The position numbers and the translations under genes are program-made. This document shows, one piece after another, positions 1-64,000 of a DNA stretch of 64,000 nt; the stretch's first letter is position 1, and each line of letters starts with the position of its first letter. Origin of the DNA: an uncultured Bacteroidales bacterium (GTDB taxonomy: Bacteria; Bacteroidota; Bacteroidia; Bacteroidales; Paludibacteraceae). The stretch lies in the NCBI GenBank assembly GCA_902774185.1, contig CACYHE010000003.1, positions 11,997 to 75,996 on the forward strand, in the 5' to 3' direction. The notes beneath the pieces are model-generated. The model worked only from the letters and a program-made list of their open reading frames with translations. It had not been told where the DNA came from and searched no databases.

Positions 1-2294
1 TGACCAAGAAGTATCCGGACGGATTGGATTACTCGGCTATTAACACCGATTGGCAGGATGAGGTATTCCGCAAGAATGCGTTTATTCATAACTACAACCT
101 GTCGGTGGATGGCGGTAATGACAAAGGCCATTACAGTTTCTCCGCTTCGTATTTCGGACAGGATGGTACGCTGAAGGGTTCGGATTATAAACGTCTGACG
201 TTGCGTTTGAATTCCGATTATGAGATTCGCAAATGGTTGAAGATCGGTGAGCACTTGAGTTTCATGACCAACTGGACCACCAATGATGCATCGAACAACA
301 ATGCCAATGCCGGTGTGCTCAGTCAATCCTTGCGTATGGCACCGTGGGATCCGACCCATTATCCGGAGGGTAGTGTAAATAAACTCGGCGAAGACTTGAG
401 CGGAATAGTATCGGCTTCTTCGAACTTCAAAAACGTGTATAACCCCTTCTCTATTCTGGAGGAGAATTTCCCGAGCAAGACGGCTAACCGTTGGGTAGGT
501 GATATCTTCTTGGAGATTACCCCGATCAAGGGTCTCAAGCTCCGTTCTTCGTTGAGTTTGGATAACAGTCTCAACCGTGAGCGTGGTTACGGTAACGCCT
601 ACGCGCATAGTAACTATGACAAGCGTGAGAAGAACTACGTAAGCAGTTCTATCAAGCGTTACAACACGCTGTTGGAGGAGACGACATTGACTTATGCCAA
701 TGAAATCGGAAAGCATAACTTCAGCATCATGGCCGGTCAGACCTGGTCGGAGTATAACTACTACACGATGGGTGGTGCCGGTGCATCGATCTTGAACCCT
801 GTAGCAGAGAACTGGTATCTGAAGAAAGCGACCGAAGATATCACGCCGGCTTCCGACGATGTGGATCGTCAGCGTCGTTTGTCTTTCCTCGCTCGTGCGT
901 TCTATAGTTATGACAGCCGTTATATGATCACCGCCAACTTCCGTGCGGATGGTTCGAGTAAGTTCAAAAAGAACCCATGGGGTTTCTTCCCCTCTGTAGC
1001 CTTGGCTTGGCGTTTGAGTGAAGAGCCGTTCTTGAAAGACAAAGATCTGGTATGGCTTGACAACTTGAAAGTACGTGCCGGTTGGGGTCGCGTAGGTAAC
1101 GACGGTGTGAACGAGAATGATTTCGTATTGAAGATAGAAGATGGAACGTATTTCTCCAGTTATGTACTGGGTAACCCGGCAGTCAATGTGAAGGGTGCAA
1201 CCATCACTACCTATGTCAATCAGGACGGTCGCTGGGAGACTAACGAACAATGGGATGCCGGTATCGACTTCAGTTTCTGGAACGGTAAGTTAAGCGGTTC
1301 GGTGGATTACTTCCTCCGTGATACCAAGGATGCTTTGCTCTACGTGCCGGCACCTGCCCATGCGGGTTCGCAATTCCCGATGGTGGAGAACGTAGGTGTT
1401 ATTCGCAACCAAGGTGTCGAGTTGGTGCTCAACCATGAGAATAAAGTGGGTCCGGTTCATTACAATATCGGCGGTAACTTCTCTTGGATCAAGAATGAGT
1501 TGACCAAGCTGAACGGTGGTTCGCCTCGTTATGAGGATCGCGTGATCATCAATGAAGGTTTGCCTTTGCGTGCTTTCTGGGGTTATGAATATGAAGGTGT
1601 TTATACCTCGGATGAAGAGGCATTGCAGCACCTCTATGCCTATGATGCTTCGACGATCGGTGTGCATGCCGGTGACGCGAAGTATAAAGATATCAGCGGA
1701 CCGAACGGCGTTCCGGACGGTAAGATTGATGACAATGATAAGACGATGATCGGTAATCAATTCCCCGCGTTCACTTATGGTTTGAACTTAGGCGCGGACT
1801 TCTACGGCGTGGATGTTCAGATCTTCTTCCAAGGTGTAGCAGACGTAGATGTATATAACGCATTGCGTCACGTGACCGAAGGAGCAGGCGATGAGATGAC
1901 CCTCTCTAAGACTATGAGCAATGTATGGATCGGTTATACCGACCTGGTACGTGATGCATTGCAGAGCAAAGGTGTCAACTGGATGAACCTGGAGAACCGT
2001 TCTGCAAACGCGCTGCCGAACCCGGTAGGTGCTCCGAGCAATAACGAGACTTCATCCCGCTTCGTGGAAGATGCTTCGTATTTCCGTCTAAAGAACCTGC
2101 AAATCGGTTATACGATACCGAAACAATATACGGAGAAGGCGCATATCCAGCGTGCCCGTGTATATGTGAGCGGTAGTAACCTGCTGACCTTTACCAAGTA
2201 CTCCGGTTTCGATCCGGAAGTAGGTAGCGGTGTGGACTACGGAAACTATCCGCAGAGCCGTACGTGGACTTTTGGTGTTAACCTTAATTTCTAA
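1..2294 (+). CDS. susC: SusC-like TonB-dependent outer-membrane transporter, C-terminal part (5' end lies outside the window)
   Basis: The frame is open from the window edge, and the listed start at 24 is only a TTG. Long G/Y/N/F-rich barrel-type sequence ending in TFGVNLNF (aromatic C-terminus). TAATG junction with a SusD-like gene. Confidence 0.9.
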   Translation, partial: TKKYPDGLDYSAINTDWQDEVFRKNAFIHNYNLSVDGGNDKGHYSFSASYFGQDGTLKGSDYKRLTLRLNSDYEIRKWLKIGEHLSFMTNWTTNDASNNNANAGVLSQSLRMAPWDPTHYPEGSVNKLGEDLSGIVSASSNFKNVYNPFSILEENFPSKTANRWVGDIFLEITPIKGLKLRSSLSLDNSLNRERGYGNAYAHSNYDKREKNYVSSSIKRYNTLLEETTLTYANEIGKHNFSIMAGQTWSEYNYYTMGGAGASILNPVAENWYLKKATEDITPASDDVDRQRRLSFLARAFYSYDSRYMITANFRADGSSKFKKNPWGFFPSVALAWRLSEEPFLKDKDLVWLDNLKVRAGWGRVGNDGVNENDFVLKIEDGTYFSSYVLGNPAVNVKGATITTYVNQDGRWETNEQWDAGIDFSFWNGKLSGSVDYFLRDTKDALLYVPAPAHAGSQFPMVENVGVIRNQGVELVLNHENKVGPVHYNIGGNFSWIKNELTKLNGGSPRYEDRVIINEGLPLRAFWGYEYEGVYTSDEEALQHLYAYDASTIGVHAGDAKYKDISGPNGVPDGKIDDNDKTMIGNQFPAFTYGLNLGADFYGVDVQIFFQGVADVDVYNALRHVTEGAGDEMTLSKTMSNVWIGYTDLVRDALQSKGVNWMNLENRSANALPNPVGAPSNNETSSRFVEDASYFRLKNLQIGYTIPKQYTEKAHIQRARVYVSGSNLLTFTKYSGFDPEVGSGVDYGNYPQSRTWTFGVNLNF

Positions 2295-3955
2295 TGATGG
2301 AAAGGAGAATGATTATGAAAAGTGTATTGAAAAAAATAGCTTTGTTTCTGGTTCCTTGTTCCTTGCTGTTAACCGGTTGCGAGGATTATCTGACAGCTCC
2401 GAATCCGGCAACGGATAAGGCAGAGGATTTCCTTGCCAGTGGTCAGGCATGTATCAATAATGTCAATTCCGACTATGTGCCTCTCCAATGGGAGTATGCG
2501 ACAACATACTGCTCGGAGTGGTTCATCGGTGACATTGTCAGTGACGATGCGCTGAAAGGCGGACAGAACCTCAACGATATGTCCAACTCCTACGACATGG
2601 AGAACTGGAAAACGATTTCCAATAACGACATGCTCAACGATATCTATCGTGCCAATTTCTTAGGTATCGGTCGTTGTAACCTGTCGTTACGGTATATCGC
2701 GAATGTAGCTCCCGACTCGGTCATGACCGAGAGCGTGAAAAATCGTCTGTTGGGCGAAGCACATTTCTTGCGTGCGATGTATTACTTCCGTTTGCTCCGT
2801 ATCTTCGGTGGTGTGCCTCTTACTTTGGATGTGATTGATGGCACAGACGGTTGGAAATTAGAGCGCGCTTCGGTGGATGAGGTATATAAAGCCATCATCG
2901 CTGATCTGGAAGCCGCTAATGCCACGCTGTGGGTTCGCTCCCAATATTCGGCAGAGGACTTGGGTAGAGCTACCAAGGGAGCAGCGCAAGCGATGTTGCT
3001 CAAGACTTACCTCTATATGGCAGGTGATTATTGGAACAAGCAAGTAAGTATGAGTTCCGTAGATTGCTACAAGTTAGCCAAGGCATGGGGCGACAGTATC
3101 ATCGCTTCCGGTGAATATAGCCTTGAGACCAATTATGCGAACTTGTTCTCATTAGCCGGAGAGAATGGACCGGAGTCGGTATTCGAAGTGCAGTATATGG
3201 AAGAAGAGACTTCTGACTATGGCGCTGATGCCGGTGGTTTCGGTGCTACGCGTGGTACGTTCTCCGTTATCCTGACCCGTTCCCGTTCATCCTTGTTAGG
3301 CGGCGGTTGGGGATTCAACAAACCGACCCAGAACCTGTATGACGAGTACGAACCGGGCGATGCACGTCGTGATGCGACCATCCTGAACCCGAACGACACA
3401 TTGATAGAGAACCCCAATGAGGAGATCTATCTGGGTTGTCGTTATGTGAGCCGCAAGCGTTCGTTGTACCTCAATGAGAGCGGTACGTCGTATGAGAAGT
3501 TAGGTCACGCTACCCGTGGAGAGATCAACAACACGATTATCCGTTATGCGGACGTGCTGCTGATGCACGCGGAGGCTTGTATAGGCGCCGGACAAGGCGA
3601 TGCGCAAGCAGACTTGAACCAAGTACGTACGGCACGTGGCATGGCATCCTATCCGGGTTATTCGTTCACAGTGAACGGCACTACGATCGATGCACCGACT
3701 TTGTTGCAGGCTGTTCGTCACGAGCGTCGTGTAGAACTGGCTATGGAAGGTCATCGCTGGTTCGATATCGTTCGCTGGAACGGATTGGACGGTCAGGGCG
3801 TGAAGAAACATATGGACGCCTACAAGGCTACCGAGACGAAGAAAGCACAAGACCAGATGGCCGCTTTCGTAGAGGGCAAACATGAGATTTTCCCGATTCC
3901 GTCCAAACAACGTGAACTGAATCCTGCTTTAACGCAGAATCCGCAATATAACTAA
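2294..3955 (+). CDS. susD: SusD/RagB-family nutrient-binding outer-membrane lipoprotein
   Basis: Lipoprotein signal ending LLLTGC. Size, helical TPR-like content and position directly after susC fit the family. The true start is probably ATG 2315 (MKSVLKK). Confidence 0.9.
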   Translation: MMERRMIMKSVLKKIALFLVPCSLLLTGCEDYLTAPNPATDKAEDFLASGQACINNVNSDYVPLQWEYATTYCSEWFIGDIVSDDALKGGQNLNDMSNSYDMENWKTISNNDMLNDIYRANFLGIGRCNLSLRYIANVAPDSVMTESVKNRLLGEAHFLRAMYYFRLLRIFGGVPLTLDVIDGTDGWKLERASVDEVYKAIIADLEAANATLWVRSQYSAEDLGRATKGAAQAMLLKTYLYMAGDYWNKQVSMSSVDCYKLAKAWGDSIIASGEYSLETNYANLFSLAGENGPESVFEVQYMEEETSDYGADAGGFGATRGTFSVILTRSRSSLLGGGWGFNKPTQNLYDEYEPGDARRDATILNPNDTLIENPNEEIYLGCRYVSRKRSLYLNESGTSYEKLGHATRGEINNTIIRYADVLLMHAEACIGAGQGDAQADLNQVRTARGMASYPGYSFTVNGTTIDAPTLLQAVRHERRVELAMEGHRWFDIVRWNGLDGQGVKKHMDAYKATETKKAQDQMAAFVEGKHEIFPIPSKQRELNPALTQNPQYN

Positions 3956-4017
3956 ATACAAACTTAATCGTTTGTGATTAATCAATTTTTTTACTAACAA
4001 TCAAAACAAAACAAATC

Positions 4018-4977
4018 ATGAAAAAATTATTTGCAGTAGCGCTTGCAGCGCTGACATTGGTTGGTTTTTCTGCTTGCAAGAAGGAAAAAAATGATCCCGA
4101 AGCTTACAAGCTGAACCAAACTCAAGTTTCTATCGAGGAGGGTGCAACCTTCCAATTCACCATCACTCCGGCAGCGACCGCAGTATGGTCTTCTAACAAG
4201 GCAGAGGTGGCTACCGTTGACCAGAACGGTCTCGTAACCGCTGTTAAGGCAGGTAACGCTATTATTACCGCTAAGGTAGCTGATGTAGAACTCTCTGCAA
4301 TGGTAACCGTAACCGCTAAAGGTGGTCAAGGTGGTGATGATCCGGAGATTGATCCGTCTCTGCCGGCTTCTTTGAAAGGTAGCGAGTACTATCTGATCCA
4401 ATTGGATGAAACGACTGCAGCTAAGCTGCAAGGCCGTATCAAAGCAGACTTGCGCGTAGATGACAATAGTTCGTTCCTCTATGTATGGGACCAAACCTAT
4501 GTTGCAGGTGAGGCAAGCGGTATGAACTTCTACGGTGAGGCAGAAGGATGGCCTTCACTCCAAGTATCTACTATAGGTTGGTCCGGTATGGGTGTCAATG
4601 TACAGGCAGGTAAGTTCGATCAACTGAACGCTATGGCTGCTATCATGGCTAATCCGGCTGAATATGTACTCCACATTGCTATGAAGTCAACGGACAATGC
4701 AACTCACCTGCTTGAGTTGGATGGTACCACCGGTAAAGGTAAAGTAGCTATCGGTGAAACAGACTTCAATGACAATGGAGTAATCACAAAGGCTGTTGCG
4801 AACTTCACACGTAACGGTTCTTGGGGTGAGATTGAGATCCCGATGACGACCTTTACACAGCAAGGTTTGGTATATGGCAGCAATAATGCAAATGCGCTGA
4901 ACGTATTGGTATTCCTCAGTGGTGGAGTTTCCGGTACTTCGCTGCAATATGATGCATGCTTCATCTACAAGAAATAA
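4018..4977 (+). CDS. Surface lipoprotein with Big_2-like Ig domain; candidate surface glycan-binding protein (SGBP)
   Basis: Lipobox LVGFSAC. Big_2-like segment VSIEEGATFQFTI...VATVDQNGLVTAVKAGNAIITA. The third position after susCD is typical of SGBPs. Confidence 0.6.
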   Translation: MKKLFAVALAALTLVGFSACKKEKNDPEAYKLNQTQVSIEEGATFQFTITPAATAVWSSNKAEVATVDQNGLVTAVKAGNAIITAKVADVELSAMVTVTAKGGQGGDDPEIDPSLPASLKGSEYYLIQLDETTAAKLQGRIKADLRVDDNSSFLYVWDQTYVAGEASGMNFYGEAEGWPSLQVSTIGWSGMGVNVQAGKFDQLNAMAAIMANPAEYVLHIAMKSTDNATHLLELDGTTGKGKVAIGETDFNDNGVITKAVANFTRNGSWGEIEIPMTTFTQQGLVYGSNNANALNVLVFLSGGVSGTSLQYDACFIYKK

Positions 4978-4992
4978 TCTTTCTTGCTTTTG

Positions 4993-5020
4993 CCTGGCGG
5001 GGCTTGGTTGCCCCGTCAGG
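4993..5020 (+). promoter_or_regulatory. GC-rich stem-loop between the SGBP-like gene and the first GH16 (intra-operon attenuator or mRNA-stability element candidate)
   Basis: cctggcggggc / gccccgtcagg forms an 11-bp stem (one G:U) with loop ttggtt. No T-run follows. Confidence 0.4.
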
Positions 5021-5053
5021 TTCTAACTGTATAACAAAATAATAGTTCGTTCT

Positions 5054-6106
5054 ATGAGAAAATACACCGTATTCTTTTTCGCTTTATTGGCATTGTGTTT
5101 CCATTCTTGTAAAGAGAAGAATGCCGTACAGTCCACTATTCAAGTCAGTCCGAATATGGCCTTTATGACCGTAGGGGAGATATTGCAACTGACAGCCAAA
5201 CCATCTGCCGGTGTGCAATGGAGCAGTTCTGATACTGCCGTAGCAAAGGTAGCAGGAGGCTTTGTCGAAGCCATCAATGACGGACATGTTGTGATTACGG
5301 CCAGTACGAAAGATGCTTCCGGTACGGCGGATATCTATATTACGCAAGAGGGTGGAGAGTATCAAGGAGAGTATGAATTGGTATGGGCAGAGGAGTTTGA
5401 CGGAACCACGCTGAATAGCGAATATTGGAATATCGAACAAGGCGGTGGTGGCTGGGGAAATCAGGAGAAACAGTATTACACCGATCGTGCGGAGAATATA
5501 CGTGTTAAAAACGGATGTCTGGAGATAGAGGCGCGCAAAGAGCAGTACGGCAATAATGAATATACCTCTGCGCGTATCAATACCAAGAAAAAGAAGGATT
5601 TTGCGTACGGCAAGTTTGAAGCTCGCATCAAGTTCCCCAAAGGTGGCGGAACATGGCCTGCATTCTGGATGTTAGGTTACGGTAGCTGGCCTACGTGCGG
5701 AGAGATAGATATTGTGGAGCATGTCGGTAATAATCCGTACATGGCATCACATGCGGTACATACGCGTCAGAAGAACGGAACGAAAGGAAACAACTGGTCC
5801 AGTCGTCAGAACATGGCGAATATGGAAGAAGAATGGCATGTGTTTGGTGTAGAGTGGTTGAAGACCTATCTGTTGGGTTGTGATGCGCTTCGTTTTTATG
5901 TGGACGACCAAGTTGGCGGAGTTGTTTATTCTTCCCAAAATTCCACTTTCGAAGATTGGCCGTTTACGCAAGACCGTCCCGAGTTTATTATACTGAACTT
6001 GGCTTTAGGCGGAACGATGGGTGGCGCTATCAATGATAATGCGTTCAATAATCCGGTCATCATGTATGTCGATTGGGTACATGTATATCAAAAAGTAATG
6101 AAATAA
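5054..6106 (+). CDS. GH16 beta-glucanase (laminarinase-like) with N-terminal Big_2-like domain
   Basis: Signal/lipobox LCFHSC, WPAFWMLG and the catalytic strand GEIDIVEH (ExDxxE). Confidence 0.9.
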   Translation: MRKYTVFFFALLALCFHSCKEKNAVQSTIQVSPNMAFMTVGEILQLTAKPSAGVQWSSSDTAVAKVAGGFVEAINDGHVVITASTKDASGTADIYITQEGGEYQGEYELVWAEEFDGTTLNSEYWNIEQGGGGWGNQEKQYYTDRAENIRVKNGCLEIEARKEQYGNNEYTSARINTKKKKDFAYGKFEARIKFPKGGGTWPAFWMLGYGSWPTCGEIDIVEHVGNNPYMASHAVHTRQKNGTKGNNWSSRQNMANMEEEWHVFGVEWLKTYLLGCDALRFYVDDQVGGVVYSSQNSTFEDWPFTQDRPEFIILNLALGGTMGGAINDNAFNNPVIMYVDWVHVYQKVMK

Positions 6107-6107
6107 A

Positions 6108-7652
6108 ATGCGCAAACCGTTCTTTCCTATATCCATTCTGGGCTTATTGGCTATCGTGCTCTTTGCTTGCAAAGAACCGAACAAACCGGGCGTCCTGACC
6201 ATCCAACCGAAGACCTTGGAGATGGTGGTAGGGGACATGCAACGCTTGTCGCTTGTGTGGAACGACCAAGCGGTGGAGGCTAATGCGGCTCAATGGAGCA
6301 GTTCGGATGCTTCGATCGCTTTTGTGTCGGGCGGAATCGTGGAGGCTTTGCAAGCAGGCGGAGCGGTGGTTAAGGCGACGTATCAGTCCACCACAGCAGA
6401 GTGTTTCGTCATTGTGAACGGCGAACCCGAGCAACCTCAGGAAGATCTTTCCAAATCGGTTAAATATCTGCCGAAGAGCGGCAAACGGGGGGTGGGCTAT
6501 AGTTTTGCTTCTTTCCCGCAGGAAGATGTGGAGGCCTTGTCGCCTTTTATCAGTTGGTGCTATAACTGGGGCACACAGCCTTCTTCTGCCACGATATCCA
6601 ATTTGTTGGATGAGCACCAAATTGACTTCATTCCTATGGCTTGGAACGGGACGAACGAAGCGCAGATACGGGCATACAAGCAAAGCCACCCGCAATGTGC
6701 GTATATCCTGGCTTTCAATGAACCGAATCTGACCGACCAAGCGAACATGACTCCGCAGCAGGCGGCAGACAAATGGCCTGCGTTGAAAACCTTGGCAAAT
6801 GAATTGAATCTGAAGATTGTGTCGCCGGCTATGAACTACGGTACGCTGGCAGGATATAGCGATCCCGTCAAATGGTTGGATGAGTTCTTTGCGTTGGTTC
6901 CTAAATCCGACGTGTGCGCGATAGCCCTGCATTGCTATATGGGTTCTGCCGGCGCGATGTACGGGTATATCCATCGATTCGACAAATACGACTTGCCTAT
7001 CTGGATGACCGAGTTCTGCTCATGGGATAAACCGGCACCAAGTAGTGTGGAGGCGCAGATCGATTATATGAACGAAGCGGTGGTGATGTTAGAGTCGGAT
7101 CCGAAAGTGGCGCGTTATGCGTGGTTCATCCCTCGTGGAAGTGGACCGGTAGATAGTTATCCCTACATGCAGCTACTCAGCAAAAAAGATATCGGTGCGC
7201 TTTCACCGCAAGGGGAAGTGTATGCAGGTCTTACTTCGTTTGACCGTACAACATGGTTGCCGTCCGATGCACCGATTCTGCCGAATACCTATTGCGATTG
7301 TTCGGCAGCTGAGACGATACGAAACGGCAGTTTTGCGGCTGCCCCTCATTTGCGACCTACGACGGATAACGCAGGTGTGCTGATGATGACCACGTTCACG
7401 AACGGGCAATGGGTGGAGTATCAGATCAATGCCGTGAACGCTATTCAGAAGATGGTGATTCGCTATCAAGGGGTAGTGGGGTCTTCGCTAACCGTAATGG
7501 TGGATGGGGCTCAAGCCGCACAGACGCAACTGGCGTGGAATGAAGGCAAATGGGCAGAACAAGAGTTCGCTATCTCCATTCCGCAAGGTCACCATACAGT
7601 ACGGTTGGTATCCGGCGGAAATATAACGTTTAATTGGTTCAAATTGCAATAA
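6108..7652 (+). CDS. GH128-like (Glyco_hydro_cc, clan GH-A) beta-1,3-glucanase candidate with Big_2-like N-domain and CBM6/35-like C-domain
   Basis: KRGVGY...WCYNWG...IPMAWNG, FNEPN (acid/base context) and WMTEF (nucleophile context). C-terminal beta-sandwich-like ~130 aa. Confidence 0.7.
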   Translation: MRKPFFPISILGLLAIVLFACKEPNKPGVLTIQPKTLEMVVGDMQRLSLVWNDQAVEANAAQWSSSDASIAFVSGGIVEALQAGGAVVKATYQSTTAECFVIVNGEPEQPQEDLSKSVKYLPKSGKRGVGYSFASFPQEDVEALSPFISWCYNWGTQPSSATISNLLDEHQIDFIPMAWNGTNEAQIRAYKQSHPQCAYILAFNEPNLTDQANMTPQQAADKWPALKTLANELNLKIVSPAMNYGTLAGYSDPVKWLDEFFALVPKSDVCAIALHCYMGSAGAMYGYIHRFDKYDLPIWMTEFCSWDKPAPSSVEAQIDYMNEAVVMLESDPKVARYAWFIPRGSGPVDSYPYMQLLSKKDIGALSPQGEVYAGLTSFDRTTWLPSDAPILPNTYCDCSAAETIRNGSFAAAPHLRPTTDNAGVLMMTTFTNGQWVEYQINAVNAIQKMVIRYQGVVGSSLTVMVDGAQAAQTQLAWNEGKWAEQEFAISIPQGHHTVRLVSGGNITFNWFKLQ

Positions 7653-7654
7653 TC

Positions 7655-8680
7655 ATGAAGAAACTATTTACTCTTTTTGCAGCATGCATGGCAATGACGG
7701 CTTTGGCACAAAATTATCAACTCGTGTGGAACGAGGACTTTACGGATGCAGCCTTGGATAACCAGGTGTGGAACATCGAAGTGAATGCGGACGGTGGCGG
7801 CAATAACGAATTGCAGTATTATTGCGAGAAAGGTGTTTCGCTGGGCGTAGAGCCGACGACGGGTAAGAAATGTCTGATCCTGACGGCAACCAAAGAGTCG
7901 GCAGGTGGTCGGGATTGTACGTCCGGACGTGTGAATACGAAAAACAAGATGTATTACACATACGGAAAGATCGAAGCACGTATCAAGTTTCCGAAAACGG
8001 CGAACGGTCTATGGCCGGCATTCTGGCAGATGGGGAATAACTTCGACCAAGTAGGTTGGCCTAAATGCGGTGAGACGGACATCATCGAGATGGGGCATCA
8101 GAATGCGTTCAGCAAGGGTACGCAGGAGCGTTATTTCAACGGAGCCATGCACGTGGGACGCAGATGGGATGCGGTATGGAGCGATGCGCAGTCGGCTACG
8201 TGGGACTATTCGCTGCAAGATACATTCCATATTCTGACGATGATCTGGACGCCGACGTCCATCGATATGTATATGGATAAAGAGTCACATCCGGAGAATG
8301 GCGCTTATTTCCATGCGGATTTGGAGCCCAACGACGATGCAGACTATAACCGTCAACTGGTGTTCGGCAAACCGAACTTCATCATTGCCAACCTCGCTGT
8401 CGGCGGTAACTTCCCGGGTATCTATAACATCAACGGCATCACTGCTTTGGCTGCCGGACCTCGCTCGATGTATATCGATTGGATACGTATCTACCAGCGT
8501 GGCGATGCGAATGAGTCCTTCGTCTGCCCCACGGCATCTGATCCTATTGAACCCGAAGTGGTGCAAGGAGTGGAAAGAATTCATAATTCAGAATTTAGAA
8601 TTCAGAAAGTACTGCGTAACGGACAGATTCTTATCCAACGCGAAGGAGAAGTTTATAATATAATGGGAACGAAGTTATGA
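7655..8680 (+). CDS. GH16 beta-glucanase with short C-terminal sorting-like motif
   Basis: ATG 7655 gives the signal peptide MKKLFTLFAACMAMTALAQ. WPAFWQMG and GETDIIEM (ExDxxE). The C-terminus is KVLRNGQILIQREGEVYNIMGTKL. Confidence 0.9.
   Translation: MKKLFTLFAACMAMTALAQNYQLVWNEDFTDAALDNQVWNIEVNADGGGNNELQYYCEKGVSLGVEPTTGKKCLILTATKESAGGRDCTSGRVNTKNKMYYTYGKIEARIKFPKTANGLWPAFWQMGNNFDQVGWPKCGETDIIEMGHQNAFSKGTQERYFNGAMHVGRRWDAVWSDAQSATWDYSLQDTFHILTMIWTPTSIDMYMDKESHPENGAYFHADLEPNDDADYNRQLVFGKPNFIIANLAVGGNFPGIYNINGITALAAGPRSMYIDWIRIYQRGDANESFVCPTASDPIEPEVVQGVERIHNSEFRIQKVLRNGQILIQREGEVYNIMGTKL
8578..8608 (+). repeat. Heptamer tract AATTCAT AATTCAG AATTTAG AATTCAG (in frame in GH16, just before its C-terminal motif)
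   Basis: Read directly; encodes ...IHNSEFRIQK. Confidence 0.9.
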
Positions 8681-9651
8681 AAAAAATCTGTATTCTGTCA
8701 GCGTTAGCGGTCTGTGTTCTGTGCTCCTGCTCGAAGAGCGAGTACAAGCTGGTCTGGTCCGATGAGTTTGACGGCGAGACGCTGAACGCTGCTTATTGGA
8801 ACGTGGAAGACAATGCACGTGGAGGCGGTAATGCCGAGTTGCAGTACTATGCGCCGAAGAACGTCACCATCGAGCGTCATCCGGAGACAGGGGAGTCCTG
8901 TCTGGTGCTGAACGCGCAACGCGAAGACTACGGAAACCGTCCGTGTACTTCTGCGCGCCTCAATACGCAGGATAAGGTGACGGTGGAGTATGGAAAAGTG
9001 GAAGCTCGTATCGCTTTCCCTTATACCGCAGACGGTCTTTGGCCGGCATTCTGGATGCTCGGAAATAACCTTGCTACCAATTTAGGCGACAATGACGATA
9101 TCGATGCGCAGGTGGCGCAGTTGGAGAAAGAGAACCGTGTCGTTTGGCCCAAGTGCGGGGAGATAGACATCTGCGAGATGGGGCACCATAGCGGTATCGA
9201 AGCCGGTACGCAGGATCGTTTCTTCAATGGTGCCTGCCACTGGGGCGAATCGTTTAATAACGGAGCCTATCCCAATTTCGGACAGTTCTGCACGGCTGAC
9301 TACCCGGTACAAGGCGATTTTCACCTCTTCACACTCGAGTGGACCGCCGACACCATTGCCATGTATCTGGATAAAGACGTGTATCCGGACGTAGCGCCGT
9401 ATTTCCAACTCTCGTTGCGAAACAAAGAGGTGAATGAACCGGGACATTATTTCAACCACCCCTTCTATCTGGTGTTAAACCTCTCTGTAGGCGGGTTCTT
9501 CCCCGATATGCCGGCGGCAGAGAAATATCCGGAACTCATCACGGCGGATGATCCTTCCTTCCAACGCGTCACGGCTTTACCCGCAGATGGCACTCCTGTT
9601 AAGATGTATGTGGACTACATACGCGTGTATAAAATGGTACATAGTAAATGA
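8677..9651 (+). CDS. GH16 beta-glucanase lipoprotein
   Basis: ATGA overlap with the upstream gene, lipobox VLCSCS, WPAFWMLG and GEIDICEM. Confidence 0.9.
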   Translation: MKKICILSALAVCVLCSCSKSEYKLVWSDEFDGETLNAAYWNVEDNARGGGNAELQYYAPKNVTIERHPETGESCLVLNAQREDYGNRPCTSARLNTQDKVTVEYGKVEARIAFPYTADGLWPAFWMLGNNLATNLGDNDDIDAQVAQLEKENRVVWPKCGEIDICEMGHHSGIEAGTQDRFFNGACHWGESFNNGAYPNFGQFCTADYPVQGDFHLFTLEWTADTIAMYLDKDVYPDVAPYFQLSLRNKEVNEPGHYFNHPFYLVLNLSVGGFFPDMPAAEKYPELITADDPSFQRVTALPADGTPVKMYVDYIRVYKMVHSK

Positions 9652-9670
9652 TTAAATCGTAAATAGATTT

Positions 9671-11110
9671 ATGAAACTAAGCATTAAAGAAAAATTAGGC
9701 TACAGCCTGGGTGATACCGCGTCCCATTTTGTGTGGGACCTGGTCAATTTTTGGTTGATTTTCTATTACACGGATGTGTTGGGTATCTCTGCCGGTTGGG
9801 CAGCGACCATCGCTATCTTAGGTACGATCATGGATGCCGTCATGGATCCGATCGTAGGTATCTGGGCTGACCGTACCAACAGTCGTTGGGGTAAGTTCCG
9901 TCCGTTCTTACTGTTCGGATGCGTGCCGTTTGCGTTATTCGCTTTCTTGGCGTTCTTCGGTCCGGATCTGCAGGGCAATGCGCTGATTACGTATATCCTG
10001 CCGATGTTCATCGGTCTGCGTATCGTGTATGCGATCGTCAACATTCCGTATTCCTCTTTGGGAGCGGTCATGACGGATGACTCTATCGAGCGTGCCGGAT
10101 TGAATTCCTATCGTTTTGTGGCAGCGAACATCGGTCAACTCATCGTGTCGGGTTTTGCCCTCTATATCGTGTATTATCTCGGTTCGCACGCGACGGGAAT
10201 GGACTATTCCGTCATGATGGATGATGAGGCGCGTAAGCGGTTCATGGAAGAGGCAGTGGAGCATGCAGCCTTGGTACGCTCGTCCTATATCATCGGTTTC
10301 CGCTATCTGGTGGGTATCTTCGGATGCATCGGCGTTGTGCTTTTCTTGATTGCTTTCGCTACTACCAAGGAACGCGTGGCACCGCCTAAACGGCAAGAGA
10401 CCGACCTCAAACATGACTTCAAGTATCTGTTCAAGAATCGTCCCTGGGTCGTGCTGATGGTGGTTGGTATCGTGTCCTTCATTATGTTTGCTATCCAGAA
10501 TATTTCGGCTACGTATTACTTCAAGTACTTCTTGGATGCGGAGTCGAAGAGTCAGATATTTAATATCCTCGGTACCGTTGCTTTGATCATCGCTATCCCG
10601 ATGACCAAACCGCTTGTCAAGAAGTTCGGTGCTAAGCAGCTCTATATCGTTTGCTCGATCCTGTCGGGTTTGTTCTTCTGCCTGCTCTTCTTCGCCGGTA
10701 AGAACTTCGTACTGATCAATGTATTCAACTGCTTGGGTAAGATCTCTTACGCACCGGCGATATCGCTCTTATGGACGATGTTGGCGGACGCTGCGGATTA
10801 TGGAGAGTGGAAATTCAACCGCCGTACGACCGGTCTCTGTCTCTCCGCTGCCGTGTTTGCGCAGAAGATAGGATGGTCTATCGGAGCAGCGTTGTTCGGT
10901 GTAATCATGAGTAAGATTCATTTTGACGGTGGAGTGGACATCGCTGTCACACAAGCGAACCCGGAGATCATGAATACCATTCATTGGATGTTCGGTATCG
11001 TACCGGGTGTGCTCTATGCTTCGTGTGCCATCTTCCTGGTGTTCTATAACTTGGATAATAAGACCATGGCTCAGATGAAAGTTGAACTTGAAACCCGCAG
11101 ACAATCATGA
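9671..11110 (+). CDS. MFS transporter, glycoside-pentoside-hexuronide (GPH):cation symporter family
   Basis: Multi-TM hydrophobic profile and the GPH signature ADRTNSRWGKFRPF after TM2. Confidence 0.85.
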   Translation: MKLSIKEKLGYSLGDTASHFVWDLVNFWLIFYYTDVLGISAGWAATIAILGTIMDAVMDPIVGIWADRTNSRWGKFRPFLLFGCVPFALFAFLAFFGPDLQGNALITYILPMFIGLRIVYAIVNIPYSSLGAVMTDDSIERAGLNSYRFVAANIGQLIVSGFALYIVYYLGSHATGMDYSVMMDDEARKRFMEEAVEHAALVRSSYIIGFRYLVGIFGCIGVVLFLIAFATTKERVAPPKRQETDLKHDFKYLFKNRPWVVLMVVGIVSFIMFAIQNISATYYFKYFLDAESKSQIFNILGTVALIIAIPMTKPLVKKFGAKQLYIVCSILSGLFFCLLFFAGKNFVLINVFNCLGKISYAPAISLLWTMLADAADYGEWKFNRRTTGLCLSAAVFAQKIGWSIGAALFGVIMSKIHFDGGVDIAVTQANPEIMNTIHWMFGIVPGVLYASCAIFLVFYNLDNKTMAQMKVELETRRQS

Positions 11111-14100
11111 AAAAAGTAAGAGGTCAGTTTATTTGGATCAACGGTGAGCATTTCTATGAGATCGCTAACTACGATCAGATGAAGCCGTTCTTTATCTCCT
11201 TGGCATCGGATACAGACCTATGGATGTATTTGTCATCAACGGGTGGTCTCACCTGCGGACGTCGTAGTCCGGGCGAAGCGCTGTTCCCCTATTATACGGA
11301 TGATAAGATCACCGAGTCCTATGAGTTCACGGGACCGCGTACGGTTTTAGAAATCGTCAATCGTCAATCGTCCAATCGTCCATTAGTATGGCGGCCCTTC
11401 TCCAATATGCAACAACCGGTCTATCGTATCTCCCGTAAGATCGCCAAATCGACGGTGGGTAACCAGATCGTGTTCTGCGAAGAGAACCATTCGCTAGGAC
11501 TGCGTTTTTCCTATCTCTGGGCACCGGCGGGCAAGCACGGTTGGGTGCGTAGAGCTACGCTGGAGAACCTGACCCAAGAACCGGTTCGTGTTCGTCTGAC
11601 TGACATGCTGCAGAACGTGCTGCCGGCAGGTGTGGAGCGGAAGACCCAGAATGAGTTCTCGACCCTGGTGGACGGATATAAGAAAACCGAACTCGTACCC
11701 GGTACGTCCCTTGCCCTCTTCCGAATGGAAGCGATCTTGGTTGATCGTGCCGAACCTTCGGAATCCCTGACCTGCAATACCGTTTACGCCCTTGGTCTGC
11801 CTCGTGCGAACTATGCGCAGACGGAGTCCAAAGGGGTGCGTGGAGCGTATGTGGCCCGTTCATCGTTCAACCTTCAACCTTCATCGTCTCAGACTTGGTA
11901 CAACGTCTTGGATGTAAGCAAAGATGCGGTGGCGGTTCATGAACTGATGCGTTTCATTGCTACTCCGAAACGTGCGATCAAAGCCATCGAAGCTGCGATG
12001 CGTCAATCAACAGATGCCTTGATCCGTATCGTACATAAGAACGACGGTATCCAGATCACCGGAGATGAAGCAAATGATGCCCGTCATTTTGCAAACGTGC
12101 TGTTTAACACCATGCGTGGCGGCTATTATCTCAACTATCCTCCGAAATCGGATACCGAAGACCTGCCGTTGACCTTTGGTCGTCGGCACGGTGATCCGTC
12201 CCGGCCTTGGAACTTATTCAGTATCCATGTGCAGGATGAGAACGGTAACCCGGTAGTGGGATACCAGGGCAACTGGCGGGATATCTTCCAGAACTGGGAA
12301 GCCCTCTCGTACTCCTATCCGCTCTATACGAATCATATCATTGCCAAGTTCCTCAATGCCACGACGGCAGACGGTTACAACCCCTACCGTATCTCCAATG
12401 AGGGATTGGACTATGAGGTGATCGAACCCGAGAACCCATGGTCGAATATCGGTTACTGGGGTGACCATCAGATCATCTATCTGCTCAAACTGCTGGAGAT
12501 CAGTTATAAGCACGATCCGGAGAAACTGCGTCGTTTGTTACAGGCACGTCAGTACTCGTTTGCCAATGTGCCGTACCGCTTGAAGAGTTATGCCGAGATC
12601 GTAGCGGATCCGAAGAACAGTATCCGTTTTGATGACGAAGAACATAAGCGTATTCAAGCGCTCATTCCTGAGTTAGGCGCCGATGCCAAACTGTTATTGG
12701 ACGAGCAGCGTCAGGTACGTCGTACCACGATGGCGGACAAACTGCTTATCACACTGCTGACCAAACTGTCGAACTTCATTCCCAATGCCGGTATTTGGAT
12801 GAATACCTTGCGTCCCGAATGGAACGATGCGAATAATGCGCTGGTCGGTTTCGGCGCATCCATGGTCACGCTCTGCTACATGCGTCGGTATGTGACCTTC
12901 CTGCAGACCTTGTTGACCGAAGATATCACCATCGGTGTCGAGACAGAAGCGTTCCTGAAAGGAATCCACGAAGCGCTCAAACAATTGTCCAATCGTCAAT
13001 CGTCCAATCGTCAATTTACTGACGCTGTCGGTCTTGTCGGTGAAGCCTATCGTACGCGTGTATATAAAGGTATCAGCGGCGAACAAACGACAGTTGCTCT
13101 GGCTGAGGTACAGGCGTTCCTGACAGCAGCATTGGAGGCTATAGACGCTTCTATCCGTGCCAATAAACGCGAAGACGGATTGTATGAGGCGTATAATCTG
13201 ATTAAGTTCGACAATCAACAATCGACCATTGAGATCTCCCATCTCTATCAGATGTTGGAGGGACAAGTGGCGGTACTCACTTCCGGTTTGTTGACTCCCG
13301 AAGAGTCGGCAGACTTGCTGGATGCTATGCGGACTTCGGATCTCTATCGTGAAGACCAACGGTCGTATATGCTGTACCCCAATAGAAGGCGTAAGACCTT
13401 CCTCGAACTCAATAACCTGCCGGATGAAGCGAAAACGCTGCCGGTGGTTCAGAAATACTTGGGTACGATCCTCAAACAAGACTGCGACGGAGGTATCCAT
13501 TTCGACGCCAAGTACCGCAATGCGAATGAGTTGCCGGAGGAGTTGAAAGACCTGTACGAATCGATATTCAACCACCATGCTTTCACCGGTCGTAGCGGCA
13601 CGTTCTATAAGTATGAGGGACTCGGCTGTATCTACTGGCATATGGTGAGCAAGTTATTGCTTGCTGTAGGAGAAGTAATTCAGTCTGTCAGACCGCAGGA
13701 CGGTCTGTGCTCTGTCAGCGAAGCGGTCTGTCAGCGTTTGCGCGATCATTATCTCGCCATCCGTGAAGGAATCGGTTCGCATAAGAACCCTGCCGAATAC
13801 GGCGCGTTCCCCTTCGATCCCTATTCGCATACGCCGTCCATGGCAGGTGCACAACAACCCGGTATGACCGGTCAGGTGAAGGAAGATATCATCTCCCGTT
13901 GGTTCGAGTTAGGCGTGTTTGTGCGAGACGGACAAATCCATTTCGCACCGCAGGTGATCATCACCGATGATTTCGTGGGAGGTGCCCTGCAGTTTGACTA
14001 CTGCGGTACACATGTCATCTATCGTTTGCAGATAGAAGGTGAACCGCAAAGCATGTACCTCAATAATGCCGAGGTATCGTTAACCAAAGAACAAAGTGCG

Positions 14101-14160
14101 CATGTGTTTGCGCGTGACGGACAGATTAACCAATTAGAAATAAAGATATGCGTCAAGTGA
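11107..14160 (+). CDS. Large cytoplasmic protein; candidate glycoside phosphorylase/hydrolase-like enzyme acting on imported beta-glucan oligosaccharides (family unverified)
   Basis: 1017 aa with no signal peptide and an ATGA overlap with the MFS gene. Motifs NWRDIFQNWE and GYWGDHQIIY are reminiscent of (alpha/alpha)6 phosphorylase cores. It contains two in-frame AATCGTC tracts. Confidence 0.45.
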   Translation: MKKVRGQFIWINGEHFYEIANYDQMKPFFISLASDTDLWMYLSSTGGLTCGRRSPGEALFPYYTDDKITESYEFTGPRTVLEIVNRQSSNRPLVWRPFSNMQQPVYRISRKIAKSTVGNQIVFCEENHSLGLRFSYLWAPAGKHGWVRRATLENLTQEPVRVRLTDMLQNVLPAGVERKTQNEFSTLVDGYKKTELVPGTSLALFRMEAILVDRAEPSESLTCNTVYALGLPRANYAQTESKGVRGAYVARSSFNLQPSSSQTWYNVLDVSKDAVAVHELMRFIATPKRAIKAIEAAMRQSTDALIRIVHKNDGIQITGDEANDARHFANVLFNTMRGGYYLNYPPKSDTEDLPLTFGRRHGDPSRPWNLFSIHVQDENGNPVVGYQGNWRDIFQNWEALSYSYPLYTNHIIAKFLNATTADGYNPYRISNEGLDYEVIEPENPWSNIGYWGDHQIIYLLKLLEISYKHDPEKLRRLLQARQYSFANVPYRLKSYAEIVADPKNSIRFDDEEHKRIQALIPELGADAKLLLDEQRQVRRTTMADKLLITLLTKLSNFIPNAGIWMNTLRPEWNDANNALVGFGASMVTLCYMRRYVTFLQTLLTEDITIGVETEAFLKGIHEALKQLSNRQSSNRQFTDAVGLVGEAYRTRVYKGISGEQTTVALAEVQAFLTAALEAIDASIRANKREDGLYEAYNLIKFDNQQSTIEISHLYQMLEGQVAVLTSGLLTPEESADLLDAMRTSDLYREDQRSYMLYPNRRRKTFLELNNLPDEAKTLPVVQKYLGTILKQDCDGGIHFDAKYRNANELPEELKDLYESIFNHHAFTGRSGTFYKYEGLGCIYWHMVSKLLLAVGEVIQSVRPQDGLCSVSEAVCQRLRDHYLAIREGIGSHKNPAEYGAFPFDPYSHTPSMAGAQQPGMTGQVKEDIISRWFELGVFVRDGQIHFAPQVIITDDFVGGALQFDYCGTHVIYRLQIEGEPQSMYLNNAEVSLTKEQSAHVFARDGQINQLEIKICVK
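11352..11381 (+). repeat. AATCGTC(C) tract x4, in frame
   Basis: Encodes IVNRQSSNRP in the 1017-aa protein. Confidence 0.9.
12983..13015 (+). repeat. AATCGTC(C) tract x4, in frame
   Basis: Encodes LSNRQSSNRQF in the same 1017-aa protein. Confidence 0.9.
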
Positions 14161-15761
14161 TCTTATTTGCGCTATGTGCGCTTACCGCTTGCACCGCCAA
14201 GGTGCCTTCTACTCATGTGTGGCTTACATCCGAAGCCGGAGACAAATGTGCCGAGAAAGAGGCGGTGGTCTTCACCAAAGCCAATGCCGATGCCAATGCC
14301 TTTGTCATTGACCTCAATGACCGTCGGCAGACCATAGACGGTTTCGGTAACTCGATCACCGAGTCCTCCGTCTTCGTTCTGGCATGCCTCACACCGGAGC
14401 AGCGCCATGCCGTGCTGGAAGAGATGTACGGGGAGCAGGGGGCCAACTTCAGTGCCAGCCGTACTGTGGTGGGTGCTTCCGATTTTGCCCTCAAAGGACA
14501 TTATTCGTTTGACGACGTGGACGGCGATGAAGATCTGACGTATTTCTCCATGGCGGTTCATCAAGACGGGTTCTCCAAAGCAGAGTATCCGCAGGTTCAG
14601 GATGAGTCCTTCGATATGTGGCAATGTATCCATGAGATAGCTTCTATCAAAGCGGCGCAGACCGATTCGGAATGGAAACTGCTGGCTTCTCCTTGGACGG
14701 CTCCCGCTTGGATGAAAGATAACAAACAGTTCTTTGACAAACAGCACCGTTACGGTGGGGCATTGTTACCGAAATACTACGACGCGTATGCTCGATACTA
14801 CGTCAAATATCTGGATGCATATCGTCAATCGGGCATCCGTTTCTGGGCAATCACGCCGGAGAATGAACCGATGGGTAACGATGGTTCCTGGGAGTCGATG
14901 CACCTCTCACCGGCAGTGGAAGCTACGCTGATTGGTCAGTATCTGGGTCCGGAGATGGAGAAGAACGGGTTCGGCGATGTGAAGATACTCGGTTTTGACC
15001 AGAACACCTTCGAGGCTGCTCCTTATACCGAAGCTATCTTCGGTGACTCCTTGGCAAATGCCTATACCGACGGAACAGCGCTGCACTGGTATGGTTCTAC
15101 CATCAGTTGTTTCCCGGAAGTGCTGGATTCACTTCATGCGGCACACCCGGGTAAACGTCTTATCCATACCGAAGGATGTGTGGATAACTTGGGTCGGGAC
15201 GGTTGGCCCGGAGTATCGGACTACGAAGGATACAAAGAGTGCTGTTGGTTCAATAACGATGCGTTCTGGTGGACTCCGTCCGCTACTGATTGGGCCTATT
15301 CGACCCCTTGGTGGCCGGAGTGGCATCCTAAATATGCCGTTACCCATCGTTATGCAAGTTATATCATTGACGGTATCAACCATTGGTTAACCGGATATAT
15401 CGACTGGAACGCCGTACTCGATTCGATAGGCGGACCGACGCACGTGCAGAATTACTGCGGTGCGATGCTGATGGTCGATTATCAAAATGATATCCTCTAT
15501 TTCACACCCTATTTCTATGTGCTCAAGCAGTTCAGCCGCTCCATGCGTCCGGGTGATACGGTGTTGGGCGTAGAAGACAGAGCACAGAACACAGAACACA
15601 GACCTATTTACCTTTGCGCGACAGTCAACGACCAAGGTGAATATGCCATCAATATCCTCAATACGGGTGAGGCAACATCCTTCCCGGTGCAGATAGGTGC
15701 GTATAGCGCAACCATCGACATGCCTGCCAATTCCGTTGAAACGATCATCGTGAAGTTATGA
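14148..15761 (+). CDS. GH30 glycoside hydrolase (beta-1,6-glucanase/glucosylceramidase-like) lipoprotein
   Basis: Lipobox LTAC, IDGFGNSITESS, WAITPENEP (acid/base Glu) and LIHTEGC (nucleophile Glu). Confidence 0.85.
   Translation: MRQVILFALCALTACTAKVPSTHVWLTSEAGDKCAEKEAVVFTKANADANAFVIDLNDRRQTIDGFGNSITESSVFVLACLTPEQRHAVLEEMYGEQGANFSASRTVVGASDFALKGHYSFDDVDGDEDLTYFSMAVHQDGFSKAEYPQVQDESFDMWQCIHEIASIKAAQTDSEWKLLASPWTAPAWMKDNKQFFDKQHRYGGALLPKYYDAYARYYVKYLDAYRQSGIRFWAITPENEPMGNDGSWESMHLSPAVEATLIGQYLGPEMEKNGFGDVKILGFDQNTFEAAPYTEAIFGDSLANAYTDGTALHWYGSTISCFPEVLDSLHAAHPGKRLIHTEGCVDNLGRDGWPGVSDYEGYKECCWFNNDAFWWTPSATDWAYSTPWWPEWHPKYAVTHRYASYIIDGINHWLTGYIDWNAVLDSIGGPTHVQNYCGAMLMVDYQNDILYFTPYFYVLKQFSRSMRPGDTVLGVEDRAQNTEHRPIYLCATVNDQGEYAINILNTGEATSFPVQIGAYSATIDMPANSVETIIVKL
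15577..15604 (+). repeat. ACAGAAC-type heptamer tract x4 (reverse complement of the TCTGT family), in frame in GH30
   Basis: Encodes RAQNTEHR. Confidence 0.9.
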
Positions 15762-18700
15762 GGCGAGATATAGCTATATTAGTCTGTATTCTGTGTTCTG
15801 TATTCTGTACTCTTCAGGCGCAGACCGCTGTGCGCGTAGGCTCCGGTTCGTACGCATCCTATGTGCCGCTGACCAAAAGTCGTACTTCAGAGCACGGCGG
15901 ATGTCAAGCCTATCAGATGGAGCATCGCATGCTCTATCTGCCGGATTCGCTTTTGGCACGTTTGGGTGCGCCTGACGGTTCCCGTCAAGGCACACTGGCG
16001 CTGCCTTCCAATGACTGGTGGACCTATGCCCTTGTGAACGAGTGGACCGGTAAGATCTGGACCTACCCGGGATGGGTGGAAGCGACCGCAAGCGGTATTG
16101 AGATAGGCTATCCGGATCATTGGGAGCCGACGGGTTGTGAAGTCAAATGGGATACTCCGTTGCATATCGACCTCAAAGCGGCGCATAGCAATACGCCGAT
16201 GGCGAAGATGGAGTGTCTGGTGGATGCATGGTCGGATTTTAGCATGTCGTTCATCGTGCGTGCCGGTCAAGACTGGGTGCGCGTCACCTGTATGCACGGT
16301 TCGCCTATCGTGTGGTTCGAGACCAACGGTATGCAACTGACCGTCACGAATCCCGATGCAACCAAGTATGCGCTGTTCGAGCAAGCGAATCAACTGAGCG
16401 TGGCGTTACTGACAAACGGATTGGATGCTGCGGCTTGTGCACCCTATGCGTTCCGCATCCCGCGTAAGACGACGATGAGTTATCACTATGATGCGAATGC
16501 TTCGACTTTGTCCACTACTTTTACAGTTTATACAGAGTCAATCACCAATCACCAATCACCAATCACCAATGAGCACGCAGTGCTCCTGGGCTTTTTGCCC
16601 CATCATTATTATACCAATTACCAATTACAAATTACCAATTACCAATACCTGACGCCACGTGGCACAATGAAAGTGGCGTCAGGTAACGATTTTACTTTCA
16701 CTTATCCGGTTCATTCGTTCCTGCCGTATTTCCCGGCTCCGTTGGAGTGGAAAGAAGATTTCTCGGCGACCCGCATGGCAGAACTCAATGCCGACTATGC
16801 CAAACGTGGTTCGTTCGGTGGTGATACCTATTGGGGTGGTAAAGGACTCACGCAGATGGCGCATTACATGACCTTTGCCTTGCAGATGGGTGACACGGCT
16901 ACTTTCCGTATGGCAAAGCAACGCCTCAAAGAGGTGCTTGTCAACTGGTACACCTATACACCCGGGGAGAACCTCTATTATTTTGCGCGATATCCTCGAT
17001 GGGGTGCGATGGTAGGTATGGATCCGTCTTACGACTCCGATACCTTCAACGATCATCATTTTCATTACGGTTATTTCATCTACTCTTCTGCGTTGCTCTG
17101 TCTGCTGGACGATGAGTTCCGTGAACAATACGGAGCGATGGCAAGGGAAGTGGCACGGGATTATGCCAACTGGCAGCGTTCGGCGGATGAACCTTGGTTC
17201 CGGACACTTGACCCTTATTGCGGACACTCGTTCGCAGGCGGTTTGGGGAATGGCGGTAACGGAAACGGACAAGAGTCTTCATCCGAAGCCATTCAGGCGT
17301 GGGGCGGTATATGGATGTTAGGCGCTGCGCTGCAAGACCAAGACATGTTGGAAGCCGGTATCATGGGGTACACCCTTGAGACACGCGCCACAGCAGAATA
17401 CTGGTTCGATAAAAACAGACGAAACATCGACTATACCAAATACCAACACCCTTATTGCTGCAACCTCACGATGCAGGGAGTAGGGTGGTGGACGTGGTTC
17501 TCCGGTGACCCGGTCTGGATGCATTCGATCCAGTGGTTACCGATCTCTCCTATCTTGACCAATAGTTTCAGCGAAGACCTTCCTTTTGCCCGTTGGGACT
17601 ATACGCAGATGTATGCCAAAAAAGAAGTGGGCGATTATGAAGCACCGCAAGGCGGTTTGGGCGATGAGTCCGGTTTGGGCAATGTCTGCCTGTCCTACCT
17701 CTCGCTCTTCGATGCCGACTCGGCGGCACGCGTATGGGACCGCATGGATAAGATGGGAAAAGCACTGGCTAAGAACCCCGACACAGGCGGTATCACCTAT
17801 TGGTTGGCGCATAGCCATAAAGCACTGGGTGAGAAACGCTATGATATCTATGCCAACCATCCTCTCGCATGCGCCTACACGGATACCGTCAGCGGACGTA
17901 TGACCTATGCGGTGTATAATGTGGGACAAGCAAAACTGAATGTGCATTTCTTCGGAGCCAAAGATACGACGGTGACAGTGCCGCATGGACTGACGCTGAT
18001 CTCCGGCAACAAGACACAGACAACCACCACCATCGAAGATGAACAGGTGGAGATCGAACCCGATCCGATGGCTTGGGATCTGCCGTATCCGAACCTGGCA
18101 CTGCATAAACCCGTTACGGCTTCATCCGAAGAGAACGCCGGTTGTCTGGCGAAGTTCTTGACGGATGGTAAGACCAATACCCGTTGGGGTTCGGCGCATA
18201 GAGACGGCGAGTATGTCATGGTAGATCTGGAACAATTATGTTACATCGATCATCTTATCTTGCGTTGGGAAACTGCCTATGCTTCCGAATATGAACTGGC
18301 GTTGAGCGATGATAACGTCACCTGGCGCACGATAACACTCAGTTCTGCAGGTGGGGTGGAGCGAATCAATCTTCAATCTTCAATCTCCAATCTTCAATCT
18401 TGCAGAGCAAGGTACATTCGCATCACGGGTCTTCAACGTGCTACGCAATACGGTACTTCTTTGTATGAACTCGAAGCCTACGGTCGTCCTCTTACCGGTG
18501 ACCCGACGAAAGTGTTTGTGATCGCTCTTTCGGCAACCGACACGGTGCTCTGTCAAGGACAATCAACCACCCTCACTACCACTGCCTACAGTTATAGCGG
18601 AGCGGTGTTGTCTGCTACGGATGAGAAGAAGACTTATCCCGATTACGGGCTGTTCACCGAGACACGCGAACGGGAAGGTTGCACCGCCTCGCTTACTATT

Positions 18701-19468
18701 GTTGTGATGGAATCGGAGCATATCGATTCGGTCATCGTCTCTCCCGATGAAGTAACGTTACCCGTGGGCGACACGCAGGACTTCGCTATCTGTCCGATTA
18801 ACCAGTTCGGCATTGCTACGGACACCTGTCATCATCTGTTCCGGGCTACGCAGGTGGGAGATACGACCCTCACGTTCAATTGTTATAACCAATCGCCAAC
18901 TGCCCTTGTCCATGTGTTACCTTACTCGGATGTCAATCTGGCGCTTCATAAACCTGTCACCTGTTCCGGTTTTGAGAATGCAGGAACGGTGCCAGCCAAT
19001 GCCACGGACGGAGACCTTACCACTCGTTGGGGAAGTCTGCATAAAGATAACGAATGGGTAGAGGTGGACCTGCAGCATTGCTATATTCTGGACTCCATCC
19101 GCTTGTATTGGGAGACAGCTTATGCGACCGCCTATGAGATCCAACTGAGCGGCGATGCAGAGCACTACGAGCTGGCATATAGTACCACTACTTGCCAAGG
19201 AAAGAATGAGACGATTCGCCTGAATGCCCTCCCTGCTCGCTATGTCAAGATCCTATGCTTGCAGCGAAGCGGCGGCTACGGTTCTTCGCTATGGGAGATA
19301 GAGGTATATGGTTCCGGACGTTGCGATGAACCCGAAACGTCCGTAGAAGAAATCGTAAATCGTAAATCGTCAATTCGTAAATTTATTTATGATGGACAGA
19401 TCTATATTTCGCGTAACGGTGCTATCTATACTATTGATGGCCGTTTGCTCATGTTCGAAAAACAATAA
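15758..19468 (+). CDS. GH81 endo-beta-1,3-glucanase with two F5/8-type-C (CBM32-like) modules, Big_2-like spacer and C-terminal sorting-like motif
   Basis: FNDHHFHYGYFIYS and QESSSEAIQAW (GH81-type motifs). Two modules start ALHKPVT...TRWGS. The C-terminus is KFIYDGQIYISRNGAIYTIDGRLL. ATGA overlap with the GH30 gene. Confidence 0.8.
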   Translation: MRRDIAILVCILCSVFCTLQAQTAVRVGSGSYASYVPLTKSRTSEHGGCQAYQMEHRMLYLPDSLLARLGAPDGSRQGTLALPSNDWWTYALVNEWTGKIWTYPGWVEATASGIEIGYPDHWEPTGCEVKWDTPLHIDLKAAHSNTPMAKMECLVDAWSDFSMSFIVRAGQDWVRVTCMHGSPIVWFETNGMQLTVTNPDATKYALFEQANQLSVALLTNGLDAAACAPYAFRIPRKTTMSYHYDANASTLSTTFTVYTESITNHQSPITNEHAVLLGFLPHHYYTNYQLQITNYQYLTPRGTMKVASGNDFTFTYPVHSFLPYFPAPLEWKEDFSATRMAELNADYAKRGSFGGDTYWGGKGLTQMAHYMTFALQMGDTATFRMAKQRLKEVLVNWYTYTPGENLYYFARYPRWGAMVGMDPSYDSDTFNDHHFHYGYFIYSSALLCLLDDEFREQYGAMAREVARDYANWQRSADEPWFRTLDPYCGHSFAGGLGNGGNGNGQESSSEAIQAWGGIWMLGAALQDQDMLEAGIMGYTLETRATAEYWFDKNRRNIDYTKYQHPYCCNLTMQGVGWWTWFSGDPVWMHSIQWLPISPILTNSFSEDLPFARWDYTQMYAKKEVGDYEAPQGGLGDESGLGNVCLSYLSLFDADSAARVWDRMDKMGKALAKNPDTGGITYWLAHSHKALGEKRYDIYANHPLACAYTDTVSGRMTYAVYNVGQAKLNVHFFGAKDTTVTVPHGLTLISGNKTQTTTTIEDEQVEIEPDPMAWDLPYPNLALHKPVTASSEENAGCLAKFLTDGKTNTRWGSAHRDGEYVMVDLEQLCYIDHLILRWETAYASEYELALSDDNVTWRTITLSSAGGVERINLQSSISNLQSCRARYIRITGLQRATQYGTSLYELEAYGRPLTGDPTKVFVIALSATDTVLCQGQSTTLTTTAYSYSGAVLSATDEKKTYPDYGLFTETREREGCTASLTIVVMESEHIDSVIVSPDEVTLPVGDTQDFAICPINQFGIATDTCHHLFRATQVGDTTLTFNCYNQSPTALVHVLPYSDVNLALHKPVTCSGFENAGTVPANATDGDLTTRWGSLHKDNEWVEVDLQHCYILDSIRLYWETAYATAYEIQLSGDAEHYELAYSTTTCQGKNETIRLNALPARYVKILCLQRSGGYGSSLWEIEVYGSGRCDEPETSVEEIVNRKSSIRKFIYDGQIYISRNGAIYTIDGRLLMFEKQ
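15783..15813 (+). repeat. TCTGTAT/TCTGTGT heptamer tract x4 forming the GH81 signal-peptide core
   Basis: Encodes VCILCSVFCTL. Confidence 0.9.
16539..16570 (+). repeat. CAATCAC heptamer tract x4, in frame in GH81
   Basis: Encodes SITNHQSPITNE. Confidence 0.9.
16613..16647 (+). repeat. ACCAATT heptamer tract x5, in frame in GH81
   Basis: Encodes TNYQLQITNYQY. Confidence 0.9.
18364..18401 (+). repeat. CAATCTT heptamer tract x5, in frame in GH81 (first CBM32-like module)
   Basis: Encodes INLQSSISNLQS. Confidence 0.9.
19351..19381 (+). repeat. AATCGTA/AATCGTC heptamer tract x4, just before the GH81 C-terminal motif
   Basis: Encodes IVNRKSSIRK. Confidence 0.9.
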
Positions 19469-21686
19469 GTCAGACGAAGACCGTTTCATCGATGACCTGC
19501 TCTCCCGTATGACGCTGGAAGAGAAGATAGGTCAGATGAACCAACTGGACCCGGAATGGGATGCGGAACTCAAAGAACCGCTCATACGGGAAGGGAAGGT
19601 GGGCTCTATCTTTAATATCGTCGGCGCGAAAGAGGTGAACCGTCTGCAACGCATGGCGGTGGAAGAGTCGCGTTTGGGAATCCCCTTGATCGCAGCAAGG
19701 GACGTCATCCATGGTTTTCGTACGATTTATCCCATTCCTCTGGGACAAGCTGCTACGTGGAATCCCGAATTGGTAGAACAGGCCGCTGCATTGACGGCCG
19801 ATGAAGCAACCTCCGTCGGTATCCGTTGGGCATTCTCTCCTATGGTGGACGTGGCACGTGACCCACGTTGGGGACGGGTGGCTGAAGGGTATGGCGAAGA
19901 TACCTATCTCACTTCGCAAATGGCTGCAGCGGTGGTTAGAGGCTATCAAAATGACAATCGTCAATCGTCAATCGGCCAATCGTCAATCAAAATGGCTGCT
20001 TGTGTGAAGCATTTTGCAGGTTACTCGGCATCCGAAAGCGGACGGGATTATAACACCACGTGGATCCCGGAAGTGCAACTGCGCGATGTCTATCTGCCGC
20101 CGTTCAAAGCAGCGGTGGATGCCGGAGCAATGAGTCTAATGTGTTCCTTTAATGCCTTGAACGGACTGCCCTCTTCCGCAAACAAACATCTTAATATAGA
20201 CATCTTACGGAACGAATGGCATTCGGATGCCCTTTTGGTAAGCGACTGGGGTTCGGGTTCCGACCTGGTACCGCATGGCTTGTGTGCCGATAAGAAAGAA
20301 GCTGCCCTCCGTTGCATCAATGCACGCATGGAGATGGATATGCAGGGCAATATCTACTATGATTACTTGGCGGAACTGGTTCAGGAAGGGAAGGTCAAGG
20401 AGAGTCAGATAGACGACTGTGTACGTTCGATTTTGCGTATGAAATACCGCTTGGGATTGTTCGAAAACCCCTATGTACCGGAAGAAGAACCGGTCGCTTA
20501 TACCGATGAAGCCCTTGCCTTGGCATCCGACATCGCTACCGAGAGCATCGTCCTCCTTAAGAATGACGGCGTCCTACCGTTAAACCTTAAACCTTCAACC
20601 TTCAACATTCTCATCACCGGTCCCATGGCGGACCAACCGCGTGAACAACTCGGCACATGGATCTTCGATGGCGAACCCGAACACTCCGTCACACCGCTGG
20701 AAGCACTCAAACAATATCAAACGACATCAAACAATATCAAACTATTATTTGAACCCGGTTTGGCATATTCGCGCGATAAAAGCACTGCGAATTTCGCCAA
20801 GACCATCGCTGCGGCTCGTCAATCGGATGTTATTCTCTTCTTCGCTGGTGAAGAAGCCATCCTGTCCGGAGAAGCACGTTGTAGGGCGGATATCACCTTG
20901 CCCGGTGCACAATCGGCTTTGTTAGCCGAACTGCATAAGACCGGTAAACCCATCGTGCTCATCGTCATGGCTGGTCGTCCGTTGGCGATAGGCGCTGACG
21001 TGGCGAATGCTGATGCGGTCCTTTATGCCTTCCATGGCGGAACGATGGCGGGTCCTGCTATCACGCGTGTGCTGACAGGTGAAGCTCCTTCCGGACGATT
21101 GCCGATGACGTTCCCGAAGATGGTGGGACAGATACCGCTCTATTATAACCGACTGAACACAGGTCGTCCTACTTACGACCCGCCGGTGCTTATCGATGAT
21201 ATACCGGTAGGCGCTAAACAGTTCTCCGTCGGCTATTCGTCCTGTTGGCTGGAGACCGCTACCGAACCCCTCTTCCCCTTCGGTTATGGTCTGACTTATA
21301 CAACCTTCGAGTACGGAGAAACAAAGGTAAATGGCCAATTACCAATGACAAATGACCAATTACCAATGACAAATGACCAATTACCAATGACCATTTCGTG
21401 CAGTATCACCAATACAGGAAATGTAGATGCTTATGACGTACCGCAACTCTATGTACGTCAGATGTCCGGTGACTTCGCACGACCGATAGCGGAACTCAAA
21501 GGATTCCAAAAGATCTTCATTCCTGCAGGAGAAACACGCACCGTCACTTATACTATTTCTCGTGAAGACTTAGGTTATTGGCACGAAGAGAAAGACGGCT
21601 TCAATAGTCGCGTATGGTTCGCCACCGATGAAGCCGAATTCCGGTTCTCTATCGCACCCAATGCAGGTGCGGCTCAACTGCGTTAA
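19389..21686 (+). CDS. bglX: GH3 beta-glucosidase lipoprotein
   Basis: MTLEEKIGQM, KHFAGY, LVSDWGS (nucleophile Asp context) and an FnIII-like C-terminus VPQLYV...ELKGFQKI. The signal peptide MMDRSIFRVTVLSILLMAVCSC is encoded in an 80-nt overlap with the GH81 gene. Confidence 0.9.
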   Translation: MMDRSIFRVTVLSILLMAVCSCSKNNKSDEDRFIDDLLSRMTLEEKIGQMNQLDPEWDAELKEPLIREGKVGSIFNIVGAKEVNRLQRMAVEESRLGIPLIAARDVIHGFRTIYPIPLGQAATWNPELVEQAAALTADEATSVGIRWAFSPMVDVARDPRWGRVAEGYGEDTYLTSQMAAAVVRGYQNDNRQSSIGQSSIKMAACVKHFAGYSASESGRDYNTTWIPEVQLRDVYLPPFKAAVDAGAMSLMCSFNALNGLPSSANKHLNIDILRNEWHSDALLVSDWGSGSDLVPHGLCADKKEAALRCINARMEMDMQGNIYYDYLAELVQEGKVKESQIDDCVRSILRMKYRLGLFENPYVPEEEPVAYTDEALALASDIATESIVLLKNDGVLPLNLKPSTFNILITGPMADQPREQLGTWIFDGEPEHSVTPLEALKQYQTTSNNIKLLFEPGLAYSRDKSTANFAKTIAAARQSDVILFFAGEEAILSGEARCRADITLPGAQSALLAELHKTGKPIVLIVMAGRPLAIGADVANADAVLYAFHGGTMAGPAITRVLTGEAPSGRLPMTFPKMVGQIPLYYNRLNTGRPTYDPPVLIDDIPVGAKQFSVGYSSCWLETATEPLFPFGYGLTYTTFEYGETKVNGQLPMTNDQLPMTNDQLPMTISCSITNTGNVDAYDVPQLYVRQMSGDFARPIAELKGFQKIFIPAGETRTVTYTISREDLGYWHEEKDGFNSRVWFATDEAEFRFSIAPNAGAAQLR
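19956..19988 (+). repeat. AATCGTC tract x4, in frame in GH3
   Basis: Encodes NRQSSIGQSSI. Confidence 0.9.
20581..20608 (+). repeat. TAAACCT/TCAACCT heptamer tract x4, in frame in GH3
   Basis: Encodes LNLKPSTFN. Confidence 0.85.
20707..20742 (+). repeat. TCAAACAATA/TCAAACGACA 10-mer tract (same family as the 33772-33917 array), in frame in GH3
   Basis: tcaaacaata tcaaacgaca tcaaacaata tcaaac; encodes LKQYQTTSNNIK. Confidence 0.9.
21336..21391 (+). repeat. 21-nt repeat x ~2.7 built from CAATTAC CAATGAC AAATGAC heptamers, in frame in GH3
   Basis: Encodes QLPMTND QLPMTND QLPMT. Confidence 0.95.
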
Positions 21687-22768
21687 TCGTCGTTGATAGT
21701 AGGGATAATCTCTTGCGTGCGCCAAGAAGTGAAACGAAGTCGAACGGGTAATATGATCCGTTCGATTTTTTGTGCGATCGGTCGTTCAGGATCCGGCACG
21801 ATGGCACATGCTACCTGTTCGAAGGTATTGGCATCCACAGCATAGTAACGCGAATCCGTAGCCGTATATTCGGTGATGGTCCAATGGAAAAGGTCTCCGG
21901 TGATGGTGATCTGCATGGTTTGCGGATCGTAGGCATCAATACCGATATGTGCTAACTCTCCGGTGCAACGAACGGCGTAGAGTTGGTATGCATCATCCAC
22001 CACTAAACCGATTAACTTCCTATTTGCCGGTTCCAGCGTAAAGACCTGAATATAATTTTTAATTTTTAATTTTTCATTTGTAATTTCTCGTACCCACGGC
22101 GTGCCCTTCACCATCTTGAGTTGGAAAAGACGGTTGTTGCTATCGGTTAACAGGAACCCGTTATCATAGTCCTTACGCGTCGTACCGTTCCCCCAGATGA
22201 GTTGTACGGGAAAGGCGAAACCGTGTTTTGTCAATTCTCTGGAGAACGAGAGCGATTTCGCTTTATTCACCTTGTTGGTCTCGCAGTCAATGAACTCCAA
22301 TCCGTCCTTCGTCAAACGGAAGACATCCGGAGGTAATTGCAGATCAACTCTTCCGGACGCTGATTCTAACATCGTATAAAGACCTACTGCCGGTTTGTTC
22401 AACTGCTTAGGTGAAGTCTTGAAATGAAAAGCGTTCTGCTGAATCAGTTTGGGATTAAGTGCAACACCGTACAGACTGTCCGGCAAACGTCCTTCCGCTA
22501 CCAATTGACGGAAAGAGAAGAGAGGAAGCAAGCTATCCGCTTCGGATTTAGACCACTCTTGTCCTCGAAAATCTGTATAGTGAACCTGCTTATCCTGAAC
22601 TTCCATCTTAATGAACGTGCTATCCAGACAGGAATAAACCACAAAAGGTGTCTTGTCCGTGCGCGGCGAGACTAACTCATATAACGAAGGTAGTACCCAT
22701 GCAAGGACTATCAGTGCAAGAAAACAAATTATAAATTTGAAATTATAAATTTGAAATATCTTCATCAT
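21683..22768 (-). CDS. Hypothetical exported or membrane-anchored protein, last gene of the ABC operon (DUF4857-like by recollection)
   Basis: N-terminal hydrophobic segment and a 4-nt overlap with the upstream membrane-protein gene. Its stop overlaps the GH3 stop (ttaa). Confidence 0.5.
   Translation of the reverse strand: MMKIFQIYNFKFIICFLALIVLAWVLPSLYELVSPRTDKTPFVVYSCLDSTFIKMEVQDKQVHYTDFRGQEWSKSEADSLLPLFSFRQLVAEGRLPDSLYGVALNPKLIQQNAFHFKTSPKQLNKPAVGLYTMLESASGRVDLQLPPDVFRLTKDGLEFIDCETNKVNKAKSLSFSRELTKHGFAFPVQLIWGNGTTRKDYDNGFLLTDSNNRLFQLKMVKGTPWVREITNEKLKIKNYIQVFTLEPANRKLIGLVVDDAYQLYAVRCTGELAHIGIDAYDPQTMQITITGDLFHWTITEYTATDSRYYAVDANTFEQVACAIVPDPERPIAQKIERIILPVRLRFTSWRTQEIIPTINDD
22054..22088. 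repeat. AATTTTT heptamer tract x5, in frame in the minus-strand gene 21683-22768
   Basis: Encodes (minus strand) ITNEKLKIKNY. Confidence 0.85.
22726..22760. repeat. AAATTAT/AAATTTG heptamer tract x5 at the 5' end of the minus-strand gene 21683-22768
   Basis: Encodes (minus strand) KIFQIYNFKFII. Confidence 0.85.
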
Positions 22769-23433
22769 TGTTTTCCAAGTTTAAAACGATAGACCGAATA
22801 GAAAGGCAGGCACATGGTAGCCGGAATCGCCAATATCAACCACGGCCACATGGCGATGTTACATGCCGGTTGAGCGGTCAGAAAACAGAGGGCTACGATA
22901 GGTGCTCCGATCAGAAAATCTACACAACGGATCTTCCATTGGGGTTCCAATAAGCACCAAGAGCTGACGCTGTATCCGAGTAGTCCGCCTATGTACCAAG
23001 GCAAGCAGGTCAAGAACGTGCGCCAAACAAGTTCACGTGGAAGCCAGATTTGTTCAACAATCGCGAGTACCGCTGCATCAAGCGCAAAGAGTCCGCATAG
23101 GCAGAGCAGGCTGCAGAAGAGCATGGCGCCGATACTCATTGTATAATCAATAGGCAAGTGCAGCGTCAGACGGATTCGTTTGACTTGCATCTCCGGTAAC
23201 CATTGACAGAGGGCGATACAAACGCCGGTGATAAGGGGAATGTACATCAAGGCGTTCACCATCAGTACGTCCCTTCCGATCATTGTTGCCCAAGTCTCTA
23301 CAACGCCTGTGGCCAAGAGTGTAGAACGAAGAGCTAAAAGTAGATAGGCGATGAGACCTATATGTATGACGAAAGCTAAGCACCAAAAGAGTCTCAACTT
23401 CAACCATTCCTTATAAAATATTGCTCGTAGCAT
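22765..23433 (-). CDS. Multi-pass membrane protein (putative ABC-associated permease component)
   Basis: About 6 hydrophobic helices. It lies between the ABC ATPase gene and the downstream gene with tight coupling. Confidence 0.55.
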   Translation of the reverse strand: MLRAIFYKEWLKLRLFWCLAFVIHIGLIAYLLLALRSTLLATGVVETWATMIGRDVLMVNALMYIPLITGVCIALCQWLPEMQVKRIRLTLHLPIDYTMSIGAMLFCSLLCLCGLFALDAAVLAIVEQIWLPRELVWRTFLTCLPWYIGGLLGYSVSSWCLLEPQWKIRCVDFLIGAPIVALCFLTAQPACNIAMWPWLILAIPATMCLPFYSVYRFKLGKQ

Positions 23434-23447
23434 TTATGATTTCAATT

Positions 23448-24161
23448 TTAATATTTACCGGTTAAGTCTATAAAGGTATCTTCCAATGTCTTGTCCGGGG
23501 TGATCAGTTCGCTTACCGGACATTGTTTCAAGATCCGACCGTAGTCCATGATGATGCAATCATCAACCAATCGTTCAAGGTCTTGGATGATATGCGACGT
23601 CAGGAATACGGTTTTTTCTCCTTTCTTGCAGAAGTCCCGCAGGTACTCCACGAAGAGCCGTCGGTATCCCGGATCAAGACCGAGCGAGAAATCATCGAGA
23701 ATCAACAATTCCGGATCTTGCGCCATCAATAGTCCTAAGGCTACTTGGCTGCGTTGACCGTTGGACATCTGGCTCAATAATTGATAGTCTTTGACCTTCA
23801 AAAGTCGCATCAACTCATAATACGCGTCTTTGTTCCATTTCGGGAAGAAAGGGGCATAGAACCGCTCGATCTGTGCAATCGTCATGAAGGGATATTGAAC
23901 ATGCCCCTCCAGCAACAAACCGATACGAGCGCGTTCCTTAGCCGGCATCGTGCGAGTGTCATAGCCTAATAGCCGACACGAACCGGCATGTGGTTGAATG
24001 AAACCCGACAGGATATTGATAGTCGTCGTCTTACCCGTTCCGTTCTTACCTAACAAACCTAATATCCGACCACGCGGTACAGAGAAGGACAAGTCTTCGT
24101 ATATCAACCGTTTCCCGTAATAGTGGGTAACGTGGTCATATTCTATCATTGCATCATTCAT
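23448..24161 (-). CDS. ABC transporter ATP-binding protein
   Basis: Walker A GKNGTGKTT, signature SNGQRS and Walker B LLILDD. A -7 box (reverse complement TACCTTTG, 24186-24193) lies inside the longer ORF-track model, so ATG 24161 (MNDAMIEY) is preferred. Confidence 0.9.
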   Translation of the reverse strand: MNDAMIEYDHVTHYYGKRLIYEDLSFSVPRGRILGLLGKNGTGKTTTINILSGFIQPHAGSCRLLGYDTRTMPAKERARIGLLLEGHVQYPFMTIAQIERFYAPFFPKWNKDAYYELMRLLKVKDYQLLSQMSNGQRSQVALGLLMAQDPELLILDDFSLGLDPGYRRLFVEYLRDFCKKGEKTVFLTSHIIQDLERLVDDCIIMDYGRILKQCPVSELITPDKTLEDTFIDLTGKY

Positions 24162-24262
24162 ACAAGCATTCAGATAAAAATCGGTGCAAAGGTACAACTT
24201 TTTTGGCACATATGCAAGAACTAATTATAAAAATCCCTAAAAATAGGGATTTGCGGGCTTAT

Positions 24263-24299
24263 TCTTGCATAATTCAAAAAAAAGCAGTAATTTTGCAGC
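24263..24299 (+). promoter_or_regulatory. Bacteroidetes-type promoter (TTG...TAATTTTG) for the TonB receptor cluster
   Basis: ttcttgcataattcaaaaaaaagcagTAATTTTGcagcg, with the -7 box at 24288-24295. Confidence 0.7.
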
Positions 24300-24309
24300 G
24301 AATTTATTT

Positions 24310-24379
24310 AAGGTGAAAGGTGAAAGTTGAAAAATGAAAGGACATATAAGGTGAAAGGTGAAAGATTGAAGGTGAAAGG
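24310..24379 (+). repeat. AAGGTGA heptamer tracts (5 + 4 units) spanning the TonB-receptor start region
   Basis: aaggtga aaggtga aagttga aaaatga aaggaca tat aaggtga aaggtga aagattg aaggtga. Confidence 0.9.
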
Positions 24380-26900
24380 AATTCTCATTCTTTTCTTCCT
24401 TTCAATTTTCATTTTTCAATTTTCAATTTGCTCTGCTGCGCGACCGGATTCGTTGCGTTTGGATAGTGCCCAGCAGGCTTTGTTGGATAGTCTGGAGCGC
24501 ATGTTCACCATTCAGGAAGTGGTCGTGACGGCGGAGGAAAAGATCGAACGCAGCAGTGCTTCGGTCATCAATAAAGAAGCCATGCAGCATATTCAGCCTT
24601 CTTCTTTCACGGATATCTTACAGACCCTGCCTGGCGGCACAACCAAGGATCCGAACTTGACGAACGCGAACACGATTCGTTTGCGGGAAGCAACCAACGG
24701 ATCAACCAGCGGTGAGTATGATGCCTCTTCTTTAGGCACCTCGTTTGTGATTGATGGCGCACCTGTGAGTACGGACGCCAATATGCAGTATGTGCAGTCT
24801 GACGTGAGTGGTGCCGATGCCAAACGTAATAGTGTGGGAGCGGGTGTGGATATGCGTACCATATCAACAGACGATATTGAGAAAGTGGAGATCATTCGTG
24901 GTATCGCGGGTGCGGAATACGGCGATGTCACTTCCGGCGTCGTGAAGATCGAGCGTACTAGTAAACCTACCCCGTGGCGGGCACGCTTCAAAGCCGACGG
25001 ATTCAGTAAACTGCTTTTCTTCGGTAAGGGCTTGGGTTGGAACAATGAGAACACGGTTCTCAATTTCGGCTTGGACTATCTGAACGCTAAAGCCGATCCG
25101 ACCAACACGCTTGAGAACTATCAACGTATCACAGGATCGGTGCGTCTACAGCAAAAATGGGAAGTCGGGAATCTGCGTATTCGTTGGCAGAGTCATCTCG
25201 ATTATACGGGTAGCATCGATAATGAAAAGATAGACCCCGATATCCACCGTAATCGGGAAGATAGTTATAGCAGTGAGTATCATAAACTCAGTTGGAATAA
25301 TACCCTTCGGTTGCGTCAGGCGGATGCTCACTGGTGGTGTTTCTGCGTACAAGCAAACGTATCTGGTGAGATGGATCGTATTCGCCAGACACGTTTTGTG
25401 CAATTGACGACCCCTAAAAACCCCGCCATTGACAATATGCAGGAAGGCGAAGCAACGGTCCGTTTATTGCCATACAAATACGTAGCGAACCATGAGGTAG
25501 AGGGACTTCCGCTCAATGTGTTCGTGCGGCCTAAAGCGGAGTTCTTCTTTGATACTTGGAAATTGGAGCACCAAGTCAGTGCCGGTGTCGAATGGCGGTA
25601 CACCAAGAATTTCGGTAGAGGGCAGATATATGACTTGAGTAGGCCTTTGAATTACTCTTCAACTTTGCGACCTCGTGCGTACTATGACATTCCGGCTTCG
25701 AACCAGTTGGCATGGTATATACAGGATGATATCTCTTTCCCGATTCATGAACATTTCGGCTTGGATCTGAATATCGGTCTGCGTGGAACATCGCTTTTGG
25801 GCCTTGGTTCGCAGTACGCTATTGATGGTAAGTGCTATTTGGATCCCCGTGCCAATATCGGTCTCAATTTCCCGTTCTCCAAAGGTAAATTCTATGTGGC
25901 TGCTGCTATCGGTCAGCATACGAAAATGCCGACACTGCTGCAATTGTCACCGAACTTGTTGTATATGGACATGCAAGCTACCGACATCCCGATAGCACCT
26001 ACAGATACAACCATGCAGATATATACGCATATCGTCAACCCGACCAATTATGAGTTACAACCTGCAAGGAATTTGAAATGGGAAGTAAGAGCCGGTTTTG
26101 ATATCAACAAGCATAAGTTGAGTATCACCTATTTTGAGGAAGATATGCGTAATGCATTCCGTGGCTTGATGCAGGTAGAAGCCTTCAACTATACGATTGC
26201 CGACAACGCCTATGATCGCTTACTTACCTACTCAACGACTTCCAACGGCAGTAGAATATACAAGCAAGGAGTGGAATGGCAATACCAAAGTCCGCGTATC
26301 CCTGCTATCTGCACGCGCTTTACGTTGAATGGCGCTTGGCTGCGGACTGTCTATAGCAACAGCGAACGGATGTACTCTACGGAGAAAAGTCCGGGTGTCG
26401 TGAACGGGATCAATGTGCAGGACCATTATATCGGTTTGTATAATTGGACCGAAGGCTATATCAGGGAGAGTCTTAATTCGAACCTCGTGGCTGATGTCTA
26501 TATTCAGCGAATCGGTTTGACGGTAAGTGCTACTTTGGAGACGACTGTTTATACGGCTTCGAAAACCTTGGAAAAGAACGGTCGGCCGGAAGCGTATATC
26601 TCGTCTAAAGACGGGCAACTCCACCCATACGATATCGCGGCAGAGCAAGATCCGATATTGAGAACCCTAATCTTTGATTATAACTCAGGCTTGTTCATTC
26701 GGCGTACCGTACCGTTTGAGGGATATCTGAACTTACGCGTGCAGAAAAGTATCACAAAGTATGCAACCATTGCGTTGTATGTAAACCGATTGTTAGACAT
26801 TTTGCCGGACTATCAAGTAAGCGGTGCCAATGGTAGCTTGGTGACCATTCATCGTACTGCCAGTCCGTATTTTGGAATGGAAATAAATCTATCAATATAG
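24327..26900 (+). CDS. TonB-dependent receptor (non-SusC type); start codon uncertain
   Basis: Signal peptide ILILFFLSIFIFQFSICSAA. Plug-like N-terminus (EVVVTAEEKIERS, IEKVEIIRGIAGAEYGDVTSGVVKI) and a long barrel. There is no in-frame ATG before the signal peptide. Candidate starts are TTG 24327, GTG 24351, TTG 24366 and GTG 24372. Confidence 0.85.
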   Translation: MKNERTYKVKGERLKVKGILILFFLSIFIFQFSICSAARPDSLRLDSAQQALLDSLERMFTIQEVVVTAEEKIERSSASVINKEAMQHIQPSSFTDILQTLPGGTTKDPNLTNANTIRLREATNGSTSGEYDASSLGTSFVIDGAPVSTDANMQYVQSDVSGADAKRNSVGAGVDMRTISTDDIEKVEIIRGIAGAEYGDVTSGVVKIERTSKPTPWRARFKADGFSKLLFFGKGLGWNNENTVLNFGLDYLNAKADPTNTLENYQRITGSVRLQQKWEVGNLRIRWQSHLDYTGSIDNEKIDPDIHRNREDSYSSEYHKLSWNNTLRLRQADAHWWCFCVQANVSGEMDRIRQTRFVQLTTPKNPAIDNMQEGEATVRLLPYKYVANHEVEGLPLNVFVRPKAEFFFDTWKLEHQVSAGVEWRYTKNFGRGQIYDLSRPLNYSSTLRPRAYYDIPASNQLAWYIQDDISFPIHEHFGLDLNIGLRGTSLLGLGSQYAIDGKCYLDPRANIGLNFPFSKGKFYVAAAIGQHTKMPTLLQLSPNLLYMDMQATDIPIAPTDTTMQIYTHIVNPTNYELQPARNLKWEVRAGFDINKHKLSITYFEEDMRNAFRGLMQVEAFNYTIADNAYDRLLTYSTTSNGSRIYKQGVEWQYQSPRIPAICTRFTLNGAWLRTVYSNSERMYSTEKSPGVVNGINVQDHYIGLYNWTEGYIRESLNSNLVADVYIQRIGLTVSATLETTVYTASKTLEKNGRPEAYISSKDGQLHPYDIAAEQDPILRTLIFDYNSGLFIRRTVPFEGYLNLRVQKSITKYATIALYVNRLLDILPDYQVSGANGSLVTIHRTASPYFGMEINLSI
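24400..24430 (+). repeat. TTTCAAT heptamer tract x4 forming the TonB-receptor signal-peptide core
   Basis: Encodes SIFIFQFSI. Confidence 0.9.
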
Positions 26901-26907
26901 TAGAAAG

Positions 26908-28101
26908 ATGAAAGTAAAAAGTTTAAAGTGGATAGTATTCGCATTATTTGCGATGTTGATAGTGGCTTGTGAGAAGAATGCCGTCGTGAACACGGCACAA
27001 GTGACCGTGGTACTCCATGCTGACGGAATCCAAGAAGTGACGGAGATAGAATTGAAAGCGCACGACATCAATATGAATAAAGATTATTCAAATAGTGCGT
27101 TGATGATTACCGTGCCGGTAGGTTATTATGACTTGTCTGTTCACGCATTAGGTGACGGACAAGCGATCCGTGCGTACAAACGTGGAATTAAGGTGGAACA
27201 CGACTGTACGATAGAAATGGAAGCGTCATTTGTATCGGGAGATGCCGGTTTTGTGTTGGCTGAGATCTTCTTTGCCGGCACAGAAACCCCGGAAGGTAAA
27301 CGCTATATAGGCGATAAGTATTTCGTGCTCTTCAATAACGCTGCCGATACCTTGTCGGCAGATGGGTTAATCCTCATCGAAGCCGACCTGAACTCGGTGC
27401 AGAAATACGACTTGGGAGACCATGATTTTCGGGATCGGTATTTTGCGATAGATGCCATGTACCGTATTCCCGGTGACGGTAACACCTATCGTGTAGCGCC
27501 CGGCCAGATGATACTCATCGCCGACAATGCGATGGATCATACGGCTGCGAATGCCAACTCGTTTGACTTGAGTACGGCGGATTTTGAGTGGTACGACGTG
27601 TCCTCCAGTGCCGGAGCCACAGACGTGGATAATCCGGACGTAACGAACTTGGATAAACTCTACTGCTACACGCAGACCATTTGGGTACCGCATAATCAAG
27701 GACATAAGTCCTTCGGTCTGGCGCGCTTTCCGGAAGGACTGACGGCGGAGCAGTATTTTGCTACGGACTCCCTCTATGTCAAGTATGACTACGAAGTAGT
27801 GACCTCTGCCGGTACGTTCTCGCAGTCCCGCAAGTCGTATATGATCCCTAACGAGTGGATTGTGGATATGGTGAACATGGCGCCTTCTGAGACCTTCCAA
27901 TGGCTCACGTCCAGTGATAAACTCGATGCCGGATATGCGTATGTGGCACCGACCGGAAGTGATGTGACACGATTTGGGAAAGCTGTACGACGTAAGACCA
28001 AAGTGACGCTTAACGGGGTGCGAACACTGCAGGATACGAATAACTCAAGTGATGATTTTGAAATGGGCGTTCCCGCTAATCCCTTCTACTTTAAGAACTG
28101 A
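26908..28101 (+). CDS. Lipoprotein partner of the TonB receptor (DUF4876-like by recollection)
   Basis: Lipobox LIVAC and an 8-nt gap after the receptor gene. Confidence 0.5.
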   Translation: MKVKSLKWIVFALFAMLIVACEKNAVVNTAQVTVVLHADGIQEVTEIELKAHDINMNKDYSNSALMITVPVGYYDLSVHALGDGQAIRAYKRGIKVEHDCTIEMEASFVSGDAGFVLAEIFFAGTETPEGKRYIGDKYFVLFNNAADTLSADGLILIEADLNSVQKYDLGDHDFRDRYFAIDAMYRIPGDGNTYRVAPGQMILIADNAMDHTAANANSFDLSTADFEWYDVSSSAGATDVDNPDVTNLDKLYCYTQTIWVPHNQGHKSFGLARFPEGLTAEQYFATDSLYVKYDYEVVTSAGTFSQSRKSYMIPNEWIVDMVNMAPSETFQWLTSSDKLDAGYAYVAPTGSDVTRFGKAVRRKTKVTLNGVRTLQDTNNSSDDFEMGVPANPFYFKN

Positions 28102-28108
28102 ATACTGA

Positions 28109-29254
28109 ATGCTGACAACTATTCTCGCCATATTAACCGCGTTAGTGACGGACACCGCACGTACGGACTTGACTCTTTCGGGACAGTTCGGGCAAGGTAC
28201 GCAAGTACTTGAAGGACGCCAGACCGGAGGTTTTGAAGTCAATGTTCGTTCTGTATATGATATCAATGCCGTCAGTCGTGTGTTCGGAGAGGCATCCTAT
28301 ATATGGCAGGACTGCAAGCAGACCCAGGGGGTGGACAATGCCGATTATCGGATGACCGCTCCCTATTGGACGGTTGATACCGTCGGTGGAGACTTGCGTC
28401 GGGAGATTTATTACTTCCGTGGAGGTTATCGTATGCTTAAGAATCATATTCTTTGGCATGCGGCACTACAGTTCCGTGCCGAGCAGAGTTATCGCATGCG
28501 TGACCCGCGCGCTAAAAATAAGGTGTCGGATCTGCGAGTGGAAGCAAGTGTCGGGTATCAATGGAATCGCTATGCACTAAGCCTCCTGGCATACGGCGGG
28601 CGGTACAAACAGAATAACGAGATTCGGTTCTATTCGGAGTTAGGCGAAACCACCATTTACCATATGGCGAACGAAACCGAACCCTATGCACGGTTTTCAA
28701 ATAATAACAAAGTCAGTTACTATAGCGGGTATCGTGCCGGCGTGGGGTTGCAGTTATTGCCGACAACGGGTTTTATGGCAGGGGTGCAGTATGACTGGTT
28801 CCGATTCACAAAAGAGTTGACCATCAATACACAAGTACCTATCGTACGCCTGAATACGCATACGTTCTCTGCACAGTTGGGGTATGTTGCACAATGTTGG
28901 CGTGTACAGGGTGCGGCAGGCATCGAACTCAAACGAGGGGAACAATTCCTATATGGCGATAATGCCAATAACTACTACGAGTTGTTGCTCATTTCGCCCA
29001 ACTATCGTGCGAACTATGTCTTTGCGAATATCTATGGGGATTATCGTCTGCCTTTACCTATCGGAGATTTGCTCTTTGTGGGAGCGGTGGACTATGATCA
29101 GTTCTTGCAGCATGTGTCAGAACAGCTACGCGTGCAATACACCTTCCCTGTCAAGAATCAATACGCATGGTTCGTGGCACCCAAAGCATGCTTTCATCAG
29201 TATGACCGCGCGCATGCTTGGCAAGTTACATTAGAAACCGGACTGACATTTTAA
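28109..29254 (+). CDS. Putative outer-membrane beta-barrel protein
   Basis: Alternating Y/G/R-rich beta-strand pattern and a C-terminal LETGLTF (terminal Phe). Confidence 0.5.
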   Translation: MLTTILAILTALVTDTARTDLTLSGQFGQGTQVLEGRQTGGFEVNVRSVYDINAVSRVFGEASYIWQDCKQTQGVDNADYRMTAPYWTVDTVGGDLRREIYYFRGGYRMLKNHILWHAALQFRAEQSYRMRDPRAKNKVSDLRVEASVGYQWNRYALSLLAYGGRYKQNNEIRFYSELGETTIYHMANETEPYARFSNNNKVSYYSGYRAGVGLQLLPTTGFMAGVQYDWFRFTKELTINTQVPIVRLNTHTFSAQLGYVAQCWRVQGAAGIELKRGEQFLYGDNANNYYELLLISPNYRANYVFANIYGDYRLPLPIGDLLFVGAVDYDQFLQHVSEQLRVQYTFPVKNQYAWFVAPKACFHQYDRAHAWQVTLETGLTF

Positions 29255-29283
29255 CAGTTTAACAATTTAACAACTTAACAAAA
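29250..29283 (+). repeat. TTTAACAn 8-9-mer tract x4, intergenic
   Basis: tttaacag tttaacaa tttaacaac ttaacaaaa, overlapping the stop of the 28109-29254 gene. Confidence 0.85.
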
Positions 29284-29289
29284 ATAAGT

Positions 29290-29730
29290 ATGAAAAAGTT
29301 ATTTTTTATTTTGGCAGCAGGGCTGTTTGCTCTGACTGCATGCCAAAAACAGGCAGAACAAGCACAAGTAGTGTACTCTATTGATGAGGTGTATGCACAA
29401 GCCGACTCGTTGGCAGGTGACACGATTGTTTTTCAAGGTATCTGTTCGCATCTCTGCAAACATGGTGGTCGTAAGGCTTTCCTGATGGGTAGCGACGAAA
29501 GCCACATCTTGCGCGTAGAAGGAGCTTCGGCTGGTAACTTCGCTCCGGAGTGTATCAATAACCTCGTACGTGTGCGCGGGGTCCTGCATGCAATCCAGAT
29601 TGTTCCGGAAGATTGCGAGAGCAGTGACGGACTCAAACATGGTGAAGATGACAATGGCTGCGAAACGGAGAAGAAAGCCATCCGCACCTTTTTTGCAGAA
29701 GCAGTTAGTTACGAGATCATTACTGAATAA
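29290..29730 (+). CDS. Small Cys-rich lipoprotein
   Basis: Lipobox FALTAC, CSHLCKHGG and further Cys residues. Precedes the PepSY-TM gene with a TAATG junction. Confidence 0.5.
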   Translation: MKKLFFILAAGLFALTACQKQAEQAQVVYSIDEVYAQADSLAGDTIVFQGICSHLCKHGGRKAFLMGSDESHILRVEGASAGNFAPECINNLVRVRGVLHAIQIVPEDCESSDGLKHGEDDNGCETEKKAIRTFFAEAVSYEIITE

Positions 29731-30269
29731 TGGAACGCGGCGCACAGATTCGTAAGTGGTTCAGAATCATCCACCGCGAACTCAGTTATGTGTTCGCGGG
29801 GATGCTGTTGGTCTATGCCATCAGCGGTATCGCCCTGAACCACAAAGCAACCTTTAATAGTTCTTATCGCATTGAGCGTACGGAATACCAACTGCCGGCA
29901 GAGGGTACGATTGATCAATGGTTAACCCTTTGTGGTGTGGGAGGTAAGGAGATCCAGCATTACAACCCGGATGAGAATACGCTTAAGGTCTTTCTCAAAG
30001 GAAACAGTACGCTGACAGTGGATATGACGACGCATATCGGTGTGCTGGAGCAAGTCAAGAAACGCCCTATCTTGGGAAACCTTAGTAAATTGCATTATAA
30101 CATGCAGGGAAAAGCATGGACGTGGTTCTCGGATATCTTTGCGATTGCACTTGTCCTGATCGTGCTCTCCGGTTTGTTTATGCTTAAAGGTAAACATGGT
30201 CTATGGGGCATTGGCGGCATCGAACTGGCTGTCGGTATCTTGATTCCGTTGCTCTTTATCCTCTTATAA
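29730..30269 (+). CDS. PepSY-associated TM-helix protein (putative reductase/uptake accessory)
   Basis: Several TM segments (VFAGMLLVYAISGIAL, FAIALVLIVLSGLFML, IELAVGILIPLLFILL) in a TonB-receptor neighbourhood. Confidence 0.6.
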   Translation: MERGAQIRKWFRIIHRELSYVFAGMLLVYAISGIALNHKATFNSSYRIERTEYQLPAEGTIDQWLTLCGVGGKEIQHYNPDENTLKVFLKGNSTLTVDMTTHIGVLEQVKKRPILGNLSKLHYNMQGKAWTWFSDIFAIALVLIVLSGLFMLKGKHGLWGIGGIELAVGILIPLLFILL

Positions 30270-30272
30270 AAT

Positions 30273-30302
30273 AAACGACCCGTCTTTTCAGGCGGGTCGT
30301 TT
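30273..30302. terminator. Bidirectional stem-loop terminator between convergent genes
   Basis: aaacgacccg / cgggtcgttt forms a 10-bp perfect stem with A/T-rich flanks. Confidence 0.6.
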
Positions 30303-30327
30303 CGTATCAACAAAAGAGAAAAATAGT

Positions 30328-33111
30328 TTATTGAATTTTGTTTCCTCGTACATCGTACATGGTTCCTTTGTACATGATATAGAGTTGTCCGTTTTGGATA
30401 AACTTAACAGCCTTTCCGCTTTCACTCTTTACGCTCTCAATACCTTCTGTGTTGGCTATGATAGCTTCTTTCGAAATAGGAATGATGTACCAACCGTTCA
30501 TGTAATACAGGCAGATACCGCTGATCTTGGAGATATTGGCTGGCCATTCATAGCCTTCCGAAAGTACTCCGAACAGGTCACGTGACGTGATGGTCTTACC
30601 CGCCTCATCGGTGAGAATCTGGTTTTTACCGCTTGCTGTAGCGCTTACATTCTCAATGGTAATAAGTCGTGCGTAGTTGGCTTGTACGCATGCTTCAGCA
30701 ATCGTCATTGTGGTCGGTGTAAGTTCTGTCTCCGTTGCGGTAACACCTGCAGCATCTAAAACGGTCAGCATAGGCTCAACAGCTTCTGCCGGATCGTTCA
30801 CATAATCCACCTCATTCGTGCTCTTGGTGCCGATAATCACACCGTTAAGAGCAGTACCTACAGTCAGTTCAATGCCGGAAATAACGGTAGCAGCCGTCGC
30901 GTCTTCTACATAATATACCTTCTGCAAATCTGCATAGGCAGTCACCTTCGCGTCTGTCAACGTCAACTTAACCGCCTTGTTATCCGCTATGGCATTGAAT
31001 GCTGCGATATTGTTCACTTCTACAATATCCTCAATGATGGTCTTAAAGTAGTCGCCAATCCACGGTGTGTTTTGATAGGCTTCTTTCGTCCCGTAAGGAA
31101 CAACGACCACAGCTAAGGTATCCGTGTTATTGGCGTGGGTTGTACTGATCTGCCACGGGTTCTGGGTCCAGGTAGCCGTCTCTTTGGTAGCGATGCTCGG
31201 CGGAACCGTTCCCTTGAATACGATCGTATCCAATTGCGGTAAAGCAAATGCCATTACACACAAGGAATCAATCGATGCAGGCAAAACCAGCTTCTTCAAG
31301 GTCATCGGAGAAGCAGCGGCTGCATTGTGAATACAGGTCGCAGGAATCATTTTAATACCTTCCGGTAACTCCAACTCTTGAACGTTCACGGCACCTTGGA
31401 AAGCCTGCATACCCAGTTCCTTCACTTGGCTGCCTTCTGCAAACGTAATCGTCTTGGCTGTCGTGTTACGCAGTGCGCCTTGACCCAAAGCAACTACCGG
31501 ATATTCACGGTTCTCCTGACGTACAGAAACCGGAATAAAGATGTCTTCTATCTCGTACTTGAACGTTGTGTTCAAGCGAATCAACGTAGCGGTTCTTGTG
31601 ACGTTGTTCAGTTCATAATACAGACCATCTACTTGAATAGTGTCTTTTTCAGGCAGTACAGCGTTATCATTCAATACTGCAAAAATGCTATACCAGTTCG
31701 TGATGGCATAGTCCGTCGCTTTGAACTCTTCGTCGAACATCTGATAGTCCGATGTCGTGCGGGCACGCAGACCGACAGCCGTATGGTCTCCCGCTGCACA
31801 ACGACCTACTACGGAAACGGTTGACTGACCGCCACCCTGACCGATCGTATCGGCGCTGGTAAGATTCATCTGTGCGTCATAGTGGAAAATCTGTTGAATA
31901 CCATTCAGCGTCTCATGGTTATAAGCAACATAACCGTCTTTAGTGGGATATGCCGCTACCGTGATATTGAGTGCATTATTGGCTGCAGCATGAACATCAA
32001 AATCAAGTACTTTGCCGTCTGCTTGATTGATGATATACACTAATCCGTGGTTATAATTACCATTCGTTGCGATCGTTTTCTCGCCTACGGTTATGCTACC
32101 TTTAGCAAGTGCACCGCAAACGAAGATTTTACCGTCCTCAAACTTAGTTTGCTGGAACTGAAGCGAACCTGCAATCGGATGATATTCGATAAACTCACGC
32201 TCTAAATTAGTGGTATAGCAAGCCGCATAGATACCGCTCTCGTTTTCCTTGCCGTATGTTCCGGCGATATACAACTTACCGTTCTCATAGTGCATACCCA
32301 ATGGACGGTCATAAGCCAACTCATCGTTGTTGATCACATTGCCTGTATATACAAGGTCTTGTGTGGCTTTGTTTACTTGATACTTAAGAATAATGGTGTT
32401 GCAATTACTGCTTAGACTTCCCTTGGTGTTCCATGCTTTTCGTGGCGCAATAGAGTCATTCCATGTCGGCAATAAAGTGTCTCCTTGAAGACCTGCGATA
32501 TAGACAAAACCATCTTTATCTTCTGCCGCGCCTGCCCATGAAAACGCTTCTTTACGGAATACTTTCTTACCATCAACTTCAATAGAATCATAATTGGTGA
32601 AGGACATGTTGTTGCTGGCAACTAACTGACCATCTTTGTCATATACATTGATAAATCCCATGTACACCGCCTTGCGCGTACGGAACTTGTCTGCGTAAAT
32701 GACACCGCCGTCTTCTGTAATAGTCATAGCCGAATTGGACAGATCATAGTCACCCGTCGTATCCGCTTTCGCCCACAACAGATTGCCCTCTGCATCCAAC
32801 TTGGCAAGGAAGGAATTACGCATGTTCGTGTACTTGAAATCGCCCGGTTTACTGCCCCATTTGGCGGCAGTAGCTCCTTTGTACGTCTTGCCGTCAAAAT
32901 GCAAACCTGCTTCTTCGGCACTTGTCGTTTGATAACTGCTTAGCAGGTACAAACTGCCATCTGCGGCATACTCCAGATTGTACAGTTGCGTCGTTCCTTT
33001 GCTTGCATCCGCCTGCTCGTCCACAAGCGTCTTGTAGTAATCCAGTTCAACGGCTTGTGCCATCAAACTCAGCCCTAAGGCTGCCAAAAAGAAAATCTTC
33101 TTCATACGCAT
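30328..33111 (-). CDS. Secreted BspA-type leucine-rich repeat (LRR_5) protein with beta-propeller-like N-half and C-terminal sorting-like motif
   Basis: Signal peptide MRMKKIFFLAALGLSLMAQA. LRR_5-like block (ITFAEGSQVKELGMQAFQG...LELPEGIKMIP...LVLPASIDSL). The C-terminus is KFIQNGQLYIMYKGTMYDVRGNKIQ. Confidence 0.75.
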   Translation of the reverse strand: MRMKKIFFLAALGLSLMAQAVELDYYKTLVDEQADASKGTTQLYNLEYAADGSLYLLSSYQTTSAEEAGLHFDGKTYKGATAAKWGSKPGDFKYTNMRNSFLAKLDAEGNLLWAKADTTGDYDLSNSAMTITEDGGVIYADKFRTRKAVYMGFINVYDKDGQLVASNNMSFTNYDSIEVDGKKVFRKEAFSWAGAAEDKDGFVYIAGLQGDTLLPTWNDSIAPRKAWNTKGSLSSNCNTIILKYQVNKATQDLVYTGNVINNDELAYDRPLGMHYENGKLYIAGTYGKENESGIYAACYTTNLEREFIEYHPIAGSLQFQQTKFEDGKIFVCGALAKGSITVGEKTIATNGNYNHGLVYIINQADGKVLDFDVHAAANNALNITVAAYPTKDGYVAYNHETLNGIQQIFHYDAQMNLTSADTIGQGGGQSTVSVVGRCAAGDHTAVGLRARTTSDYQMFDEEFKATDYAITNWYSIFAVLNDNAVLPEKDTIQVDGLYYELNNVTRTATLIRLNTTFKYEIEDIFIPVSVRQENREYPVVALGQGALRNTTAKTITFAEGSQVKELGMQAFQGAVNVQELELPEGIKMIPATCIHNAAAASPMTLKKLVLPASIDSLCVMAFALPQLDTIVFKGTVPPSIATKETATWTQNPWQISTTHANNTDTLAVVVVPYGTKEAYQNTPWIGDYFKTIIEDIVEVNNIAAFNAIADNKAVKLTLTDAKVTAYADLQKVYYVEDATAATVISGIELTVGTALNGVIIGTKSTNEVDYVNDPAEAVEPMLTVLDAAGVTATETELTPTTMTIAEACVQANYARLITIENVSATASGKNQILTDEAGKTITSRDLFGVLSEGYEWPANISKISGICLYYMNGWYIIPISKEAIIANTEGIESVKSESGKAVKFIQNGQLYIMYKGTMYDVRGNKIQ

Positions 33112-33133
33112 ATATTATTTAAATGTAATTAAG

Positions 33134-33164
33134 TCTGTACTCTGTATTCTGTACTCTGTATTCT
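33134..33164. repeat. TCTGTAC/TCTGTAT heptamer tract x4, intergenic (5' leader side of the LRR gene)
   Basis: Same family as 15783-15813. Confidence 0.9.
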
Positions 33165-33174
33165 TTCAAAATCC

Positions 33175-33194
33175 GCTGCAAAATTACTGCTTTT
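33175..33194 (-). promoter_or_regulatory. Promoter (-7 box, reverse complement TAATTTTG) for the LRR gene
   Basis: gctgcaaaattactgctttt is the exact reverse complement of the tmRNA promoter core at 33256-33275. Confidence 0.6.
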
Positions 33195-33237
33195 CTCCGA
33201 CGTGCGCAATACCTAAATTTAGTGATTTTTCATTTTT

Positions 33238-33276
33238 TTCTTGCATATTCCAAAAAAAAGCAGTAATTTTGCAGCC
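33238..33276 (+). promoter_or_regulatory. Promoter of tmRNA/tRNA-Ala
   Basis: cttgcatattccaaaaaaaagcagTAATTTTGcagcc, with the -7 box at 33264-33271, about 12 nt before the tmRNA 5' end. Confidence 0.75.
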
Positions 33277-33282
33277 GATTTT

Positions 33283-33696
33283 GGGGCTATCTGGTTTTGA
33301 CAGCAGGTAGAATGGTTGTGTAAGCACGCCGAGCAATGAGGCAACGCTCGTTAATCTCGCTTCAAAATATAACTGGCGAAAGAACTTATGCTCTCGCTGC
33401 TTGATCGAAGTATAGTAGATCGGCGTATTTGGGCGCAAGGCGCCTGAACGGGACGTCACTCCAAGCCGAGTCTGTGGGCTGAATGGATATAGTGGCGCAG
33501 GAATTCACAGAATAGGTCTCTTTGGCTGCGCAAAGAAACTGATGGCTGAAAGCTGAATGCTGACAGCTCCAATAGCAGATAAGTCGGCAGTTGGTGGCTT
33601 GGGTCTTGCTGCCGAACGAAAATAAAGGCCAAGATAAGCGTGTAGAAAGCATAAGTATTCCTTGTTTGGACACGGGTTCGACTCCCGTTAGCTCCA
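33283..33696 (+). ncRNA. ssrA: tmRNA (SsrA)
   Basis: 5' GGGGCUA pairs with 3' UAGCUCC plus discriminator A (G3:U70). T-arm is ACGGGTTCGACTCCCGT. Tag ORF at 33375-33404 encodes GERTYALAA then stop. Confidence 0.92.
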
Positions 33697-33697
33697 C

Positions 33698-33770
33698 GGG
33701 GCACTAGCTCATCTGGTAGAGCGTAACGTTCGCAATGTTAAGGTAAGGGGTTCGAGTCCCCTGTGCTCCA
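33698..33770 (+). tRNA. tRNA-Ala (anticodon CGC)
   Basis: 73-nt cloverleaf read by hand. Acceptor GGGGCAC/GTGCTCC with G3:U70, anticodon loop TTCGCAA and T-loop TTCGAGT. It starts 1 nt after the tmRNA discriminator. Confidence 0.9.
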
Positions 33771-33771
33771 C

Positions 33772-33917
33772 ATCAAACGATTTCAAACAATATCAAACGA
33801 AATCAAACAATATCAAACGATTTCAAACAATATCAAACGAAATCAAACAATATCAAACGATTTCAAACAAAACAATATCAAACGATTTCAAACAATATCA
33901 AACGAAATCAAACAATA
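33772..33917. repeat. 14-unit tandem array of 10-nt TCAAACnnnn repeats (40-nt higher-order unit)
   Basis: tcaaacgatt tcaaacaata tcaaacgaaa tcaaacaata is repeated about 3.5 times with one 5-nt insertion. The array fills the whole tRNA-Ala to 33924 spacer. Confidence 0.95.
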
Positions 33918-33923
33918 CATAGG

Positions 33924-35054
33924 ATGGCAGTAGAAATTCGAGAGATTCATACCGGAAGGGAAATCAAACAGTTCATTGAGTTCGCCAATGATCTATACAA
34001 GGGGAATGCATACTATTGTCCTCCTTTGTTCTTTGACGAGATGAACTGCTTCAATCCCAAAAAGAACCCGGCGCTTGAGGTGTGCGATTTCAAGATGTGG
34101 ATGGCATATCGGGACGGCAAGATCGTCGGTCGTGTCGCCGGCATCATCAATCGTCTTGCCAATGAGCACTGGAATGTGAAGAAAGTGCGTTTCGGTTGGT
34201 TCGATTTTATCGATGATATGGAGGTCAGTCATGCCCTGCTGGATACCGTTGCCGCATGGGGCAAGGAGCAAGGAATGGATGAACTGAACGGTCCCGTCGG
34301 CTTCACCGACTTCGATCATGAAGGACTGCTGCTGGAGGGATATGAGTATCGTGCGCCGATGGCTTCTCTCTATAACTATCCGTACTACGTTAAGCATGTG
34401 GATGCCTACGGTTTGACCAAAGAGGCGGATTGGATTGAGATGAAGATCAATCCGGGGGATACGTGTCCGGAGAAAGTGAATCGCGTGGCGGAGATTGTCA
34501 AACAGCGTTCACACGTGCGCGTGGTCAAAGTAAAGAACGTGCGCGAACTCAAACGTCGCTACGGTATGCAGTATATGGATGTTATCGACTCGGCCTACCA
34601 GAAGTTGTATAACTTCCAACCCATGACCCGGCGTCAGAAAGAGTACTATCGCGATATGTACCTGCCGCTGCTGAACTTCGATTTTGTGACGATTGTTGAG
34701 AATGAAGCACACGAAGTGGTTGGCGTCGCATTAGGTATGCCGGATATCTCGGAGGCTTTGCAGAAATGTGGAGGACACCTCTTCCCCTTCGGTTGGTATT
34801 ACCTGCTTAAGGCGCTGAAGTCGAAGAAGGTCAAAGCGTTTAACTTCCTGCTGATAGCGGTTCGTCCGGATTACCAGAATAAGGGTGTCGACACCCTCTT
34901 CTATCAGGACCTTATCCCTATCTTCGGACGCTATCATCTGTCGGGTTTGGATACCACGGCGATGTTGGAGAAGAATAACAAGATCTTGGATTTCTTCAGC
35001 CGCATCGACCACGTGCAGCATAAACGCCGCCGTGCATACATGAAGGCGATTTAA
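33924..35054 (+). CDS. GNAT-like acyl-CoA N-acyltransferase family protein (tentative)
   Basis: 376 aa. LLIAVRPDYQNKGVDTLF resembles GNAT motif A (Q/RxxGxG/A). No canonical promoter was seen between the repeat array and the ATG. Confidence 0.45.
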   Translation: MAVEIREIHTGREIKQFIEFANDLYKGNAYYCPPLFFDEMNCFNPKKNPALEVCDFKMWMAYRDGKIVGRVAGIINRLANEHWNVKKVRFGWFDFIDDMEVSHALLDTVAAWGKEQGMDELNGPVGFTDFDHEGLLLEGYEYRAPMASLYNYPYYVKHVDAYGLTKEADWIEMKINPGDTCPEKVNRVAEIVKQRSHVRVVKVKNVRELKRRYGMQYMDVIDSAYQKLYNFQPMTRRQKEYYRDMYLPLLNFDFVTIVENEAHEVVGVALGMPDISEALQKCGGHLFPFGWYYLLKALKSKKVKAFNFLLIAVRPDYQNKGVDTLFYQDLIPIFGRYHLSGLDTTAMLEKNNKILDFFSRIDHVQHKRRRAYMKAI

Positions 35055-35059
35055 TCGTT

Positions 35060-35527
35060 GTGAAAGGAGAAAAAGCATATAAGGCAGCACTCAAGCGACT
35101 GAGCACCTACGTGCATGAGCATAATATGAGACCGTCCATGGTCCGTAATATGGTCCTGCATCAGGTCTGCCAACTGCCACAACCTTTCACTGCCGAACAA
35201 CTGACAAAAGTATGCCAAGAGGAACGAATTTCGGTAGGTACGGTGTATAATTCGCTCAACCTGTTCGTTCTGGCACACATTTTGCACGCTACCAGCAGGC
35301 AAAGAGGTCAAGCGGCTACTGAATACGAACTGACAACGACCAACACGATACGCATGCAGGTCGTTTGCCAGAACTGCGGACGAGTGACGGAGTTTCATGA
35401 TGTGGCGATTGAACGACTTGTTACGGAACGCAAATACTCGAATTTTAATGTGCAGCATATGTCCCTGTTCGTTTATGGCGAATGTAAGATATGCCGCAGA
35501 AAGATAAAGAAAACAACAGAAGCATGA
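35060..35527 (+). CDS. Fur-family metalloregulator
   Basis: wHTH-like N-half and CQNCGRVTEF...CKICR (two CxxC pairs). GTG start at 35060. Confidence 0.75.
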   Translation: MKGEKAYKAALKRLSTYVHEHNMRPSMVRNMVLHQVCQLPQPFTAEQLTKVCQEERISVGTVYNSLNLFVLAHILHATSRQRGQAATEYELTTTNTIRMQVVCQNCGRVTEFHDVAIERLVTERKYSNFNVQHMSLFVYGECKICRRKIKKTTEA

Positions 35528-36213
35528 TTGCAGGAACAACCTTATATTGGATCTTATTCATCGGTATCGCCCTCATCAGTTGGGCGGTGTCGGCTTCGTT
35601 GGAGCGTAAGTTTAAGAAATATGCCAAGGAACCCCTGCGCATGACCGGCAAAGAGGTGGCGGAGAAGATGTTGCGCGATAACGGGATCTACGATGTGCAG
35701 ATTACTTGTATCCAGGGACAATTGACCGACCACTATAATCCTGCTACGAAAACTGTCAATCTGTCAGAGAGTGTCTATCAGGGCGCTAATGTGGCTGCTG
35801 CTGCGGTGGCTGCACACGAATGCGGACATGCTTTGCAGCATGATCAGGCATACGCACCGCTTAAGATGCGCTCGGCATTGGTGCCCGTCGTGTCGTTCGC
35901 TGGACAATGGATGACCTGGATCCTGCTCATTGGTATGTTAACGATCAATACCTTCCCGCAACTCATGCTCATCGGTATCGGTCTGTTTGCCATGACTACC
36001 TTGTTCTCCTTCATCACCCTTCCGGTCGAGGTGAACGCCAGTCAACGGGCAGTAAACTGGTTACGTGAAGCAGGTATCACCGATAATCAAACAACCGAAA
36101 TGGCATCCGATGCCCTACACAGCGCCGCTTATACCTATGTCGTCGCAGCTCTCAGCTCCCTTGCCACCTTGGTTTATTATATTTTGATCTTTGTAGGAGG
36201 AAGTAGAAAGTAA
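35524..36213 (+). CDS. Membrane zinc metallopeptidase (YugP / Zn_peptidase_2-like)
   Basis: ATGA overlap with the Fur-family gene, an N-terminal TM, HECGHALQH (HExxH) and C-terminal TM segments. Confidence 0.8.
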   Translation: MIAGTTLYWILFIGIALISWAVSASLERKFKKYAKEPLRMTGKEVAEKMLRDNGIYDVQITCIQGQLTDHYNPATKTVNLSESVYQGANVAAAAVAAHECGHALQHDQAYAPLKMRSALVPVVSFAGQWMTWILLIGMLTINTFPQLMLIGIGLFAMTTLFSFITLPVEVNASQRAVNWLREAGITDNQTTEMASDALHSAAYTYVVAALSSLATLVYYILIFVGGSRK

Positions 36214-36215
36214 AA

Positions 36216-36245
36216 AATCGTCCAATCGTCAATCGTCTAATCGTC
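36216..36245 (+). repeat. AATCGTC(C/T) tract x4, intergenic, immediately upstream of tRNA-Arg
   Basis: Same family as the in-frame tracts at 11352, 12983 and 19956. Confidence 0.9.
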
Positions 36246-36254
36246 ATTTTTTTT

Positions 36255-36328
36255 GGCCCCGTAGCTCAATTGAATAGAGTGTCAGATTCCGGTTCTGAAG
36301 GTTCTGGGTTTGAGCCCCAGCGGGGTCA
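36255..36328 (+). tRNA. tRNA-Arg (anticodon CCG) with unusual D-loop/T-loop pair
   Basis: 74-nt cloverleaf with acceptor GGCCCCG/CGGGGTC and anticodon loop TTCCGGT. D-loop AATTGAATA has A at position 19 and T-loop TTTGAGC has T at position 56. Confidence 0.85.
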
Positions 36329-36391
36329 CAAAGCGGAAGCTCGCGCCGTTGGCGCAAATTAGTTTATTTAGCCAGCGGGGTCACAAAGCGG
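36317..36391 (+). repeat. 20-bp direct repeat of the tRNA-Arg 3' end (ccagcggggtcacaaagcgg at 36317-36336 and 36372-36391)
   Basis: Exact duplication read directly. The first copy includes the last 12 nt of the tRNA. Confidence 0.9.
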
Positions 36392-36420
36392 GCAACCATC
36401 TCGGTTGCTCGCTTTTTTTT
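36388..36420 (+). terminator. Rho-independent terminator after tRNA-Arg
   Basis: gcgggcaacc / ggttgctcgc forms a 10-bp stem (one G:U) with loop atctc, followed by T8. Confidence 0.8.
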
Positions 36421-36421
36421 A

Positions 36422-36448
36422 CCCCAAACACCCCAAAATCCCCAAATT
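36422..36448 (+). repeat. CCCCAAAnn 9-mer tract x3, intergenic
   Basis: ccccaaaca ccccaaaat ccccaaatt, directly after the tRNA-Arg terminator. Confidence 0.8.
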
Positions 36449-36510
36449 TTAAGAAAAAGTACAAATTATTTTGCATATTCCAACTATTTTTTGTAACTTT
36501 GCAGCCGAAA
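36447..36510 (+). promoter_or_regulatory. Promoter cassette of the nine-gene operon (near-duplicate of 55988-56050)
   Basis: ttttaagaaaaagtacaaattattttgcatattccaactattttttgTAACTTTGcagccgaaa, with the -7 box at 36494-36501. Confidence 0.7.
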
Positions 36511-36578
36511 TTATTATGCCTACGCGCGAGGCAAAAAAATAACCAACTAAATTGCTATAACATTAAATTCGATATACA

Positions 36579-39362
36579 ATGAAATGTCCTTATTGCGGCT
36601 ATGACAAAATTCAGCCGAACTTCAATTTCTGTCCGAAATGTAAACACTCGTTAAAAGATCAATCAGAGGTTAAAAACAGCACTCCTTCTGATTCCAGAGA
36701 TTCTGAAGAAAAAGGTTTCTTGAATCGCGCATTATCGCGTTGGACGTACGAAAGAGCAGCTGCCGATCCGTATTCCTATGCGCTTTGGGCTTACCGAAAT
36801 CCGAATGACAACCGCGTCTTCTTGGGGCGTTGGCATGCGGAGGGGCATGATTTAACTGCAATCCATCATGCTATATCAGAGGCTAACCGTGCACGCCAGG
36901 AGAACCCGACGGCAGACAGTGTTGATGTGGAGGGTAATATCATTGATTCTAACCGCCAGAATGCGCGTAGAGAAGCGAATAATAATTTTGTGGATACGGT
37001 AAACGCTGCCTATACAGCAGATGCAGCGGCTATTGTGCGCAATAAAGCGATTTGGAAACTGCAAGCCGGTGAATTGGCACGTCATATTGCCCCGGATGAG
37101 TGGGTGTATGTCACTGAGCATCTTGGTGGTGTGGTGATTGAAGAAGGAACGAGTGCAATCATCTATGTGGATGGTCAGGAAGTGGCGCAGATGGGTAGCG
37201 GCATGTATGTGTTTGACGATAAGCGTCAGGATGCTGAGATAGAGGCTAATAAGCGGAAACTGGAGCCGCAGGTGGAGCGTGGCTTCTTCGGAAGAATAGT
37301 GGATGGAATCCTTCGCTTCTTCTCCGGTCATAGAAACGATGAGGACGCTCAGCAACGCGAAGCACGTCGCCGTCGTGTAGAGCAGATAATGGGGCGGTTA
37401 AGAAAAGATACAATCATCGATATTTATCTTAAGTCGGATCGTATCTTCCCTGCTGTCTTTGGTAAGCAATATTTGGCTGATTCTCCGGAGGGATATGCGC
37501 CGTACGAGATACAATCACGCTATTTGGATCTGAAGGTGGGTGTAGCGATGCAGATGCAAATTTCAGATTTCAAATCCTTCATTACCAACTATATGCCGGG
37601 CAAGAAGACGGTTTCTATTGCGGATGTGGTGAAGAGTGCGGATAATGCGGTTTATAGCGTTTTACGCTTCCGCTTGCGTGATATAGAGGTGTCGGAGCGT
37701 GGCTTGGATGAAGCTACATTCAATGCAATCAAGATGCATTTGATGCAGAATGTGCCGAACCTGCTCCATGGCGTGAAAGTGATAGACGTGCTGGATATCA
37801 CAACGGATAATGAGAAACTGAGACGTTTCCGTGAAGTGGAGGGACAACTCTATAGCTCTGAGCGTGAGTACGATTTCTTGCTGCGCACCAATGAGTTCCG
37901 TAATCGTATCGCTGCGGAGGAGAATGACCAAAAGATACGTGAGGCTCGTTCGGAGCAGGAATTGCGGTTCCGTTTGGATGAACTTAATAAAGACAATCTG
38001 CTTCATGATGATGAGTTGGAGCAGTTTGTTGATCTCCTGAATAATCAAAAAATAATCCGGGAAGCTTCTAATCAATCGGATTTGGATCAGGCGTTGTGGG
38101 GAATTGAGCATAATCGACTTGTCTCGAAAGAGGAGTTTGATATCTTTAAACACGATCTTGATAAGCGTGATTTTGATAGAGCGCAGGTTTGGGAGCAATT
38201 CCGTGCGCGTTCTCTGCAGGCGACGGCTTTACAGAAATTGAAATTAGATACGGAACTTGATGTGGCTCATATTCATGCGGTTGACGAGGTGGATGATGCG
38301 AAGTGGGAAACAGTACGTAAACAAAAAGGAAGAGATGCTGAGAAGTGGGATTTGGATGCGGCTATCTATGGACGTAGATATGTGCTGGAGAAACAGCAAC
38401 TCTTGGATAATATAGAACAAGATCGGATCACTGCTCAGGGCAATCTGGATGTCAATAAGATTGAATTGGAGAATGCGCGTCAACTGGATGACTATTCGGA
38501 CCTTCGTTGGGAAAAAGAGCATGCACAGGATGAGAAGGCCAAAGAAGATGCGTATCAGCGCGAACTCCGCAGGAAAGAAGACGATTTGCGGCATATTCAA
38601 CAACAATTGGATATGAGCATGTCGGCTACCGAACGCGGTTCTCGGATTGCTTTGGAGAATATGCGCGCCATGAAAGAGATGGAGTTGGCTCAACTCAGAG
38701 AACAGCATGCGCATGAGCAGTCTATGGCGAATATTGATGCGGATGTACGGAAGACGGAGATAGAAGCCGAGAGCCATATGAATGCCGATCAGTTAGTCGG
38801 TAAAAACGTAACACGTATGGATGCTGCGGCGCAAGCCAAGTTCGCGGAGTCGTTCTCGCATATGAATGAAATTGAGTTAATGAAGCAAAATGCAGCTGAG
38901 CGCGAGAAATTATACCAGGAAATGGTGCAGATGGCAAAAGAGAATGGTATCAATACCGCCGAATTGCAGGCGCATAATGCAGATAAGCAACTCGATATTA
39001 TGCAACAGATGATGGCTGCCTTTACCCAGATGAACATGAGTCAGAATATGGGACAACATGGCGTTGTTAACTCGATGGTTAGTGTCATGCGCGATGTGGC
39101 GAATGGTAAAATCAAAGATGCGAAAGATCTGAAGGAAGAGTACCGTACGCAAATGCAGCACGAGCAAGAACGAGTGGATGAGAATCAACAACAATCGCTC
39201 AACTATACTACGCGTGTCAAGGTGTCGGAAAATGCACCTTATATGGGGGGAGGAACATCCGTAAGAGTAAATGTCGGTACGCGCACTTGTCCTTCGTGTG
39301 GAGAACCAATCAATGACCCTGATTCACTTTGCTGTCCTAATTGTGGTAGAGATCTGAAATAA
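36579..39362 (+). CDS. Double zinc-ribbon protein with SPFH (YdjI/Band_7_1-like) segment and very long coiled coil
   Basis: N-terminal CPYCG...CPKC and C-terminal CPSCG...CPNCG ribbons. SPFH-like strands IWKLQAGE...GVVIEEGTSAIIYVDGQEVAQMGSGMYVF and DIYLKSDRIFPAVFG. About 450 aa E/K/Q/R-rich heptad-like region. No signal peptide or TM. Confidence 0.6.
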   Translation: MKCPYCGYDKIQPNFNFCPKCKHSLKDQSEVKNSTPSDSRDSEEKGFLNRALSRWTYERAAADPYSYALWAYRNPNDNRVFLGRWHAEGHDLTAIHHAISEANRARQENPTADSVDVEGNIIDSNRQNARREANNNFVDTVNAAYTADAAAIVRNKAIWKLQAGELARHIAPDEWVYVTEHLGGVVIEEGTSAIIYVDGQEVAQMGSGMYVFDDKRQDAEIEANKRKLEPQVERGFFGRIVDGILRFFSGHRNDEDAQQREARRRRVEQIMGRLRKDTIIDIYLKSDRIFPAVFGKQYLADSPEGYAPYEIQSRYLDLKVGVAMQMQISDFKSFITNYMPGKKTVSIADVVKSADNAVYSVLRFRLRDIEVSERGLDEATFNAIKMHLMQNVPNLLHGVKVIDVLDITTDNEKLRRFREVEGQLYSSEREYDFLLRTNEFRNRIAAEENDQKIREARSEQELRFRLDELNKDNLLHDDELEQFVDLLNNQKIIREASNQSDLDQALWGIEHNRLVSKEEFDIFKHDLDKRDFDRAQVWEQFRARSLQATALQKLKLDTELDVAHIHAVDEVDDAKWETVRKQKGRDAEKWDLDAAIYGRRYVLEKQQLLDNIEQDRITAQGNLDVNKIELENARQLDDYSDLRWEKEHAQDEKAKEDAYQRELRRKEDDLRHIQQQLDMSMSATERGSRIALENMRAMKEMELAQLREQHAHEQSMANIDADVRKTEIEAESHMNADQLVGKNVTRMDAAAQAKFAESFSHMNEIELMKQNAAEREKLYQEMVQMAKENGINTAELQAHNADKQLDIMQQMMAAFTQMNMSQNMGQHGVVNSMVSVMRDVANGKIKDAKDLKEEYRTQMQHEQERVDENQQQSLNYTTRVKVSENAPYMGGGTSVRVNVGTRTCPSCGEPINDPDSLCCPNCGRDLK

Positions 39363-39368
39363 GCAACC

Positions 39369-40913
39369 ATGTTTACAGGATTAATACTGACGGATACACA
39401 GCGTTTGGCTGATGCGATGGGAGAAAAGCACTCTGAGGTGTTGGAAACGCTATTCTCCTATGTGAATGGGAGCAAGGCATATATTAATTGGGTCATGGTG
39501 GATGCCTCTGATCCAATGTATGCGGATATGAACAAAGAGGATTGGCATGCATATGCTTCCATTTTGAATGATTATTATTTTGGTTTAGGCCTGAAGGACT
39601 TCGGTAATTTTCCTTTGTTCATCATAGGTGGAGAGGATGTTATTCCTATGCCGACGGCTCAAAATCCCTTGCAGGCTTCTGGAGGAGAATTCTTGAGTTC
39701 AGACATGCTCTATTGCTTCGATACACAGAATGGATATAGCGAACTCCAATTAGTGATGGATAAACCGCGCTTTGCTGTAGGTCGATTACCGATAGCCAAT
39801 GAATATACCCTGGTGGATCTGCAAAATTATCTGGAGGATTGTCTTGCGCGTACCCCGGATGGAATACACGTACGAGGTGCAGCGATGACGACCACGGAAA
39901 GTTGGTTGCGTGCTTCCAAAGAGATGATGAGGGATCTTCCTATCGCCTCATTATCTGAAGAATATGTGCCCCTTAACGAGCGCATGATTGTGAGCCCGTT
40001 ATTGGATACTTCCTATCAGGATATGTATGACGGTTATGTACACGAACTGAAGAAAGTGGACTTCCTGGTATGTAATCTGCATGGCTCTGATGAACCCGGA
40101 CATCCACAGTTCTTTGGAGAAGATAAAGAGGGAACCAAGAAAACCATCGCAACACAACCTTCTATGTTGGAGCAGACATGCCCCTTGATTTTTAATACCG
40201 TTGCATGCTATGGCGCTCGTTACACCGGATACGAGATGGACGACTCCATGCTTCTTATGGCAATGGCATACGGTACACTCTTGTATTGCGGCGCTTGCGA
40301 TACCTCTTTTGGCGGTCCGGAAGAGGATGGAGTGGCAAGAGAGGGTAGGTCTGAACTGCTGATGAAACTCTATAATATCTATCTCCACCAAGGACAACCC
40401 GCCGGTATGGCGTTGCTCAAAGCCAAACAGGATTATTACCGCACCTGTCATACGTTTGATAGCGATGAACGGGCGATGTTCACCATCTTGGAGTTTAACC
40501 TCTTCGGATGCCCGATTTTGGCGATGCAACCGGAACTGCCGGAAGATTATCGACCGCTATTGCTGAATAACAGAATAGTTGCGAACCAATCGGTTACCTA
40601 TCAACCGAAGAAATCAAAACCGGTGTGGAACTCTGCTTATCAGGCAGAAGATATCCATGCCTACGTGCAAAGATTGGTTGATAATAATCTTACCCTCATT
40701 CGCCAGAAAGTAGAAAAAGAAGTGTATCAACGTTTGGGACTCGGAAAAGATAGTCTGCGGGTCGTTTTAAGCATAACGCAAAATAATAACGAAGTCGGCT
40801 ATCAGTTCGTCTATCGTTGGTCTCCGCAAGGAGTATATAGTCGGATGGAGATGTGTTGCCTTGTTGATACGGATATGCAGGGTAGCATTGTAGAAATAAC
40901 ACGAACCAAATGA
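39369..40913 (+). CDS. Cytoplasmic gingipain(C25)-like clan CD cysteine peptidase homolog (tentative)
   Basis: No signal peptide. Motif order is LFIIGGEDVIPMP, SDMLYC, PRFAVGRLP, then VCNLHGS (His-Gly) and NTVACYG (Ala-Cys) after hydrophobic strands. Confidence 0.5.
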   Translation: MFTGLILTDTQRLADAMGEKHSEVLETLFSYVNGSKAYINWVMVDASDPMYADMNKEDWHAYASILNDYYFGLGLKDFGNFPLFIIGGEDVIPMPTAQNPLQASGGEFLSSDMLYCFDTQNGYSELQLVMDKPRFAVGRLPIANEYTLVDLQNYLEDCLARTPDGIHVRGAAMTTTESWLRASKEMMRDLPIASLSEEYVPLNERMIVSPLLDTSYQDMYDGYVHELKKVDFLVCNLHGSDEPGHPQFFGEDKEGTKKTIATQPSMLEQTCPLIFNTVACYGARYTGYEMDDSMLLMAMAYGTLLYCGACDTSFGGPEEDGVAREGRSELLMKLYNIYLHQGQPAGMALLKAKQDYYRTCHTFDSDERAMFTILEFNLFGCPILAMQPELPEDYRPLLLNNRIVANQSVTYQPKKSKPVWNSAYQAEDIHAYVQRLVDNNLTLIRQKVEKEVYQRLGLGKDSLRVVLSITQNNNEVGYQFVYRWSPQGVYSRMEMCCLVDTDMQGSIVEITRTK

Positions 40914-42682
40914 AAACTTGTAGTAATTGTGGTCAGTCCTGTCCGGATGATGCAATAATATGTCCCATCTGTGGGGCTGAGTTTGAATCTGTCCCGGGAC
41001 AGTCGAATATCAACATGGGTAATGCCAATGCGATCAGCGGTGACATTCATTCCACCGACGACCATTCCTCGCACGATAGTAACAACCAGTTGAATAGCAA
41101 TAATGCGTCGAATAGTTACAACACCACAAATAACACCACGATTCACGAAGCGCAAAAGAGCGAAAGCACGTTGTTGAATGAGAACAAAATGGCTTATCGC
41201 TTGAAATGTAAAGAGCTTTTTGAGGATGGTCACATGATCGGCAATGGCGAAAGTCAGTTGCGAGAACTGCAGGTGAGTCTTAATCTCGCGGATGAGATTG
41301 CGCTTCCGATCAAGGAAGAGATTCGACTTCAAAGCAAGAAACGCAAGAAACAACTACCGTTGGGAGGAAAGCAAGAGATTAACCAAACCAAGACTATTAT
41401 CGAGCAAAATGTCACATCTGCGTTGCAGCGTCAATTGGTAAAACTGGAACAGTGGATGCAGGAATACGATGATGACTCGTTGAAATCTGTATATTATCAG
41501 ATGGCATCGATGCTTGAGCCGGTGCGATATACCAATCGCTATGAAGACTCTGCAAAGGACGAATATTGGGAGGCATATTGGGCATACATAGCATATATGC
41601 TCCAGACTCGTTTCAAAGAGGCGGATGAGGCTCTTGCGTCATTAGGCAGATGGCATGCCCACTATCCGGAGCAAAACGATGTCATTCTGTTCCTTGCCGG
41701 TCAACTCATGCAAAATGATTCTTTGGAGAGTGCGCAGAAAGTACGAGGCACGCTACCGGCTCATTATTCTCCGAATTTGCAGTTGCTCTTGGATGCAATG
41801 GACGAATTATTGCAAAAGGACTATGAGAAAGAGTTTGTAAGCATTCGTCCGGTTCACGCGTTTTATATCAATTCGTTGTTTACGGAATTTTTTGATACAC
41901 AAAAAGCGAACGGCTTGCAACGTATAGAAGATGCTAAGATTAGAAAAGCACAAGAGGAACAGATTGAGAGGGACCGGCTTCATGAACAGGAATTAGCCCG
42001 GCAGGCTGCGGCTAAGGCGCAAGCAGATGCAGATGCGGAATCTGCACGCTTGGCTGCTTTACAGCAAGATGCTGAGAATATCGCAAAAGCGCAGGATTTG
42101 GCTAATCAGCAGCAGGAGACGGAAGCAGCAGCTGCTGCTCGAGCAAAAGCAGAAGCAGAGCGGATTGAACAGGAACGTCTTGCTGCTGAAGAAGAGGAAC
42201 TCCGCAGAAGAGAAGAAGAAAAACGTCGCCGCAAAGCAGCCCGTATCGCCTGGCTCGAACGAAATTTTTGGTATATAGCGGGAGGAATAATAGGAATAGT
42301 TCTCATAGCTTTCCTTTCTACGTGGGTACCGAAAAAAGTGAAATCGAAAGAAGCGGAAAAAGAATCGCAAAGGATAGAGTTAGATAATTATGAATTGTTG
42401 ATCTCTACCTGCAAAAACAATATTGCTTTGAGCACGACGGATAATCTTGTCCCCTTAGATTCTGCCGCTCATCAGTTGGTAAGAATTAAGCGTGAGTGTA
42501 AGCGTCTTGAACAAGATGCAACTAAGGTAAAACAATTGGACGAACAGTTTGTTACAAAAGCTCGGGCATTGGAGAATACGCTGAAAACTTTAGCAGATCA
42601 TCCGCTTAATACAGAACAAGCCATTGGATGCAGCGAGAAATGTATAAATATTGAATCATGGATTAACTTTATTGATCAATGA
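40910..42682 (+). CDS. Zinc-ribbon, coiled-coil, single-pass membrane protein
   Basis: CSNCGQSC...CPICG, an N/S-rich linker, a helical region and an A/E/R-rich coil. TM is FWYIAGGIIGIVLIAFLSTWV. ATGA overlap with the upstream gene. Confidence 0.6.
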   Translation: MKTCSNCGQSCPDDAIICPICGAEFESVPGQSNINMGNANAISGDIHSTDDHSSHDSNNQLNSNNASNSYNTTNNTTIHEAQKSESTLLNENKMAYRLKCKELFEDGHMIGNGESQLRELQVSLNLADEIALPIKEEIRLQSKKRKKQLPLGGKQEINQTKTIIEQNVTSALQRQLVKLEQWMQEYDDDSLKSVYYQMASMLEPVRYTNRYEDSAKDEYWEAYWAYIAYMLQTRFKEADEALASLGRWHAHYPEQNDVILFLAGQLMQNDSLESAQKVRGTLPAHYSPNLQLLLDAMDELLQKDYEKEFVSIRPVHAFYINSLFTEFFDTQKANGLQRIEDAKIRKAQEEQIERDRLHEQELARQAAAKAQADADAESARLAALQQDAENIAKAQDLANQQQETEAAAAARAKAEAERIEQERLAAEEEELRRREEEKRRRKAARIAWLERNFWYIAGGIIGIVLIAFLSTWVPKKVKSKEAEKESQRIELDNYELLISTCKNNIALSTTDNLVPLDSAAHQLVRIKRECKRLEQDATKVKQLDEQFVTKARALENTLKTLADHPLNTEQAIGCSEKCINIESWINFIDQ

Positions 42683-43440
42683 AAAGAATTGTTTTAGCAT
42701 TAATAATGATGTCTTCGGTAGTTATTACCTTGCAGGCTCAAGGTTGTGTATCATACCTTGAGACGGGAAAATCGGCCATCGCGGATAGCGAGCGCGATGA
42801 GGCGAAATTACTTGAACTGGAAAAATATTTCTTGAATATTGATGCGGCATGCAAGAGCGAAATAGGGAATAGTGCAGCTTTATGTGCAGAGCATGTTAGA
42901 GATTTAAGAAATAAACTCGTAGAAGCAAGGAAACGTGCAGAATTACAGCGTAAGGAAAATGAAAAAAGAATAAAGGAGGAGGAACGCAAAGAATTGGAAC
43001 GCATCCAGAAAGAGCGGGAAGATAGAATAGCAAATAATTTGCTATATATTGAAGGGTATGGTCATCTTAAGGATGACACGAACTATCCTATCGTCAGTCT
43101 TATCAAAGGAAATCTTTCGAAACAATACAAATATAAATATGCGCAAAGTGCTGAAAAAGCAGTGTGGGGTATCTATATTGCTATTGATTCAAGGAATGTG
43201 CGCTTGGTAGAGAATACAGGACAGTATATGGCATATGCTGTACCAATGATGCTTATCAAAAATTTAGTAACGGGAGAGGTTGTTTACGAAGGCAGCGGTT
43301 TGGAATTTGCGGAAGACTATAAAGGGGAAGATGCTAAGTATTCGATAGGCATAGAGGAATTAGCTACTATTCGCAGTGCTTTTAGAAAGACTATTGATCC
43401 GTTAAGTTTAACAATATCAAATTTTATCCAACATGAATAG
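42679..43440 (+). CDS. Exported protein with K/E-rich coiled-coil segment
   Basis: Signal peptide MKRIVLALIMMSSVVITLQAQ and an ATGA overlap with the upstream gene. Confidence 0.55.
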   Translation: MKRIVLALIMMSSVVITLQAQGCVSYLETGKSAIADSERDEAKLLELEKYFLNIDAACKSEIGNSAALCAEHVRDLRNKLVEARKRAELQRKENEKRIKEEERKELERIQKEREDRIANNLLYIEGYGHLKDDTNYPIVSLIKGNLSKQYKYKYAQSAEKAVWGIYIAIDSRNVRLVENTGQYMAYAVPMMLIKNLVTGEVVYEGSGLEFAEDYKGEDAKYSIGIEELATIRSAFRKTIDPLSLTISNFIQHE

Positions 43441-44449
43441 AAAATCGTATCTTATTATAGTTGTATTGTGGCTGTTTAATCTTGTCGCATATGCTGAGTC
43501 TAGGGGAGGGCTTGTAGCTGTCTTTGTGGATGGAGATAGTAATGTGCCCGAGGAATACAAACGCTTGTTACAATCAAGTATGGAGGAAGGTTTGGTTGAT
43601 TGTAGTTATGCTGTTGTTGCGCATGATGCTGAGTACTTAAAGATGTCTCGTGATTATAGTGATTATGTTAGGAAAAGTACCATATCCGAGTTTGCATTTG
43701 ATAATGTTACTTCAGAGAGTTTGGCGGATTCGTTATGCTTCCTTTATATTGTACAATTAGGCAAAGGTTCATATCGGATAGAAGCAACTATGACAGGTTA
43801 TGGTGCAAATGCCTCTAAAAAGAAAAAGACATATCCAAGTTTAGGAGAAAGTAGATGTAACTTAGAAGAGAATACAGCGGAGCAAGTTCAAATAGCAACT
43901 ATAGAATTGCTTCTTAAATTGGGCTTCATAACCCCGGAAAGAAAGGAGCAGATGCTTAAAGTATATAAGGAAAAAAAAACTAAAGCCGAAGAAGATCTAG
44001 AAAAGAAAATGAAGCAGATAGATGGAATAGCTTTAGCTGCTTCTTTCTTCGTACCTGGAGCAGGTCAAATGTATAAGGGTGAGGGTGGTAAAGGTGCCGG
44101 TATCCTGATTAGCGAGGTCGCGTTAGTGGGAGGTGGTGTAACATGTTATTTCCTGGGGAAAAAACAATTGAATATTATGCGTGATAGAACGGTGGAATAT
44201 ACGGCCTTTAATGCAGCACAAAAGAACTACAATACGATGAGAATTATAAGTTATTCGTGCTATGGGGCAGCGGCTGCATTATATATTTTTAACTTATGTC
44301 ATGCGTATTTAATGCTTCCATCTGAAGACCCAAAGGTCAAAAAACGTTTGGGAGTAGAGGAAATTGGTTTCTGCCCTTCAATAATGCCAATCAACGAATT
44401 TTCCAGCCCTTCTTATGCTATGGGCGCCGGCATACAAATTAAATTTTGA
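43433..44449 (+). CDS. Exported protein with C-terminal TM hairpin (PGxGQxY motif, DUF5683/TM2-like)
   Basis: Signal peptide IVVLWLFNLVAYA. FFVPGAGQMYKGEGGKGAGILISEVALVGGGV followed by a second TM. 8-nt overlap with the upstream gene. Confidence 0.55.
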   Translation: MNRKSYLIIVVLWLFNLVAYAESRGGLVAVFVDGDSNVPEEYKRLLQSSMEEGLVDCSYAVVAHDAEYLKMSRDYSDYVRKSTISEFAFDNVTSESLADSLCFLYIVQLGKGSYRIEATMTGYGANASKKKKTYPSLGESRCNLEENTAEQVQIATIELLLKLGFITPERKEQMLKVYKEKKTKAEEDLEKKMKQIDGIALAASFFVPGAGQMYKGEGGKGAGILISEVALVGGGVTCYFLGKKQLNIMRDRTVEYTAFNAAQKNYNTMRIISYSCYGAAAALYIFNLCHAYLMLPSEDPKVKKRLGVEEIGFCPSIMPINEFSSPSYAMGAGIQIKF

Positions 44450-44454
44450 GGCAT

Positions 44455-45753
44455 ATGAAAAGAAGTATATTACTCATTTTGACACTTACTGCATTCCTGT
44501 TCTCGGGATGTTTAAGGAATTTGGAAAAAGAAGGGATAAACCCAGAAACAGTATATAAAGGGCGTGTTATTGATGCTCAAGGTAATCCGTTAAGTGGAAT
44601 TATGATCCGCATCACTAATGATCAAGTGATTTATAATTCTGTCACAACAGACTATGATGGTCTATTCCTACTGAAGGTAGATATGAGCAAAATTGATGAT
44701 AACTACTATGTGCTAATTGGTGATATTAAAGGAGAACATAGACGAGGAAAATTAAGAGGTTTTGGACAGGATGTTTATGACTATGGTGATATTCCGTTTG
44801 TCAATATCAATATACCCCAGATAGGAGCAACTGAACTGATGGATGTCTCATTCAACTCATTCACCTGTCAATGTGAAGTGGCTTCTAAGGGAGGATCAAC
44901 TGTAACAGAAAGAGGTGTTTGTTGGTCTAGTAGTGTTCCTACGATTAAAGACAATGTAGTTAAATGTGGAGTTGGTGAAGGTGTGTATTCTTGCTATATT
45001 AGCGATGATACCTTTGATTTCAACACGATAACCATCTATGCTCGTGCTTACGCGATTAATGAATATGGAGAAACTTACGGTGATTTGATTGAAATTAATC
45101 AAGTACAATTGAATAAGTTCATGAAAATTAAGTTACCCACAGTAGAGACAATTGGACTTACCGCCATGACATCTAACTCCTTTACTTGCAAATGCAATGT
45201 GATATCCCAAGGAAAGGCTATTGTGACCGAACGTGGAATTTGCTGGTCAACTAATATACCAACCATCCAAGACAATAAAGTACTATTCGGAGGTGGAGAA
45301 GGTGTTTATTCGTGCACCGTTACTGGGCTTGATTTTGGCAGTACGACATATTACGCGCGTGCTTATGCCATTAATGAATACGGAGAGTCATATGGAGAGC
45401 CGGTCGAGGTTAATTCCAGTAGAGTGGCATATTTCTCATTACCTACAATGGATTTTGGTGGGTATACCTATCATATCCATCCCGACATGGGAGGCATGCA
45501 ATGGATACAAGGGGAAGAAGCTTGCAATAATCTTGTGGCATACGGCTTTGATGACTGGTTTATGCCGAATAAAGAAGAAATGTTAGCTATTGCCAAGATT
45601 GAGAATGTATTGGATAAAGTTATTAGATATTGGACGAGCTCTGATGCTGGAAGTCCTTATTATTATTTCGTATATTACAATTACGGGTGGGATACTAGTG
45701 ACGCCGGGCGATCGAACGTTTATCATATTGTCCCGGTTAGAAGAGATAGATAA
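44455..45753 (+). CDS. Lipoprotein: CarboxypepD_reg-like domain, two internal ~95 aa repeats, DUF1566-like C-terminus
   Basis: Lipobox LFSGC and YKGRVIDAQGNPLSGIMIRI. Repeated TERG[VI]CWS...YARAYAINEYGE[TS]YG. DWFMPNKEEMLAI...YWTSS. Confidence 0.6.
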   Translation: MKRSILLILTLTAFLFSGCLRNLEKEGINPETVYKGRVIDAQGNPLSGIMIRITNDQVIYNSVTTDYDGLFLLKVDMSKIDDNYYVLIGDIKGEHRRGKLRGFGQDVYDYGDIPFVNINIPQIGATELMDVSFNSFTCQCEVASKGGSTVTERGVCWSSSVPTIKDNVVKCGVGEGVYSCYISDDTFDFNTITIYARAYAINEYGETYGDLIEINQVQLNKFMKIKLPTVETIGLTAMTSNSFTCKCNVISQGKAIVTERGICWSTNIPTIQDNKVLFGGGEGVYSCTVTGLDFGSTTYYARAYAINEYGESYGEPVEVNSSRVAYFSLPTMDFGGYTYHIHPDMGGMQWIQGEEACNNLVAYGFDDWFMPNKEEMLAIAKIENVLDKVIRYWTSSDAGSPYYYFVYYNYGWDTSDAGRSNVYHIVPVRRDR

Positions 45754-45765
45754 AATTTAAAAAGT

Positions 45766-46260
45766 ATGAAAAAGAAAACATATGTATGGGCTATTGTAGC
45801 CATCTTGACTATTTTATGTGTTGCATGCTCGAGAAATCCGGATAAGGATATGACGAGTGTGCAACGAATAATGGGAGCTGGTGATTGTATAAAATGTGAA
45901 GGGTGGTCTTGGAGTAATGGAGAGGCTACGACGACAAATACAAGTAGTGATTTGGAAATGCACTCTTTCTCCTTTAAAGTAACCGTAACAGGCGAGTTGT
46001 CTTTTTATCATAAAATGGAGTCATATTATACCGTTCCGGAATTAGATGTATCAATTGATGATAAAACGTATTTTCATGTAAGGTATGGGTCATATAGTTA
46101 TGACGCAAAACAATCATCTATAGGTGATGTGAAAGCAGGTGACACTGTAACATTTTCAGGTGTATTTTATACTGTAAAGGATATACAAATTGTTGGAGAG
46201 GCAGGGAGTTCTAATCAAAGCGGAACGGAAGATAGTTCCGGTCATCAGTGGGACTTTTGA
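45766..46260 (+). CDS. Small lipoprotein, unknown function
   Basis: Lipobox ILCVAC and a beta-rich sequence. Confidence 0.5.
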   Translation: MKKKTYVWAIVAILTILCVACSRNPDKDMTSVQRIMGAGDCIKCEGWSWSNGEATTTNTSSDLEMHSFSFKVTVTGELSFYHKMESYYTVPELDVSIDDKTYFHVRYGSYSYDAKQSSIGDVKAGDTVTFSGVFYTVKDIQIVGEAGSSNQSGTEDSSGHQWDF

Positions 46261-46291
46261 TGCTGTATTTTGAGGCAGATTTCAAAATATC

Positions 46292-46843
46292 ATGAATAGG
46301 ATAACTATAAAATATCTTATAATTGCATGTGCAGCAACTTTGTTGATGATTCCGGTATGTGCACAAAATTATGGCCCGAAAACAATAGGAAATGCTGCGG
46401 TAGAAAATCAGGAATTAAATGGTGGATATAAAGAAACATCAGCGAATGAAGAGAGATCGAGCACTAAACCGGAGGCGAACATAACAAATGTACGAATAGA
46501 AGAAGGAACGAACGATAGCGGACAAGCAGGTGTGTGGGTTCGCTTCTCTATTGAACTTAGAGGGCTGAATTCTAAAAAATGCTATGCTTCCGCATGGTTT
46601 CATAAGGATGTTGTGCATCAGGCAGGTGCTGATCAAGAATGGGAGTTGCAGATGTCCCCAAATATGGTTATTTGTCCTTCTACCGATAAGTGGACTAAAC
46701 CGGACTTTGCAATGTTTGTTCCGTTTAGTAAAGTGGATATGATTGCAAATGAGGGTGTATATACGTGTGAAATACACATATGTAATACCGAATATGTGTC
46801 ATTAGGGAAATCTAATTCTTATAGCTTTACGATCAAAAGATAA
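46292..46843 (+). CDS. Small exported protein, unknown function
   Basis: Signal peptide IIACAATLLMIPVCAQ. Confidence 0.5.
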   Translation: MNRITIKYLIIACAATLLMIPVCAQNYGPKTIGNAAVENQELNGGYKETSANEERSSTKPEANITNVRIEEGTNDSGQAGVWVRFSIELRGLNSKKCYASAWFHKDVVHQAGADQEWELQMSPNMVICPSTDKWTKPDFAMFVPFSKVDMIANEGVYTCEIHICNTEYVSLGKSNSYSFTIKR

Positions 46844-46879
46844 TTCTCCTCATACTGACAATTATTATACCTTACTCAC

Positions 46880-49861
46880 ATGGAACAGGATCAGAAACAT
46901 TATTATGCGTTTATCTCCTACAAACGTGAGGATAAGAAAGAGGCGAAAAAATTGCAGCACACATTGGAGTATTATAGGCTCCCCAATAAGTTGCGGCAAG
47001 AGAATCCGGAGTTGCCGGAATATGTTCGTCCGGTTTTCCGTGATTTGACGGATCTGGAAGTGGGAGAACTGCCTGAACAAATTCATAAAGCGCTTAACCA
47101 ATCGCATTTCTTGATTGTTGTTTGTTCCCCTCGTGCCGCCAAGTCCCAATGGGTGAATGATGAGATAGAGTATTTTATTTCATTGGGCAAGCAAGAAAAG
47201 ATCATTCCTTATATTATTGAAGGTGTTCCCCATGCGGATGATCCGGATGAAGAATGTTATCCTCCGGCATTGTTGTCTCTCTCTAAGGAAAAAGAATTGC
47301 TTGGCGCGAATATTAACGAAGTGGGCAAAGATTCTGCTGCTATCCGTGTGGTATCGCGTATGTTCAATATCCGTTTCGATACGCTGTACCAACGCTACCG
47401 AAGGGAGAAACGAAAAAATAGAATCATTAGATATTCAACGGTTGCCGTCTTTGTTTTATGCCTGCTCTCGTTCTTATTGTATGTCCTTCATGCCAATAAT
47501 CGGTTAAGAGAAGAGAATTATAAAACATGGGTGAGCCAATCTAAATTTATTATTGAAAAGGCTAACTCATTGATGGACGATGGCGACATGTATCTGGCGT
47601 CTCGATTGCTGTTAAGTATAACACCGAAGGGTAATTCTACGAACCGACCGATTATGCCAGAGTTGGCATGTGCCTTGCGTAAAGTAGAGGATTATTTGTC
47701 GCATGAAAAAGAATCTCCGGTTTCTACTATCGGCCCAGGTCTCGGGGAACTGGAAAGAACCGATTATGGGCTGAAAGTATCTCTTTGTCCTAAGGAAGAT
47801 AAAGTTATAATATATGGGACGTATAGCAATATAATACGGGTATATTCGACCATTAATGGAAAATTATTATATTCTTTAAAGAATCCACATAGTGAGGGCA
47901 TCTATACTTGTGTTTATAATACGGATGGAGATATTCTCGCTACTGCATCTTCAAAGGATGGTATGGCTGTTCTTTGGGACTTGAATACAGGAGAAGAACT
48001 CTATCGTTTAGAGAGCCACGAAAATGCAATAAGGGATATTGTTTTCAGTCCGGATGGGAAATATATAATAACTACAGCAGACGCGAAGTGTTATCTGTGG
48101 AATATCTCGGGACAACTATTAGATACCATAACTGCAAAAAGTCGTATAGTAAAAACAAGACTTAGCAGACGTAGTGACTATATCTCTCTGGCTTGTATTG
48201 GAAGAGTTCAACTCGTTCAAATAGTAGATGATAAATTGCAATTGGTGGCTGATTTTGTACACGATGAAAGGGACTGGGCGGTATATATGGGAAGTATCAG
48301 CGATGACTCTAAATATCTTGCAACATGTTCCGATGATCAGGAAGTAAAGATATGGGATATTAAAACAGCAAAATATCTATATACTTATTCGTCTTCGTCC
48401 GGTTATTTGCGAGATGTTGCGTTTTTGGATGATACGCGTGTGTTGGTTTCTTGTTGCGATGGTTCTGTCGAAATAAGGAATGTCGTGAAGAACGAACGGG
48501 AAGTATATTATACGTCAGCATGGATTATACACACATCATCGGGCGATGCAATTATTGGCAGAGAGATGGAAAATGGTACGACCATTATTAACTATAAATT
48601 AGGAAATGTGCAATTTCTCAAAGATACCAACGAGCAATTACATGCTATAGATGTGAATTATTACACGGGAAAAGCTGTCACTGTAGCATCGGATGGAAAG
48701 GTCAGACTGTATGACTTGTTTGATTGTCTTACGGAAAAGTCAAGAGTGTTAACTGAAGTGGGAGGCTATTATGTATATTTCAATATTCATTCTTTATGCC
48801 AAAATAAAAATGGAAATTTATTATTGGCTGCATATAGAGATAGCGTAGCATCTTTAATAGACTATTGCAGTGGTGAAAATTTACTAATATGTAAAGGACA
48901 TGAGCAGGAGTTGTATTCTGCCAATTTTAATACGCATGAAAATCACATTGTAACAACTTCCTATGATGGCACAGCGCGCGTCTGGGATGTCGAGCAACTT
49001 AAATCCCCTGTCGTATTACATCATGAAGAACCTCTGTATTATGCCGAATTTATCGACAATGATCAAAAAATCCTCTCGTTTTGTAGATCAGATATATATG
49101 TATGGAATGCACATAATGGTAGTTTGCTACAAAGATTAAAAGGAGAGGAGCCTCCTATAAAGAATGATCCAGCAGATATATTCAGCGAATACATTCATGA
49201 TGTTAGTGCCGTAATATTCGATTCTGTTAGATCGTGCATATGGGCTGCTTATCGTGATGGTATTATTAGAATCTGGGATTATAATAACGAAATGGTAATA
49301 AAAGAGATAAAAGCACACCAAGATCCGACTTCAATCAAGTTGACAGATGATTATCTAATATCTTTTGCCGATGAAATTAAGGTTTGGAATGCCAATACCG
49401 GTGAACTTATTTCCGTATTAGACGGTCATGATTATACCATCGGAGACCTCTTAATTCTTCCGAATAGTCCATATCTGTATTCTTCTTCGATGGATGGCAA
49501 ATTATTAAAATGGAATTACAAAACAGGAGAACTAATCAAATGTATCAAAGAGGATAACTCGTGTGGTATAGATAATCTCAGTTTCAAAGACGGGTATTTG
49601 TTGGCGGTATCCGAAGATAATCATATATATGTATTTGATGTGCGGGATGATTCACAGATTTGTGATTATGCTGTGCCGGAGAAAATATACGGAGATGTCC
49701 AGTTTAGCAACTATGATGGTAATATAATTGTCCCGATTACGAGTGGCAAGATCCTGTTATATGACTTCAGTGATATTCGTCAAGTTGTGCTCGACCTGAA
49801 AAACAGGTTGGGGGATTATACTCTCACTCCCGAAGAACGCAGAAAATATTATCTGGAATAA
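46880..49861 (+). CDS. TIR domain - single TM - WD40 repeat protein
   Basis: TIR_2-like N-terminus YYAFISYKREDKKEAKKL...FLIVVCSPRAAKSQWVNDEIEYF. RYRREKRKNRIIR followed by the TM YSTVAVFVLCLLSFLLYVL. Many WD40 units follow (for example LATASSKDGMAVLWDLNTGEE, IVTTSYDGTARVWDV). Confidence 0.8.
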   Translation: MEQDQKHYYAFISYKREDKKEAKKLQHTLEYYRLPNKLRQENPELPEYVRPVFRDLTDLEVGELPEQIHKALNQSHFLIVVCSPRAAKSQWVNDEIEYFISLGKQEKIIPYIIEGVPHADDPDEECYPPALLSLSKEKELLGANINEVGKDSAAIRVVSRMFNIRFDTLYQRYRREKRKNRIIRYSTVAVFVLCLLSFLLYVLHANNRLREENYKTWVSQSKFIIEKANSLMDDGDMYLASRLLLSITPKGNSTNRPIMPELACALRKVEDYLSHEKESPVSTIGPGLGELERTDYGLKVSLCPKEDKVIIYGTYSNIIRVYSTINGKLLYSLKNPHSEGIYTCVYNTDGDILATASSKDGMAVLWDLNTGEELYRLESHENAIRDIVFSPDGKYIITTADAKCYLWNISGQLLDTITAKSRIVKTRLSRRSDYISLACIGRVQLVQIVDDKLQLVADFVHDERDWAVYMGSISDDSKYLATCSDDQEVKIWDIKTAKYLYTYSSSSGYLRDVAFLDDTRVLVSCCDGSVEIRNVVKNEREVYYTSAWIIHTSSGDAIIGREMENGTTIINYKLGNVQFLKDTNEQLHAIDVNYYTGKAVTVASDGKVRLYDLFDCLTEKSRVLTEVGGYYVYFNIHSLCQNKNGNLLLAAYRDSVASLIDYCSGENLLICKGHEQELYSANFNTHENHIVTTSYDGTARVWDVEQLKSPVVLHHEEPLYYAEFIDNDQKILSFCRSDIYVWNAHNGSLLQRLKGEEPPIKNDPADIFSEYIHDVSAVIFDSVRSCIWAAYRDGIIRIWDYNNEMVIKEIKAHQDPTSIKLTDDYLISFADEIKVWNANTGELISVLDGHDYTIGDLLILPNSPYLYSSSMDGKLLKWNYKTGELIKCIKEDNSCGIDNLSFKDGYLLAVSEDNHIYVFDVRDDSQICDYAVPEKIYGDVQFSNYDGNIIVPITSGKILLYDFSDIRQVVLDLKNRLGDYTLTPEERRKYYLE

Positions 49862-49915
49862 AGGATGCAATAATTTAGACACATTTCAAAAAAAAGCAGT
49901 ACCTTTGCAGCCGAA

Positions 49916-50035
49916 ATGAAAAATTGCATAAATCATTTCAAAATGGATAGCACACAAAAGAACATTAAAGCAAGGATTGTAAAGGGCGGAAGAGGTCGTT
50001 GTATCTTCTCGCAAGACTTTGCGGCGTGCGGCTAA
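49916..50035 (+). pseudogene. Truncated 5' copy of abiEi (39 codons) with its own promoter copy
   Basis: 49878-50022 is near-identical to 54221-54365 (promoter plus MKNCINHFKMDSTQKNIKAR...GRGRCIFSQDF). The reading frame then diverges and stops at 50033-50035. Confidence 0.8.
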
Positions 50036-50036
50036 T

Positions 50037-50263
50037 TTTCAGGGCTCAATTTAAAGAAATCACAGGCTATACCCCGAATCCGGATTTCATATAATGTATG
50101 TCCGTTCCTCCGGATTCTATCCGGATACCTTCGTTAAGTGCGCGCGTTGACAAACGCGCGTTCTTTCTTCGTTCATTAGTCCCGAATCTGATTCGGGTTC
50201 AAAACATCGTTCATTAGGTTGGATGCCATCCAACAAAGGGACATGATGTAAATCTTACGCTCA
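50037..50263 (+). repeat. Copy 1 of a ~230-bp repeat (3' tail of a gene remnant plus three stem-loops)
   Basis: It matches 52881-53110 except for one substitution and a 3-nt indel. Hairpins lie at 50141-50160, 50181-50197 and 50218-50234. Confidence 0.9.
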
Positions 50264-50375
50264 TTTTCTGCCGAAATGCACCGAAAACATATATTTTTTG
50301 CAAAAAAACAATAATATTTTTGCACAAATGAAAACTTTTTTGTAATTTTGCAAACATAATTTGAAACCGGAAAAC

Positions 50376-51755
50376 ATGATGAAGCGAACAAGTGCTGTAA
50401 TACTATTATTGATTTGTGTATGTTTTGCTTATGCAGTAGAACAAAAGGTACAAATCAATGGCGTATATTTCATACTCAATGAAGAATTTCAAACGGCAGA
50501 AGTGACGTTTAAGGGGAATTTCTACTATGAGTTTGATGAGTATCAGGGTGATGTGGTTGTCCCGTCGAGAGTCGTTTATAACAATACGGCATATCGGGTC
50601 ATCGGCCTCAGTCCTGCGGCATTTGCCAATTGTAAATCGCTCAAAAGTGTGCACTTGCCGAATACCATTCGGATGATCAGTAGGGAGTGCTTTAAGAATT
50701 GTAGCGCATTGCAGTCCGTGGTGTTACCGGAAAAGTTAGAGGTCATTCGTACGGAAGCATTTGCTAATTGTCGTCGATTAACAACAATCAATTTTCCATC
50801 CTCTATCACTACGATCTGTGATAAGGCCTTTATGGGATGTAAGCAATTATGCAAAGTGTACACCCTTGCTCCGCAAATCAGTACATGCGCCTTTGATGCT
50901 ACATGCACGGTGTATAATCAAGCATTGCCGACCCAACTTGTTCCTGAACCGGAAGATAGAGTGCCGGCTATCATCAGTGATGTAGATACCAATATTCCCC
51001 AAACGGGCAAGCATAATGAAACAACACTGGTTGTTATTATCGCGAACGAGCATTATCAAGAAGTAGCCTCTGTGCCCTATGCTATTCATGACGGAGAAAT
51101 TTTCTATGAATATTGTATCAATACCTTGGGCATCCCTGCAGAACATATCCGCTTTACGAAAGATGCAACACGTAATAACATGCGCCGCCAACTAAATTGG
51201 TTGTCAGCAGCGGTTTCTGCTTTCAATGGTGAGGCTAAAGTGATTTTCTATTATGCCGGTCACGGTATTCCAAATGAATCAACGAAGAAAGGATATCTGC
51301 TTCCTTCGGATGGCTTTGGCGATGATATCAATTCGGCCTATGCATTAGATGATATCTATGCCACTCTGGCAGCCATGCCGACCAAAAGTGTGACTGTTTT
51401 TCTGGATGCTTGTTTCAGCGGTTCTAATCGCAACGGCGAGATGGTAGTAAATACACGTGGCGTAGCCCTTTCTGTTAAAAAGAATGTGCTGAGCGGTAAT
51501 CTGGTTGTTTTCTCGGCAACGGCGGATGACCAAACAGCCTATCCGATTAATAATGAAGGACACGGTATGTTTACCTATTATCTGCTCAAAAAACTGCAAG
51601 AGACCAAAGGGGATGCATCTATGGGAGAGATAGTTGAATATGTACAAAATAGCGTCAATAAACGAAGTATTTTGGTTAATAGCAAAAGCCAAACCCCTTC
51701 GATTAATGTTTCACCGGCAATCGGCAATGATTGGAAAAAAATAGTATTGAAATAA
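50376..51755 (+). CDS. Secreted LRR_5 (BspA-type) - caspase-like (Peptidase_C14) fusion protein, paralog 1
   Basis: Signal peptide MMKRTSAVILLLICVCFAYA. LRR_5 units (AFANCKSLKSVHLPNTIRMI, CFKNCSALQSVVLPEKLEVI). Caspase dyad contexts VIFYYAGHGIP and VFLDACFSGS. -7 box TAATTTTG at 50343-50350. Confidence 0.8.
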   Translation: MMKRTSAVILLLICVCFAYAVEQKVQINGVYFILNEEFQTAEVTFKGNFYYEFDEYQGDVVVPSRVVYNNTAYRVIGLSPAAFANCKSLKSVHLPNTIRMISRECFKNCSALQSVVLPEKLEVIRTEAFANCRRLTTINFPSSITTICDKAFMGCKQLCKVYTLAPQISTCAFDATCTVYNQALPTQLVPEPEDRVPAIISDVDTNIPQTGKHNETTLVVIIANEHYQEVASVPYAIHDGEIFYEYCINTLGIPAEHIRFTKDATRNNMRRQLNWLSAAVSAFNGEAKVIFYYAGHGIPNESTKKGYLLPSDGFGDDINSAYALDDIYATLAAMPTKSVTVFLDACFSGSNRNGEMVVNTRGVALSVKKNVLSGNLVVFSATADDQTAYPINNEGHGMFTYYLLKKLQETKGDASMGEIVEYVQNSVNKRSILVNSKSQTPSINVSPAIGNDWKKIVLK

Positions 51756-52609
51756 TGAAAATAAAGGTTTTACTTATAGCATGTTTTGTCTCCTGTTCTC
51801 TGATTGCTCGGGGACAGGATGATGTTTCCGGCAAGGCACAAAAGATGGCAGCAGACCTGGCTTCGAAAGGTTGGAAGACACATGCCGGAGACCCTTCTTT
51901 ATATGAACAAGTGTTTGAAGCATGCGCTTTTGACGCATGGAACGAATCGGACGATCCGATGAATACCACCTATGTTGGTGTGGGACCGGATGAAGAGTTT
52001 TGTGTCCTGCAGATGTTGAATACCTATGCGAAACGCGATATCCAGGATTGGTATCCGGAATTTGAAAACGCTGTAAGGAATTATCATCCCGGGTTGCAAA
52101 GTATACAGATTGCAGGTAAACTCATCTATCCCGAAGCGGAATATGAGATTTATTATACCGAGTATTGTGAAAATGGCGTCATTGTTGAAATGGATAAGAA
52201 AACTCTAAAAGAGGAATATAAATCGAGTCCGATGGCTTTTCGGCAGTCCTTACAATCTTTTATTCACCCGATCGCCAAGTTCTATCGCAATGCGAACGGT
52301 CACAGGGAAGAAATGGTCATCGCTACTTTTACGGATGAGTTCTTGGCCAATCGTCGTGTACCTGTTCCTGTTTTTGACGGGTATAAGATTATTGAGTCTG
52401 ACGAACAACCGGATGATGACCTGAATCTTGTTGCGGAAGTCAAGAAAGAGACCAACCTTCATTACAGAGTAGCTAGTCGTGAAACAACAGCAATCTCTCG
52501 AATGACGGGTAAAGATCCGGAATATACCTCTCTTGTCTATTATACGGGAATTCTAAAAGAAAGCCGTGTTGCCATCCTTGCCGATGCAGCATTCCTGCTG
52601 GAAGAATAA
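51755..52609 (+). CDS. Exported protein of unknown function coupled to LRR-caspase 1
   Basis: TAATG junction and signal peptide MKIKVLLIACFVSCSLIARGQ. Confidence 0.55.
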   Translation: MKIKVLLIACFVSCSLIARGQDDVSGKAQKMAADLASKGWKTHAGDPSLYEQVFEACAFDAWNESDDPMNTTYVGVGPDEEFCVLQMLNTYAKRDIQDWYPEFENAVRNYHPGLQSIQIAGKLIYPEAEYEIYYTEYCENGVIVEMDKKTLKEEYKSSPMAFRQSLQSFIHPIAKFYRNANGHREEMVIATFTDEFLANRRVPVPVFDGYKIIESDEQPDDDLNLVAEVKKETNLHYRVASRETTAISRMTGKDPEYTSLVYYTGILKESRVAILADAAFLLEE

Positions 52610-52701
52610 AACGGGAGAGTATCATATTTAACGATTGCTTTTATGAAAAAACTAATAAGAAACTCACATTTTTATTGCGCGCGAATCAATAGTATGCATA
52701 A

Positions 52702-52938
52702 ATAGTTACTATTGATCAATGGAAAGAAGATTTCTTAGCTCACATAGGTTCGCACGATTACTCCCTCAACCAAATCCAAGGAGCGGACATCGGTCAGTTC
52801 TGTTTGAAAGGCGAGAAATTCAATATCTATGGCCTGCCGTTCTTCAATAGAGACCCCAATGTGCCAAAGAAAATCGAAAATTTCAGGGCTCAATTTAAAG
52901 AAATCACAGGCTATACCCCGAATCAGGATTTCATATAA
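52702..52938 (+). pseudogene. 3' remnant of an unidentified gene (open frame without usable start)
   Basis: The frame is open from the stop at 52699-52701 and encodes ...IDQWKEDFLAHIGSHDYSL...ENFRAQFKEITGYTPNQDFI then stop. No ATG/GTG/TTG lies near its 5' end. The last 19 codons are also present in copy 1 (50037-50094). Confidence 0.5.
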
Positions 52939-53110
52939 TGTATGTCCGTTCCTCCGGATTCTATCCGGATACCTTCGTTAAGTGCGCGCGTTGACAAACG
53001 CGCGTTCTTTCTTCTTCGTTCATTAGTCCCGAATCTGATTCGGGTTCAAAACATCGTTCATTAGGTTGGATGCCATCCAACAAAGGGACATGATGTAAAT
53101 CTTACGCTCA
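52881..53110 (+). repeat. Copy 2 of the ~230-bp repeat with three stem-loops
   Basis: Hairpins are cgcgcgtt-gaca-aacgcgcg (52985-53004), cccgaat-ctg-attcggg (53028-53044) and gttggatgccatccaac (53065-53081). Confidence 0.9.
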
Positions 53111-53224
53111 AATGACGTTCAGCGCATTTTTTTTCTTTTTTCTTGCATATATCAAAAAAAAGTAGTAATTTTGCAGCCGAAATGAAAGCATAGTGCTATC
53201 ATGATGCAATAAAAATGGATAATT

Positions 53225-53527
53225 ATGGCACAAGCAGCAATGACAATTCGTCTGGATAACCGGATCAAGACACAGTTCGACTCGCTATGCGAGCAGTTTG
53301 GTATGAGTGCCAACGCGGCAATCAATGTGTTTATCAATGCAGTGGTTCGTTCACGAGCAATCCCGTTCACCATCCGCGTGGATGAGGATCCCGTTCGTCA
53401 ACGTGCTTTGGATGCGTTTTATGCAACACCTCGTGACAATCGTCCGGAAATGACGCTGGATGAGATAAACGCAGAGATCAGTGCAGCACGCAAAGAACGT
53501 AGAGAACGTCAAAAAGCACGAGTATGA
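53225..53527 (+). CDS. relB: RelB/DinJ-family antitoxin
   Basis: RHH-type N-terminus MTIRLDNRIKTQFDSLCEQFGMSANAAINVFINAVV. Promoter -7 box TAATTTTG at 53166-53173. Confidence 0.8.
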   Translation: MAQAAMTIRLDNRIKTQFDSLCEQFGMSANAAINVFINAVVRSRAIPFTIRVDEDPVRQRALDAFYATPRDNRPEMTLDEINAEISAARKERRERQKARV

Positions 53528-53925
53528 TTTACGCAGTAATAGACACCAACGTTTTTGTGTCCGCGTATCTTACGCATAATTTGGCTTCCTCTACATCCAA
53601 AGTGGTGGACGCTTTGTTCCGCGGCAGGATATGTCCGTTGTACAGCGAAGAGATAATGGCTGAGTACGAGGAGGTGTTGTCGCGTCCGCATTTTCGGATA
53701 GGTAGCGGGCAGCTGGAGACATTGTTGGCCTACATCCGGAAGTATGGTGTGGCAACAGAACGGACGCCCTTTGAGGAGTTGTTCGTGGATGAGGATGATC
53801 GAGTTTTCTATGAAGTGGCGCTGAAGGAAGAGGATTCGTTCTTGGTGACGGGAAACTTGAAGCATTATCCGGTGGATCCGCGTGTGGTGACTCCTGCGCA
53901 GATGGTAGCGATACTGGAACAATAG
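53524..53925 (+). CDS. PIN-domain toxin
   Basis: ATGA overlap with the antitoxin gene. MIYAVIDTNVFVSA, DEDDRVFYEVA and LVTGNLKHY fit the PIN acidic residue pattern. Confidence 0.8.
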   Translation: MIYAVIDTNVFVSAYLTHNLASSTSKVVDALFRGRICPLYSEEIMAEYEEVLSRPHFRIGSGQLETLLAYIRKYGVATERTPFEELFVDEDDRVFYEVALKEEDSFLVTGNLKHYPVDPRVVTPAQMVAILEQ

Positions 53926-54175
53926 CCAATTTTTTAATTCATTAACTCTATGAAACATTGTATCAATCCGGCATGTGATGCCGAACTGGAAGAAAGCCGG
54001 ATTCTGGGTTATCGTTGGAGCATCGCTTATCAGCAGTCTGATGACTTCATTGGTAATGCGCACTTTCCCAACAGGAATATTCAGCCTAATCATCTTATGG
54101 GCTATCCTGCAAATCAAGAAAGACGGCATATCCTGTTGGAGTGCATTGAGGTAGATCAATAATACCCTTGATTAA

Positions 54176-54207
54176 AATGCGTTTTCACCCGAAGACGCAT
54201 TTTTTTT
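54176..54207 (+). terminator. Rho-independent terminator (copy 1 of a 38-bp direct repeat)
   Basis: aatgcgttttc-accc-gaagacgcatt forms an 11-bp stem (one G:U) followed by a T-run. The same 38 bp recur at 55931-55968. Confidence 0.8.
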
Positions 54208-54257
54208 GTGCCAAAATTTGCACATTTCAAAAAAAAGCAGTAATTTTGCAGCGTGAA

Positions 54258-54890
54258 ATGAAAAATTGCATAAATCATTTCAAAATGGATAGCACACAAA
54301 AGAACATTAAAGCAAGAATTATCAAGACCGGAAGAGGTCGTTGTATCTTCTCTCAAGATTTTGCTCAATTCGGAACACAGAATGCGGTGCGGTTAGCTTT
54401 CTTCCGTCTTGTGCAAGACGGTCTTATCATTCGTGTAGCGCAGGGAATATACTGGTATCCGAAGATTGACAAAGAGTTAGGACTGGGTGTCCTGCTGCCG
54501 GATACGGATACGATTGCTTATGCCGTTGCGGTGCGTGACAATGCACATATAGTTCCTGATGCCAACGCTGCGCTGAACATGCTTGGTTTCTCGACGCAAG
54601 TACCAGCTAATACCATTTATCTGACCAGCGGTGTCGGACGACGGATTAACTTGCAGATTGGCAAGGGAAACAGTATCCTCTTCAAGCACACGTCTAACGG
54701 CAGCCTTTTTGCCTACAAATCTAAATTGATGCTGCTCCTGGTGCTCTCTATCCGCGAGATAGGACCAAATCTGCGCGACGAAGAAAAAGACCTTATCCGC
54801 AAGCACCTCAGCCACATCAGCGAGAAAGATTACAAACATGACATCCAATTCGTACCCGGATGGATACGAGACATATTTATCAAACTATGA
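54258..54890 (+). CDS. abiEi: AbiEi-family antitoxin/transcriptional regulator
   Basis: wHTH-like N-terminus GRGRCIFSQDFAQFGTQNAVRLAFFRLVQDGLIIRVAQGIYWYP. -7 box TAATTTTG at 54241-54248. ATGA overlap with the downstream toxin gene. Confidence 0.8.
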   Translation: MKNCINHFKMDSTQKNIKARIIKTGRGRCIFSQDFAQFGTQNAVRLAFFRLVQDGLIIRVAQGIYWYPKIDKELGLGVLLPDTDTIAYAVAVRDNAHIVPDANAALNMLGFSTQVPANTIYLTSGVGRRINLQIGKGNSILFKHTSNGSLFAYKSKLMLLLVLSIREIGPNLRDEEKDLIRKHLSHISEKDYKHDIQFVPGWIRDIFIKL

Positions 54891-55900
54891 AATATACCGA
54901 TTTGACCGAAGTTCAACAGCAAGAACTTCTAATGCAAACTAACATCGCGACGCGTATCGCGAAGAAGAACCTCGAGAAGGACTGGTGGGTAACACAAGTG
55001 TTGAAGGCTATCTTTGCACTCCCGTATGCGGAACACTTGTCATTCAAAGGTGGTACGAGTCTAAGCAAGGCATGGAAGGTCATCGCACGTTTCTCGGAAG
55101 ATATCGATATTGCTATCAGCCGTGAGTACTTGGGTTTTGCCGGTGAACTGAGTCGTACGCAAGTGAGCGATAAATTGCGGCGTGCGGCTTGCTCGTTCGT
55201 ACGCGAGACATTGTCCGTAGATATCAAACAGCAACTCATCGCCAACGGTATCCATAAAGACCTCTTCACCGTGCATGTCAACGTCACGTCAGTCACAACC
55301 GTCGATCCGGAGGTTATCTATATCGAATATAAAACGCTCTTCCCGTTTGACGATTATGTGCAAAATATGGTCAAAGTGGAAGTGAGCGGTCGTAGTATGT
55401 CCGAGCCGGTACAATCGGTTCAACTCGCTTCTATCATAGACAAGGCATTTCCCAATGCAGCAACTGCTGAACCTTCTTTCGCCGTTTCGGTCGTTCGTCC
55501 TGAGCGTACATTCCTGGAGAAGGTCATGTTGCTGCACGAGGAGTTTGCCAAGCCTTCAACGGAGGTGCGTACGGCGCGTATGAGTCGGCATCTCTATGAC
55601 CTGGAACGCATGTTGCACACGGATATTGCCGAACGTGCGCTGAAGGATGAGCATCTGTATCGCACGATTCTGGAACATCGACGTAAGTTCATTGGTCTGA
55701 AGGGCTTTGATTACGACACGCTCTATCCACAATCGCTCTCACTGGAGATTCCGGCAGACGTGCTACCTCTCTGGCGCAAGGACTACGAAAACATGCAAAG
55801 TTCGATGATTTACGGCGAGTCGGTGTCTTTTGACGAACTCCTTATCGAGATCCGCCAACTCAACGACCGTATCCGCCAGTTGCCTTATCATAAAATTTGA
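54887..55900 (+). CDS. abiEii: AbiEii/AbiGii-family nucleotidyltransferase toxin
   Basis: LSFKGGTSLSKAW...FSEDIDIAI (GS...DxD nucleotidyltransferase motif). Size and pairing with abiEi fit the family. Confidence 0.85.
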   Translation: MKYTDLTEVQQQELLMQTNIATRIAKKNLEKDWWVTQVLKAIFALPYAEHLSFKGGTSLSKAWKVIARFSEDIDIAISREYLGFAGELSRTQVSDKLRRAACSFVRETLSVDIKQQLIANGIHKDLFTVHVNVTSVTTVDPEVIYIEYKTLFPFDDYVQNMVKVEVSGRSMSEPVQSVQLASIIDKAFPNAATAEPSFAVSVVRPERTFLEKVMLLHEEFAKPSTEVRTARMSRHLYDLERMLHTDIAERALKDEHLYRTILEHRRKFIGLKGFDYDTLYPQSLSLEIPADVLPLWRKDYENMQSSMIYGESVSFDELLIEIRQLNDRIRQLPYHKI

Positions 55901-55930
55901 TAGCTTTGCTACGATTGAATCGAAGTATCT

Positions 55931-55962
55931 AATGCGTTTTCACCCGAAGACGCATTTTTTTT
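55931..55962 (+). terminator. Rho-independent terminator (copy 2 of the 38-bp direct repeat)
   Basis: Identical hairpin plus T-run to 54176-54207. Confidence 0.8.
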
Positions 55963-55987
55963 GTGCCACATTTCCTGAAATTACATT

Positions 55988-56050
55988 ATTTTAAGAAAAA
56001 AGAATAAATTATTTTGCATATTCCAACTATTTTTTGTAATTTTGCACGCA
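55988..56050 (+). promoter_or_regulatory. Promoter cassette of LRR-caspase 2 (near-duplicate of 36447-36510)
   Basis: ttttaagaaaaaagaataaattattttgcatattccaactattttttgTAATTTTGcacgca, with the -7 box at 56037-56044. Confidence 0.7.
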
Positions 56051-56058
56051 AATTTCTG

Positions 56059-58197
56059 ATGCATATGAAAAAAATCATCTATTTGTTATTACTTGTCTCT
56101 TTCGTGACTGCAAATAAGGCATGGGCTTATACTCCGGATTCAAATCATATTCTTGTTGATAATATAGAATATGAGATATGGCATGGACATGATTCAGTTT
56201 TTGTGCAGTCTCGTTGGATTTCGCCAAGAGGAACAAAAGAAGGCTATAGCGATTATCGTGGCGCAGTTTATATCCCTTCCCAAATTACATACAAAGGCAG
56301 ATCTTATAAGGTGTTCGGTATATATGGCAGTGCATTTGAAAATTCAAATGAATTGATAGAAGTGCATATGCCTAATAGTGTTAGAATCATAGCTGATTTT
56401 GCCTTTGAATATTGCGTAAATTTAAGAACTATTGATATGTCGGATAGTATATATTTAATTGGTGATTGGACATTTAGAGGATGTGAAAATTTGAAGAGCA
56501 TAGGATTACCCGCTACATTGACATATATTGGAAAAGGTGCTTTTAGAGGGAGTGGTATACGTTCTATTGAGATACCTGTAGGAGTACAAACAATTCATAG
56601 AGCAACATTTGCAGGCTGTCGAAACCTCACAACAGTTAAAATACCCGGGAGTGTTACCCGAATTGATTCTATGGCTTTTGCAGATTGTATTGGATTAGAT
56701 TCTATCGTAATAGGAGCAGGAGTGCAAGAAATTGCGGGAAGCGCCTTTAGCGGATGCTCGAATTTGAAAAAAGTTTATTACCCCCGGGGATTGGATTTAT
56801 CAATGGTTTCTATACCTAAATCAGCCCAGTTAATAGCCTATGACACAAAAGTAGTCCCGTTTAGTGCCTATGCAAAACCCATTGTTGAGAAAGCTATAAA
56901 TAATTGGCAAATAAAAGGAGAGTATGAAAAGTTATCGGATTACCAACATCGTGTCAATGAGAATACTCGTAACTTAAAAATTAGCGAATTAACCCAACGT
57001 TGTGAGGAAGAATATTTGCGTAGATATAGAGATTTGTTAGGGATGTCTTTGAAATTTGAGCATCCTTATGATCCTGAGAATGAGGTGTTTTTACTAACAG
57101 ATTCCAAATTTGGTGACATTTTGGTGCCTGTACCCCTTGACGAAGCTGCCGAATTTAAGAGGAATTGGTTTACAAATGAAAAAATAGGTCCTATAGTAAC
57201 ACCTGAATTCTTCATCGAGAACGATGTGTTGGCATTGGCATCGTTAGACATCTATTTCCCGTCGCTCGACAAGCACTACACCTATTCCAACCAGTCTTCA
57301 CTCAAATACGTACAGGCGCAGGTGGACTATAACTTCGACCCTATCGAAATCGCTGCAGGTGGTGGTTCGCTTCTAAAAGGACAACAGACTATTGAGCAGA
57401 AGAAAATCGCTATCGGTAAATCCCAAGTGGATATTAATATTCCGGAAACCAATGCCTCTACCCCCAACACATTTGTCATAATCATCGCAAATGAAGATTA
57501 TAAATCCGTATCTCCTGTTTCGTTTGCCCTTAACGATGGTCGCACATTTGCGAAATATTGCCAACGAACATTAGGTATTCCTGCTGTTAATATCAAAATC
57601 TATGAAAATGCAACGTATAATGATATTCGATTAGCTTTAGCTTGGCTTAAAGTGGTTTGTGAGAAATATGAAGGCGAAGCATCTGTCATTTTCTATTACG
57701 CGGGGCATGGCATTCCTGATGTTTCGGATAAATCGGCATATTTATTACCGGTAGATGGTGATGGTCGATATGTTTCTACCGGATATAAATTAGATGACCT
57801 TTATCAAAAATTGGGAGAAATGCCTACCAAATCAACTATAGTGCTGTTAGATGCCTGCTTCTCCGGTTCCAATCGTGACGGTAAGATGTTAGCTTCAGAA
57901 CGTGGAGTAGCTCTAAAAGTTAAAGCCGGTGTTCCTCAGGGGAATATGGTAGTATTCTCTGCTGCACAAAGTGATGAGACAGCATTACCTAATGAAGAGG
58001 AAGGGCATGGTATGTTTACATACTATATCCTCAAAAAGTTGCAAGAAACAAATGGAGATGTGACATTGCAAGATCTTTCTCAATACGTCATCCGTGAAGT
58101 AGGCCGTAAATCAGCAGTAACTAACAAAGCGCAAACACCTACCGTCACTCCGTCTTCCACCGTCGGTACAGAATGGCAAAATTGGAAACTTAAATAA
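56059..58197 (+). CDS. Secreted LRR_5 (BspA-type) - caspase-like (Peptidase_C14) fusion protein, paralog 2
   Basis: Signal peptide MHMKKIIYLLLLVSFVTANKAWA. About 8 LRR_5 units (AFENSNELIEVHMPNSVRII ...). VIFYYAGHGIP and VLLDACFSGS. The C-terminal ~250 aa align clearly with paralog 1. Confidence 0.8.
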   Translation: MHMKKIIYLLLLVSFVTANKAWAYTPDSNHILVDNIEYEIWHGHDSVFVQSRWISPRGTKEGYSDYRGAVYIPSQITYKGRSYKVFGIYGSAFENSNELIEVHMPNSVRIIADFAFEYCVNLRTIDMSDSIYLIGDWTFRGCENLKSIGLPATLTYIGKGAFRGSGIRSIEIPVGVQTIHRATFAGCRNLTTVKIPGSVTRIDSMAFADCIGLDSIVIGAGVQEIAGSAFSGCSNLKKVYYPRGLDLSMVSIPKSAQLIAYDTKVVPFSAYAKPIVEKAINNWQIKGEYEKLSDYQHRVNENTRNLKISELTQRCEEEYLRRYRDLLGMSLKFEHPYDPENEVFLLTDSKFGDILVPVPLDEAAEFKRNWFTNEKIGPIVTPEFFIENDVLALASLDIYFPSLDKHYTYSNQSSLKYVQAQVDYNFDPIEIAAGGGSLLKGQQTIEQKKIAIGKSQVDINIPETNASTPNTFVIIIANEDYKSVSPVSFALNDGRTFAKYCQRTLGIPAVNIKIYENATYNDIRLALAWLKVVCEKYEGEASVIFYYAGHGIPDVSDKSAYLLPVDGDGRYVSTGYKLDDLYQKLGEMPTKSTIVLLDACFSGSNRDGKMLASERGVALKVKAGVPQGNMVVFSAAQSDETALPNEEEGHGMFTYYILKKLQETNGDVTLQDLSQYVIREVGRKSAVTNKAQTPTVTPSSTVGTEWQNWKLK

Positions 58198-58269
58198 AAA
58201 TTTTTGTGCTTTTATTTGCACATTTCAAAAAATCGTACCTTTGCAATCGGAAATGGAAAGGAGGAGATT

Positions 58270-59508
58270 ATGGAAGAGAAAAAGTATTATTTCACATATG
58301 AGAGGCTGCATAAAGAATTGAATATTTCTTTAAGCATAGCGTATGATCGTTTCTCTACCGAAACGGAATTAAGTATTTTATGCAAAAGATATTTGCACAA
58401 CGAACTCATTGGGCAATACGAAGAGGTGGAATGGAACCGATTGGGGATTAACGTTAAAACAGTTGAGCAAATCGCTAAAATGATAGATAATGCCTTTGAA
58501 AGTTTAAGGGTACTTGTCTATTGGCGTGACCATGCTGATGAAGTGTTAGGTGTATGTGTGCCGGAGGATGTAAAGAAATTTGAACGTAGCTGTTGCAAAG
58601 AAATAACTCGATTACGGAATGATTTTTATATGGCAAATCGGCGCATAATAGGAAATATTGGAACCGTGTGTGCACTTTATGCGACTCGTATAATGAAGTG
58701 CGAAGATAAGGTGCAGGTAACCCCCTCTATGTTGATGACCATGGGGCATGGTTTCCAAATGTTAGCCCGATATCTGCCAGCATATACGGAGGATTATGAT
58801 CATAGTCCTTTCTCTGCGTTTGTTGTTTTAGATGTTTCAAAGCGTCAACTACCTCATATAATCGCTTCGTGGGAAGAGGATGTTTGCTTCTCGTGTTATG
58901 ACTTTGTATATCAAGTTCAACGAGATCTGCGTAAACTTACGAATCGTTATGTTCCTGAAAATAGTATGACGATAATTCAGATTCTATTTACTATTAGTGT
59001 CTTGTTAGAAACGGAATATGCTCTTTGCGTAGGAGATCGTAACAATAAGCTGGCATATCATTTCCTCGGTCTTGAACTTCTCGATTTTATGAAACAACGC
59101 CATCAATGGAGGTTGGAATGGCAGAATTTGAGAGACGATGCCATAGCGGTGTTATCTACAATGCCGGCTATGGAATTTGATGGGGACGTACCTATGAATA
59201 ATGAAACATCCATACCAAATCAATCTGCCATAATTGAGGAGAATCCAAATACATCCATCTTCCGTAGCGACGTAGATGCTCAATTGTGCAAAGAGAAACT
59301 ATTGGATATCTTAAATCATAATACGTGTAAGGCGGAGGTCTATCGAGAACTCAAAAATTTGCATGATAAAAATCTGTATTTTAATATAGGAACTAAATAT
59401 GCACCATTAGCGCGTGTACTTAATACATGGATTCCGCTTACCATTCATAAGGATGACAAAAAATGGATATTTAGAGGTGATGACTTTAGTAAAACGAGAT
59501 ATTCATAA
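58270..59508 (+). CDS. Cytoplasmic hypothetical protein downstream of LRR-caspase 2
   Basis: -7 box TACCTTTG at 58236-58243 and ATG 58270 (MEEKKYYF). No signal peptide and no recognisable motif. Confidence 0.5.
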   Translation: MEEKKYYFTYERLHKELNISLSIAYDRFSTETELSILCKRYLHNELIGQYEEVEWNRLGINVKTVEQIAKMIDNAFESLRVLVYWRDHADEVLGVCVPEDVKKFERSCCKEITRLRNDFYMANRRIIGNIGTVCALYATRIMKCEDKVQVTPSMLMTMGHGFQMLARYLPAYTEDYDHSPFSAFVVLDVSKRQLPHIIASWEEDVCFSCYDFVYQVQRDLRKLTNRYVPENSMTIIQILFTISVLLETEYALCVGDRNNKLAYHFLGLELLDFMKQRHQWRLEWQNLRDDAIAVLSTMPAMEFDGDVPMNNETSIPNQSAIIEENPNTSIFRSDVDAQLCKEKLLDILNHNTCKAEVYRELKNLHDKNLYFNIGTKYAPLARVLNTWIPLTIHKDDKKWIFRGDDFSKTRYS

Positions 59509-59715
59509 TATTCCTGTTTTATCTTATTTTCTGTTTTCATAGATTCCTATATTTTTCCTATAAATTCTTGCTTCCTCCTACTTGTTCCTACAACGGGTCT
59601 CTTATTTGAGGGACTCGTTTTTTTATTGTACCTTTGCAGCCGAAATCGAATCATGACCCTTACTACACCGGTTCATTATCGTATCAATCAAGGTCCATTC
59701 TCGTATCAAAGCCGC

Positions 59716-59748
59716 GATATGAACGTGATATGAACGGGATATGAACGC
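59716..59748. repeat. Three tandem 11-bp repeats gatatgaacgN in the leader of the 59796 gene
   Basis: gatatgaacgt gatatgaacgg gatatgaacgc, downstream of the -7 box TACCTTTG (59629-59636). Confidence 0.85.
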
Positions 59749-59795
59749 GACCTCACCGTTAGATCAAAATATAAATCATTTAAAATACTGTTATT

Positions 59796-59999
59796 ATGAA
59801 AGTCACTCCTATCATCTTAATTGACACCTTACTTGGTAAAGTCAATCAGCGGGCTGGGTACTACATTCGTCGCTCAAAGAATGGTGCTCTGTACTCCTGT
59901 AAATGCCCCGATCGCTCCAAACACATCAAGACTCCGGCGGAGGCTGCCAACCAGCAACTGTTCGCACGTACCTACGCAGGCAAAAACAGGAAACAATAA
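59796..59999 (+). CDS. Small basic protein, paralog family member 1
   Basis: 67 aa. Its N-terminus MKVTPIILIDTLLGKV and C-terminal ...NQQLFARTYA resemble the products of the 60780 and 61396 genes. Confidence 0.5.
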   Translation: MKVTPIILIDTLLGKVNQRAGYYIRRSKNGALYSCKCPDRSKHIKTPAEAANQQLFARTYAGKNRKQ

Positions 60000-60019
60000 T
60001 CACTAAATATTTTAAGCCT

Positions 60020-60208
60020 ATGAAAGCGATGCTCAAATCTGAAATCGCGGACGCGGCTGGAGTAAGCCTCCGTACGCTCAACCGCTGGCTGCACCATCCT
60101 TACATGATGGAGCAACTCAAAGCTATCGGCGAGTCCGATAACCGTAAAAAACTATCACCAAAAGCTGTTAAACTAATCTGTGACCACTATGCTATTGAAA
60201 TTAATTAG
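60020..60208 (+). CDS. Small HTH protein (DUF4248-like by recollection)
   Basis: MKAMLKSEIADAAGVSLRTLNRWL is HTH-like. ATG 60020 is preferred over the longer ORF-track model. Confidence 0.55.
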   Translation: MKAMLKSEIADAAGVSLRTLNRWLHHPYMMEQLKAIGESDNRKKLSPKAVKLICDHYAIEIN

Positions 60209-60590
60209 GAATACGTGCGCGCAAAGCACCTTCCATTGTCTCTTGGTCGAAAATGACCCGATCAAAGGTGAAAAGCCTCTGGCGAAAATCACCGAGTTTG
60301 CGGATACTCCGATGCTGGAACTCTTCTATCCGCTATCCGTCACCCTTTCAGGCATTAACCTCAGAGGACAACCGGTTCCGTGGCGATGGAAAAAGAACGA
60401 GACGAAACTTGCCGTCGAGAACTATCTCCGCCAAATCCTGAACTCCGGAGAGGAAATCTTGCTCGAGATCACACACCCGGAACCCGACCTGCCCGGATAC
60501 CCGTACGTCAACCATAATGCCTATGCACGAGGAGAAATCATCTGCCTGATGTTGAAAGCTAACGATGGCGATAGCGACGCAGATGATTGA
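60189..60590 (+). CDS. Hypothetical protein (start uncertain)
   Basis: Open frame with an acidic C-terminus. It overlaps the end of the previous gene and has no recognisable motif. Confidence 0.3.
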   Translation: MLLKLIRNTCAQSTFHCLLVENDPIKGEKPLAKITEFADTPMLELFYPLSVTLSGINLRGQPVPWRWKKNETKLAVENYLRQILNSGEEILLEITHPEPDLPGYPYVNHNAYARGEIICLMLKANDGDSDADD

Positions 60591-60740
60591 CAAATGACGA
60601 AAAATGAAGAAAAATTGCGAAGAATGAGGACATATCGTAACAAATACGGACAATACAGCCATACCCCGTTTATACATACAAATATGGAACGTTCCTCACC
60701 GGTGAACTATTAACAACTATCCTTATTATTAACCCTTTTT

Positions 60741-60779
60741 CCTCTACGCGGGTCGGAGGATAAACATGACCCGCATTTT
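60741..60779 (+). promoter_or_regulatory. Conserved leader with covarying hairpin (stem 60748-60754 / 60768-60774, loop GGAGGATAAACAT)
   Basis: It aligns with 61357-61395. Three stem positions differ as compensatory pairs. Confidence 0.65.
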
Positions 60780-61118
60780 ATGGCACTGGTTAAACCGATG
60801 GATCTCATCAAGTCACTCCAAAAGAAAGTGTGTATGCATTCGGATGTCTATTTCCGGACGAACAAGCAAACCTCAAAAACCTACACAGGCAAAATCTGCT
60901 CGCCTTCTAAAAAAGCACCCTCTGCTGCCCAAATCAGAAGCAGAACACGTTTTGCGAAAGTGCGGGCTGCCATACAGACAATCCTGGATGACCCTGCCCA
61001 GAGAGCAGTACTGGACAAAGAGTTCAAGGCGCAGACTGACTATGGCTCCCTCTTGGGCTACACATCCCACAAACTGAATGGTAACTACGATGAGAACGGC
61101 GACCTCATTAGCAACTAA
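60780..61118 (+). CDS. Small basic protein, paralog family member 2
   Basis: MALVKPMDLIKSL...RTRFAKVRAAIQTILDDPAQRAVLDKEFKAQ aligns with MAHVEYADMIKTV...RTRFATVRAAVNTRAKNLATLAQDQAAFRAQ. Confidence 0.6.
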   Translation: MALVKPMDLIKSLQKKVCMHSDVYFRTNKQTSKTYTGKICSPSKKAPSAAQIRSRTRFAKVRAAIQTILDDPAQRAVLDKEFKAQTDYGSLLGYTSHKLNGNYDENGDLISN

Positions 61119-61155
61119 ATCACTCTATTGTTCAACGTTTTAATCATTTGACAAA

Positions 61156-61347
61156 ATGAAAACAATTCATCTTTTGACTCTCGGAGTCCTTATCGCACTC
61201 CTCTGTGGCGCAACCGGTTGCGCGGTTACACACAAGTTCGTTTCTACTACCACCGCCATCGAGAAAGATGATGCCACTATGGTCATCACCACCGAAGTGA
61301 CGGAGACGTATGAAGCAATCCAACACGTAAAAAACAACAACTATTAA
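61156..61347 (+). CDS. Small lipoprotein
   Basis: Lipobox LLCGATGC, 63 aa. Confidence 0.5.
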   Translation: MKTIHLLTLGVLIALLCGATGCAVTHKFVSTTTAIEKDDATMVITTEVTETYEAIQHVKNNNY

Positions 61348-61356
61348 TCTTTAACC

Positions 61357-61395
61357 CCTCTACGCCGACCGGAGGTAAAACATGGTCGGCATCTT
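61357..61395 (+). promoter_or_regulatory. Conserved leader with covarying hairpin (stem 61364-61370 / 61384-61390, loop GGAGGTAAAACAT)
   Basis: Second copy of the 60741-60779 element, with the same spacing to the ATG. Confidence 0.65.
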
Positions 61396-61788
61396 ATGGC
61401 ACATGTTGAATATGCAGACATGATCAAAACTGTCAGTGGCGCTCTTACGAAAATTAACAAGAAGTCGCAACATGCTGGCGATCAGAAAATGATTCTTGGT
61501 ACCCACCGCGTTGCGCCTACCAAAAGTAAGAATTGCTCGCGCATCTATCTTCGCGGCCTGAGTGCCGTCACCCGCACCGGCGAACCGACTACCAAAGAGC
61601 TCAACGTTCGTACTCGTTTTGCAACCGTGCGCGCTGCGGTTAACACCCGCGCAAAGAACCTCGCCACACTGGCGCAAGACCAGGCTGCTTTCCGCGCGCA
61701 GAAGGACTCCTCGGGAGGTTGCATTACCTTCAACGAATGGCTCTGGAAGCAGGAAGGTGACGCCTACGACGAGCAGCAGAACGGCTAA
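61396..61788 (+). CDS. Small basic protein, paralog family member 3
   Basis: See 60780-61118. The antisense 160-aa ORF at 61360-61842 is judged spurious. Confidence 0.6.
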   Translation: MAHVEYADMIKTVSGALTKINKKSQHAGDQKMILGTHRVAPTKSKNCSRIYLRGLSAVTRTGEPTTKELNVRTRFATVRAAVNTRAKNLATLAQDQAAFRAQKDSSGGCITFNEWLWKQEGDAYDEQQNG

Positions 61789-61799
61789 TGTAAGGAAAA

Positions 61800-61822
61800 A
61801 TCGTCCATAACGGGCGATTTTT
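61800..61822 (+). terminator. Weak stem-loop with T-run after the 61396 gene
   Basis: atcgtcc-ataac-gggcgat forms a 7-bp stem (one G:U) followed by ttttt. Confidence 0.4.
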
Positions 61823-61909
61823 CTGTGTTTATATTTGCACATTTCAAAAATTTGTAGTACCTTTGCACTCGAAAGTTATCATAATGAAGTGAGTATAAAT
61901 AGATACACT

Positions 61910-62749
61910 ATGAAAAAGATATTATTTCTTTGGCTTGGGTTCGTAGGTGCGGTGACTGTTTTATCCGGTTGCTCGCAGCAACAAAAGCCTGAGACCGACT
62001 GGGATAAATATGACCTCAAGGGCAAAGTGCAGCAACTCCAGGTGCACTACTGCTTGGCGTACGAAGACTCTACCGGTGCCATCGTACCCTACGACATGAC
62101 ATCTGCTGACTATATCAATTTCTCCGAAGAGGGTAAGATTGAACGTATCATGACCTATGATTATGCCCAAGAACAGCCTCAAACCTACATCTATGATTAT
62201 ACCTATCATCCGAAAGGACTCACTATTCTGGCTACACTGGATGATGCGTTCCATTATCGCGAAGAGATCAGTTATACCGACTGGGGGGAGATAAGTACGG
62301 ATAAGATGTATGACGCAGACAGTGCGAATTATTGGTGTGAATTCTTTGAGTACGACGATGACCAACGTCTGGCTACCCATTTTTTGCACGGTCGGGACGG
62401 CTTGATGTATTTCTACGATGACTATCGCTATAATGAGCAAGGTCTGCCGGTGTACAATGAGAACAGGGATGCGGACGGTTCCGTCGAATGCCGTGTCTAT
62501 TCTTCGTATGATGCCGACGGACGTCTGGTACGGCAGCAGTTCCAATATGCGGACTCGACCTATGATTTTGAGTATATCCATACCTATAACGAACAAGGAC
62601 TGCCGGAGAAATTTACCAGGCATAGTTCCAATTCGACGGTTGAGGTGCGCTATCTGTATGAGTTCGATGAGCAAGGTAACTATATCTCAAAAACCATTCT
62701 CTCGGGTGACTTTGCCCGATTAGAAGAACGTAAGATTTATTACTATTAA
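61910..62749 (+). CDS. Lipoprotein with repeated Y/D/E-rich beta-hairpin-like modules, paralog A
   Basis: -7 box TACCTTTG at 61858-61865 and lipobox VLSGC. ETDWDKYDLKGKV plus repeated ...YD..GR... modules. Confidence 0.6.
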   Translation: MKKILFLWLGFVGAVTVLSGCSQQQKPETDWDKYDLKGKVQQLQVHYCLAYEDSTGAIVPYDMTSADYINFSEEGKIERIMTYDYAQEQPQTYIYDYTYHPKGLTILATLDDAFHYREEISYTDWGEISTDKMYDADSANYWCEFFEYDDDQRLATHFLHGRDGLMYFYDDYRYNEQGLPVYNENRDADGSVECRVYSSYDADGRLVRQQFQYADSTYDFEYIHTYNEQGLPEKFTRHSSNSTVEVRYLYEFDEQGNYISKTILSGDFARLEERKIYYY

Positions 62750-62774
62750 CAAATATTTTAAAAACATCAAGCTT

Positions 62775-63614
62775 ATGAAAAACAAAACATTATTGATGCT
62801 GGCATTAGCGGCCGTTACGTTTGGTTGGATGTCATGTTCCGATGCGAAGAAGGCCGAGACGGATTGGGATGCGTATGAACTGAAAGGTAAGGTAAAGACG
62901 CTTACTACAAAGAGATACAAGGCACGTGAAGCGTTCGGAGAGGTGACGAAAGATGAGTTGAGATCCAGTGAGGTGGTTACTTTCTCTAAAGAGGGTAAAA
63001 TAGAACATGTTTTCTCATCGTATTACTATTCGGATGAGAAATCGGAGTATGAGTCTTTCTATACGTACACCGAGAAGAAAGCTATTTCAGAGCAATACTA
63101 CAATGATGACTTTTCAGGAAAGTTAATCACCTTCTATACGGATTGGGGAGGCAAGGAAAGCGAGATCTCTTACGACGAGTCCGGTGACCAAAGTTGGGCG
63201 ACCGAATATACCTACGACGATAAGCACCGTCTTATCGAGCGCAATCATTATTACGGTAAAGAATTCAGCAGCCGGGAGAAGAACTTCAAATACGACGAGA
63301 AAGGATTGGTGAAGTCGTATAAAAATTATAACAACGATGGCGAGTTGACGGAAATCAGTTATTACGAGTATGATGCGAAGGGACGGGAGATTGAGTGTAC
63401 CGTAGAGGACGGCGAAGGAGCAGTCTCTTATTCGATCGTTCACACCTATAATGATGAAGGCTATACGTCCTGTTATAAATTCATCGGAACGTATTATAAG
63501 AACACCGAAGAATACACCTATGAATATGACAAGCAAGGTAACTATGTCGTTAAGTATGAGATGACGAAAGGCGGCGATACCTATATCTGCGAGCGTACCA
63601 TTGTGTATTATTAA
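62775..63614 (+). CDS. Lipoprotein with repeated Y/D/E-rich beta-hairpin-like modules, paralog B
   Basis: Lipobox GWMSC. ETDWDAYELKGKV and the same module pattern, ending TIVYY as in paralog A (KIYYY). Confidence 0.6.
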   Translation: MKNKTLLMLALAAVTFGWMSCSDAKKAETDWDAYELKGKVKTLTTKRYKAREAFGEVTKDELRSSEVVTFSKEGKIEHVFSSYYYSDEKSEYESFYTYTEKKAISEQYYNDDFSGKLITFYTDWGGKESEISYDESGDQSWATEYTYDDKHRLIERNHYYGKEFSSREKNFKYDEKGLVKSYKNYNNDGELTEISYYEYDAKGREIECTVEDGEGAVSYSIVHTYNDEGYTSCYKFIGTYYKNTEEYTYEYDKQGNYVVKYEMTKGGDTYICERTIVYY

Positions 63615-63785
63615 ATCTTTGTGACGTTGCGGAATTTTCTTGATTTTGCGTCAAAAAGAAGATAATTCGCAGATTTTTACAAATAAATTTGTATAATCCA
63701 AAAAATTTTATTACCTTTGCAGCCGATTTGGATGCAAAGGCGCTACACGCGTATGTGTATGTGCGTCCGACTCGGGAAAAAGAAT

Positions 63786-64000
63786 ATGAATAAAGCAACG
63801 ACCATAGAACAGATCCGGACAATGGGAAAGCAGATACTGCCTAAAGGGAGTCATCTGTGGTTGTATGGTTCGCGTGCTAGAGGAACGAATCGTCCTGACT
63901 CTGATTGGGATTTGTTGGTATTGCTGAATAGGCCTCAGAATATGATTGCGGATTTCGAGCAAATATCTTATCCCTTGATGGAGCTCGGTTTTGATCAAGG
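63786..64000 (+). CDS. Minimal nucleotidyltransferase (MNT-type, HEPN/MNT antitoxin-like), 3' end outside the window
   Basis: -7 box TACCTTTG at 63712-63719. LWLYGSRARGTNRPDSDWDLLVLL matches the GSxxRG...DxD motif. The frame is still open at the window end. Confidence 0.7.
   Translation, partial: MNKATTIEQIRTMGKQILPKGSHLWLYGSRARGTNRPDSDWDLLVLLNRPQNMIADFEQISYPLMELGFDQ

Follow-up and report, generated by a model that had tools for sequence, protein, structure and literature searches.

Heptanucleotide tandem tracts in a beta-glucan utilisation locus of rumen Paludibacteraceae: probable fast-turnover microsatellites sieved by selection

Introduction

Why does one bacterial locus carry short arrays of seven-nucleotide units at so many unrelated sites, inside conserved enzymes, in signal peptides and next to tRNA genes? 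The window analysed here, a stretch of 64,000 nucleotides, comes from an uncultured Paludibacteraceae bacterium of the rumen and is a locus for beta-glucan utilisation. An earlier note, made from the letters alone, had described the arrays and proposed a propagating element, footprints left by an unknown insertion or repair process, protein- or RNA-binding arrays, or contingency loci as their origin. Its overall interpretation is supported in part.

Results

With a TRF score of at least 40, the window has 16 non-redundant period-7 tracts between 8.5 and 36.3 kb, whereas 30 third-order Markov simulations of it gave none at the same score. In a separate scan, stricter than TRF, 7 was the sole enriched period among 4 to 16 nt. 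Copy number peaks at 3.5 to 4.5 units and tract length clusters at about 29 to 36 nt, that is, 4 to 5 units. All tracts of the earlier note are present with their motifs, including the 8-mer at 29246 and the 9-mer at 36421, and the peptides it quoted are in-frame translations of the tracts. Those at 11857 (a third one in the 1017-aa protein), 28097, 33545-33568 (tmRNA) and 33772-33917 (behind tRNA-Ala) had not been listed. The tracts, with their state in related strains (L082 to L086), are as follows.

2342-2365, plus: TTGTTCC x3.4, weak; lipoprotein signal peptide of SusD-like gene
8576-8607, plus: AGAATTC x4.6; GH16a linker before the C-terminal tail (RIHNSEFRIQ); 24-nt element E2 inside it in L083 and L084
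9628-9669, plus: strain-variable 42-nt segment rich in TAAATNN; junction of GH16b end and MFS gene start; in the window and L085, missing from L082 and L083
11352-11380, plus: AATCGTC, units of 7-7-8-7 nt; aa 82-92 of the 1017-aa protein; orthologues have nothing or an AAGGTGA-type peptide (KVKGE...)
11857-11887, plus: CGTTCAA/CCTTCAA x4.4; aa 251-261 of the 1017-aa protein; TCTCAGT-type units of equal total length in L083
12982-13015, plus: AATCGTC, units of 8-7-8-7 nt; aa 626-637 of the 1017-aa protein; decamer array (TCAATCCGAT x4) in L082 and L085
15572-15602, plus: AGAACAC x4.4; near the GH30 C-terminus
15783-15813, plus: TCTGTAT x4.4; hydrophobic core of the GH81 signal peptide (VCILCSVFCT); different signal-peptide cassettes in other strains
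16539-16570, plus: CAATCAC x4.6, perfect; GH81 loop, aa 261-271 (ITNHQSPITNE); within a 42-nt stretch missing from L083 and five GH81 protein variants
16612-16646, plus: TACCAAT x5; GH81 aa 285-297; +21 nt, +42 nt or TTCAACT units at equal length across strains
18366-18401, plus: TCAATCT x5.1; first F5/8-type carbohydrate-binding domain of GH81 (INLQSSISNLQS); alternative allele IQITHYQSQLTN
18887-18901, plus: two-unit proto-tract AACCAATCGCCAACT; +21 nt (three extra units) in L082
19350-19382, plus: AAATCGT x4.6; GH81 C-terminal linker; AATCACC units and a nested 24-nt element, E1, in L082 and L085
19955-19988, plus: CAATCGT, units of 7-7-8-7 nt; GH3 loop (NRQSSIGQSSI); AATCACC in L082 and L085, an NDQMV 15-mer or nothing in other species
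20580-20610, plus: TTAAACC/TTCAACC x3.9; GH3 loop; AAATCAC x5 in L082 and L083
20707-20742, plus: decamer TCAAACAATA x3.6; GH3 loop; unit common to the array 3' of tRNA-Ala
21329-21393, plus: nine heptamers with a 21-nt superperiod (AAATGAC-CAATTAC-CAATGAC) in which in-frame TGA is avoided; GH3, encoding (QLPMTND)n; +21 or -39 nt across strains
22053-22086, minus: TAATTTT x4.9 (AAATTAA-type on the sense strand); DUF4857 gene; GACTTTC-type units in L082 and L085
22726-22757, minus: AAATTAT/AAATTTG x2.3 (14-nt unit); DUF4857 N-terminus; E2 inside it in L082, L085 and L086
24310-24379, plus: AAGGTGA x9.6; ahead of a TonB-dependent receptor gene and running over its probable GTG start; a 72-nt segment missing in L082 and L085, leaving only a GTGAAAC seed
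24400-24429, plus: TTTCAAT x4.3; receptor signal peptide (LSIFIFQFSI); TCTGTAC units in L082 and L085
28097-28115, plus: ACTGAAT x2.7, short; DUF4876/DUF6850 gene junction
29246-29281, plus: 8-mer ACAATTTA x4.5; across the DUF6850 stop codon into intergenic DNA; same sequence in three strains
33134-33164, no strand: TCTGTAC/TCTGTAT x4.4; intergenic, between the 927-aa LRR gene and the tmRNA promoter
33545-33568, plus: GCTGAAA x3.4; within the tmRNA gene; belongs to a 25-nt insertion missing from the otherwise nearly identical tmRNA of L083
33772-33917, plus: 10/20-nt array (ATCAAACGAT/TTCAAACAAT, 15 copies) from the first base 3' of tRNA-Ala; not in L083
36216-36246, no strand: AATCGTC, units of 8-7-8-7 nt; intergenic, 9 nt upstream of tRNA-Arg; AAATCTC/AAATCAC units in L083
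36421-36446, no strand: 9-mer ACCCCAAAA x2.9; exactly where similarity to L083 stops

This last position is the left edge of an island that starts at about 36,420, beside tRNA-Arg, and has no tracts, as had been noted by eye: 36.5-59.6 kb has no period-7 tract, with a probability of 6e-6 at the window's native density but of 0.03-0.17 at clade-average density, where the gap is thus much less striking. The native part is also uneven; 1-8.5 kb has only the weak tract at 2342.

The tracts are a feature of the lineage. Loci of rumen Paludibacteraceae (L001-L053 and L068) have 155 period-7 tracts in total, at 1-4 per 10 kb and with about 100 different motifs, whereas the loci examined from Pedobacter, Flavobacteriaceae and Dysgonomonas, and most of those from Prevotella, had none. 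Outgroup orthologues lack the tracts, which bears out their lineage specificity, and all four GH3 tracts lie at gapped loop positions in an alignment to PDB 3u48, in line with the view that they were inserted into conserved enzymes. Tracts also occur in some rumen MAGs of high GC that are labelled Verrucomicrobia.

The material consists of metagenome assemblies, and short repeats can confuse assemblers into chimeric or mis-assembled sequence. However, an independent ENA contig has an identical assembly of the same 16.6 kb, the tracts are much shorter than reads, reading frames are intact through every one of them, and orthologous tracts occur in dozens of independent MAGs and one NCBI genome. 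The chance of an assembly or sequencing artefact is therefore negligible.

Most tracts lie within coding sequence, but stop-to-stop ORFs leave just 3% of the sequence uncovered and 54 of 320 tracts fall there (p = 1e-24), a six-fold enrichment that is expected of tolerated, not selected, insertions. Within ORFs, the first and last tenths are enriched. Of 104 internal coding tracts, 94 have no stop codon in the sense direction and 35 none in antisense; 9 of 27 intergenic tracts are stop-free on either strand. Superperiods of 15 or 21 nt are more common in coding sequence (54:144 vs 3:27, p = 0.04), as follows if units must be stop-free in sense and the total length divisible by 3 (7 + 8 = 15; 3 x 7 = 21). 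Such a sieve would also account for why the tracts are biased in strand, rich in A and C and poor in G, and for some of the likeness between motifs.

Between strains of one species, at 93-98% DNA identity, differences are almost confined to tract sites, and nearly all indels lie in or beside tracts. The polymorphism that had been suspected is real: whole tracts are present or absent, genes change in 21- or 42-nt steps, a 25-nt tract comes and goes in tmRNA, and one motif replaces another at the same length (at 11857, 16612, 19350, 19955, 20580, 22053 and 24400). Non-coding changes measure 25 nt in tmRNA and 72 nt ahead of the receptor start. Local seeds are visible for several arrays (GTGAAAC for AAGGTGA, CCGAAAAC for CTGAAAG, and the two-unit proto-tract that gained 21 nt at 18901). 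In this comparison of assemblies, not reads, no change of a single unit (7 nt more or less) was directly observed; within genes, changes have to be multiples of 3. Same-length replacement is usually accompanied by clustered flanking substitutions, so the strain pattern could largely consist of old alleles reshuffled by homologous recombination and not of recent turnover.

Likewise, nearly all variation among 13 GH81 variants (94-100% identical) is at tract sites, as steps of +7 and +14 aa and as presence or absence of 14 aa. Their copy changes are always multiples of three units, none of the 13 full-length variants is out of frame, and the shortened members of the cluster are not broken at tracts. 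Since no frameshifted allele was found among them, the tracts are not on/off switches. This bears on the proposal of contingency or diversity loci, in which selection would keep hypermutable repeats to switch genes or to vary surface loops and signal peptides, and variation of exposed proteins would counter phage, protozoa or host antibody. Indeed, the tract-bearing genes of the window mostly encode secreted or outer-membrane proteins of the polysaccharide utilisation locus, strain alleles differ mainly at tract sites, and in-frame heptanucleotide repeats have a precedent in neuO of E. coli K1 (PMC13001214). However, neuO is phase-OFF in 65% of genomes (PMC13001214), in contrast to 0 of 13 for GH81. 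Furthermore, the tracts are short and imperfect with mixed 7- and 8-nt units, a make-up that damps slippage; tmRNA, intergenic DNA and the 1017-aa protein, which is cytoplasmic, have them too; they are enriched outside ORFs; and their hosts in relatives include cytoplasmic enzymes (chorismate synthase, PrmC, an RlmI-like methyltransferase, 2-hydroxyacid dehydrogenase). We consider contingency loci quite improbable.

Some positions might suggest that the arrays bind an abundant DNA- or RNA-binding protein, in the manner of iterons or of translational control, a role put forward for TAACTGA repeats in Beggiatoaceae and for start-codon-proximal heptamers in Nostoc (PMC4679880; bioRxiv 10.1101/2022.06.06.494920). 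Tracts precede the receptor (24310) and tRNA-Arg (36216), sit at gene junctions (9628, 28097, 29246) and favour ORF ends, and two inverted pairs, 15572/15783 (reverse complements over 24 nt, 92% complementary) and 24321/24407, could form hairpins. Against this, the 15572/15783 pairing is missing in L082 and L085, most tracts are inside coding sequence, Rfam gave no family match, and the roughly 100 motifs have no common core. Unrelated heptamers are freely swapped at a site between strains and whole arrays come and go, while the position persists, which makes binding arrays very unlikely.

Motif families nevertheless recur. Identical motifs make up 3.2% of tract pairs within a locus or genome, 1.1% between them and 0.05% for random heptamers, an about three-fold within-genome excess whose counts are not fully independent, since the compared loci are orthologous regions. 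The coding tract at 12982 and the intergenic one at 36216 match at 30 of 33 positions and have the same 8-7-8-7 structure, and a TCTGTAY array lies in the signal peptide of GH81 in one strain but in that of the receptor in another. This sharing agrees with the claim that simple slippage is insufficient, and plain one-unit slippage also falls short in that a lone 7-nt step in a gene would be a frameshift. A single propagating element, on the other hand, does not fit the roughly 100 motifs in the 155 tracts of relatives, nor arrays without conserved ends, inverted repeats or target-site duplications.

One sequence inside the arrays does have fixed ends. E2 is a 24-nt element (TTC/TTATCC-N4-GGAACGATTAT/TTC) found with TTC on both sides at no fewer than 38 distinct sites unrelated to each other, chorismate synthase and PrmC among them. 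Of 38 TTC-flanked sites, 28 are in 7-nt periodic DNA, with at least 13 motifs, as against 0 of 59 control matches without the TTC flanks. Its sense strand is open in all three frames, and at two loci strains of one species differ in whether they have it. E2 keeps the same boundaries in arrays with nothing but TTC in common, which is easier to reconcile with site-specific insertion by an enzyme than with template switching many times over. A dedicated machinery, such as an HUH single-strand nuclease, a recombinase or a reverse transcriptase on a short template, may write the 24-nt elements and preformed arrays of some 30 nt into permissive sites, and the tracts would be a family of ultra-small mobile DNA and not slippage products. 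In addition to E2, the dominant motifs peculiar to each genome, the clustering of lengths, the idiosyncratic 7-7-8-7 and 8-7-8-7 patterns in AATCGTC tracts of different loci (one intergenic) and the inability of arrays in intact genes to grow by lone 7-nt steps without frameshifts speak for it. The diversity of motifs, the featureless array ends and the clear growth in situ from local seeds and by 21-nt steps speak against it; moreover, no candidate enzyme gene is present in the window or the examined loci, a search of 2.9 million viral contigs gave no E2, and clustering at about 4 units is also seen in Xanthomonas (PMC4692102) and can arise in microsatellite models with length-dependent contraction. 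Taken together, a writing machinery seems unlikely.

Discussion

In sum, our data point toward lineage-wide, fast-turnover heptanucleotide microsatellites that are sieved by selection, with some sequence transfer between arrays, as the probable explanation. As the strains show, arrays at fixed sites expand, contract and are rebuilt in a 7-nt register, several of them visibly from a local seed; where there is no reading frame, changes would not be confined to multiples of three, consistent with the 25 nt in tmRNA and the 72 nt before the receptor start. Selection would then sieve the output. The survivors are in intergenic DNA, at 5' and 3' gene ends, in signal peptides, surface loops and domain linkers and in the variable tmRNA segment, and arrays in genes would need stop-free sense units, a length divisible by 3 and tolerable peptides, polar ones (S/Q/T/N/I/P) in loops and hydrophobic ones in signal peptides.

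Simple slippage alone is strained, since a new array in a gene would require frameshifted intermediates or an en-bloc, multi-unit event. Arrays at different loci appear to exchange sequence, most likely by microhomology-guided template switching or short-patch conversion. Such exchange would explain the genome-specific dominant motifs, the intergenic 8-7-8-7 array, the signal-peptide cassettes common to different genes and the presence of E2 at TTC/TTC junctions of arrays with many motifs. The insertion or repair footprints suggested earlier are supported in part, by the exchange of sequence and by an inserted 24-nt element within arrays.

Heptanucleotide SSRs are over-represented in many bacteria, with polymerase slippage as the proposed cause, according to PMC4679880 and PMC4692102, which both cite Mrázek 2007. 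GGGAATC arrays of Xanthomonas mostly have 4 units (PMC4692102), and the window tracts likewise cluster near 4. On our reading, the tracts are of one kind with the STRR repeats of cyanobacteria and with what Mrázek et al. describe as "long SSRs of 5-11 nt". A point against the microsatellite explanation is that it gives no reason why this clade has tracts and its Bacteroidales relatives do not. For the 7-nt register, the only published proposal known to us invokes the length of DNA that the replicative polymerase holds. We read the tracts as a new, extreme case of a known class of bacterial microsatellites, and for the organism they are most plausibly by-products of mutation that it tolerates rather than devices.

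Heptamer tracts and their genomic setting

Tandem Repeats Finder (TRF) returned every tract that the earlier note had listed by eye and added several further ones. At a score of ≥40, 16 non-redundant period-7 tracts were counted in the window, every one of them at 8.5-36.3 kb, compared with 0 in 30 third-order Markov simulations. A self-similarity scan over lags of 4-16 nt revealed enrichment of lag 7 alone, with minor tails at 8 and 11. The typical tract consists of 4-5 units (29-36 nt) in the head-to-tail arrangement of the short-unit repeats SSR and LSSR5-11; it is slightly imperfect, and frequently one of its units measures 8 nt instead of 7. The distribution of copy numbers has its peak at 3.5-4.5 units, without a monotonic fall, and the GGGAATC arrays of Xanthomonas likewise peak, mostly at ~4 units (PMC4692102). 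The following tracts were missing from the earlier list:

11857, third tract in the 1017-aa protein
33545-33568, tract within the tmRNA gene
33772-33917, 146-nt array of 10/20-nt units, from the first base after tRNA-Ala

The unit of the array after tRNA-Ala is common to the GH3 tract at 20707.

The host is an uncultured rumen member of the Paludibacteraceae (order Bacteroidales). An ENA contig is 100% identical to the window across 16.6 kb, locus L081 does not differ from the window, and the GH81 orthologues of GTDB species representatives, nearly all of them rumen or gut MAGs, are 58-78% identical. The first 21.7 kb are a beta-glucan utilisation locus.

0-21.7 kb, SusC/SusD, Big_2, three GH16, a Glyco_hydro_cc enzyme with CBM, an MFS transporter, the 1017-aa protein without Pfam match, GH30, GH81 with two F5/8-type domains, and GH3
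beyond 21.7 kb, DUF4857 and ABC ATPase (minus strand), TonB-dependent receptor, DUF4876, DUF6850 and LRR protein, then tmRNA, tRNA-Ala, Zn peptidase and tRNA-Arg
36420-59600, island with genes for zinc-ribbon proteins and a C25-like peptidase
46880-49861, TIR-WD40 protein of the island
50361-51755 and 56014-58197, two LRR-caspase proteins of the island
49913-50263, 52878-53110 and 54255-54364, near-identical 99-137-nt repeats of the island

The match to the conspecific strain L083 stops at ~36,420, and the region downstream is an island adjoining tRNA-Arg, with a low GC content (0.37-0.46). The gap that had been noticed here by eye held up: the island has 0 period-7 tracts, which has a probability of 6e-6 at the window's native density and of 0.03-0.17 at the clade's average density.

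Downstream of the tRNA, L083 has DUF6088/AbiEii, FHA and PP2C genes in place of the window island. In both, the tRNA-Arg region ends in a 20-nt sequence (CCAGCGGGGTCACAAAGCGG, 36317-36336) that recurs as a direct repeat 55 nt downstream (36372-36391), which looks like an att remnant of past integrations, and the present island starts ~30 nt beyond the second copy. A second att-like tRNA-Arg 3' end marking the right edge of the island was not found, the copies at 36317 and 36372 being the only ones. L083 is also without the entire 11.5-kb block from DUF4857 to the 927-aa LRR protein (window 21680-33240), and its GH3 is followed directly by tmRNA and tRNA-Ala. In the window, the GH81 frame extends 30-80 nt into the start of GH3, depending on the start codon chosen (19389-19468; 19437 in the gene caller of the public contig), and this overlap comes after the tract at 19350; in related species the upstream frame ends ahead of GH3, at a distance of one to a few dozen codons from its start. 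Furthermore, a family of ~50-nt repeats (TTTGCATAT..CAAAAAAAAGCAGTAATTTTGCAGCCGA) stands upstream of many genes (24250-24305, 33226-33281, 36460-36511, 49866-49917, 53128-53183, 54203-54258, 56003-56054, 58201-58252, 59622-59646, 61820-61875 and 63674-63729). We take it to fit the Bacteroidetes promoter consensus (TTTG ... TAnnTTTG), and therefore it would be a set of promoters and not a mobile repeat.

Spread across the clade

In 54 related rumen Paludibacteraceae loci (1.09 Mb), TRF found 155 period-7 tracts, or 1-4 per 10 kb, and none in loci of Pedobacter, Pseudopedobacter, Pelobium, Flavobacteriaceae, Dysgonomonas and nearly all Prevotella. The 155 tracts have ~100 different units, a result that does not bear out the single propagating element which the earlier note had considered. 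A MITE or transposon footprint was rejected as well, since the flanks are without duplications or inverted ends; an apparent 9-nt flank repeat at 19955 would, on removal, take out 40 nt, out of frame, and is explained by the tract's own AATC.

Heptamer arrays also occur in three high-GC (0.60-0.65) rumen MAG loci, labelled Verrucomicrobia or 'uncultured bacterium', with the units GAGTTGA (x7.6), CTCAACT (x6.4), GTGGAGA (x6.4) and GAGGGAA (x5.9), and hence the trait reaches beyond the Paludibacteraceae. The arrays lie around GH81 of these contigs:

L057:10952-12397 and L057:16182-16226
L062:2794-3209 and L062:10277-10308
L063

Variation between strains

The GH81 of the window belongs to a 90%-identity cluster of 16 members with 1215-1268 residues. 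When 13 of them (94-100% identical) were aligned, the differences lay nearly all at tract sites, and the polymorphism that the earlier note had proposed to look for is indeed present. The alleles have four signal-peptide versions; the ITNHQSPITNE tract (14 aa) is present or absent; TNYQLQITNYQ is replaced by SFNFQLSTFNY at equal length, or there are 7 or 14 additional aa; INLQSSISNLQS alternates with IQITHYQSQLTN; a 7-aa tract is added where the window has two units only; and the C-terminal linker comes in four versions, one with eight extra residues nested in the tract.

At the DNA level, three conspecific strains were compared across 24 kb, L082 and L085 (~97.7% identical to the window) and L083 (~93-95%). 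Nearly all indels were within or adjoining tracts:

16618, +21 and +42 nt
18901, +21 nt
21391, +21 nt
21323, -39 nt
16528 and 9628, presence or absence of 42 nt

Among the strains compared, 72 nt of AAGGTGA units are present in the window only. Close genomes differ in copy number by whole units, as described for SSR and LSSR5-11, and the changes seen are larger than one unit; inside a gene, a single-unit change is a frameshift. Changes that are not multiples of three were observed in non-coding DNA. The tmRNA of the window has a 25-nt heptamer insertion that is absent in L083, the remaining tmRNA being almost identical, the array after tRNA-Ala is absent in L083, and ahead of tRNA-Arg the window has an AATCGTC tract (8-7-8-7) where L083 has AAATCTC/AAATCAC (7-7-7). 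Contig pairs showed no micro-variation; L085 equals L086, and only a scaffold gap distinguishes L083 from L084.

These data argue against contingency loci, one of the explanations offered earlier: 13 of 13 full-length GH81 alleles are in frame, and the tract indels in genes are all multiples of 3 nt and three units. Phase variation was also rejected for the truncated cluster members P0127, P0131 and P0133, which break at positions outside the tracts, and so was a contingency locus limited to surface or host-interaction genes, since tracts are also found in tmRNA, intergenic DNA and the cytoplasmic 1017-aa protein. In relatives, they occur in cytoplasmic enzymes, chorismate synthase and PrmC among them. 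Protein- or RNA-binding arrays had been proposed too, but the unit is not conserved per site. The motif is swapped in every unit, with the length kept, at 11857, 16612, 19350, 19955, 20580, 22053 and 24400, and strains also swap units at 36216. Conserved hairpins from the inverted pairs 15572/15783 and 24321/24407 were considered and dismissed, as the pairing is lost in L082 and L085.

Motif replacements are usually accompanied by clustered flanking substitutions, and therefore homologous recombination shuffling old alleles contributes to the strain pattern. A genome-wide rewriting, for which the coordinated change from AATCGTC to AATCACC at 19350 and 19955 might speak, was not taken as proven, because the sites are only 600 nt apart and one recombination tract could account for both.

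Position in genes and selection

The position census covered 320 tracts with periods of 7, 8, 14, 15, 21, 22 and 23 in the window and the ingroup loci. Stop-to-stop ORFs contain 83% of them, and the 3% of sequence outside such ORFs contains 54 of the 320, a six-fold enrichment (p = 1e-24). Tracts inside ORFs favour the first and the last tenth of the frame. The coding tracts of the window are located as follows:

signal peptides, GH81, receptor and SusD-like gene
linkers ahead of a conserved C-terminal tail, GH16a and GH81
internal positions, GH81, GH3, GH30, DUF4857 and 1017-aa protein

Alignment with orthologues, a check suggested in the earlier note, revealed that the tracts are lineage-specific, with ordinary non-repetitive loops in distant outgroups, and structural mapping placed 4 of 4 GH3 tracts at gapped loop positions of the solved homologue 3u48. 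Hot spots coincide from species to species. One case is GH3 residue 189: NRQSSIGQSSI stands in the window and DQMVNDQMVPG in many species, NPLTRDSLTP or NPLIPNPLIP is found in others, and there is nothing in four.

An in-frame heptamer array is read in all three phases and therefore calls for units that are stop-free on the sense strand. Indeed, the unit is stop-free on the sense strand in 94 of 104 internal coding tracts (69% expected) and on the antisense strand in 35 of 104; for intergenic tracts the figure is 9 of 27 on either strand. The tract at 21329 shows this selection sieve at work: its units alternate AAATGAC-CAATTAC-CAATGAC with a 21-nt superperiod, giving the peptide (QLPMTND)n, and hence the phase that is due to read TGA reads TTA instead. 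Since 7 + 8 = 15, 8-nt units restore the frame. Relative to the intergenic tracts, those in coding DNA more often have 15/21-nt superperiods (54:144 versus 3:27, p = 0.04), and the intergenic ones more often are pure 8-mers (p = 0.012). On the sense strand the tracts are composed of A (0.38), C (0.27), T (0.25) and G (0.10), and the residues S, Q, I, L, T, N, K and P abound in the peptides; T-rich units give the hydrophobic signal-peptide cores VCILCSVFCT and LSIFIFQFSI.

In relatives, longer in-frame insertions were seen in different loops of one GH3 protein. That of L014 has a ~90-nt insertion with CCGCAGGCAG repeats at its bounds, containing an AATCTAC tract and a GC-rich hairpin; L012, L018, L022 and L006 have 16-23-nt periodic GGTCTGTCAG... 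insertions with a CCGGTCT...AGACCGG hairpin at the end.

L014:14109-14258, 14820-14927 and 15642-15791
L012:14124-14255 and 14808-14894
L006:15465-15569

Growth from local seeds and apparent exchange between arrays

At three sites, arrays can be seen to have grown from local seeds. At the receptor, the AAGGTGA array runs over the probable GTG start, where other strains have only GTGAAAC; the tmRNA tract (CTGAAAG) takes the place of CCGAAAAC; and the two-unit proto-tract at 18887 has three further units in L082. Such growth would be indirect support for the generation of the tracts by replication strand slippage.

The recurrence of motif families at many loci, stated in the earlier note, is above chance, with identical units in 3.2% of tract pairs within loci, 1.1% of pairs between loci and 0.05% of pairs of random heptamers. 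AATCGTC occurs at five sites of the window, in the pattern 7-7-8-7 at 11352 and 19955 and 8-7-8-7 at 12982 and in intergenic DNA at 36216, and the latter two tracts match at 30 of 33 positions. A TCTGTAY array is found in the GH81 signal peptide in the window and in the signal peptide of the receptor in L082 and L085. Sequence thus seems to pass from one array to another. A signal-peptide cassette (CTCTTTGAGCGYAGYGGTCTTTTRTCT..., peptide LFSLSVAVFCLLA) is common to GH16b and GH81 in L082 and L085, and in the window TCTGTRT-type sequence is present in both GH16b (8690-8740) and GH81 (15755-15830), which suggests that signal-peptide coding segments may be exchanged between genes.

Two nested 24-nt elements

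Three strain-specific insertions nested in tracts measure exactly 24 nt. Two nested elements, E1 and E2, were distinguished. E2 (24 nt) reads TTATCC-N4-GGAACGATTAT between TTC on either side, and its presence is polymorphic among strains of the window's species. E1 (~24 nt, TACGGCGCAAGCAGATCGGAAGAA) has relatives with the core GCGAAGCAGATCG in two tracts of locus L068; by eye, E1 and its relatives occur at 5 sites, surrounded by AATCACC, AAGTACC and AATGACC tracts. The core of the E1 relatives contains GCGAAGC, which we take to be a very stable DNA mini-hairpin.

window site 8579, L083:2820-2850, E2 in the AGAATTC tract of GH16a, strains L083 and L084
window site 22744, minus strand, E2 in the AAATTTC tract of DUF4857, strains L082, L085 and L086
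window site 19372, E1 in the AATCACC tract of the GH81 linker, strains L082 and L085
L068:2775, L068:14224 and L018:19376, E1 relatives

Searched with the E2 core, 241 million metagenome records gave at least 120 DNA stretches (L087-L206) with at least 109 distinct sites. Among the matches listed, at least 38 sites have TTC on both sides, and 28 of these 38 are in 7-nt periodic DNA, with differing flanking units (TTCAAAT, TTCAAAA, TTCACAA, TTCAATT and others); matches without TTC flanks, 0 of 59 of which are in periodic DNA among those listed, are presumably chance hits. The TTC-flanked sites come from rumen and gut metagenome contigs. All three sense frames of E2 are open, and 29 of the 38 sites, again among the matches listed, are in an ORF of at least 100 codons on the sense strand of the element. 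Hosts include chorismate synthase, PrmC, an RlmI-like methyltransferase, a 2-hydroxyacid dehydrogenase, a THUMP-like methyltransferase, a SusD-like protein and a TolC-like protein. Fixed ends with TTC on both sides are a property of E2 only and not of the tracts, and a strict scan of the compared loci for other array-nested elements gave E2 alone.

A subset of E2 copies is located in the 5' UTRs of unrelated genes, with a Bacteroidetes-type promoter on one side and the start codon on the other, as in front of a VirE-like (L157) and an AraC-like gene (L087). An Rfam search of the window and four loci with 5'-UTR E2 matched tmRNA and tRNA alone. E2 was not found in 2.9 million viral contigs, and AATCACC x3 was found in 12 viral contigs only.

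Discussion

An excess of heptanucleotide repeats has been noted in cyanobacteria since 1990 and across genomes since 2007. To our knowledge, there is no mechanism for this excess in certain bacteria, and it has received little experimental attention. Mazel and colleagues reportedly described the STRR heptanucleotide repeats of heterocystous cyanobacteria in 1990, with the defined units STRR1-3. Like these, the window tracts are dispersed short arrays with several heptamer families per genome and are lineage-specific. The window motif CAATGAC, which we take to be a rotation of the complement of STRR2 (TTGGTCA), is the only one that coincides with STRR. The tracts are not STRR proper, since the host is a rumen Paludibacteraceae bacterium from another phylum, and there are ~100 motifs, changing between strains, without the defined STRR1-3 units. 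Beyond STRR, strain-level turnover and frame-corrected superperiods inside genes are seen here directly. Elhai and colleagues are said to have described, in 2008, small dispersed repeats (SDR) of 21-27 nt nested in the tandem heptamer repeats of Nostoc punctiforme; their study is cited in PMC3116915. By size and nesting, E2 (24 nt, at least 38 sites, 28 array-nested) is such an element and the tracts are not. By description, E1 and E2 share with SDR that they are tiny, array-nested, insertion-polymorphic and without a known associated gene. E2 differs in its position at TTC/TTC junctions, mostly in coding DNA and in sense orientation, and in its occurrence in Bacteroidales; by analogy, it would closely parallel the Nostoc SDR.

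Heptanucleotide STRR of Calothrix, Nostoc and Anabaena are also mentioned in PMC4692102. The repeats termed LSSR5-11 (5-11-nt units) are heptanucleotides above all (Mrázek, Guo & Shah 2007, as related in PMC4679880 and PMC4692102). LSSR5-11 resemble the window tracts in that heptamers are over-represented versus other periods, in some lineages only, and variable between related genomes, and in that they are read as a by-product of an expansion tendency and not as devices. In this clade, by contrast, 83% of the tracts are in ORFs, in frame in conserved enzymes, and one is in tmRNA; the host clade, uncultured rumen Bacteroidales, is outside those surveys.

The GGGAATC arrays of Xanthomonas and the GGGGA(C/T)T arrays of Nostoc are G-rich, quadruplex-prone and intergenic, with one motif family (PMC4692102). 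They share with the window tracts mostly ~4 units, conserved positions, variation of length and sequence between relatives and some inverted pairs, whereas the window tracts are G-poor on the sense strand (10% G), have many motifs and are mostly coding. Direct repeats of TAACTGA are known from marine Beggiatoaceae, some cyanobacteria and five Bacteroidetes, including Paludibacter propionicigenes (PMC4679880). These, too, are heptamer direct repeats (2-6 copies) whose orientation is constrained by stop codons, with occasional ORF copies at protein ends, but they have a single motif and are overwhelmingly intergenic, directly upstream of start codons. The contingency locus neuO of E. coli K1 has one long perfect AAGACTC array of 3-53 units, and most genomes are phase-OFF (PMC13001214). 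In neuO as in the window, heptanucleotides are translated in frame and the full-length protein is made only at multiples of three units; however, neuO switches ON and OFF, while the arrays in the window are short, imperfect and many to a gene, and OFF alleles are absent. Rickettsia palindromic elements (RPE) are ~150 bp long and palindromic, with a conserved sequence (PMC10969869). Both RPE and the tracts are selfish-looking DNA in frame in unrelated metabolic genes at structurally tolerated positions, but the tracts are 30-nt tandem arrays without conserved sequence. E2 does have one conserved sequence in frame in unrelated genes, which the arrays do not, but at only 24 nt it is without the size and palindromy of RPE.

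In sum, the tracts are no single mobile element, no on/off switches and no sequence-specific binding sites. The data agree with a microsatellite-like process whose register is 7 nt and whose activity is unusually high in this clade. Selection would filter its products, so that only harmless ones stay, and a second process may copy short stretches from array to array. A dedicated enzyme that makes both tracts and E2 is an unlikely alternative, kept alive by three questions: how arrays could first arise in intact genes without frameshifted intermediates, what inserts E2 at the same boundaries in arrays that have only TTC in common, and why the unit is 7 nt in size. For the last, the only published idea invokes the stretch of DNA that the polymerase holds (Mrázek 2007, as related in PMC4679880 and PMC4692102).

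Taken further, rumen Paludibacteraceae, and perhaps other rumen lineages, might harbor ultra-small mobile DNA, a reading to which we give little credence beside the microsatellite-like process. Heptamer arrays would be self-renewing landing pads, a candidate site-specific enzyme would insert E2 at TTC junctions and E1 at ACC junctions, and the same machinery would install or rewrite the arrays themselves. If true, frame-preserving insertions would be made in hundreds of ordinary proteins and even in tmRNA, Bacteroidales would have their own counterpart to the link between heptamer repeats and SDR in Nostoc, and a shared mechanism would be indicated behind the long-unexplained excess of 7-nt repeats in bacteria.

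The general heptanucleotide excess is already known from STRR in cyanobacteria and GGGAATC in Xanthomonas (PMC4692102), as are the TAACTGA repeats in Beggiatoaceae and a few Bacteroidetes (PMC4679880). Our literature search found no report of heptamer tracts in rumen Paludibacteraceae. Apparently undescribed so far are the prevalence of tracts that are coding and in frame in conserved enzymes, the insertion in tmRNA, the turnover documented between strains and, for Bacteroidales, a nested 24-nt element.

The tracts inflate strain-level protein diversity and split Pfam matches, as in chorismate synthase, where the match comes in two stretches, and they can mislead analyses of orthology, dN/dS and MAG quality; they are also ready-made strain-typing markers for rumen Bacteroidales. 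The clade is unusually informative: its arrays are dense and located in well-understood enzymes, where insertions map onto the fold, and abundant rumen metagenomes provide many strains per species, in which gain, loss, 21-nt stepping, motif swaps and nested 24-nt insertions are readable. It thereby makes testable whether the 7-nt register comes from the replisome or from a dedicated enzyme, how much in-frame junk proteins and a tmRNA can tolerate, and whether elements as small as 24 nt can move themselves.

Follow-up and report, generated by a model that had tools for sequence, protein, structure and literature searches.

A conserved three-gene module of gut Bacteroidales encoding a predicted SPFH-fold protein, a caspase-like protease and a zinc-ribbon membrane protein, with a separately mobile TIR-WD40 gene beside it

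The first three genes of a nine-gene cluster, present at positions 36579-49861 of the 64,000-nt stretch of DNA analysed here (the window), form a conserved module of gut Bacteroidales that is apparently undescribed, and g9, with which the cluster ends, is mobile in its own right and not a conserved partner of this module. We therefore interpret the locus, with moderate confidence, as a composite one, in which a module of SPFH scaffold, protease and membrane anchor linked to the envelope lies next to a separate, mobile TIR gene. The original prediction had treated the nine genes as one candidate system. This view was not borne out: only g1-g3 are widely co-conserved, and g8 and g9 were found together with them only in the strain from which the window derives.

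The physical layout of the cluster is as it had been described. The nine + strand reading frames, g1 to g9, are all present in the ORF list, and their junctions measure, from g1 to g9, +6, -4, -4, -8, +5, +12, +31 and +36 nt, in agreement with the claim that the genes overlap or are at most 36 nt apart. A longer alternative frame with a TTG start at 44446 is also listed for g6. A candidate Bacteroidetes-type promoter cassette (36456..36508, +), predicted by motif match and belonging to a repeat family (D2) with seven copies in the window, precedes g1; it contains the -7 box TAACTTTG at 36494-36501 and a TTTG at about -33. Within the region 36300-50400, TAACTTTG is the sole TAnnTTTG sequence with an upstream TTTG until the next cassette at 49900, immediately after the g9 stop, which fits the earlier reading of one promoter box upstream and none inside. 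No convincing + strand terminator was found inside the cluster. The base composition of the genes is not uniform: GC3 is 0.44-0.47 in g1-g3 versus 0.29-0.35 in g4-g9, with the break located between g3 and g4.

Conservation was analysed in a co-occurrence survey in which g2 served as anchor and which comprised 80 loci from other genomes (GTDB species genomes). Gene g1 was present in 73 of the 80 loci and g3 in 67, always nearby, and the three genes occur in at least three orders. The g2 family comprises 226 representative clusters (50% identity) at E ≤ 1e-30, and a scan that relies on sequence patterns confirmed 86 stretches among 185,579 species genomes. The related loci are mostly from gut Bacteroidales, and their listing includes only some Bacteroides species. 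Thus, of the proposed neighbourhood of the trio and a TIR-WD40 gene, the trio is recovered by the survey but the TIR-WD40 gene is absent. Genes g4-g7 recur only in close relatives (loci L005-L008, L018 and L085), and the nine-gene order was seen only in the window's own strain. In the commonest form of the module, found in about 25 loci, the order is SLT (a lytic transglycosylase), g2, g1, c6 (a small protein), g3, FlgT_C-like, DUF6175, LPP20 and lipoprotein. The gaps in this nine-gene operon are ≤50 nt, its exported partners mostly have leaders, and no ATPase, secretin or channel component was found in it. The exported gene set is replaced wholesale from lineage to lineage. In six loci the core is tightly linked to genes for a PD-(D/E)XK protein and a DUF4011 helicase-MTES_1575 nuclease, further variants have a ZnR-AAA ATPase partner, and L085 displays an expansion of paralogues. 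The flanks of the core in the 80 genomes are mostly housekeeping genes (PGK, PFK, catalase, BamD, FKBP), and few of them match defence models. The module was not found in phage and plasmid collections; the only plasmid match, to a Bradyrhizobium C25 peptidase, was set aside because its context is unrelated. Finally, PADLOC gave no match and NCBIfam no family for g1-g8, and no description of the gene set or of the g1-g3 trio was found among the papers searched, in line with the earlier statement that no described system is known to have this gene set.

Gene g1 (36579..39362, +) encodes a predicted cytoplasmic scaffold protein in which the TM scan detected no TM segment. The zinc ribbons that had been noticed at both ends are supported, the C-terminal one (39279-39356, residues 901-926) by Pfam Zn_ribbon_3 at 2.7e-7, and the N-terminal one (36579-36653) by a CxxC..CxxC pattern that was recognized by eye and recurs in homologues. 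The AF2 model of g1 covers residues 140-600 only, has a pLDDT of 70 and was built from a 10-sequence alignment, which is shallow because two word-index homologue searches gave only 12-13 proteins. All of the top 27 Foldseek PDB matches of this moderate model are SPFH proteins (HflK/C, stomatin, flotillin and MVP), with a TMt of 0.68 for the stomatin SPFH domain. Hence, the structural comparison indicates that g1 carries an SPFH fold, the predicted core of which spans positions 37011-37808 approximately. Sequence profiles were less informative: no Pfam SPFH match was obtained for the window protein, only weak ones were obtained for its homologues (Band_7 in 3/33 and Band_7_1 in 2/33, E about 5e-4 to 8e-4), and a PDB sequence-profile search with the g1 core gave nothing significant. 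The SPFH-like segment of the original prediction therefore stands on the model and Foldseek, and not on Pfam. The long helical or coiled-coil region (about 37809-39218) begins in the model with helices from about residue 411; the model covers the proposed coiled coil of about 450 aa only as far as residue 600, so that this call is weaker than originally stated.

The product of g2 (39369..40913, +) is predicted by Pfam, AF2 and Foldseek to be a cytoplasmic clan CD cysteine protease with a gingipain-like (C25) architecture. It scores 25.8 bits with Pfam C25, the cut-off being 23, and a general Pfam scan gave no match besides Peptidase_C25. The best Foldseek matches of the AF2 model (pLDDT 85.5, pTM 0.90) are Kgp and RgpB (E 2.5e-11 to 1e-9; TMt 0.52-0.54); CHAT proteases form a second tier (E 1e-6 to 1e-3), and separase also comes after the gingipains. 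In addition, H238, G239 and C280 are invariant in 78/78 g2 relatives, so that the His-Gly and Ala-Cys motifs locate the predicted catalytic residues His238 at 40080-40082 and Cys280 at 40206-40208. Together these results indicate that g2 has a caspase-hemoglobinase fold with an intact His-Gly / Ala-Cys dyad and is a predicted protease. The TM scan detected neither a signal peptide nor a TM in g2, and an N-terminal hydrophobic segment was found neither in g2 nor in 89 family members. Thus, both the signal-less C25-like protein and the dyad that had been proposed are corroborated. A PDB sequence-profile search with the g2 family gave nothing significant. There is also a long form of g2, in which a helical domain containing an invariant R-N-x3-H motif that resembles HEPN is fused to the protease; this motif obtained no profile or structure support, and a PDB sequence-profile search with the N-terminal domain of the long form gave nothing significant.

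The third gene of the module, g3 (40910..42682, +), encodes a protein with an N-terminal zinc ribbon (40910-40981; Pfam, 7.8e-5), a helical middle region rich in Glu, Ala, Lys and Arg, and, according to the TM scan, one TM (42272-42328, residues 455-473), as had been anticipated. The C-terminal domain of about 117 aa is predicted from this topology to be periplasmic.

Each of the genes g4-g8 encodes a protein with an N-terminal hydrophobic leader in the TM scan, consistent with the proposal that all five are exported, and g5 has a further TM. Gene g4 (42679..43440, +) would encode a coiled coil and a C-terminal domain, its family is unassigned by Pfam, and its homologues are confined to close relatives (L007, 5e-133; weak in L005, L006, L008 and L085). 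The g5 product (43433..44449, +) has a predicted exported N-terminal domain and C-terminal membrane segment(s), including the TM at 44099-44155; it gives a weak DUF6677 match in Pfam, has homologues in L005-L008 and L018, and its family, c14, shows weak similarity (hhalign 82.5%) to c4, the FlgT_C-like family. This was the only similarity, and a weak one, found when g4-g8 were compared by profile-profile methods with the LPP20, DUF6175 and FlgT_C-like sets. Gene g6 (44455..45753, +) encodes a predicted lipoprotein (lipobox FSGC, by eye) with homologues in L002, L003, L005, L007 and L018; the CarboxypepD_reg-like N-terminal and Lcl_C (DUF1566)-like C-terminal ends that had been proposed for it were both seen as matches, but below the Pfam cut-offs. 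The remaining two are g7 (45766..46260, +), encoding a small putative lipoprotein with a hydrophobic leader and a VAC-S lipobox, for which a single weak homologue was found (L007, 8e-5), and g8 (46292..46843, +), encoding a small predicted exported protein for which no homologue was found in other loci. Pfam scans of the g4, g5, g7 and g8 families gave no meaningful family.

Gene g9 (46880..49861, +), physically the last of the cluster, has the TIR-TM-WD40 layout that was assigned to it. Its TIR_2 domain (46910-47227; Pfam 1.4e-13) is followed by a TM (47438-47494, residues 187-205) that is also present in homologues and by a WD40 array (about 47753-49765; Pfam WD40 1.4e-44). In weak alignments (E 0.4-0.7), Glu95 (47162-47164) is matched to the Glu of TcpB and to that of AtTIR. 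The TIR domain is predicted to be cytoplasmic and is probably an NADase, and the WD40 array is predicted to be periplasmic by the positive-inside rule applied by eye. On g9, the ThsB-like and SAVED_TIR models of PADLOC match. Thoeris would require ThsA (SIR2/Macro-SLOG); PADLOC gave only the ThsB-like TIR on g9 and no ThsA-like protein among g1-g8 or the neighbours, and the locus therefore does not appear to be a Thoeris system. Relatives of g9 that are 69% identical are located in TIR/CHAT clusters without g1-g8, and homologues with the same TIR-TM-WD40 layout (L089-L093) have TIR_2 genes and TPR-CHAT as neighbours, never g1-g8. Conversely, the strain of the window (L001, L095) is the only one in which g8 and g9 accompany g1-g3, and the two genes were found neither in the 80 related loci nor in L082-L088; in L007, the closest relative with g4-g7, the contig edge precedes the expected position of g9. 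Nevertheless, g9 begins 36 nt after g8 without a recognizable promoter, so that a lineage-specific functional link is possible. It is probably co-transcribed with the module.

The surroundings of the cluster conform in part to the defence island that had been proposed. The window contains a tRNA-Arg of which a 19-nt 3' duplicate lies 55 nt downstream, RelB/PIN and AbiEi/Eii genes and two LRR-caspase genes, the second of which has the promoter cassette of g1 in common (74%). Defence-island context is, however, local to the window. An island boundary marked by a more distant copy of the tRNA-Arg 3' repeat was sought, but only the two adjacent copies exist, and the Rfam matches are tmRNA and tRNA-Arg only. 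On the 3' side of g9, the AbiEi promoter and 5' end recur in truncated form, after which 230-nt repeats of 99-100% identity surround an LRR-caspase cassette. Thus, g9 closes the cluster on its 3' side, where a recombining defence hot spot has its edge. A 13.4-kb contig with exactly the nine genes (L001) was considered as a mobile unit and rejected; it is explained by an assembly break, because its ends coincide with the repeated promoter and AbiEi-fragment sequences.

Flotillins, stomatins and HflK/C belong to the SPFH proteins, which serve universally as membrane scaffolds and often control a partner protease; HflK/C-FtsH and stomatin-NfeD are recurrent partnerships of this type. The module resembles HflK/C-FtsH and stomatin-NfeD/STOPP in the genetic linkage of an SPFH scaffold to a protease, and the structures matched by the g1 model include those of HflK/C, stomatin and flotillin. 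It differs in that the protease is a cytoplasmic clan CD cysteine peptidase instead of an AAA+ metalloprotease or a ClpP-like serine protease, in that the scaffold is cytoplasmic without a TM of its own, and in lacking an NfeD OB-fold protein. The soluble protein YdjI, which bears a zinc finger at its C-terminus, requires YdjG/YdjH for membrane binding (PMC8581546; bioRxiv 10.64898/2026.02.06.704340). Like g1, YdjI/SamI of the B. subtilis pspA-ydjGHI operon is a soluble, TM-less SPFH protein with a C-terminal zinc finger, and it has an operon partner with an N-terminal CxxC and TM helices, by comparison with which g3 may act as tether. The YdjI/SamI system is tied to envelope stress (PMC8581546; bioRxiv 10.64898/2026.02.06.704340), and a similar link is conceivable for the module. 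However, g1 is three times longer than YdjI, with about 450 aa of helical sequence and one more zinc ribbon, and Pfam Band_7_1 is undetected in the window protein. The module also differs from YdjGHI in its obligatory clan CD protease partner, its exported partners and the absence of a PspA/ESCRT-III gene, no PspA/IM30 match being obtained in g1-g9 or the scanned recurrent neighbour families.

The best structural matches of g2 are gingipains (MEROPS C25: RgpB, Kgp), with which it shares the order His-Gly ... Ala-Cys. Unlike these, with which it is about 10% identical in sequence, g2 is cytoplasmic, lacks a signal peptide and shares its operon with an SPFH protein; the pro-domain and type IX secretion C-terminal domain were unmatched in the general Pfam scan. 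The clan CD fold is also that of the CHAT/caspase-like immune proteases (Csx29 TPR-CHAT, SAVED-CHAT), but g2 has no CRISPR, CBASS, SAVED or TPR partner and its architecture is nearer to C25. Similarly, g9 resembles bacterial TIR effectors (ThsB-type, TIR-STING, TIR-repeat) in its TIR_2 domain with Glu and its PADLOC matches, and TIR and CHAT genes are found clustered with its relatives. It differs from known ones in having no ThsA, STING or NTPase partner and in the TM between the TIR, a predicted NADase, and the predicted periplasmic WD40 array.

Starting from the folds, catalytic residues, topology elements, co-occurrence statistics and independence of g9 reported here, we infer for g1-g3 a model that includes oligomerization, tethering, protease control and envelope sensing. 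Like other SPFH proteins, g1 would oligomerize, forming a ring or cage on the cytoplasmic side of the inner membrane, to which g3 would tether it by analogy with YdjG/YdjH and YdjI/SamI of B. subtilis. The scaffold would hold or gate the g2 protease, as suggested by the HflK/C-FtsH and stomatin-NfeD pairs, and the periplasmic tail of g3 together with lineage-specific exported partners (g4-g7 here; SLT, FlgT_C-like, DUF6175, LPP20 and lipoprotein in most other lineages) would make the module responsive to envelope state. The output may be either repair/quality control or cell suicide, and the purpose either defence or envelope maintenance. The mobile TIR gene would have landed beside the module, next to the defence hot spot.

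It is possible, though in our judgement unlikely, that the g1-g3 core functions in its own right as a conflict or anti-phage (abortive infection) system, and g9 a genuine, recently recruited effector. The tethered SPFH scaffold would then keep the caspase-like protease inactive until an invader perturbs the envelope or membrane, and the variable neighbours would be interchangeable effectors or sensors. The conserved trio with its variable gene order and partner sets is consistent with such a system, and the conflict-type partners (PD-(D/E)XK and DUF4011 helicase-MTES_1575 nuclease in the six loci, ZnR-AAA ATPase in others) fit defence better than housekeeping. The paralogue expansion, the low number of stretches in the pattern-dependent scan, the occurrence of only some Bacteroides species among the listed loci, the location of the window copy inside a defence hot spot and the resemblance of g2 to CHAT proteases of CRISPR and CBASS systems point in the same direction, as does the invariant HEPN-like motif of the long protease. 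However, this motif found no profile or structure support, the flanks are mostly housekeeping with few defence-model matches, PADLOC recognizes none of g1-g8, the module is absent from phage and plasmid collections, and its commonest partners, SLT, LPP20 and DUF6175, are structural envelope proteins.

These same partners, present with FlgT_C-like proteins in one tight operon in about 25 loci, and the housekeeping flanks would be expected if the core belonged to a machine with a housekeeping role in secretion, vesicle formation or assembly across the envelope. Such a machine would use the lytic transglycosylase and the LPP20/FlgT-like lipoproteins to build a structure in the periplasm or outer membrane, and the protease to mature one of its components. 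We consider this improbable: the common operon contains no ATPase, secretin or channel component, the exported set is swapped wholesale between lineages, and the literature search found no paper on such a machine. It is just as improbable that all nine genes constitute one envelope-linked conflict system with TIR-TM-WD40 as NAD+-depleting effector. The tight spacing, single promoter-like cassette, lack of an internal terminator, retained TIR Glu and defence genes downstream agree with it, but g8 and g9 are absent from the 80 related loci and L082-L088, g9 relatives occur without g1-g8, GC3 changes after g3, and the order is known only from the window's own strain.

The conservation data thus correct the tempting reading in which the TIR gene defines the system. 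A doubtful but far-reaching idea is that the core represents a novel kind of immune or suicide switch anchored in the membrane, in which an SPFH cage holds a caspase-like protease that is freed by envelope breach, and plug-in effectors may be added, TIR-WD40 here and HEPN-like fusions, helicase-nuclease or PD-(D/E)XK elsewhere. If so, it would be the first SPFH scaffold regulating a bacterial caspase-like death protease. If the module controls proteolysis according to the state of the envelope, it would give dominant gut bacteria a regulatory device of a new type, and caspase-like proteases a new context.

The nine plus-strand genes of the original prediction, g1 to g9, were all found at the coordinates claimed (36579-49861), separated in order by junctions of +6, -4, -4, -8, +5, +12, +31 and +36 nt. 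A Bacteroidetes-type promoter cassette is located upstream at 36456-36508 (-7 box TAACTTTG at 36494, TTTG at about -33). Up to 49862, right behind the g9 stop, where the next cassette begins, no other such box has a TTTG in front of it, and no convincing plus-strand terminator is present within the cluster. The proposed single transcription unit is therefore compatible with the sequence and stays a predicted one. The promoter-like cassettes form a family of about 53 nt (TTTGCA..CAAAAAAAAGCAGTAnnTTTGCAGCCGA) with seven copies, at 33226-33278, 36456, 49862, 53128, 54203, 61820 and 63674. Copies stand before the tmRNA, the g1 operon, RelB and AbiEi; others fall within, or shortly before, two further ORFs (61835-62749, and at the window end for the last copy). 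GC3 is 0.44-0.47 in g1-g3 versus 0.29-0.35 in g4-g9.

Pfam recognizes a Zn ribbon at the C-terminus of the g1 product (927 aa; 2.7e-7). At the N-terminus is a CxxC..CxxC, read by eye and also present in homologues. Pfam gave no SPFH match for the window g1, and weak Band_7 or Band_7_1 matches for 5 of 33 homologues. Residues 140-600 were modelled with AlphaFold2 (pLDDT 70), and the 27 best PDB matches of the model are all SPFH proteins: stomatin (TMt 0.68), flotillin, HflK/C and major vault protein. Helices make up the model from residue ~411 on. No TM segment was found in g1. Residues ~233-250 (window 37200-37330) form an insertion in the SPFH domain with an amphipathic hydrophobic stretch, GFFGRIVDGILRFFSG, which is resembled by stretches in distant homologues and could be an in-plane membrane anchor. 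The third gene, g3, encodes an N-terminal Zn ribbon and one TM (residues 455-473).

The view of g2 (514 aa) as a signal-less C25-like protease is borne out. Its Pfam C25 score is barely over the cut-off, and the best matches of its model (pLDDT 85.5, pTM 0.90) are the gingipains Kgp and RgpB (E 2.5e-11), followed in a second tier by the CHAT proteases Csx29, separase and SAVED-CHAT. His238, Gly239 and Cys280 are unchanged in 78 of 78 relatives, and no family member has an N-terminal hydrophobic leader. At E ≤ 1e-30, 226 of 1.84 billion cluster representatives belong to the family, which was not found in the phage collection; the sole match in the plasmid collection, a distant Bradyrhizobium C25 peptidase, was rejected for its unrelated gene context. 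A long form of 790-970 aa is encoded at loci L021, L023, L025, L027, L029, L034, L038, L040, L041 and L054. In its N-terminal domain of 270-450 aa, which is helical, an R-N-x3-H motif resembling that of HEPN RNases is invariant; a PDB sequence search with this domain gave no match. In L040 this part additionally carries a Zn ribbon.

All of g4-g8 encode N-terminal hydrophobic leaders, and g5 an additional membrane segment. Among these five, Lcl_C and CarboxypepD_reg matches in Pfam were obtained only for g6, in line with the CarboxypepD_reg- and DUF1566-like ends predicted for one of them; both matches are weak and below threshold. The last gene, g9, was correctly read as encoding a TIR_2 domain (1.4e-13), one TM (187-205) and a WD40 array. 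Weak alignments pair Glu95 with the Glu in TcpB and AtTIR, and the PADLOC matches in the cluster are to TIR models only, all on g9. Relatives on five metagenome contigs share 69% identity over the TIR-TM part, with identical TM position, and adjoin other TIR_2 genes, a TPR-CHAT protease and a CHAT fragment; no g1-g8 relatives lie beside them. On these sequence comparisons, the TIR gene is independent of g1-g8. The residues preceding the TM (RYRREKRKNR) are much more basic than those behind it, and by the positive-inside rule the TIR domain is therefore predicted to be cytoplasmic and the ~780-aa WD40 region periplasmic, an unusual site for such an array.

For co-conservation, an alignment of g2 relatives was used to retrieve 80 loci, with few exceptions from Bacteroidales, out of the GTDB species genomes; their ORFs were searched with g1-g9 and the neighbours clustered. 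The g1 gene was found in 73 and g3 in 67 of the 80, invariably near g2 and in at least three gene orders. Relatives of g4, g5 and g6 were confined to the nearest clade (L005-L008, L018, L085), g7 had one weak match among the loci, and g8 and g9 occurred together with the core only in the window's own strain, on its contigs L001 and L095. At the level of sequence, the nine genes are not supported as one TIR-linked conflict system. Zn-ribbon proteins are strikingly expanded on L085, a 16.4-kb contig (ENA ERZ12302816). There, seven or more additional ones are encoded in a row behind a relative of the window operon, along with a second ZnR-fused C25-like protease.

The commonest arrangement (~25 loci) is another tightly packed nine-gene operon, unlike that of the window. 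It encodes, in order, an SLT lytic transglycosylase, the protease, the SPFH protein, a 127-aa acidic protein, the anchor, a FlgT_C-like protein, DUF6175, an LPP20 lipoprotein and a small lipoprotein. One module variant combines a ZnR-AAA ATPase with a longer protease having the invariant N-terminal R-N-x3-H. In another, found in one clade (L009, L010, L014 and L020; partial in L012 and L013), tight linkage joins the SPFH, protease and anchor genes to those for GYF_2, a Zn-ribbon protein, a second paralogue of the protease and two nucleases, PD-(D/E)XK_4 and the Hhe-like DUF4011 helicase-MTES_1575.

That the g1-g3 core is itself a defence system would fit its variable gene order, its exchanged partner sets, some with nucleases and ATPases, its paralogue expansion and the CHAT-like fold of g2. 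The species distribution may also be patchy, as only some Bacteroides species are among the listed loci of a pattern-limited scan. However, the commonest partners are envelope structural proteins, and few of 148 module-flanking genes in other genomes match defence models. The families recurring among these 148 genes are FKBP, TerD, kinases, TonB_C and BamD/YfiO, and single matches include catalase, PFK and PGK. We consider a defence role possible but rather unlikely.

The 3' side of the cluster is a recombining hot spot, as indicated by an AbiEi copy and by repeats around an LRR-caspase cassette. Right behind g9, 49862-50022 is a 94% copy of the AbiEi promoter and 5' end (54203-54364), consisting of the 53-nt cassette (66-72% to the family reference) and then 110 nt at 94%. 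These 110 nt correspond to sequence overlapping the 5' part of the AbiEi/DUF6088 ORF (54168-54890), and the copy breaks off in a short truncated ORF. It looks like what was left when a rearrangement split an AbiE module. Direct repeats of ~230 nt with 99-100% identity (50034-50263 and 52878-53110) enclose a cassette made up of the first LRR-caspase gene (50361-51755) and, behind it, a 292-aa ORF, which suggests that this cassette was recently inserted or duplicated. On the other side, a 19-nt stretch around the 3' end of tRNA-Arg (36318-36336) is exactly repeated 55 nt downstream (36373-36391), followed by a strong terminator hairpin (36385-36415). Since the window contains no third copy, the repeat does not define an island boundary. 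Between tRNA-Ala and a 376-aa ORF without Pfam match (33924-35054), a 10-nt unit (ATCAAACRAW-like) is tandemly repeated about 13 times (33760-33937). The tmRNA (33283-33697), a classic integration site, lies immediately upstream.

Partnerships of SPFH scaffolds with proteases are recurrent, as in HflK/C with FtsH and stomatin with NfeD, and the clan CD protease g2 would be the obligatory partner of the g1 scaffold. Judging from solved SPFH assemblies, g1 probably assembles into a ring or cage. With no TM of its own, it would need a tether. In B. subtilis, the SPFH protein YdjI/SamI is likewise soluble; it bears a zinc finger at its C-terminus and needs the membrane proteins YdjG/YdjH (PMC8581546; bioRxiv 10.64898/2026.02.06.704340). 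The obvious equivalent of the latter, tethering g1, would be g3. Both the exported partners and the predicted periplasmic tail of g3 point to envelope coupling. We infer this mechanism as a whole.

The trio resembles an SPFH-protease pair plus a YdjG-like tether and is a member of none of the named systems. It lacks PspA, NfeD and FtsH; g2 lacks the signal peptide of secreted gingipains, with no other gingipain-type secretion feature detected; and ThsA of Thoeris is absent here. No NCBIfam or PADLOC model of the trio, and no description in the literature searched, was found. The SPFH scaffold, protease and anchor constitute a widespread and apparently undescribed module.

What the first reader, a model, noticed from the sequence alone, without database searches (positions are those of the whole stretch)
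46880..49861. TIR domain predicted cytoplasmic but tethered to an extracytoplasmic WD40 array
The protein has no signal peptide. The basic stretch RYRREKRKNRIIR directly precedes the single hydrophobic helix YSTVAVFVLCLLSFLLYVL. By the positive-inside rule this places the TIR domain in the cytoplasm and the ~770 aa WD40 region outside the inner membrane. The bacterial TIR effectors I know of (Thoeris ThsB, TIR-STING, TIR-APAZ) are soluble cytoplasmic proteins. A TIR wired across the membrane to a beta-propeller array, co-transcribed with five exported proteins, suggests signalling from the envelope to a cytoplasmic NADase.
Basis: inference. Interest (0 to 1): 0.62.

Follow-up and report, generated by a model that had tools for sequence, protein, structure and literature searches.

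The report
Membrane-spanning TIR–WD40 sensor protein
A rumen Bacteroidales gene encodes a protein with a predicted NAD-cleaving TIR domain inside the cell, joined by one membrane helix to a fast-evolving double beta-propeller predicted to lie outside it; this layout resembles an animal Toll-like receptor, defines a large family, and I found no description of it in the literature searched.

Summary
ORF 46880..49861 (+, 993 aa) has an N-terminal TIR domain (aa ~8-165), the basic stretch RYRREKRKNRIIR (172-184), one hydrophobic helix (185-205), a small helical domain, two WD40 propellers (~291-961) and a conserved C-terminal tail.

The TIR keeps the BB-loop Gly (G62) and the W91-x3-E95 catalytic motif.

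The layout defines a large family. A search with aa 1-215 found 1380 clusters (50% identity) at E<=1e-30, mostly from gut and rumen Bacteroidales. The helix keeps its position but not its sequence. K/R residues are richer on the TIR side in 224 of 225 members. No member has a second hydrophobic segment. TIR-inside, propellers-outside is therefore well supported, though only by prediction.

The TIR head is near-constant (71-76% identity; dN/dS 0.02). The propellers are hypervariable (18-20% identity), and propeller 1 is mosaic between close orthologues. This is a receptor-like pattern.

- The five upstream exported-protein genes are not conserved partners. That operon occurs in seven other genomes without a TIR gene.
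- A clade lacking the helix carries the same C-terminal module and must work in the cytoplasm.

Best reading: a single-pass conflict or immune sensor with a cytoplasmic TIR NADase. No function has been tested.

The parts
46880..49861 (+). Whole gene: TIR - basic stretch - TM helix - helical domain - two WD40 propellers - conserved tail (993 aa)
46901..47374 (+). TIR domain (aa ~8-165), predicted cytoplasmic. Alternating beta/alpha fold. Near-constant across the family.
   Evidence: Pfam TIR_2 E 1.4e-13. Secondary structure of the AF2 model. 71-76% identity over 69 homologues. dN/dS 0.02 against the 83% orthologue.
47162..47164 (+). Codon of E95, the putative catalytic glutamate in motif S89-x-W91-V92-x-x-E95. 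The BB-loop G62 codon lies at 47063-47065.
   Evidence: E in 68/69, W in 68/69 and G62 in 69/69 homologues. Profile alignment to AtTIR 3jrn, TcpB 4lzp, BtTir 7uxr and AbTir 7uwg. E208/W204/G174 of AbTir and E230 of BtTir are shown or named as catalytic in doi 10.1101/2022.05.07.491051.
47393..47431 (+). Basic stretch RYRREKRKNRIIR (aa 172-184) on the TIR side of the helix
   Evidence: 8 K/R against 3 in the C-flank here. Family means are 6.2 against 2.8.
47432..47494 (+). Single transmembrane helix YSTVAVFVLCLLSFLLYVLHA (aa 185-205). In the model it is part of one continuous helix, aa 166-233.
47495..47749 (+). Juxtamembrane helical domain (aa 206-290), predicted periplasmic. It is also present in the TM-less relatives.
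47750..48739 (+). WD40 propeller 1 (aa ~291-620), the fastest-evolving part
   Evidence: Pfam, AF2, Foldseek. 66% identity against 99% for the TIR in the closest orthologue; dS 0.39-0.71.
48740..49762 (+). WD40 propeller 2 (aa ~621-961)
49763..49858 (+). Conserved C-terminal tail ...LGDYTLTPEERRKYYLE (two short helices), restricted to this family
36579..46843 (+). Upstream co-oriented genes of the same block:
- 36579-39362: 927-aa protein with a Zn ribbon at each end and coiled coils
- 39369-40913: C25-like Cys protease
- 40910-42682: Zn-ribbon / coiled-coil / TM protein
- 42679, 43433, 44446, 45766, 46292: five exported proteins or lipoproteins
This is context, not a conserved partner set.
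36255..36329 (+). tRNA-Arg(CCG) at the left edge of the 13.4-kb block that some strains lack

Best explanation
The gene encodes a single-pass inner-membrane sensor-effector with N-in/C-out topology.

Anatomy:
- The TIR domain faces the cytoplasm, where NAD+ is. It keeps the residues needed for NAD+ cleavage.
- One long helix crosses the membrane.
- A helical adaptor and a tandem WD40 double propeller sit in the periplasm.

Proposed mechanism (inferred). The propellers, which vary greatly between strains, bind a foreign or danger-associated ligand that reaches the periplasm. Candidates are phage tail or ejection proteins, or T6SS or bacteriocin proteins from competitors. Ligand-driven clustering is passed along the helix and brings TIR domains together. 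TIR enzymes need self-association to form their active site. The assembled TIRs then deplete NAD+ or make an ADPR-derived signal, which stops growth.

Status of each step:
- Shown by sequence analysis: domain order, the catalytic motif, the conserved hydrophobic helix with its charge bias, the constant head against the variable sensor, and the accessory, island-like location.
- Inferred: actual membrane insertion, enzyme activity, the nature of the ligand, and an immune or conflict role.
For: Architecture and model:
- (pLDDT 87.5, pTM 0.78) show one continuous helix at aa 166-233 and two propellers.
- Foldseek matches tandem propellers such as 2ymu and Apaf-1.

Topology:
- The only segment with negative dGapp is aa 185-203.
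- In the family, 200 of 236 members have such a segment at aa 140-260, and none has a second one.
- The K/R bias is N>C in 224/225 members.
- The TM-less relatives carry an acid-rich, net-neutral linker (EKAEQERxERE...) at the same place. The net +4 charge is therefore specific to helix-bearing members.
- The same layout (cytoplasmic head, one TM, periplasmic WD40) is predicted for Planctomycetota Ser/Thr kinases (PMC11032199).

Enzyme competence:
- G62, W91 and E95 are invariant or nearly so.
- They align to the catalytic motif of solved TIR NADases.

Receptor-like evolution:
- The head is 71-76% identical and the propellers 18-20%.
- Against the 83% orthologue the head is 99% identical with dN/dS 0.02. 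Propeller 1 is 66% identical with raised dS, which points to a mosaic.

Conflict-type context:
- 41 of 186 operon neighbours are other TIR proteins. SIR2, nSTAND1, TPR, kinase-FGE and RyR proteins also occur.
- In the window, RelB/PIN and AbiEi/AbiEii toxin-antitoxin pairs and exported LRR-caspases lie downstream.
- The 13.4-kb block beside tRNA-Arg is missing in some strains.

Family size: 1380 clusters at 50% identity with E<=1e-30, and at least 541 hits in GTDB species genomes.
Against: - There is no experimental or dedicated-predictor topology. The evidence is hydrophobicity plus charge bias.
- A TM-less clade carries the same helical domain, WD40 region and tail. The sensor module is therefore not intrinsically extracytoplasmic, and its helical adaptor looks (from memory) like that of cytoplasmic STAND-WD40 proteins.
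- The frequent partner, a ~95-aa RyR-domain protein, is cytoplasmic and accompanies both forms. It is absent from this window.
- No known defence system matches in PADLOC beyond generic TIR similarity. No phage-defence phenotype is known.
- Cys content (about 1.5%, no even-number bias) does not separate TM from TM-less members.
- I could not obtain a TIR-only structural superposition.
Confidence: 0.5

Rival explanations
1. Same topology, but the TIR is a signal generator like Thoeris ThsB rather than a suicidal NAD+ depleter. On activation it makes a cADPR-type or ADPR-conjugate messenger for a separate effector encoded elsewhere. Candidates are co-clustered TIR/SIR2 proteins or the RyR-domain protein seen in other genomes.
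For: - Pfam ThsB_TIR is among the precomputed hits.
- PADLOC ThsB models give weak hits.
- Family members usually sit among other TIR, SIR2-TIR and RyR genes.
- Many new Thoeris types with varied effectors have been described (doi 10.64898/2025.12.03.692087).
Against: - No SLOG, Macro, SIR2 or other Thoeris-type effector is in this operon or window.
- ThsB hits are partial and weak (E 5.5e-7 to 1.5e-3).
- Sensor-TIR fusions characterised so far (SARM1, TIR-STING, TIR-SAVED; from memory) act by NAD+ depletion.
Confidence: 0.2
2. One reading: a housekeeping or envelope-stress relay tied to this operon. The periplasmic WD40 array binds the five co-encoded exported proteins (or the exported LRR-caspase) and reports their state to the cytoplasmic TIR.
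For: - Tight co-orientation suggests one transcript (overlaps of 4 bp to gaps of 37 bp).
- The whole 36.4-49.9 kb block is gained or lost as one unit in metagenomes.
- Metatranscriptome contigs map to both upstream genes and the TIR gene.
Against: - The upstream operon occurs in 7 other genomes at 55-65% identity with no TIR gene.
- The 83% orthologue has wholly different upstream genes.
- In other strains the exported-lipoprotein genes (~44.3-46.3 kb) are replaced while the TIR gene stays above 95% identical.
- The family-wide neighbours are cytoplasmic conflict-type proteins.
Confidence: 0.15
3. The hydrophobic helix does not separate compartments. The whole protein is cytoplasmic or peripheral, and the helix serves as an oligomerisation or membrane-docking element. 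It would then be an ordinary cytosolic TIR-WD40 sensor.
For: - TM-less homologues with an identical downstream module exist.
- Canonical WD40 arrays are mostly cytoplasmic.
- Cys content does not differ between the two forms.
Against: - The segment is 21 uncharged residues with dGapp -1.6 kcal/mol and no helix breaker that would allow a re-entrant hairpin.
- Hydrophobicity is conserved while sequence is not (19% identity).
- Charge asymmetry holds in 224/225 members.
- A uniformly hydrophobic helix inside a soluble protein, with 788 residues after it, has no evident alternative fate.
Confidence: 0.08

Closest known systems
Animal Toll-like receptors (LRR ectodomain - one TM - cytoplasmic TIR)
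   Same: A repeat-built sensor sits outside the membrane, a single-pass helix crosses it, and a TIR domain sits inside. The sensor diversifies while the TIR stays conserved.
   Different: - The domain order is inverted: the TIR is N-terminal and there is no signal peptide.
- The sensor is a WD40 propeller, not LRR.
- This TIR keeps the catalytic Glu and is probably an enzyme rather than a scaffold.
- The resemblance is an analogy in layout. There is no evidence of shared descent of the architecture.
Bacterial and plant TIR-STAND(NBD)-WD40/TPR/LRR receptors (NLR-like; PMC9153377, PMC7159879)
   Same: Both have an N-terminal TIR effector and C-terminal superstructure-forming repeats as sensor. 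Both sit in conflict-island contexts. The TM-less relatives of this family look closest to these receptors.
   Different: There is no NTPase domain. Only a TM helix plus an 85-aa helical domain lies between the TIR and the WD40 region. The sensor is predicted to lie outside the cytoplasm.
Ser/Thr kinase - TM - WD40/TPR proteins of Planctomycetota (PMC11032199)
   Same: A cytoplasmic catalytic head, one TM helix and a long WD40 array predicted to be periplasmic.
   Different: The head is a kinase rather than a TIR, the phylum differs, and no hypervariable-sensor or immune context was reported.
Soluble sensor-TIR fusions: SARM1, TIR-STING, TIR-SAVED, TIR-APAZ (SPARTA), Thoeris ThsB
   Same: All have a TIR with a catalytic Glu whose activity depends on oligomerisation after a sensor domain is triggered. 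That is the mechanism I propose here.
   Different: All of these are cytoplasmic and sense nucleotides, nucleic acids or phage proteins inside the cell. None has a membrane helix between sensor and TIR.
Envelope-sensing anti-phage systems such as Zorya (PMC11890865), and the EACC1 caspase-TM-extracellular-PBP proteins (PMC7159879, section 33)
   Same: The idea of detecting an event at or beyond the inner membrane and answering with a cytoplasmic effector.
   Different: The proteins are unrelated and the systems have several components. There is no TIR-WD40 fusion.

Membership tests
TIR domain (Pfam TIR_2, PF13676), NADase-competent subset | Significant match to the family profile | tested here: met
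   E 1.4e-13, 51.8 bits against a cut-off of 28, aa 11-116
TIR domain (Pfam TIR_2, PF13676), NADase-competent subset | Catalytic Glu in the W-x-x-x-E motif after strand C, plus the BB-loop Gly | tested here: met
   - W91 and E95 are each conserved in 68/69 homologues, and G62 in 69/69.
- They align to the corresponding motif of 3jrn, 4lzp, 7uxr and 7uwg.
- The roles of these residues are given.
- The test is by sequence profile only. No structural superposition was obtained.
TIR domain (Pfam TIR_2, PF13676), NADase-competent subset | NAD+ cleavage activity | not testable with these tools
   Needs an enzyme assay of aa 1-170 with and without E95A
WD40 beta-propeller | WD40 repeat profile and propeller fold | tested here: met
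   - PF00400 scores E 1.4e-44, 149 bits against a cut-off of 27.
- The AF2 model shows about 15 four-stranded blades in two propellers.
- Foldseek E is 6e-35 to 2ymu and 3e-31 to Apaf-1.
Bitopic N-in/C-out (type II) inner-membrane protein | No signal peptide, exactly one insertion-competent hydrophobic segment, and positive charge on the N-side | tested here: met
Bitopic N-in/C-out (type II) inner-membrane protein | Experimentally or predictor-verified location of the C-terminal domain | not testable with these tools
   DeepTMHMM or TOPCONS and reporter fusions were not available
Thoeris (ThsB + ThsA) | A TIR protein next to a ThsA-type effector (SIR2/SLOG, Macro-TM and others) | tested here: not met
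   No such domain appears in any ORF of the operon or window. PADLOC ThsB hits are weak and partial.
STAND/NLR-like TIR-NBD-repeat receptors | A central P-loop NTPase (NACHT, NB-ARC or nSTAND) | tested here: not met
   There is no NTPase hit. aa 166-290 is a helix plus a small helical domain.
Toll-like receptors | Signal peptide, LRR ectodomain, TM helix, C-terminal TIR | tested here: not met
   The order is inverted, the sensor is WD40 instead of LRR, and there is no signal peptide. The likeness is in layout only.

The most novel reading that the evidence does not exclude
Gut and rumen Bacteroidales carry a large, unrecognised class of Toll-like-receptor-style pattern-recognition receptors. 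A hypervariable periplasmic WD40 double propeller detects invaders at the envelope stage, such as phage tail or ejection proteins or a competitor's injected proteins. It switches on a cytoplasmic TIR NADase across the membrane by ligand-induced clustering. A sister clade without the helix does the same job in the cytoplasm.
Probability: 0.3. Interest if true: 0.85.

Novelty: new variant of a known kind. Interest (0 to 1): 0.64.

Why it matters
All bacterial TIR immune proteins characterised so far sense their trigger inside the cell. If this topology and an immune role are borne out, sensing would move to the periplasm, before or at genome entry. It would also give bacteria a receptor laid out like a Toll-like receptor: repeats outside, one helix, TIR inside.

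The family is large (1380 clusters at 50% identity) and concentrated in gut and rumen Bacteroidales. Defence against crAss-like and other phages in these bacteria is still poorly mapped.

The paired TM and TM-less clades form a natural experiment on how one sensor-effector design is redeployed between compartments.

The near-identical TIR head with swappable propellers suggests a tractable system for finding ligands.

Tried and rejected
One attempt was blocked by two disallowed rows and two by the tool being unavailable. The catalytic-Glu check therefore rests on profile alignments, not a structural superposition.
- A Foldseek search of the full-length model returned only WD40 propellers, as expected, and says nothing about the TIR.
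- There are no DNA-level tandem repeats in the WD40 region. The blades are not recently homogenised repeats.
- The comparison of Cys content and even/odd Cys count between TM and TM-less members was uninformative (p=0.25). From memory, anaerobic Bacteroidales lack the usual disulfide machinery, so this test has little power here.
- PADLOC on the protein, its operon and 143 family neighbours gave only generic TIR similarity. No catalogued system matched.
- NCBIfam gave no family name for any of the ten proteins scanned (the TIR protein, eight upstream operon proteins and the downstream LRR-caspase); every hit was below its cut-off.
- Phage records had no match. Plasmids gave only weak TIR hits on rhizobial megaplasmids.
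- Six literature searches and seven papers read gave no description of a TIR-TM-WD40 protein. Burroughs et al. 2015 is not in the library, so an earlier mention there cannot be excluded.
- I considered that a 'goes back 13405' joint in run X2 meant a circular excised form. I rejected this. The contig simply carries a copy of the ~30-nt promoter-like repeat ahead of the operon in another genomic context.
- I looked for an integrase to define a mobile element and found none in the window.
Full report
**1. What is there**

The ORF at 46880..49861 (+) is real and encodes 993 aa. Pfam finds a TIR_2 domain at aa 11-116 (E 1.4e-13, above the curated cut-off). WD40 and beta-propeller models hit across aa ~290-960.

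The N-terminus is hydrophilic and runs straight into the first TIR strand, so there is no signal peptide. The hydrophobic run YSTVAVFVLCLLSFLLYVLHA is aa 185-205.

That run is the only hydrophobic segment in the protein:
- Its Kyte-Doolittle mean is 2.38.
- On the Hessa biological scale (values recalled from memory) its insertion energy is -1.64 kcal/mol. The next best segment scores +9.3.

An AlphaFold2 model built on 69 homologues is confident (pLDDT 87.5, pTM 0.78). It shows:
- a beta/alpha TIR fold at aa 10-162;
- one unbroken helix at aa 166-233 that contains the basic stretch and the hydrophobic run;
- a small helical domain at aa 237-275;
- about 15 four-stranded blades forming two propellers (~295-620 and ~623-961);
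- two short C-terminal helices.

Foldseek matches tandem propellers such as 2ymu and the Apaf-1 sensor.

**2. The TIR looks catalytically competent**

A profile of the TIR heads aligns to several solved TIR structures: plant AtTIR (3jrn, E 2e-5), Brucella TcpB/BtpA (4lzp), Bacteroides BtTir (7uxr) and Acinetobacter AbTir (7uwg, 8g83).

In every printed alignment the query motif S-x-W91-V-x-x-E95 lies on the W-x-x-x-E motif of the target. G62 lies on the BB-loop Gly. AbTir was not among the five alignments printed; its W204-x3-E208 spacing matches W91-x3-E95.

The structural paper on AbTir and BtTir gives the roles of these residues (doi 10.1101/2022.05.07.491051):
- E208 (AbTir) and E230 (BtTir) are named as the catalytic glutamate.
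- E208A is dead.
- W204A and G174A are impaired.

Across 69 homologues, G62 is invariant, and W91 and E95 are each present in 68. The refutation condition 'lacks the catalytic Glu' is therefore not met. This rests on sequence profiles. I could not get a TIR-only model for a structural superposition.

**3. It is a family, and the family supports the topology**

- The word-indexed search found 771 relatives with E <= 1e-5.
- A full HMMER scan with aa 1-215 found 1380 clusters (50% identity) at E <= 1e-30.
- A scan of GTDB species genomes found at least 541 encoding stretches. Nearly all come from gut and rumen Bacteroidales: Prevotella, Bacteroidaceae, Alistipes, Muribaculaceae and Paludibacteraceae. 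A few come from Verrucomicrobia, Chitinophagaceae and Alphaproteobacteria.
- Of 58 sampled representatives, 46 have Pfam-detectable WD40 propellers. No other C-terminal domain type recurs among the 25 most frequent families listed.
- Some members have C-terminal regions too diverged for Pfam.

The hydrophobic helix sits at aa ~180-205 in 110 of the best 120 hits and in 115 of 116 further representatives. Its sequence is only 19% identical to the window protein, against 71-76% for the TIR. This is what a real membrane anchor looks like.

In the 15 residues on either side, K+R averages 6.2 on the TIR side and 2.8 on the WD40 side. The TIR side is richer in 109/110 and 115/115 members. No member has a second insertion-competent segment that could bring the C-terminus back inside.

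By the positive-inside rule, the TIR is cytoplasmic and the ~788 residues after the helix are periplasmic. NAD+ is a cytoplasmic substrate, which fits.

The same layout (cytoplasmic head, one TM helix, periplasmic WD40 array by DeepTMHMM) has been reported for Planctomycetota Ser/Thr kinases (PMC11032199). Exported WD40 arrays therefore have precedent.

**4.

Ten of the best 120 homologues lack the helix. In them the TIR head joins through an acid-rich, roughly net-neutral helix (…WNRYEKEKAEQERLEREKRDN…) to the same three elements:
- the same helical domain (SRFIAEKA…RPYTPEAE…);
- a WD40 array;
- the same C-terminal tail (…LTPEERRKYYLD).

These proteins must be wholly cytoplasmic. Two things follow:
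- The sensor module is not intrinsically extracytoplasmic.
- The net +4 charge before the helix is specific to helix-bearing members. This serves as an internal control that strengthens the positive-inside argument.

The TM-less proteins share a distinct TIR-head variant, which suggests one or a few switches between forms.

**5. Receptor-like evolution**

Across the family the TIR head is 71-76% identical to the window protein. The propellers are 18-20% identical.

Comparison with the closest orthologue (83% overall, locus L002):

| Segment | Identity | dN/dS | dS |
|---|---|---|---|
| TIR head | 99% | 0.02 | 0.12 |
| Basic stretch + TM helix | 100% | 0.27 (aa 173-290) | 0.12 (aa 173-290) |
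| Propeller 1 | 66% | 0.41 | 0.39-0.71 |
| Propeller 2 | 89% | 0.20 | 0.25 |

The raised dS in propeller 1 points to a recombined, fast-changing segment. A constant effector with a swappable, diversifying sensor is the pattern of immune receptors.

**6. Context**

In the window the gene is the last of ten tightly packed co-oriented genes, 36579-49861:
- a 927-aa protein with a Zn ribbon at each end and coiled coils;
- a cytoplasmic C25-like Cys protease that keeps His and Cys motifs;
- a Zn-ribbon / coiled-coil / TM protein;
- five proteins with signal-peptide or lipoprotein N-termini.

That operon is conserved at 55-65% identity in seven other Bacteroidales genomes, and none has a TIR gene. 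The 83% orthologue of the TIR protein instead follows PP2C, FHA, caspase, kinase-FGE-sulfatase and several Zn-ribbon-TM genes.

Over 77 genomes, 41 of 186 operon neighbours are other TIR proteins and 17 are small RyR-domain proteins. The three RyR-domain proteins translated have no signal peptide. SIR2-TIR, nSTAND1, TPR, PrsW and kinases also occur. PADLOC recognises only generic TIR similarity.

The TIR-TM-WD40 gene is therefore a self-contained module that lands in varied conflict-type islands. The five exported proteins are not its conserved partners.

The window's island also carries RelB/PIN and AbiEi/AbiEii toxin-antitoxin pairs and two exported LRR-caspases.

The organism lives in the bovine gut or rumen. 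The 13.4-kb block begins just after tRNA-Arg(CCG). Contigs from three metagenome runs join ~36.42-36.46 kb directly to ~49.88-49.90 kb, so some strains lack the block.

A few metatranscriptome contigs map inside the gene. This is weak evidence of transcription.

**7. Mechanism**

Shown:
- domain order;
- intact catalytic motif;
- one conserved membrane helix with strong charge asymmetry;
- a continuous helix linking the two sides in the model;
- a constant TIR against variable propellers;
- an accessory, conflict-island location.

Inferred: the periplasmic propellers bind a variable ligand. Binding clusters the receptors. The helix passes this on to the TIR domains, which need self-association to form their active site (established for SARM1, AbTir, TIR-STING and TIR-SAVED; from memory). 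NAD+ is then depleted, or a signal nucleotide is made.

I put topology at about 0.85, catalytic competence at about 0.75, a conflict or immune role at about 0.6, and the whole statement at about 0.5.

Rivals:
- a Thoeris-like signalling role for the TIR (0.2);
- a helix that does not span the membrane (0.08).

**8. Novelty**

Public databases call these proteins only 'TIR domain-containing protein'. Neither PADLOC nor NCBIfam has a specific model. None of the searchable papers describes TIR and WD40 separated by a membrane helix.

Each element is known on its own: TIR NADases, WD40 sensors, single-pass receptors. TIR-NBD-WD40 proteins and kinase-TM-WD40 proteins are also described.

I therefore rate it a new variant of a known kind. 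It is of real interest because it would place TIR-based sensing at the envelope and gives a Toll-like-receptor-style layout in bacteria. Everything about function is still prediction.

Noticed in passing
Proteins P0021, P0054, P0059, P0065, P0076, P0078, P0081, P0092, P0107, P0109; locus L085:10001-12586: A clade of the same family lacks the membrane helix. The TIR head is joined by an acidic helix (EKAEQERxERE...) to the same helical domain, WD40 array and C-terminal tail. These look like soluble cytoplasmic twins of the membrane form.
   Followed up: partly
L004:13128-13418, L006:12596-12886, L085:12601-12885, L042:15388-15684: A ~95-aa RyR-domain protein with no signal peptide follows family members of both TM and TM-less type. 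Among operon neighbours, 17 of 186 are RyR-domain proteins. None is present in this window. A possible cytoplasmic partner of the TIR head.
   Followed up: partly
window 36579-46843; loci L086-L092: The upstream operon is conserved at 55-65% identity in seven other Bacteroidales MAGs without any TIR gene. It holds a 927-aa protein with Zn ribbons at both ends and long coiled coils, a cytoplasmic C25-like Cys protease, a Zn-ribbon/coiled-coil/TM protein, and exported proteins. It has no Pfam or NCBIfam name and may be an uncharacterised system in its own right.
   Followed up: partly
window 36255-36329 and 36419-49898: tRNA-Arg(CCG) lies directly upstream of the operon. Metagenome contigs in three runs join ~36419/36459 to ~49880/49898 through short fillers. 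Some strains therefore lack the whole 13.4-kb block, TIR gene included.
   Followed up: partly
window ~42700-46350: In three other bovine-gut metagenomes both ends of the block are covered at >=95% identity, including the TIR gene. The middle, which carries the exported-protein and lipoprotein genes, is not. That middle seems to be replaced between strains.
   Followed up: no
window 49880-50263, 52878-53187, 54221-54364: Direct repeats of 99-137 nt at 99-100% identity flank the LRR-caspase plus 292-aa gene pair (50361-52609). A remnant of the DUF6088 (AbiEi-like) N-terminus sits at 49916-50035. It copies 54255-54364 at 94% identity. This looks like a cassette insertion or duplication between the TIR gene and RelB/PIN. 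The orthologue in L002 has RelB/PIN directly after the TIR gene.
   Followed up: partly
window 49880-49921, 50292-50333, 53146-53187, 54221-54262: A 42-nt element occurs four times, each just before an ATGAAA start. It contains TAnnTTTG, which I recall as the Bacteroides -7 promoter box. The bin that contains it reaches 450-700x depth in metagenomes, so it is a widespread promoter/5'UTR module.
   Followed up: no
window 49763-49858 (aa 962-993): The conserved C-terminal tail FPPLQELI..R..F..R.LTxEERRxYYLE is restricted to this family. One other TIR protein also has it (L039:7325-8332). Its function is unexplained.
   Followed up: partly
window 50361-51755 and 56014-58197: Two paralogous proteins combine BspA-type LRR repeats and a caspase (C14) domain; the first has a signal peptide. 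They would be extracytoplasmic caspases. The first gives a sub-threshold hit to NCBIfam 'caspase, EACC1-associated type'.
   Followed up: no
window 53225-53925 and 54168-55900: Two toxin-antitoxin pairs lie downstream of the TIR gene: RelB/PIN and DUF6088(AbiEi-like)/AbiEii.
   Followed up: no
L002:1-9850: The closest orthologue's gene follows a long array: PP2C, FHA, caspase, kinase-TM-FGE-sulfatase, kinase-Zn-ribbon, Zn-ribbon-FKBP, Zn-ribbon-TonB_C, Zn-ribbon proteins and another kinase. Many of these also look like a cytoplasmic head joined by a TM helix to a periplasmic domain. This suggests a wider set of trans-envelope signalling proteins in these islands.
   Followed up: no
window 24-21686; 33283-33771: Housekeeping surroundings. 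There is a SusC/SusD polysaccharide-utilisation locus with GH16, GH30, GH81 and GH3 enzymes, probably for beta-glucan. tmRNA plus tRNA-Ala lie at 33283-33771. GC falls from ~0.50 there to 0.37-0.40 across 42-50 kb.
   Followed up: no
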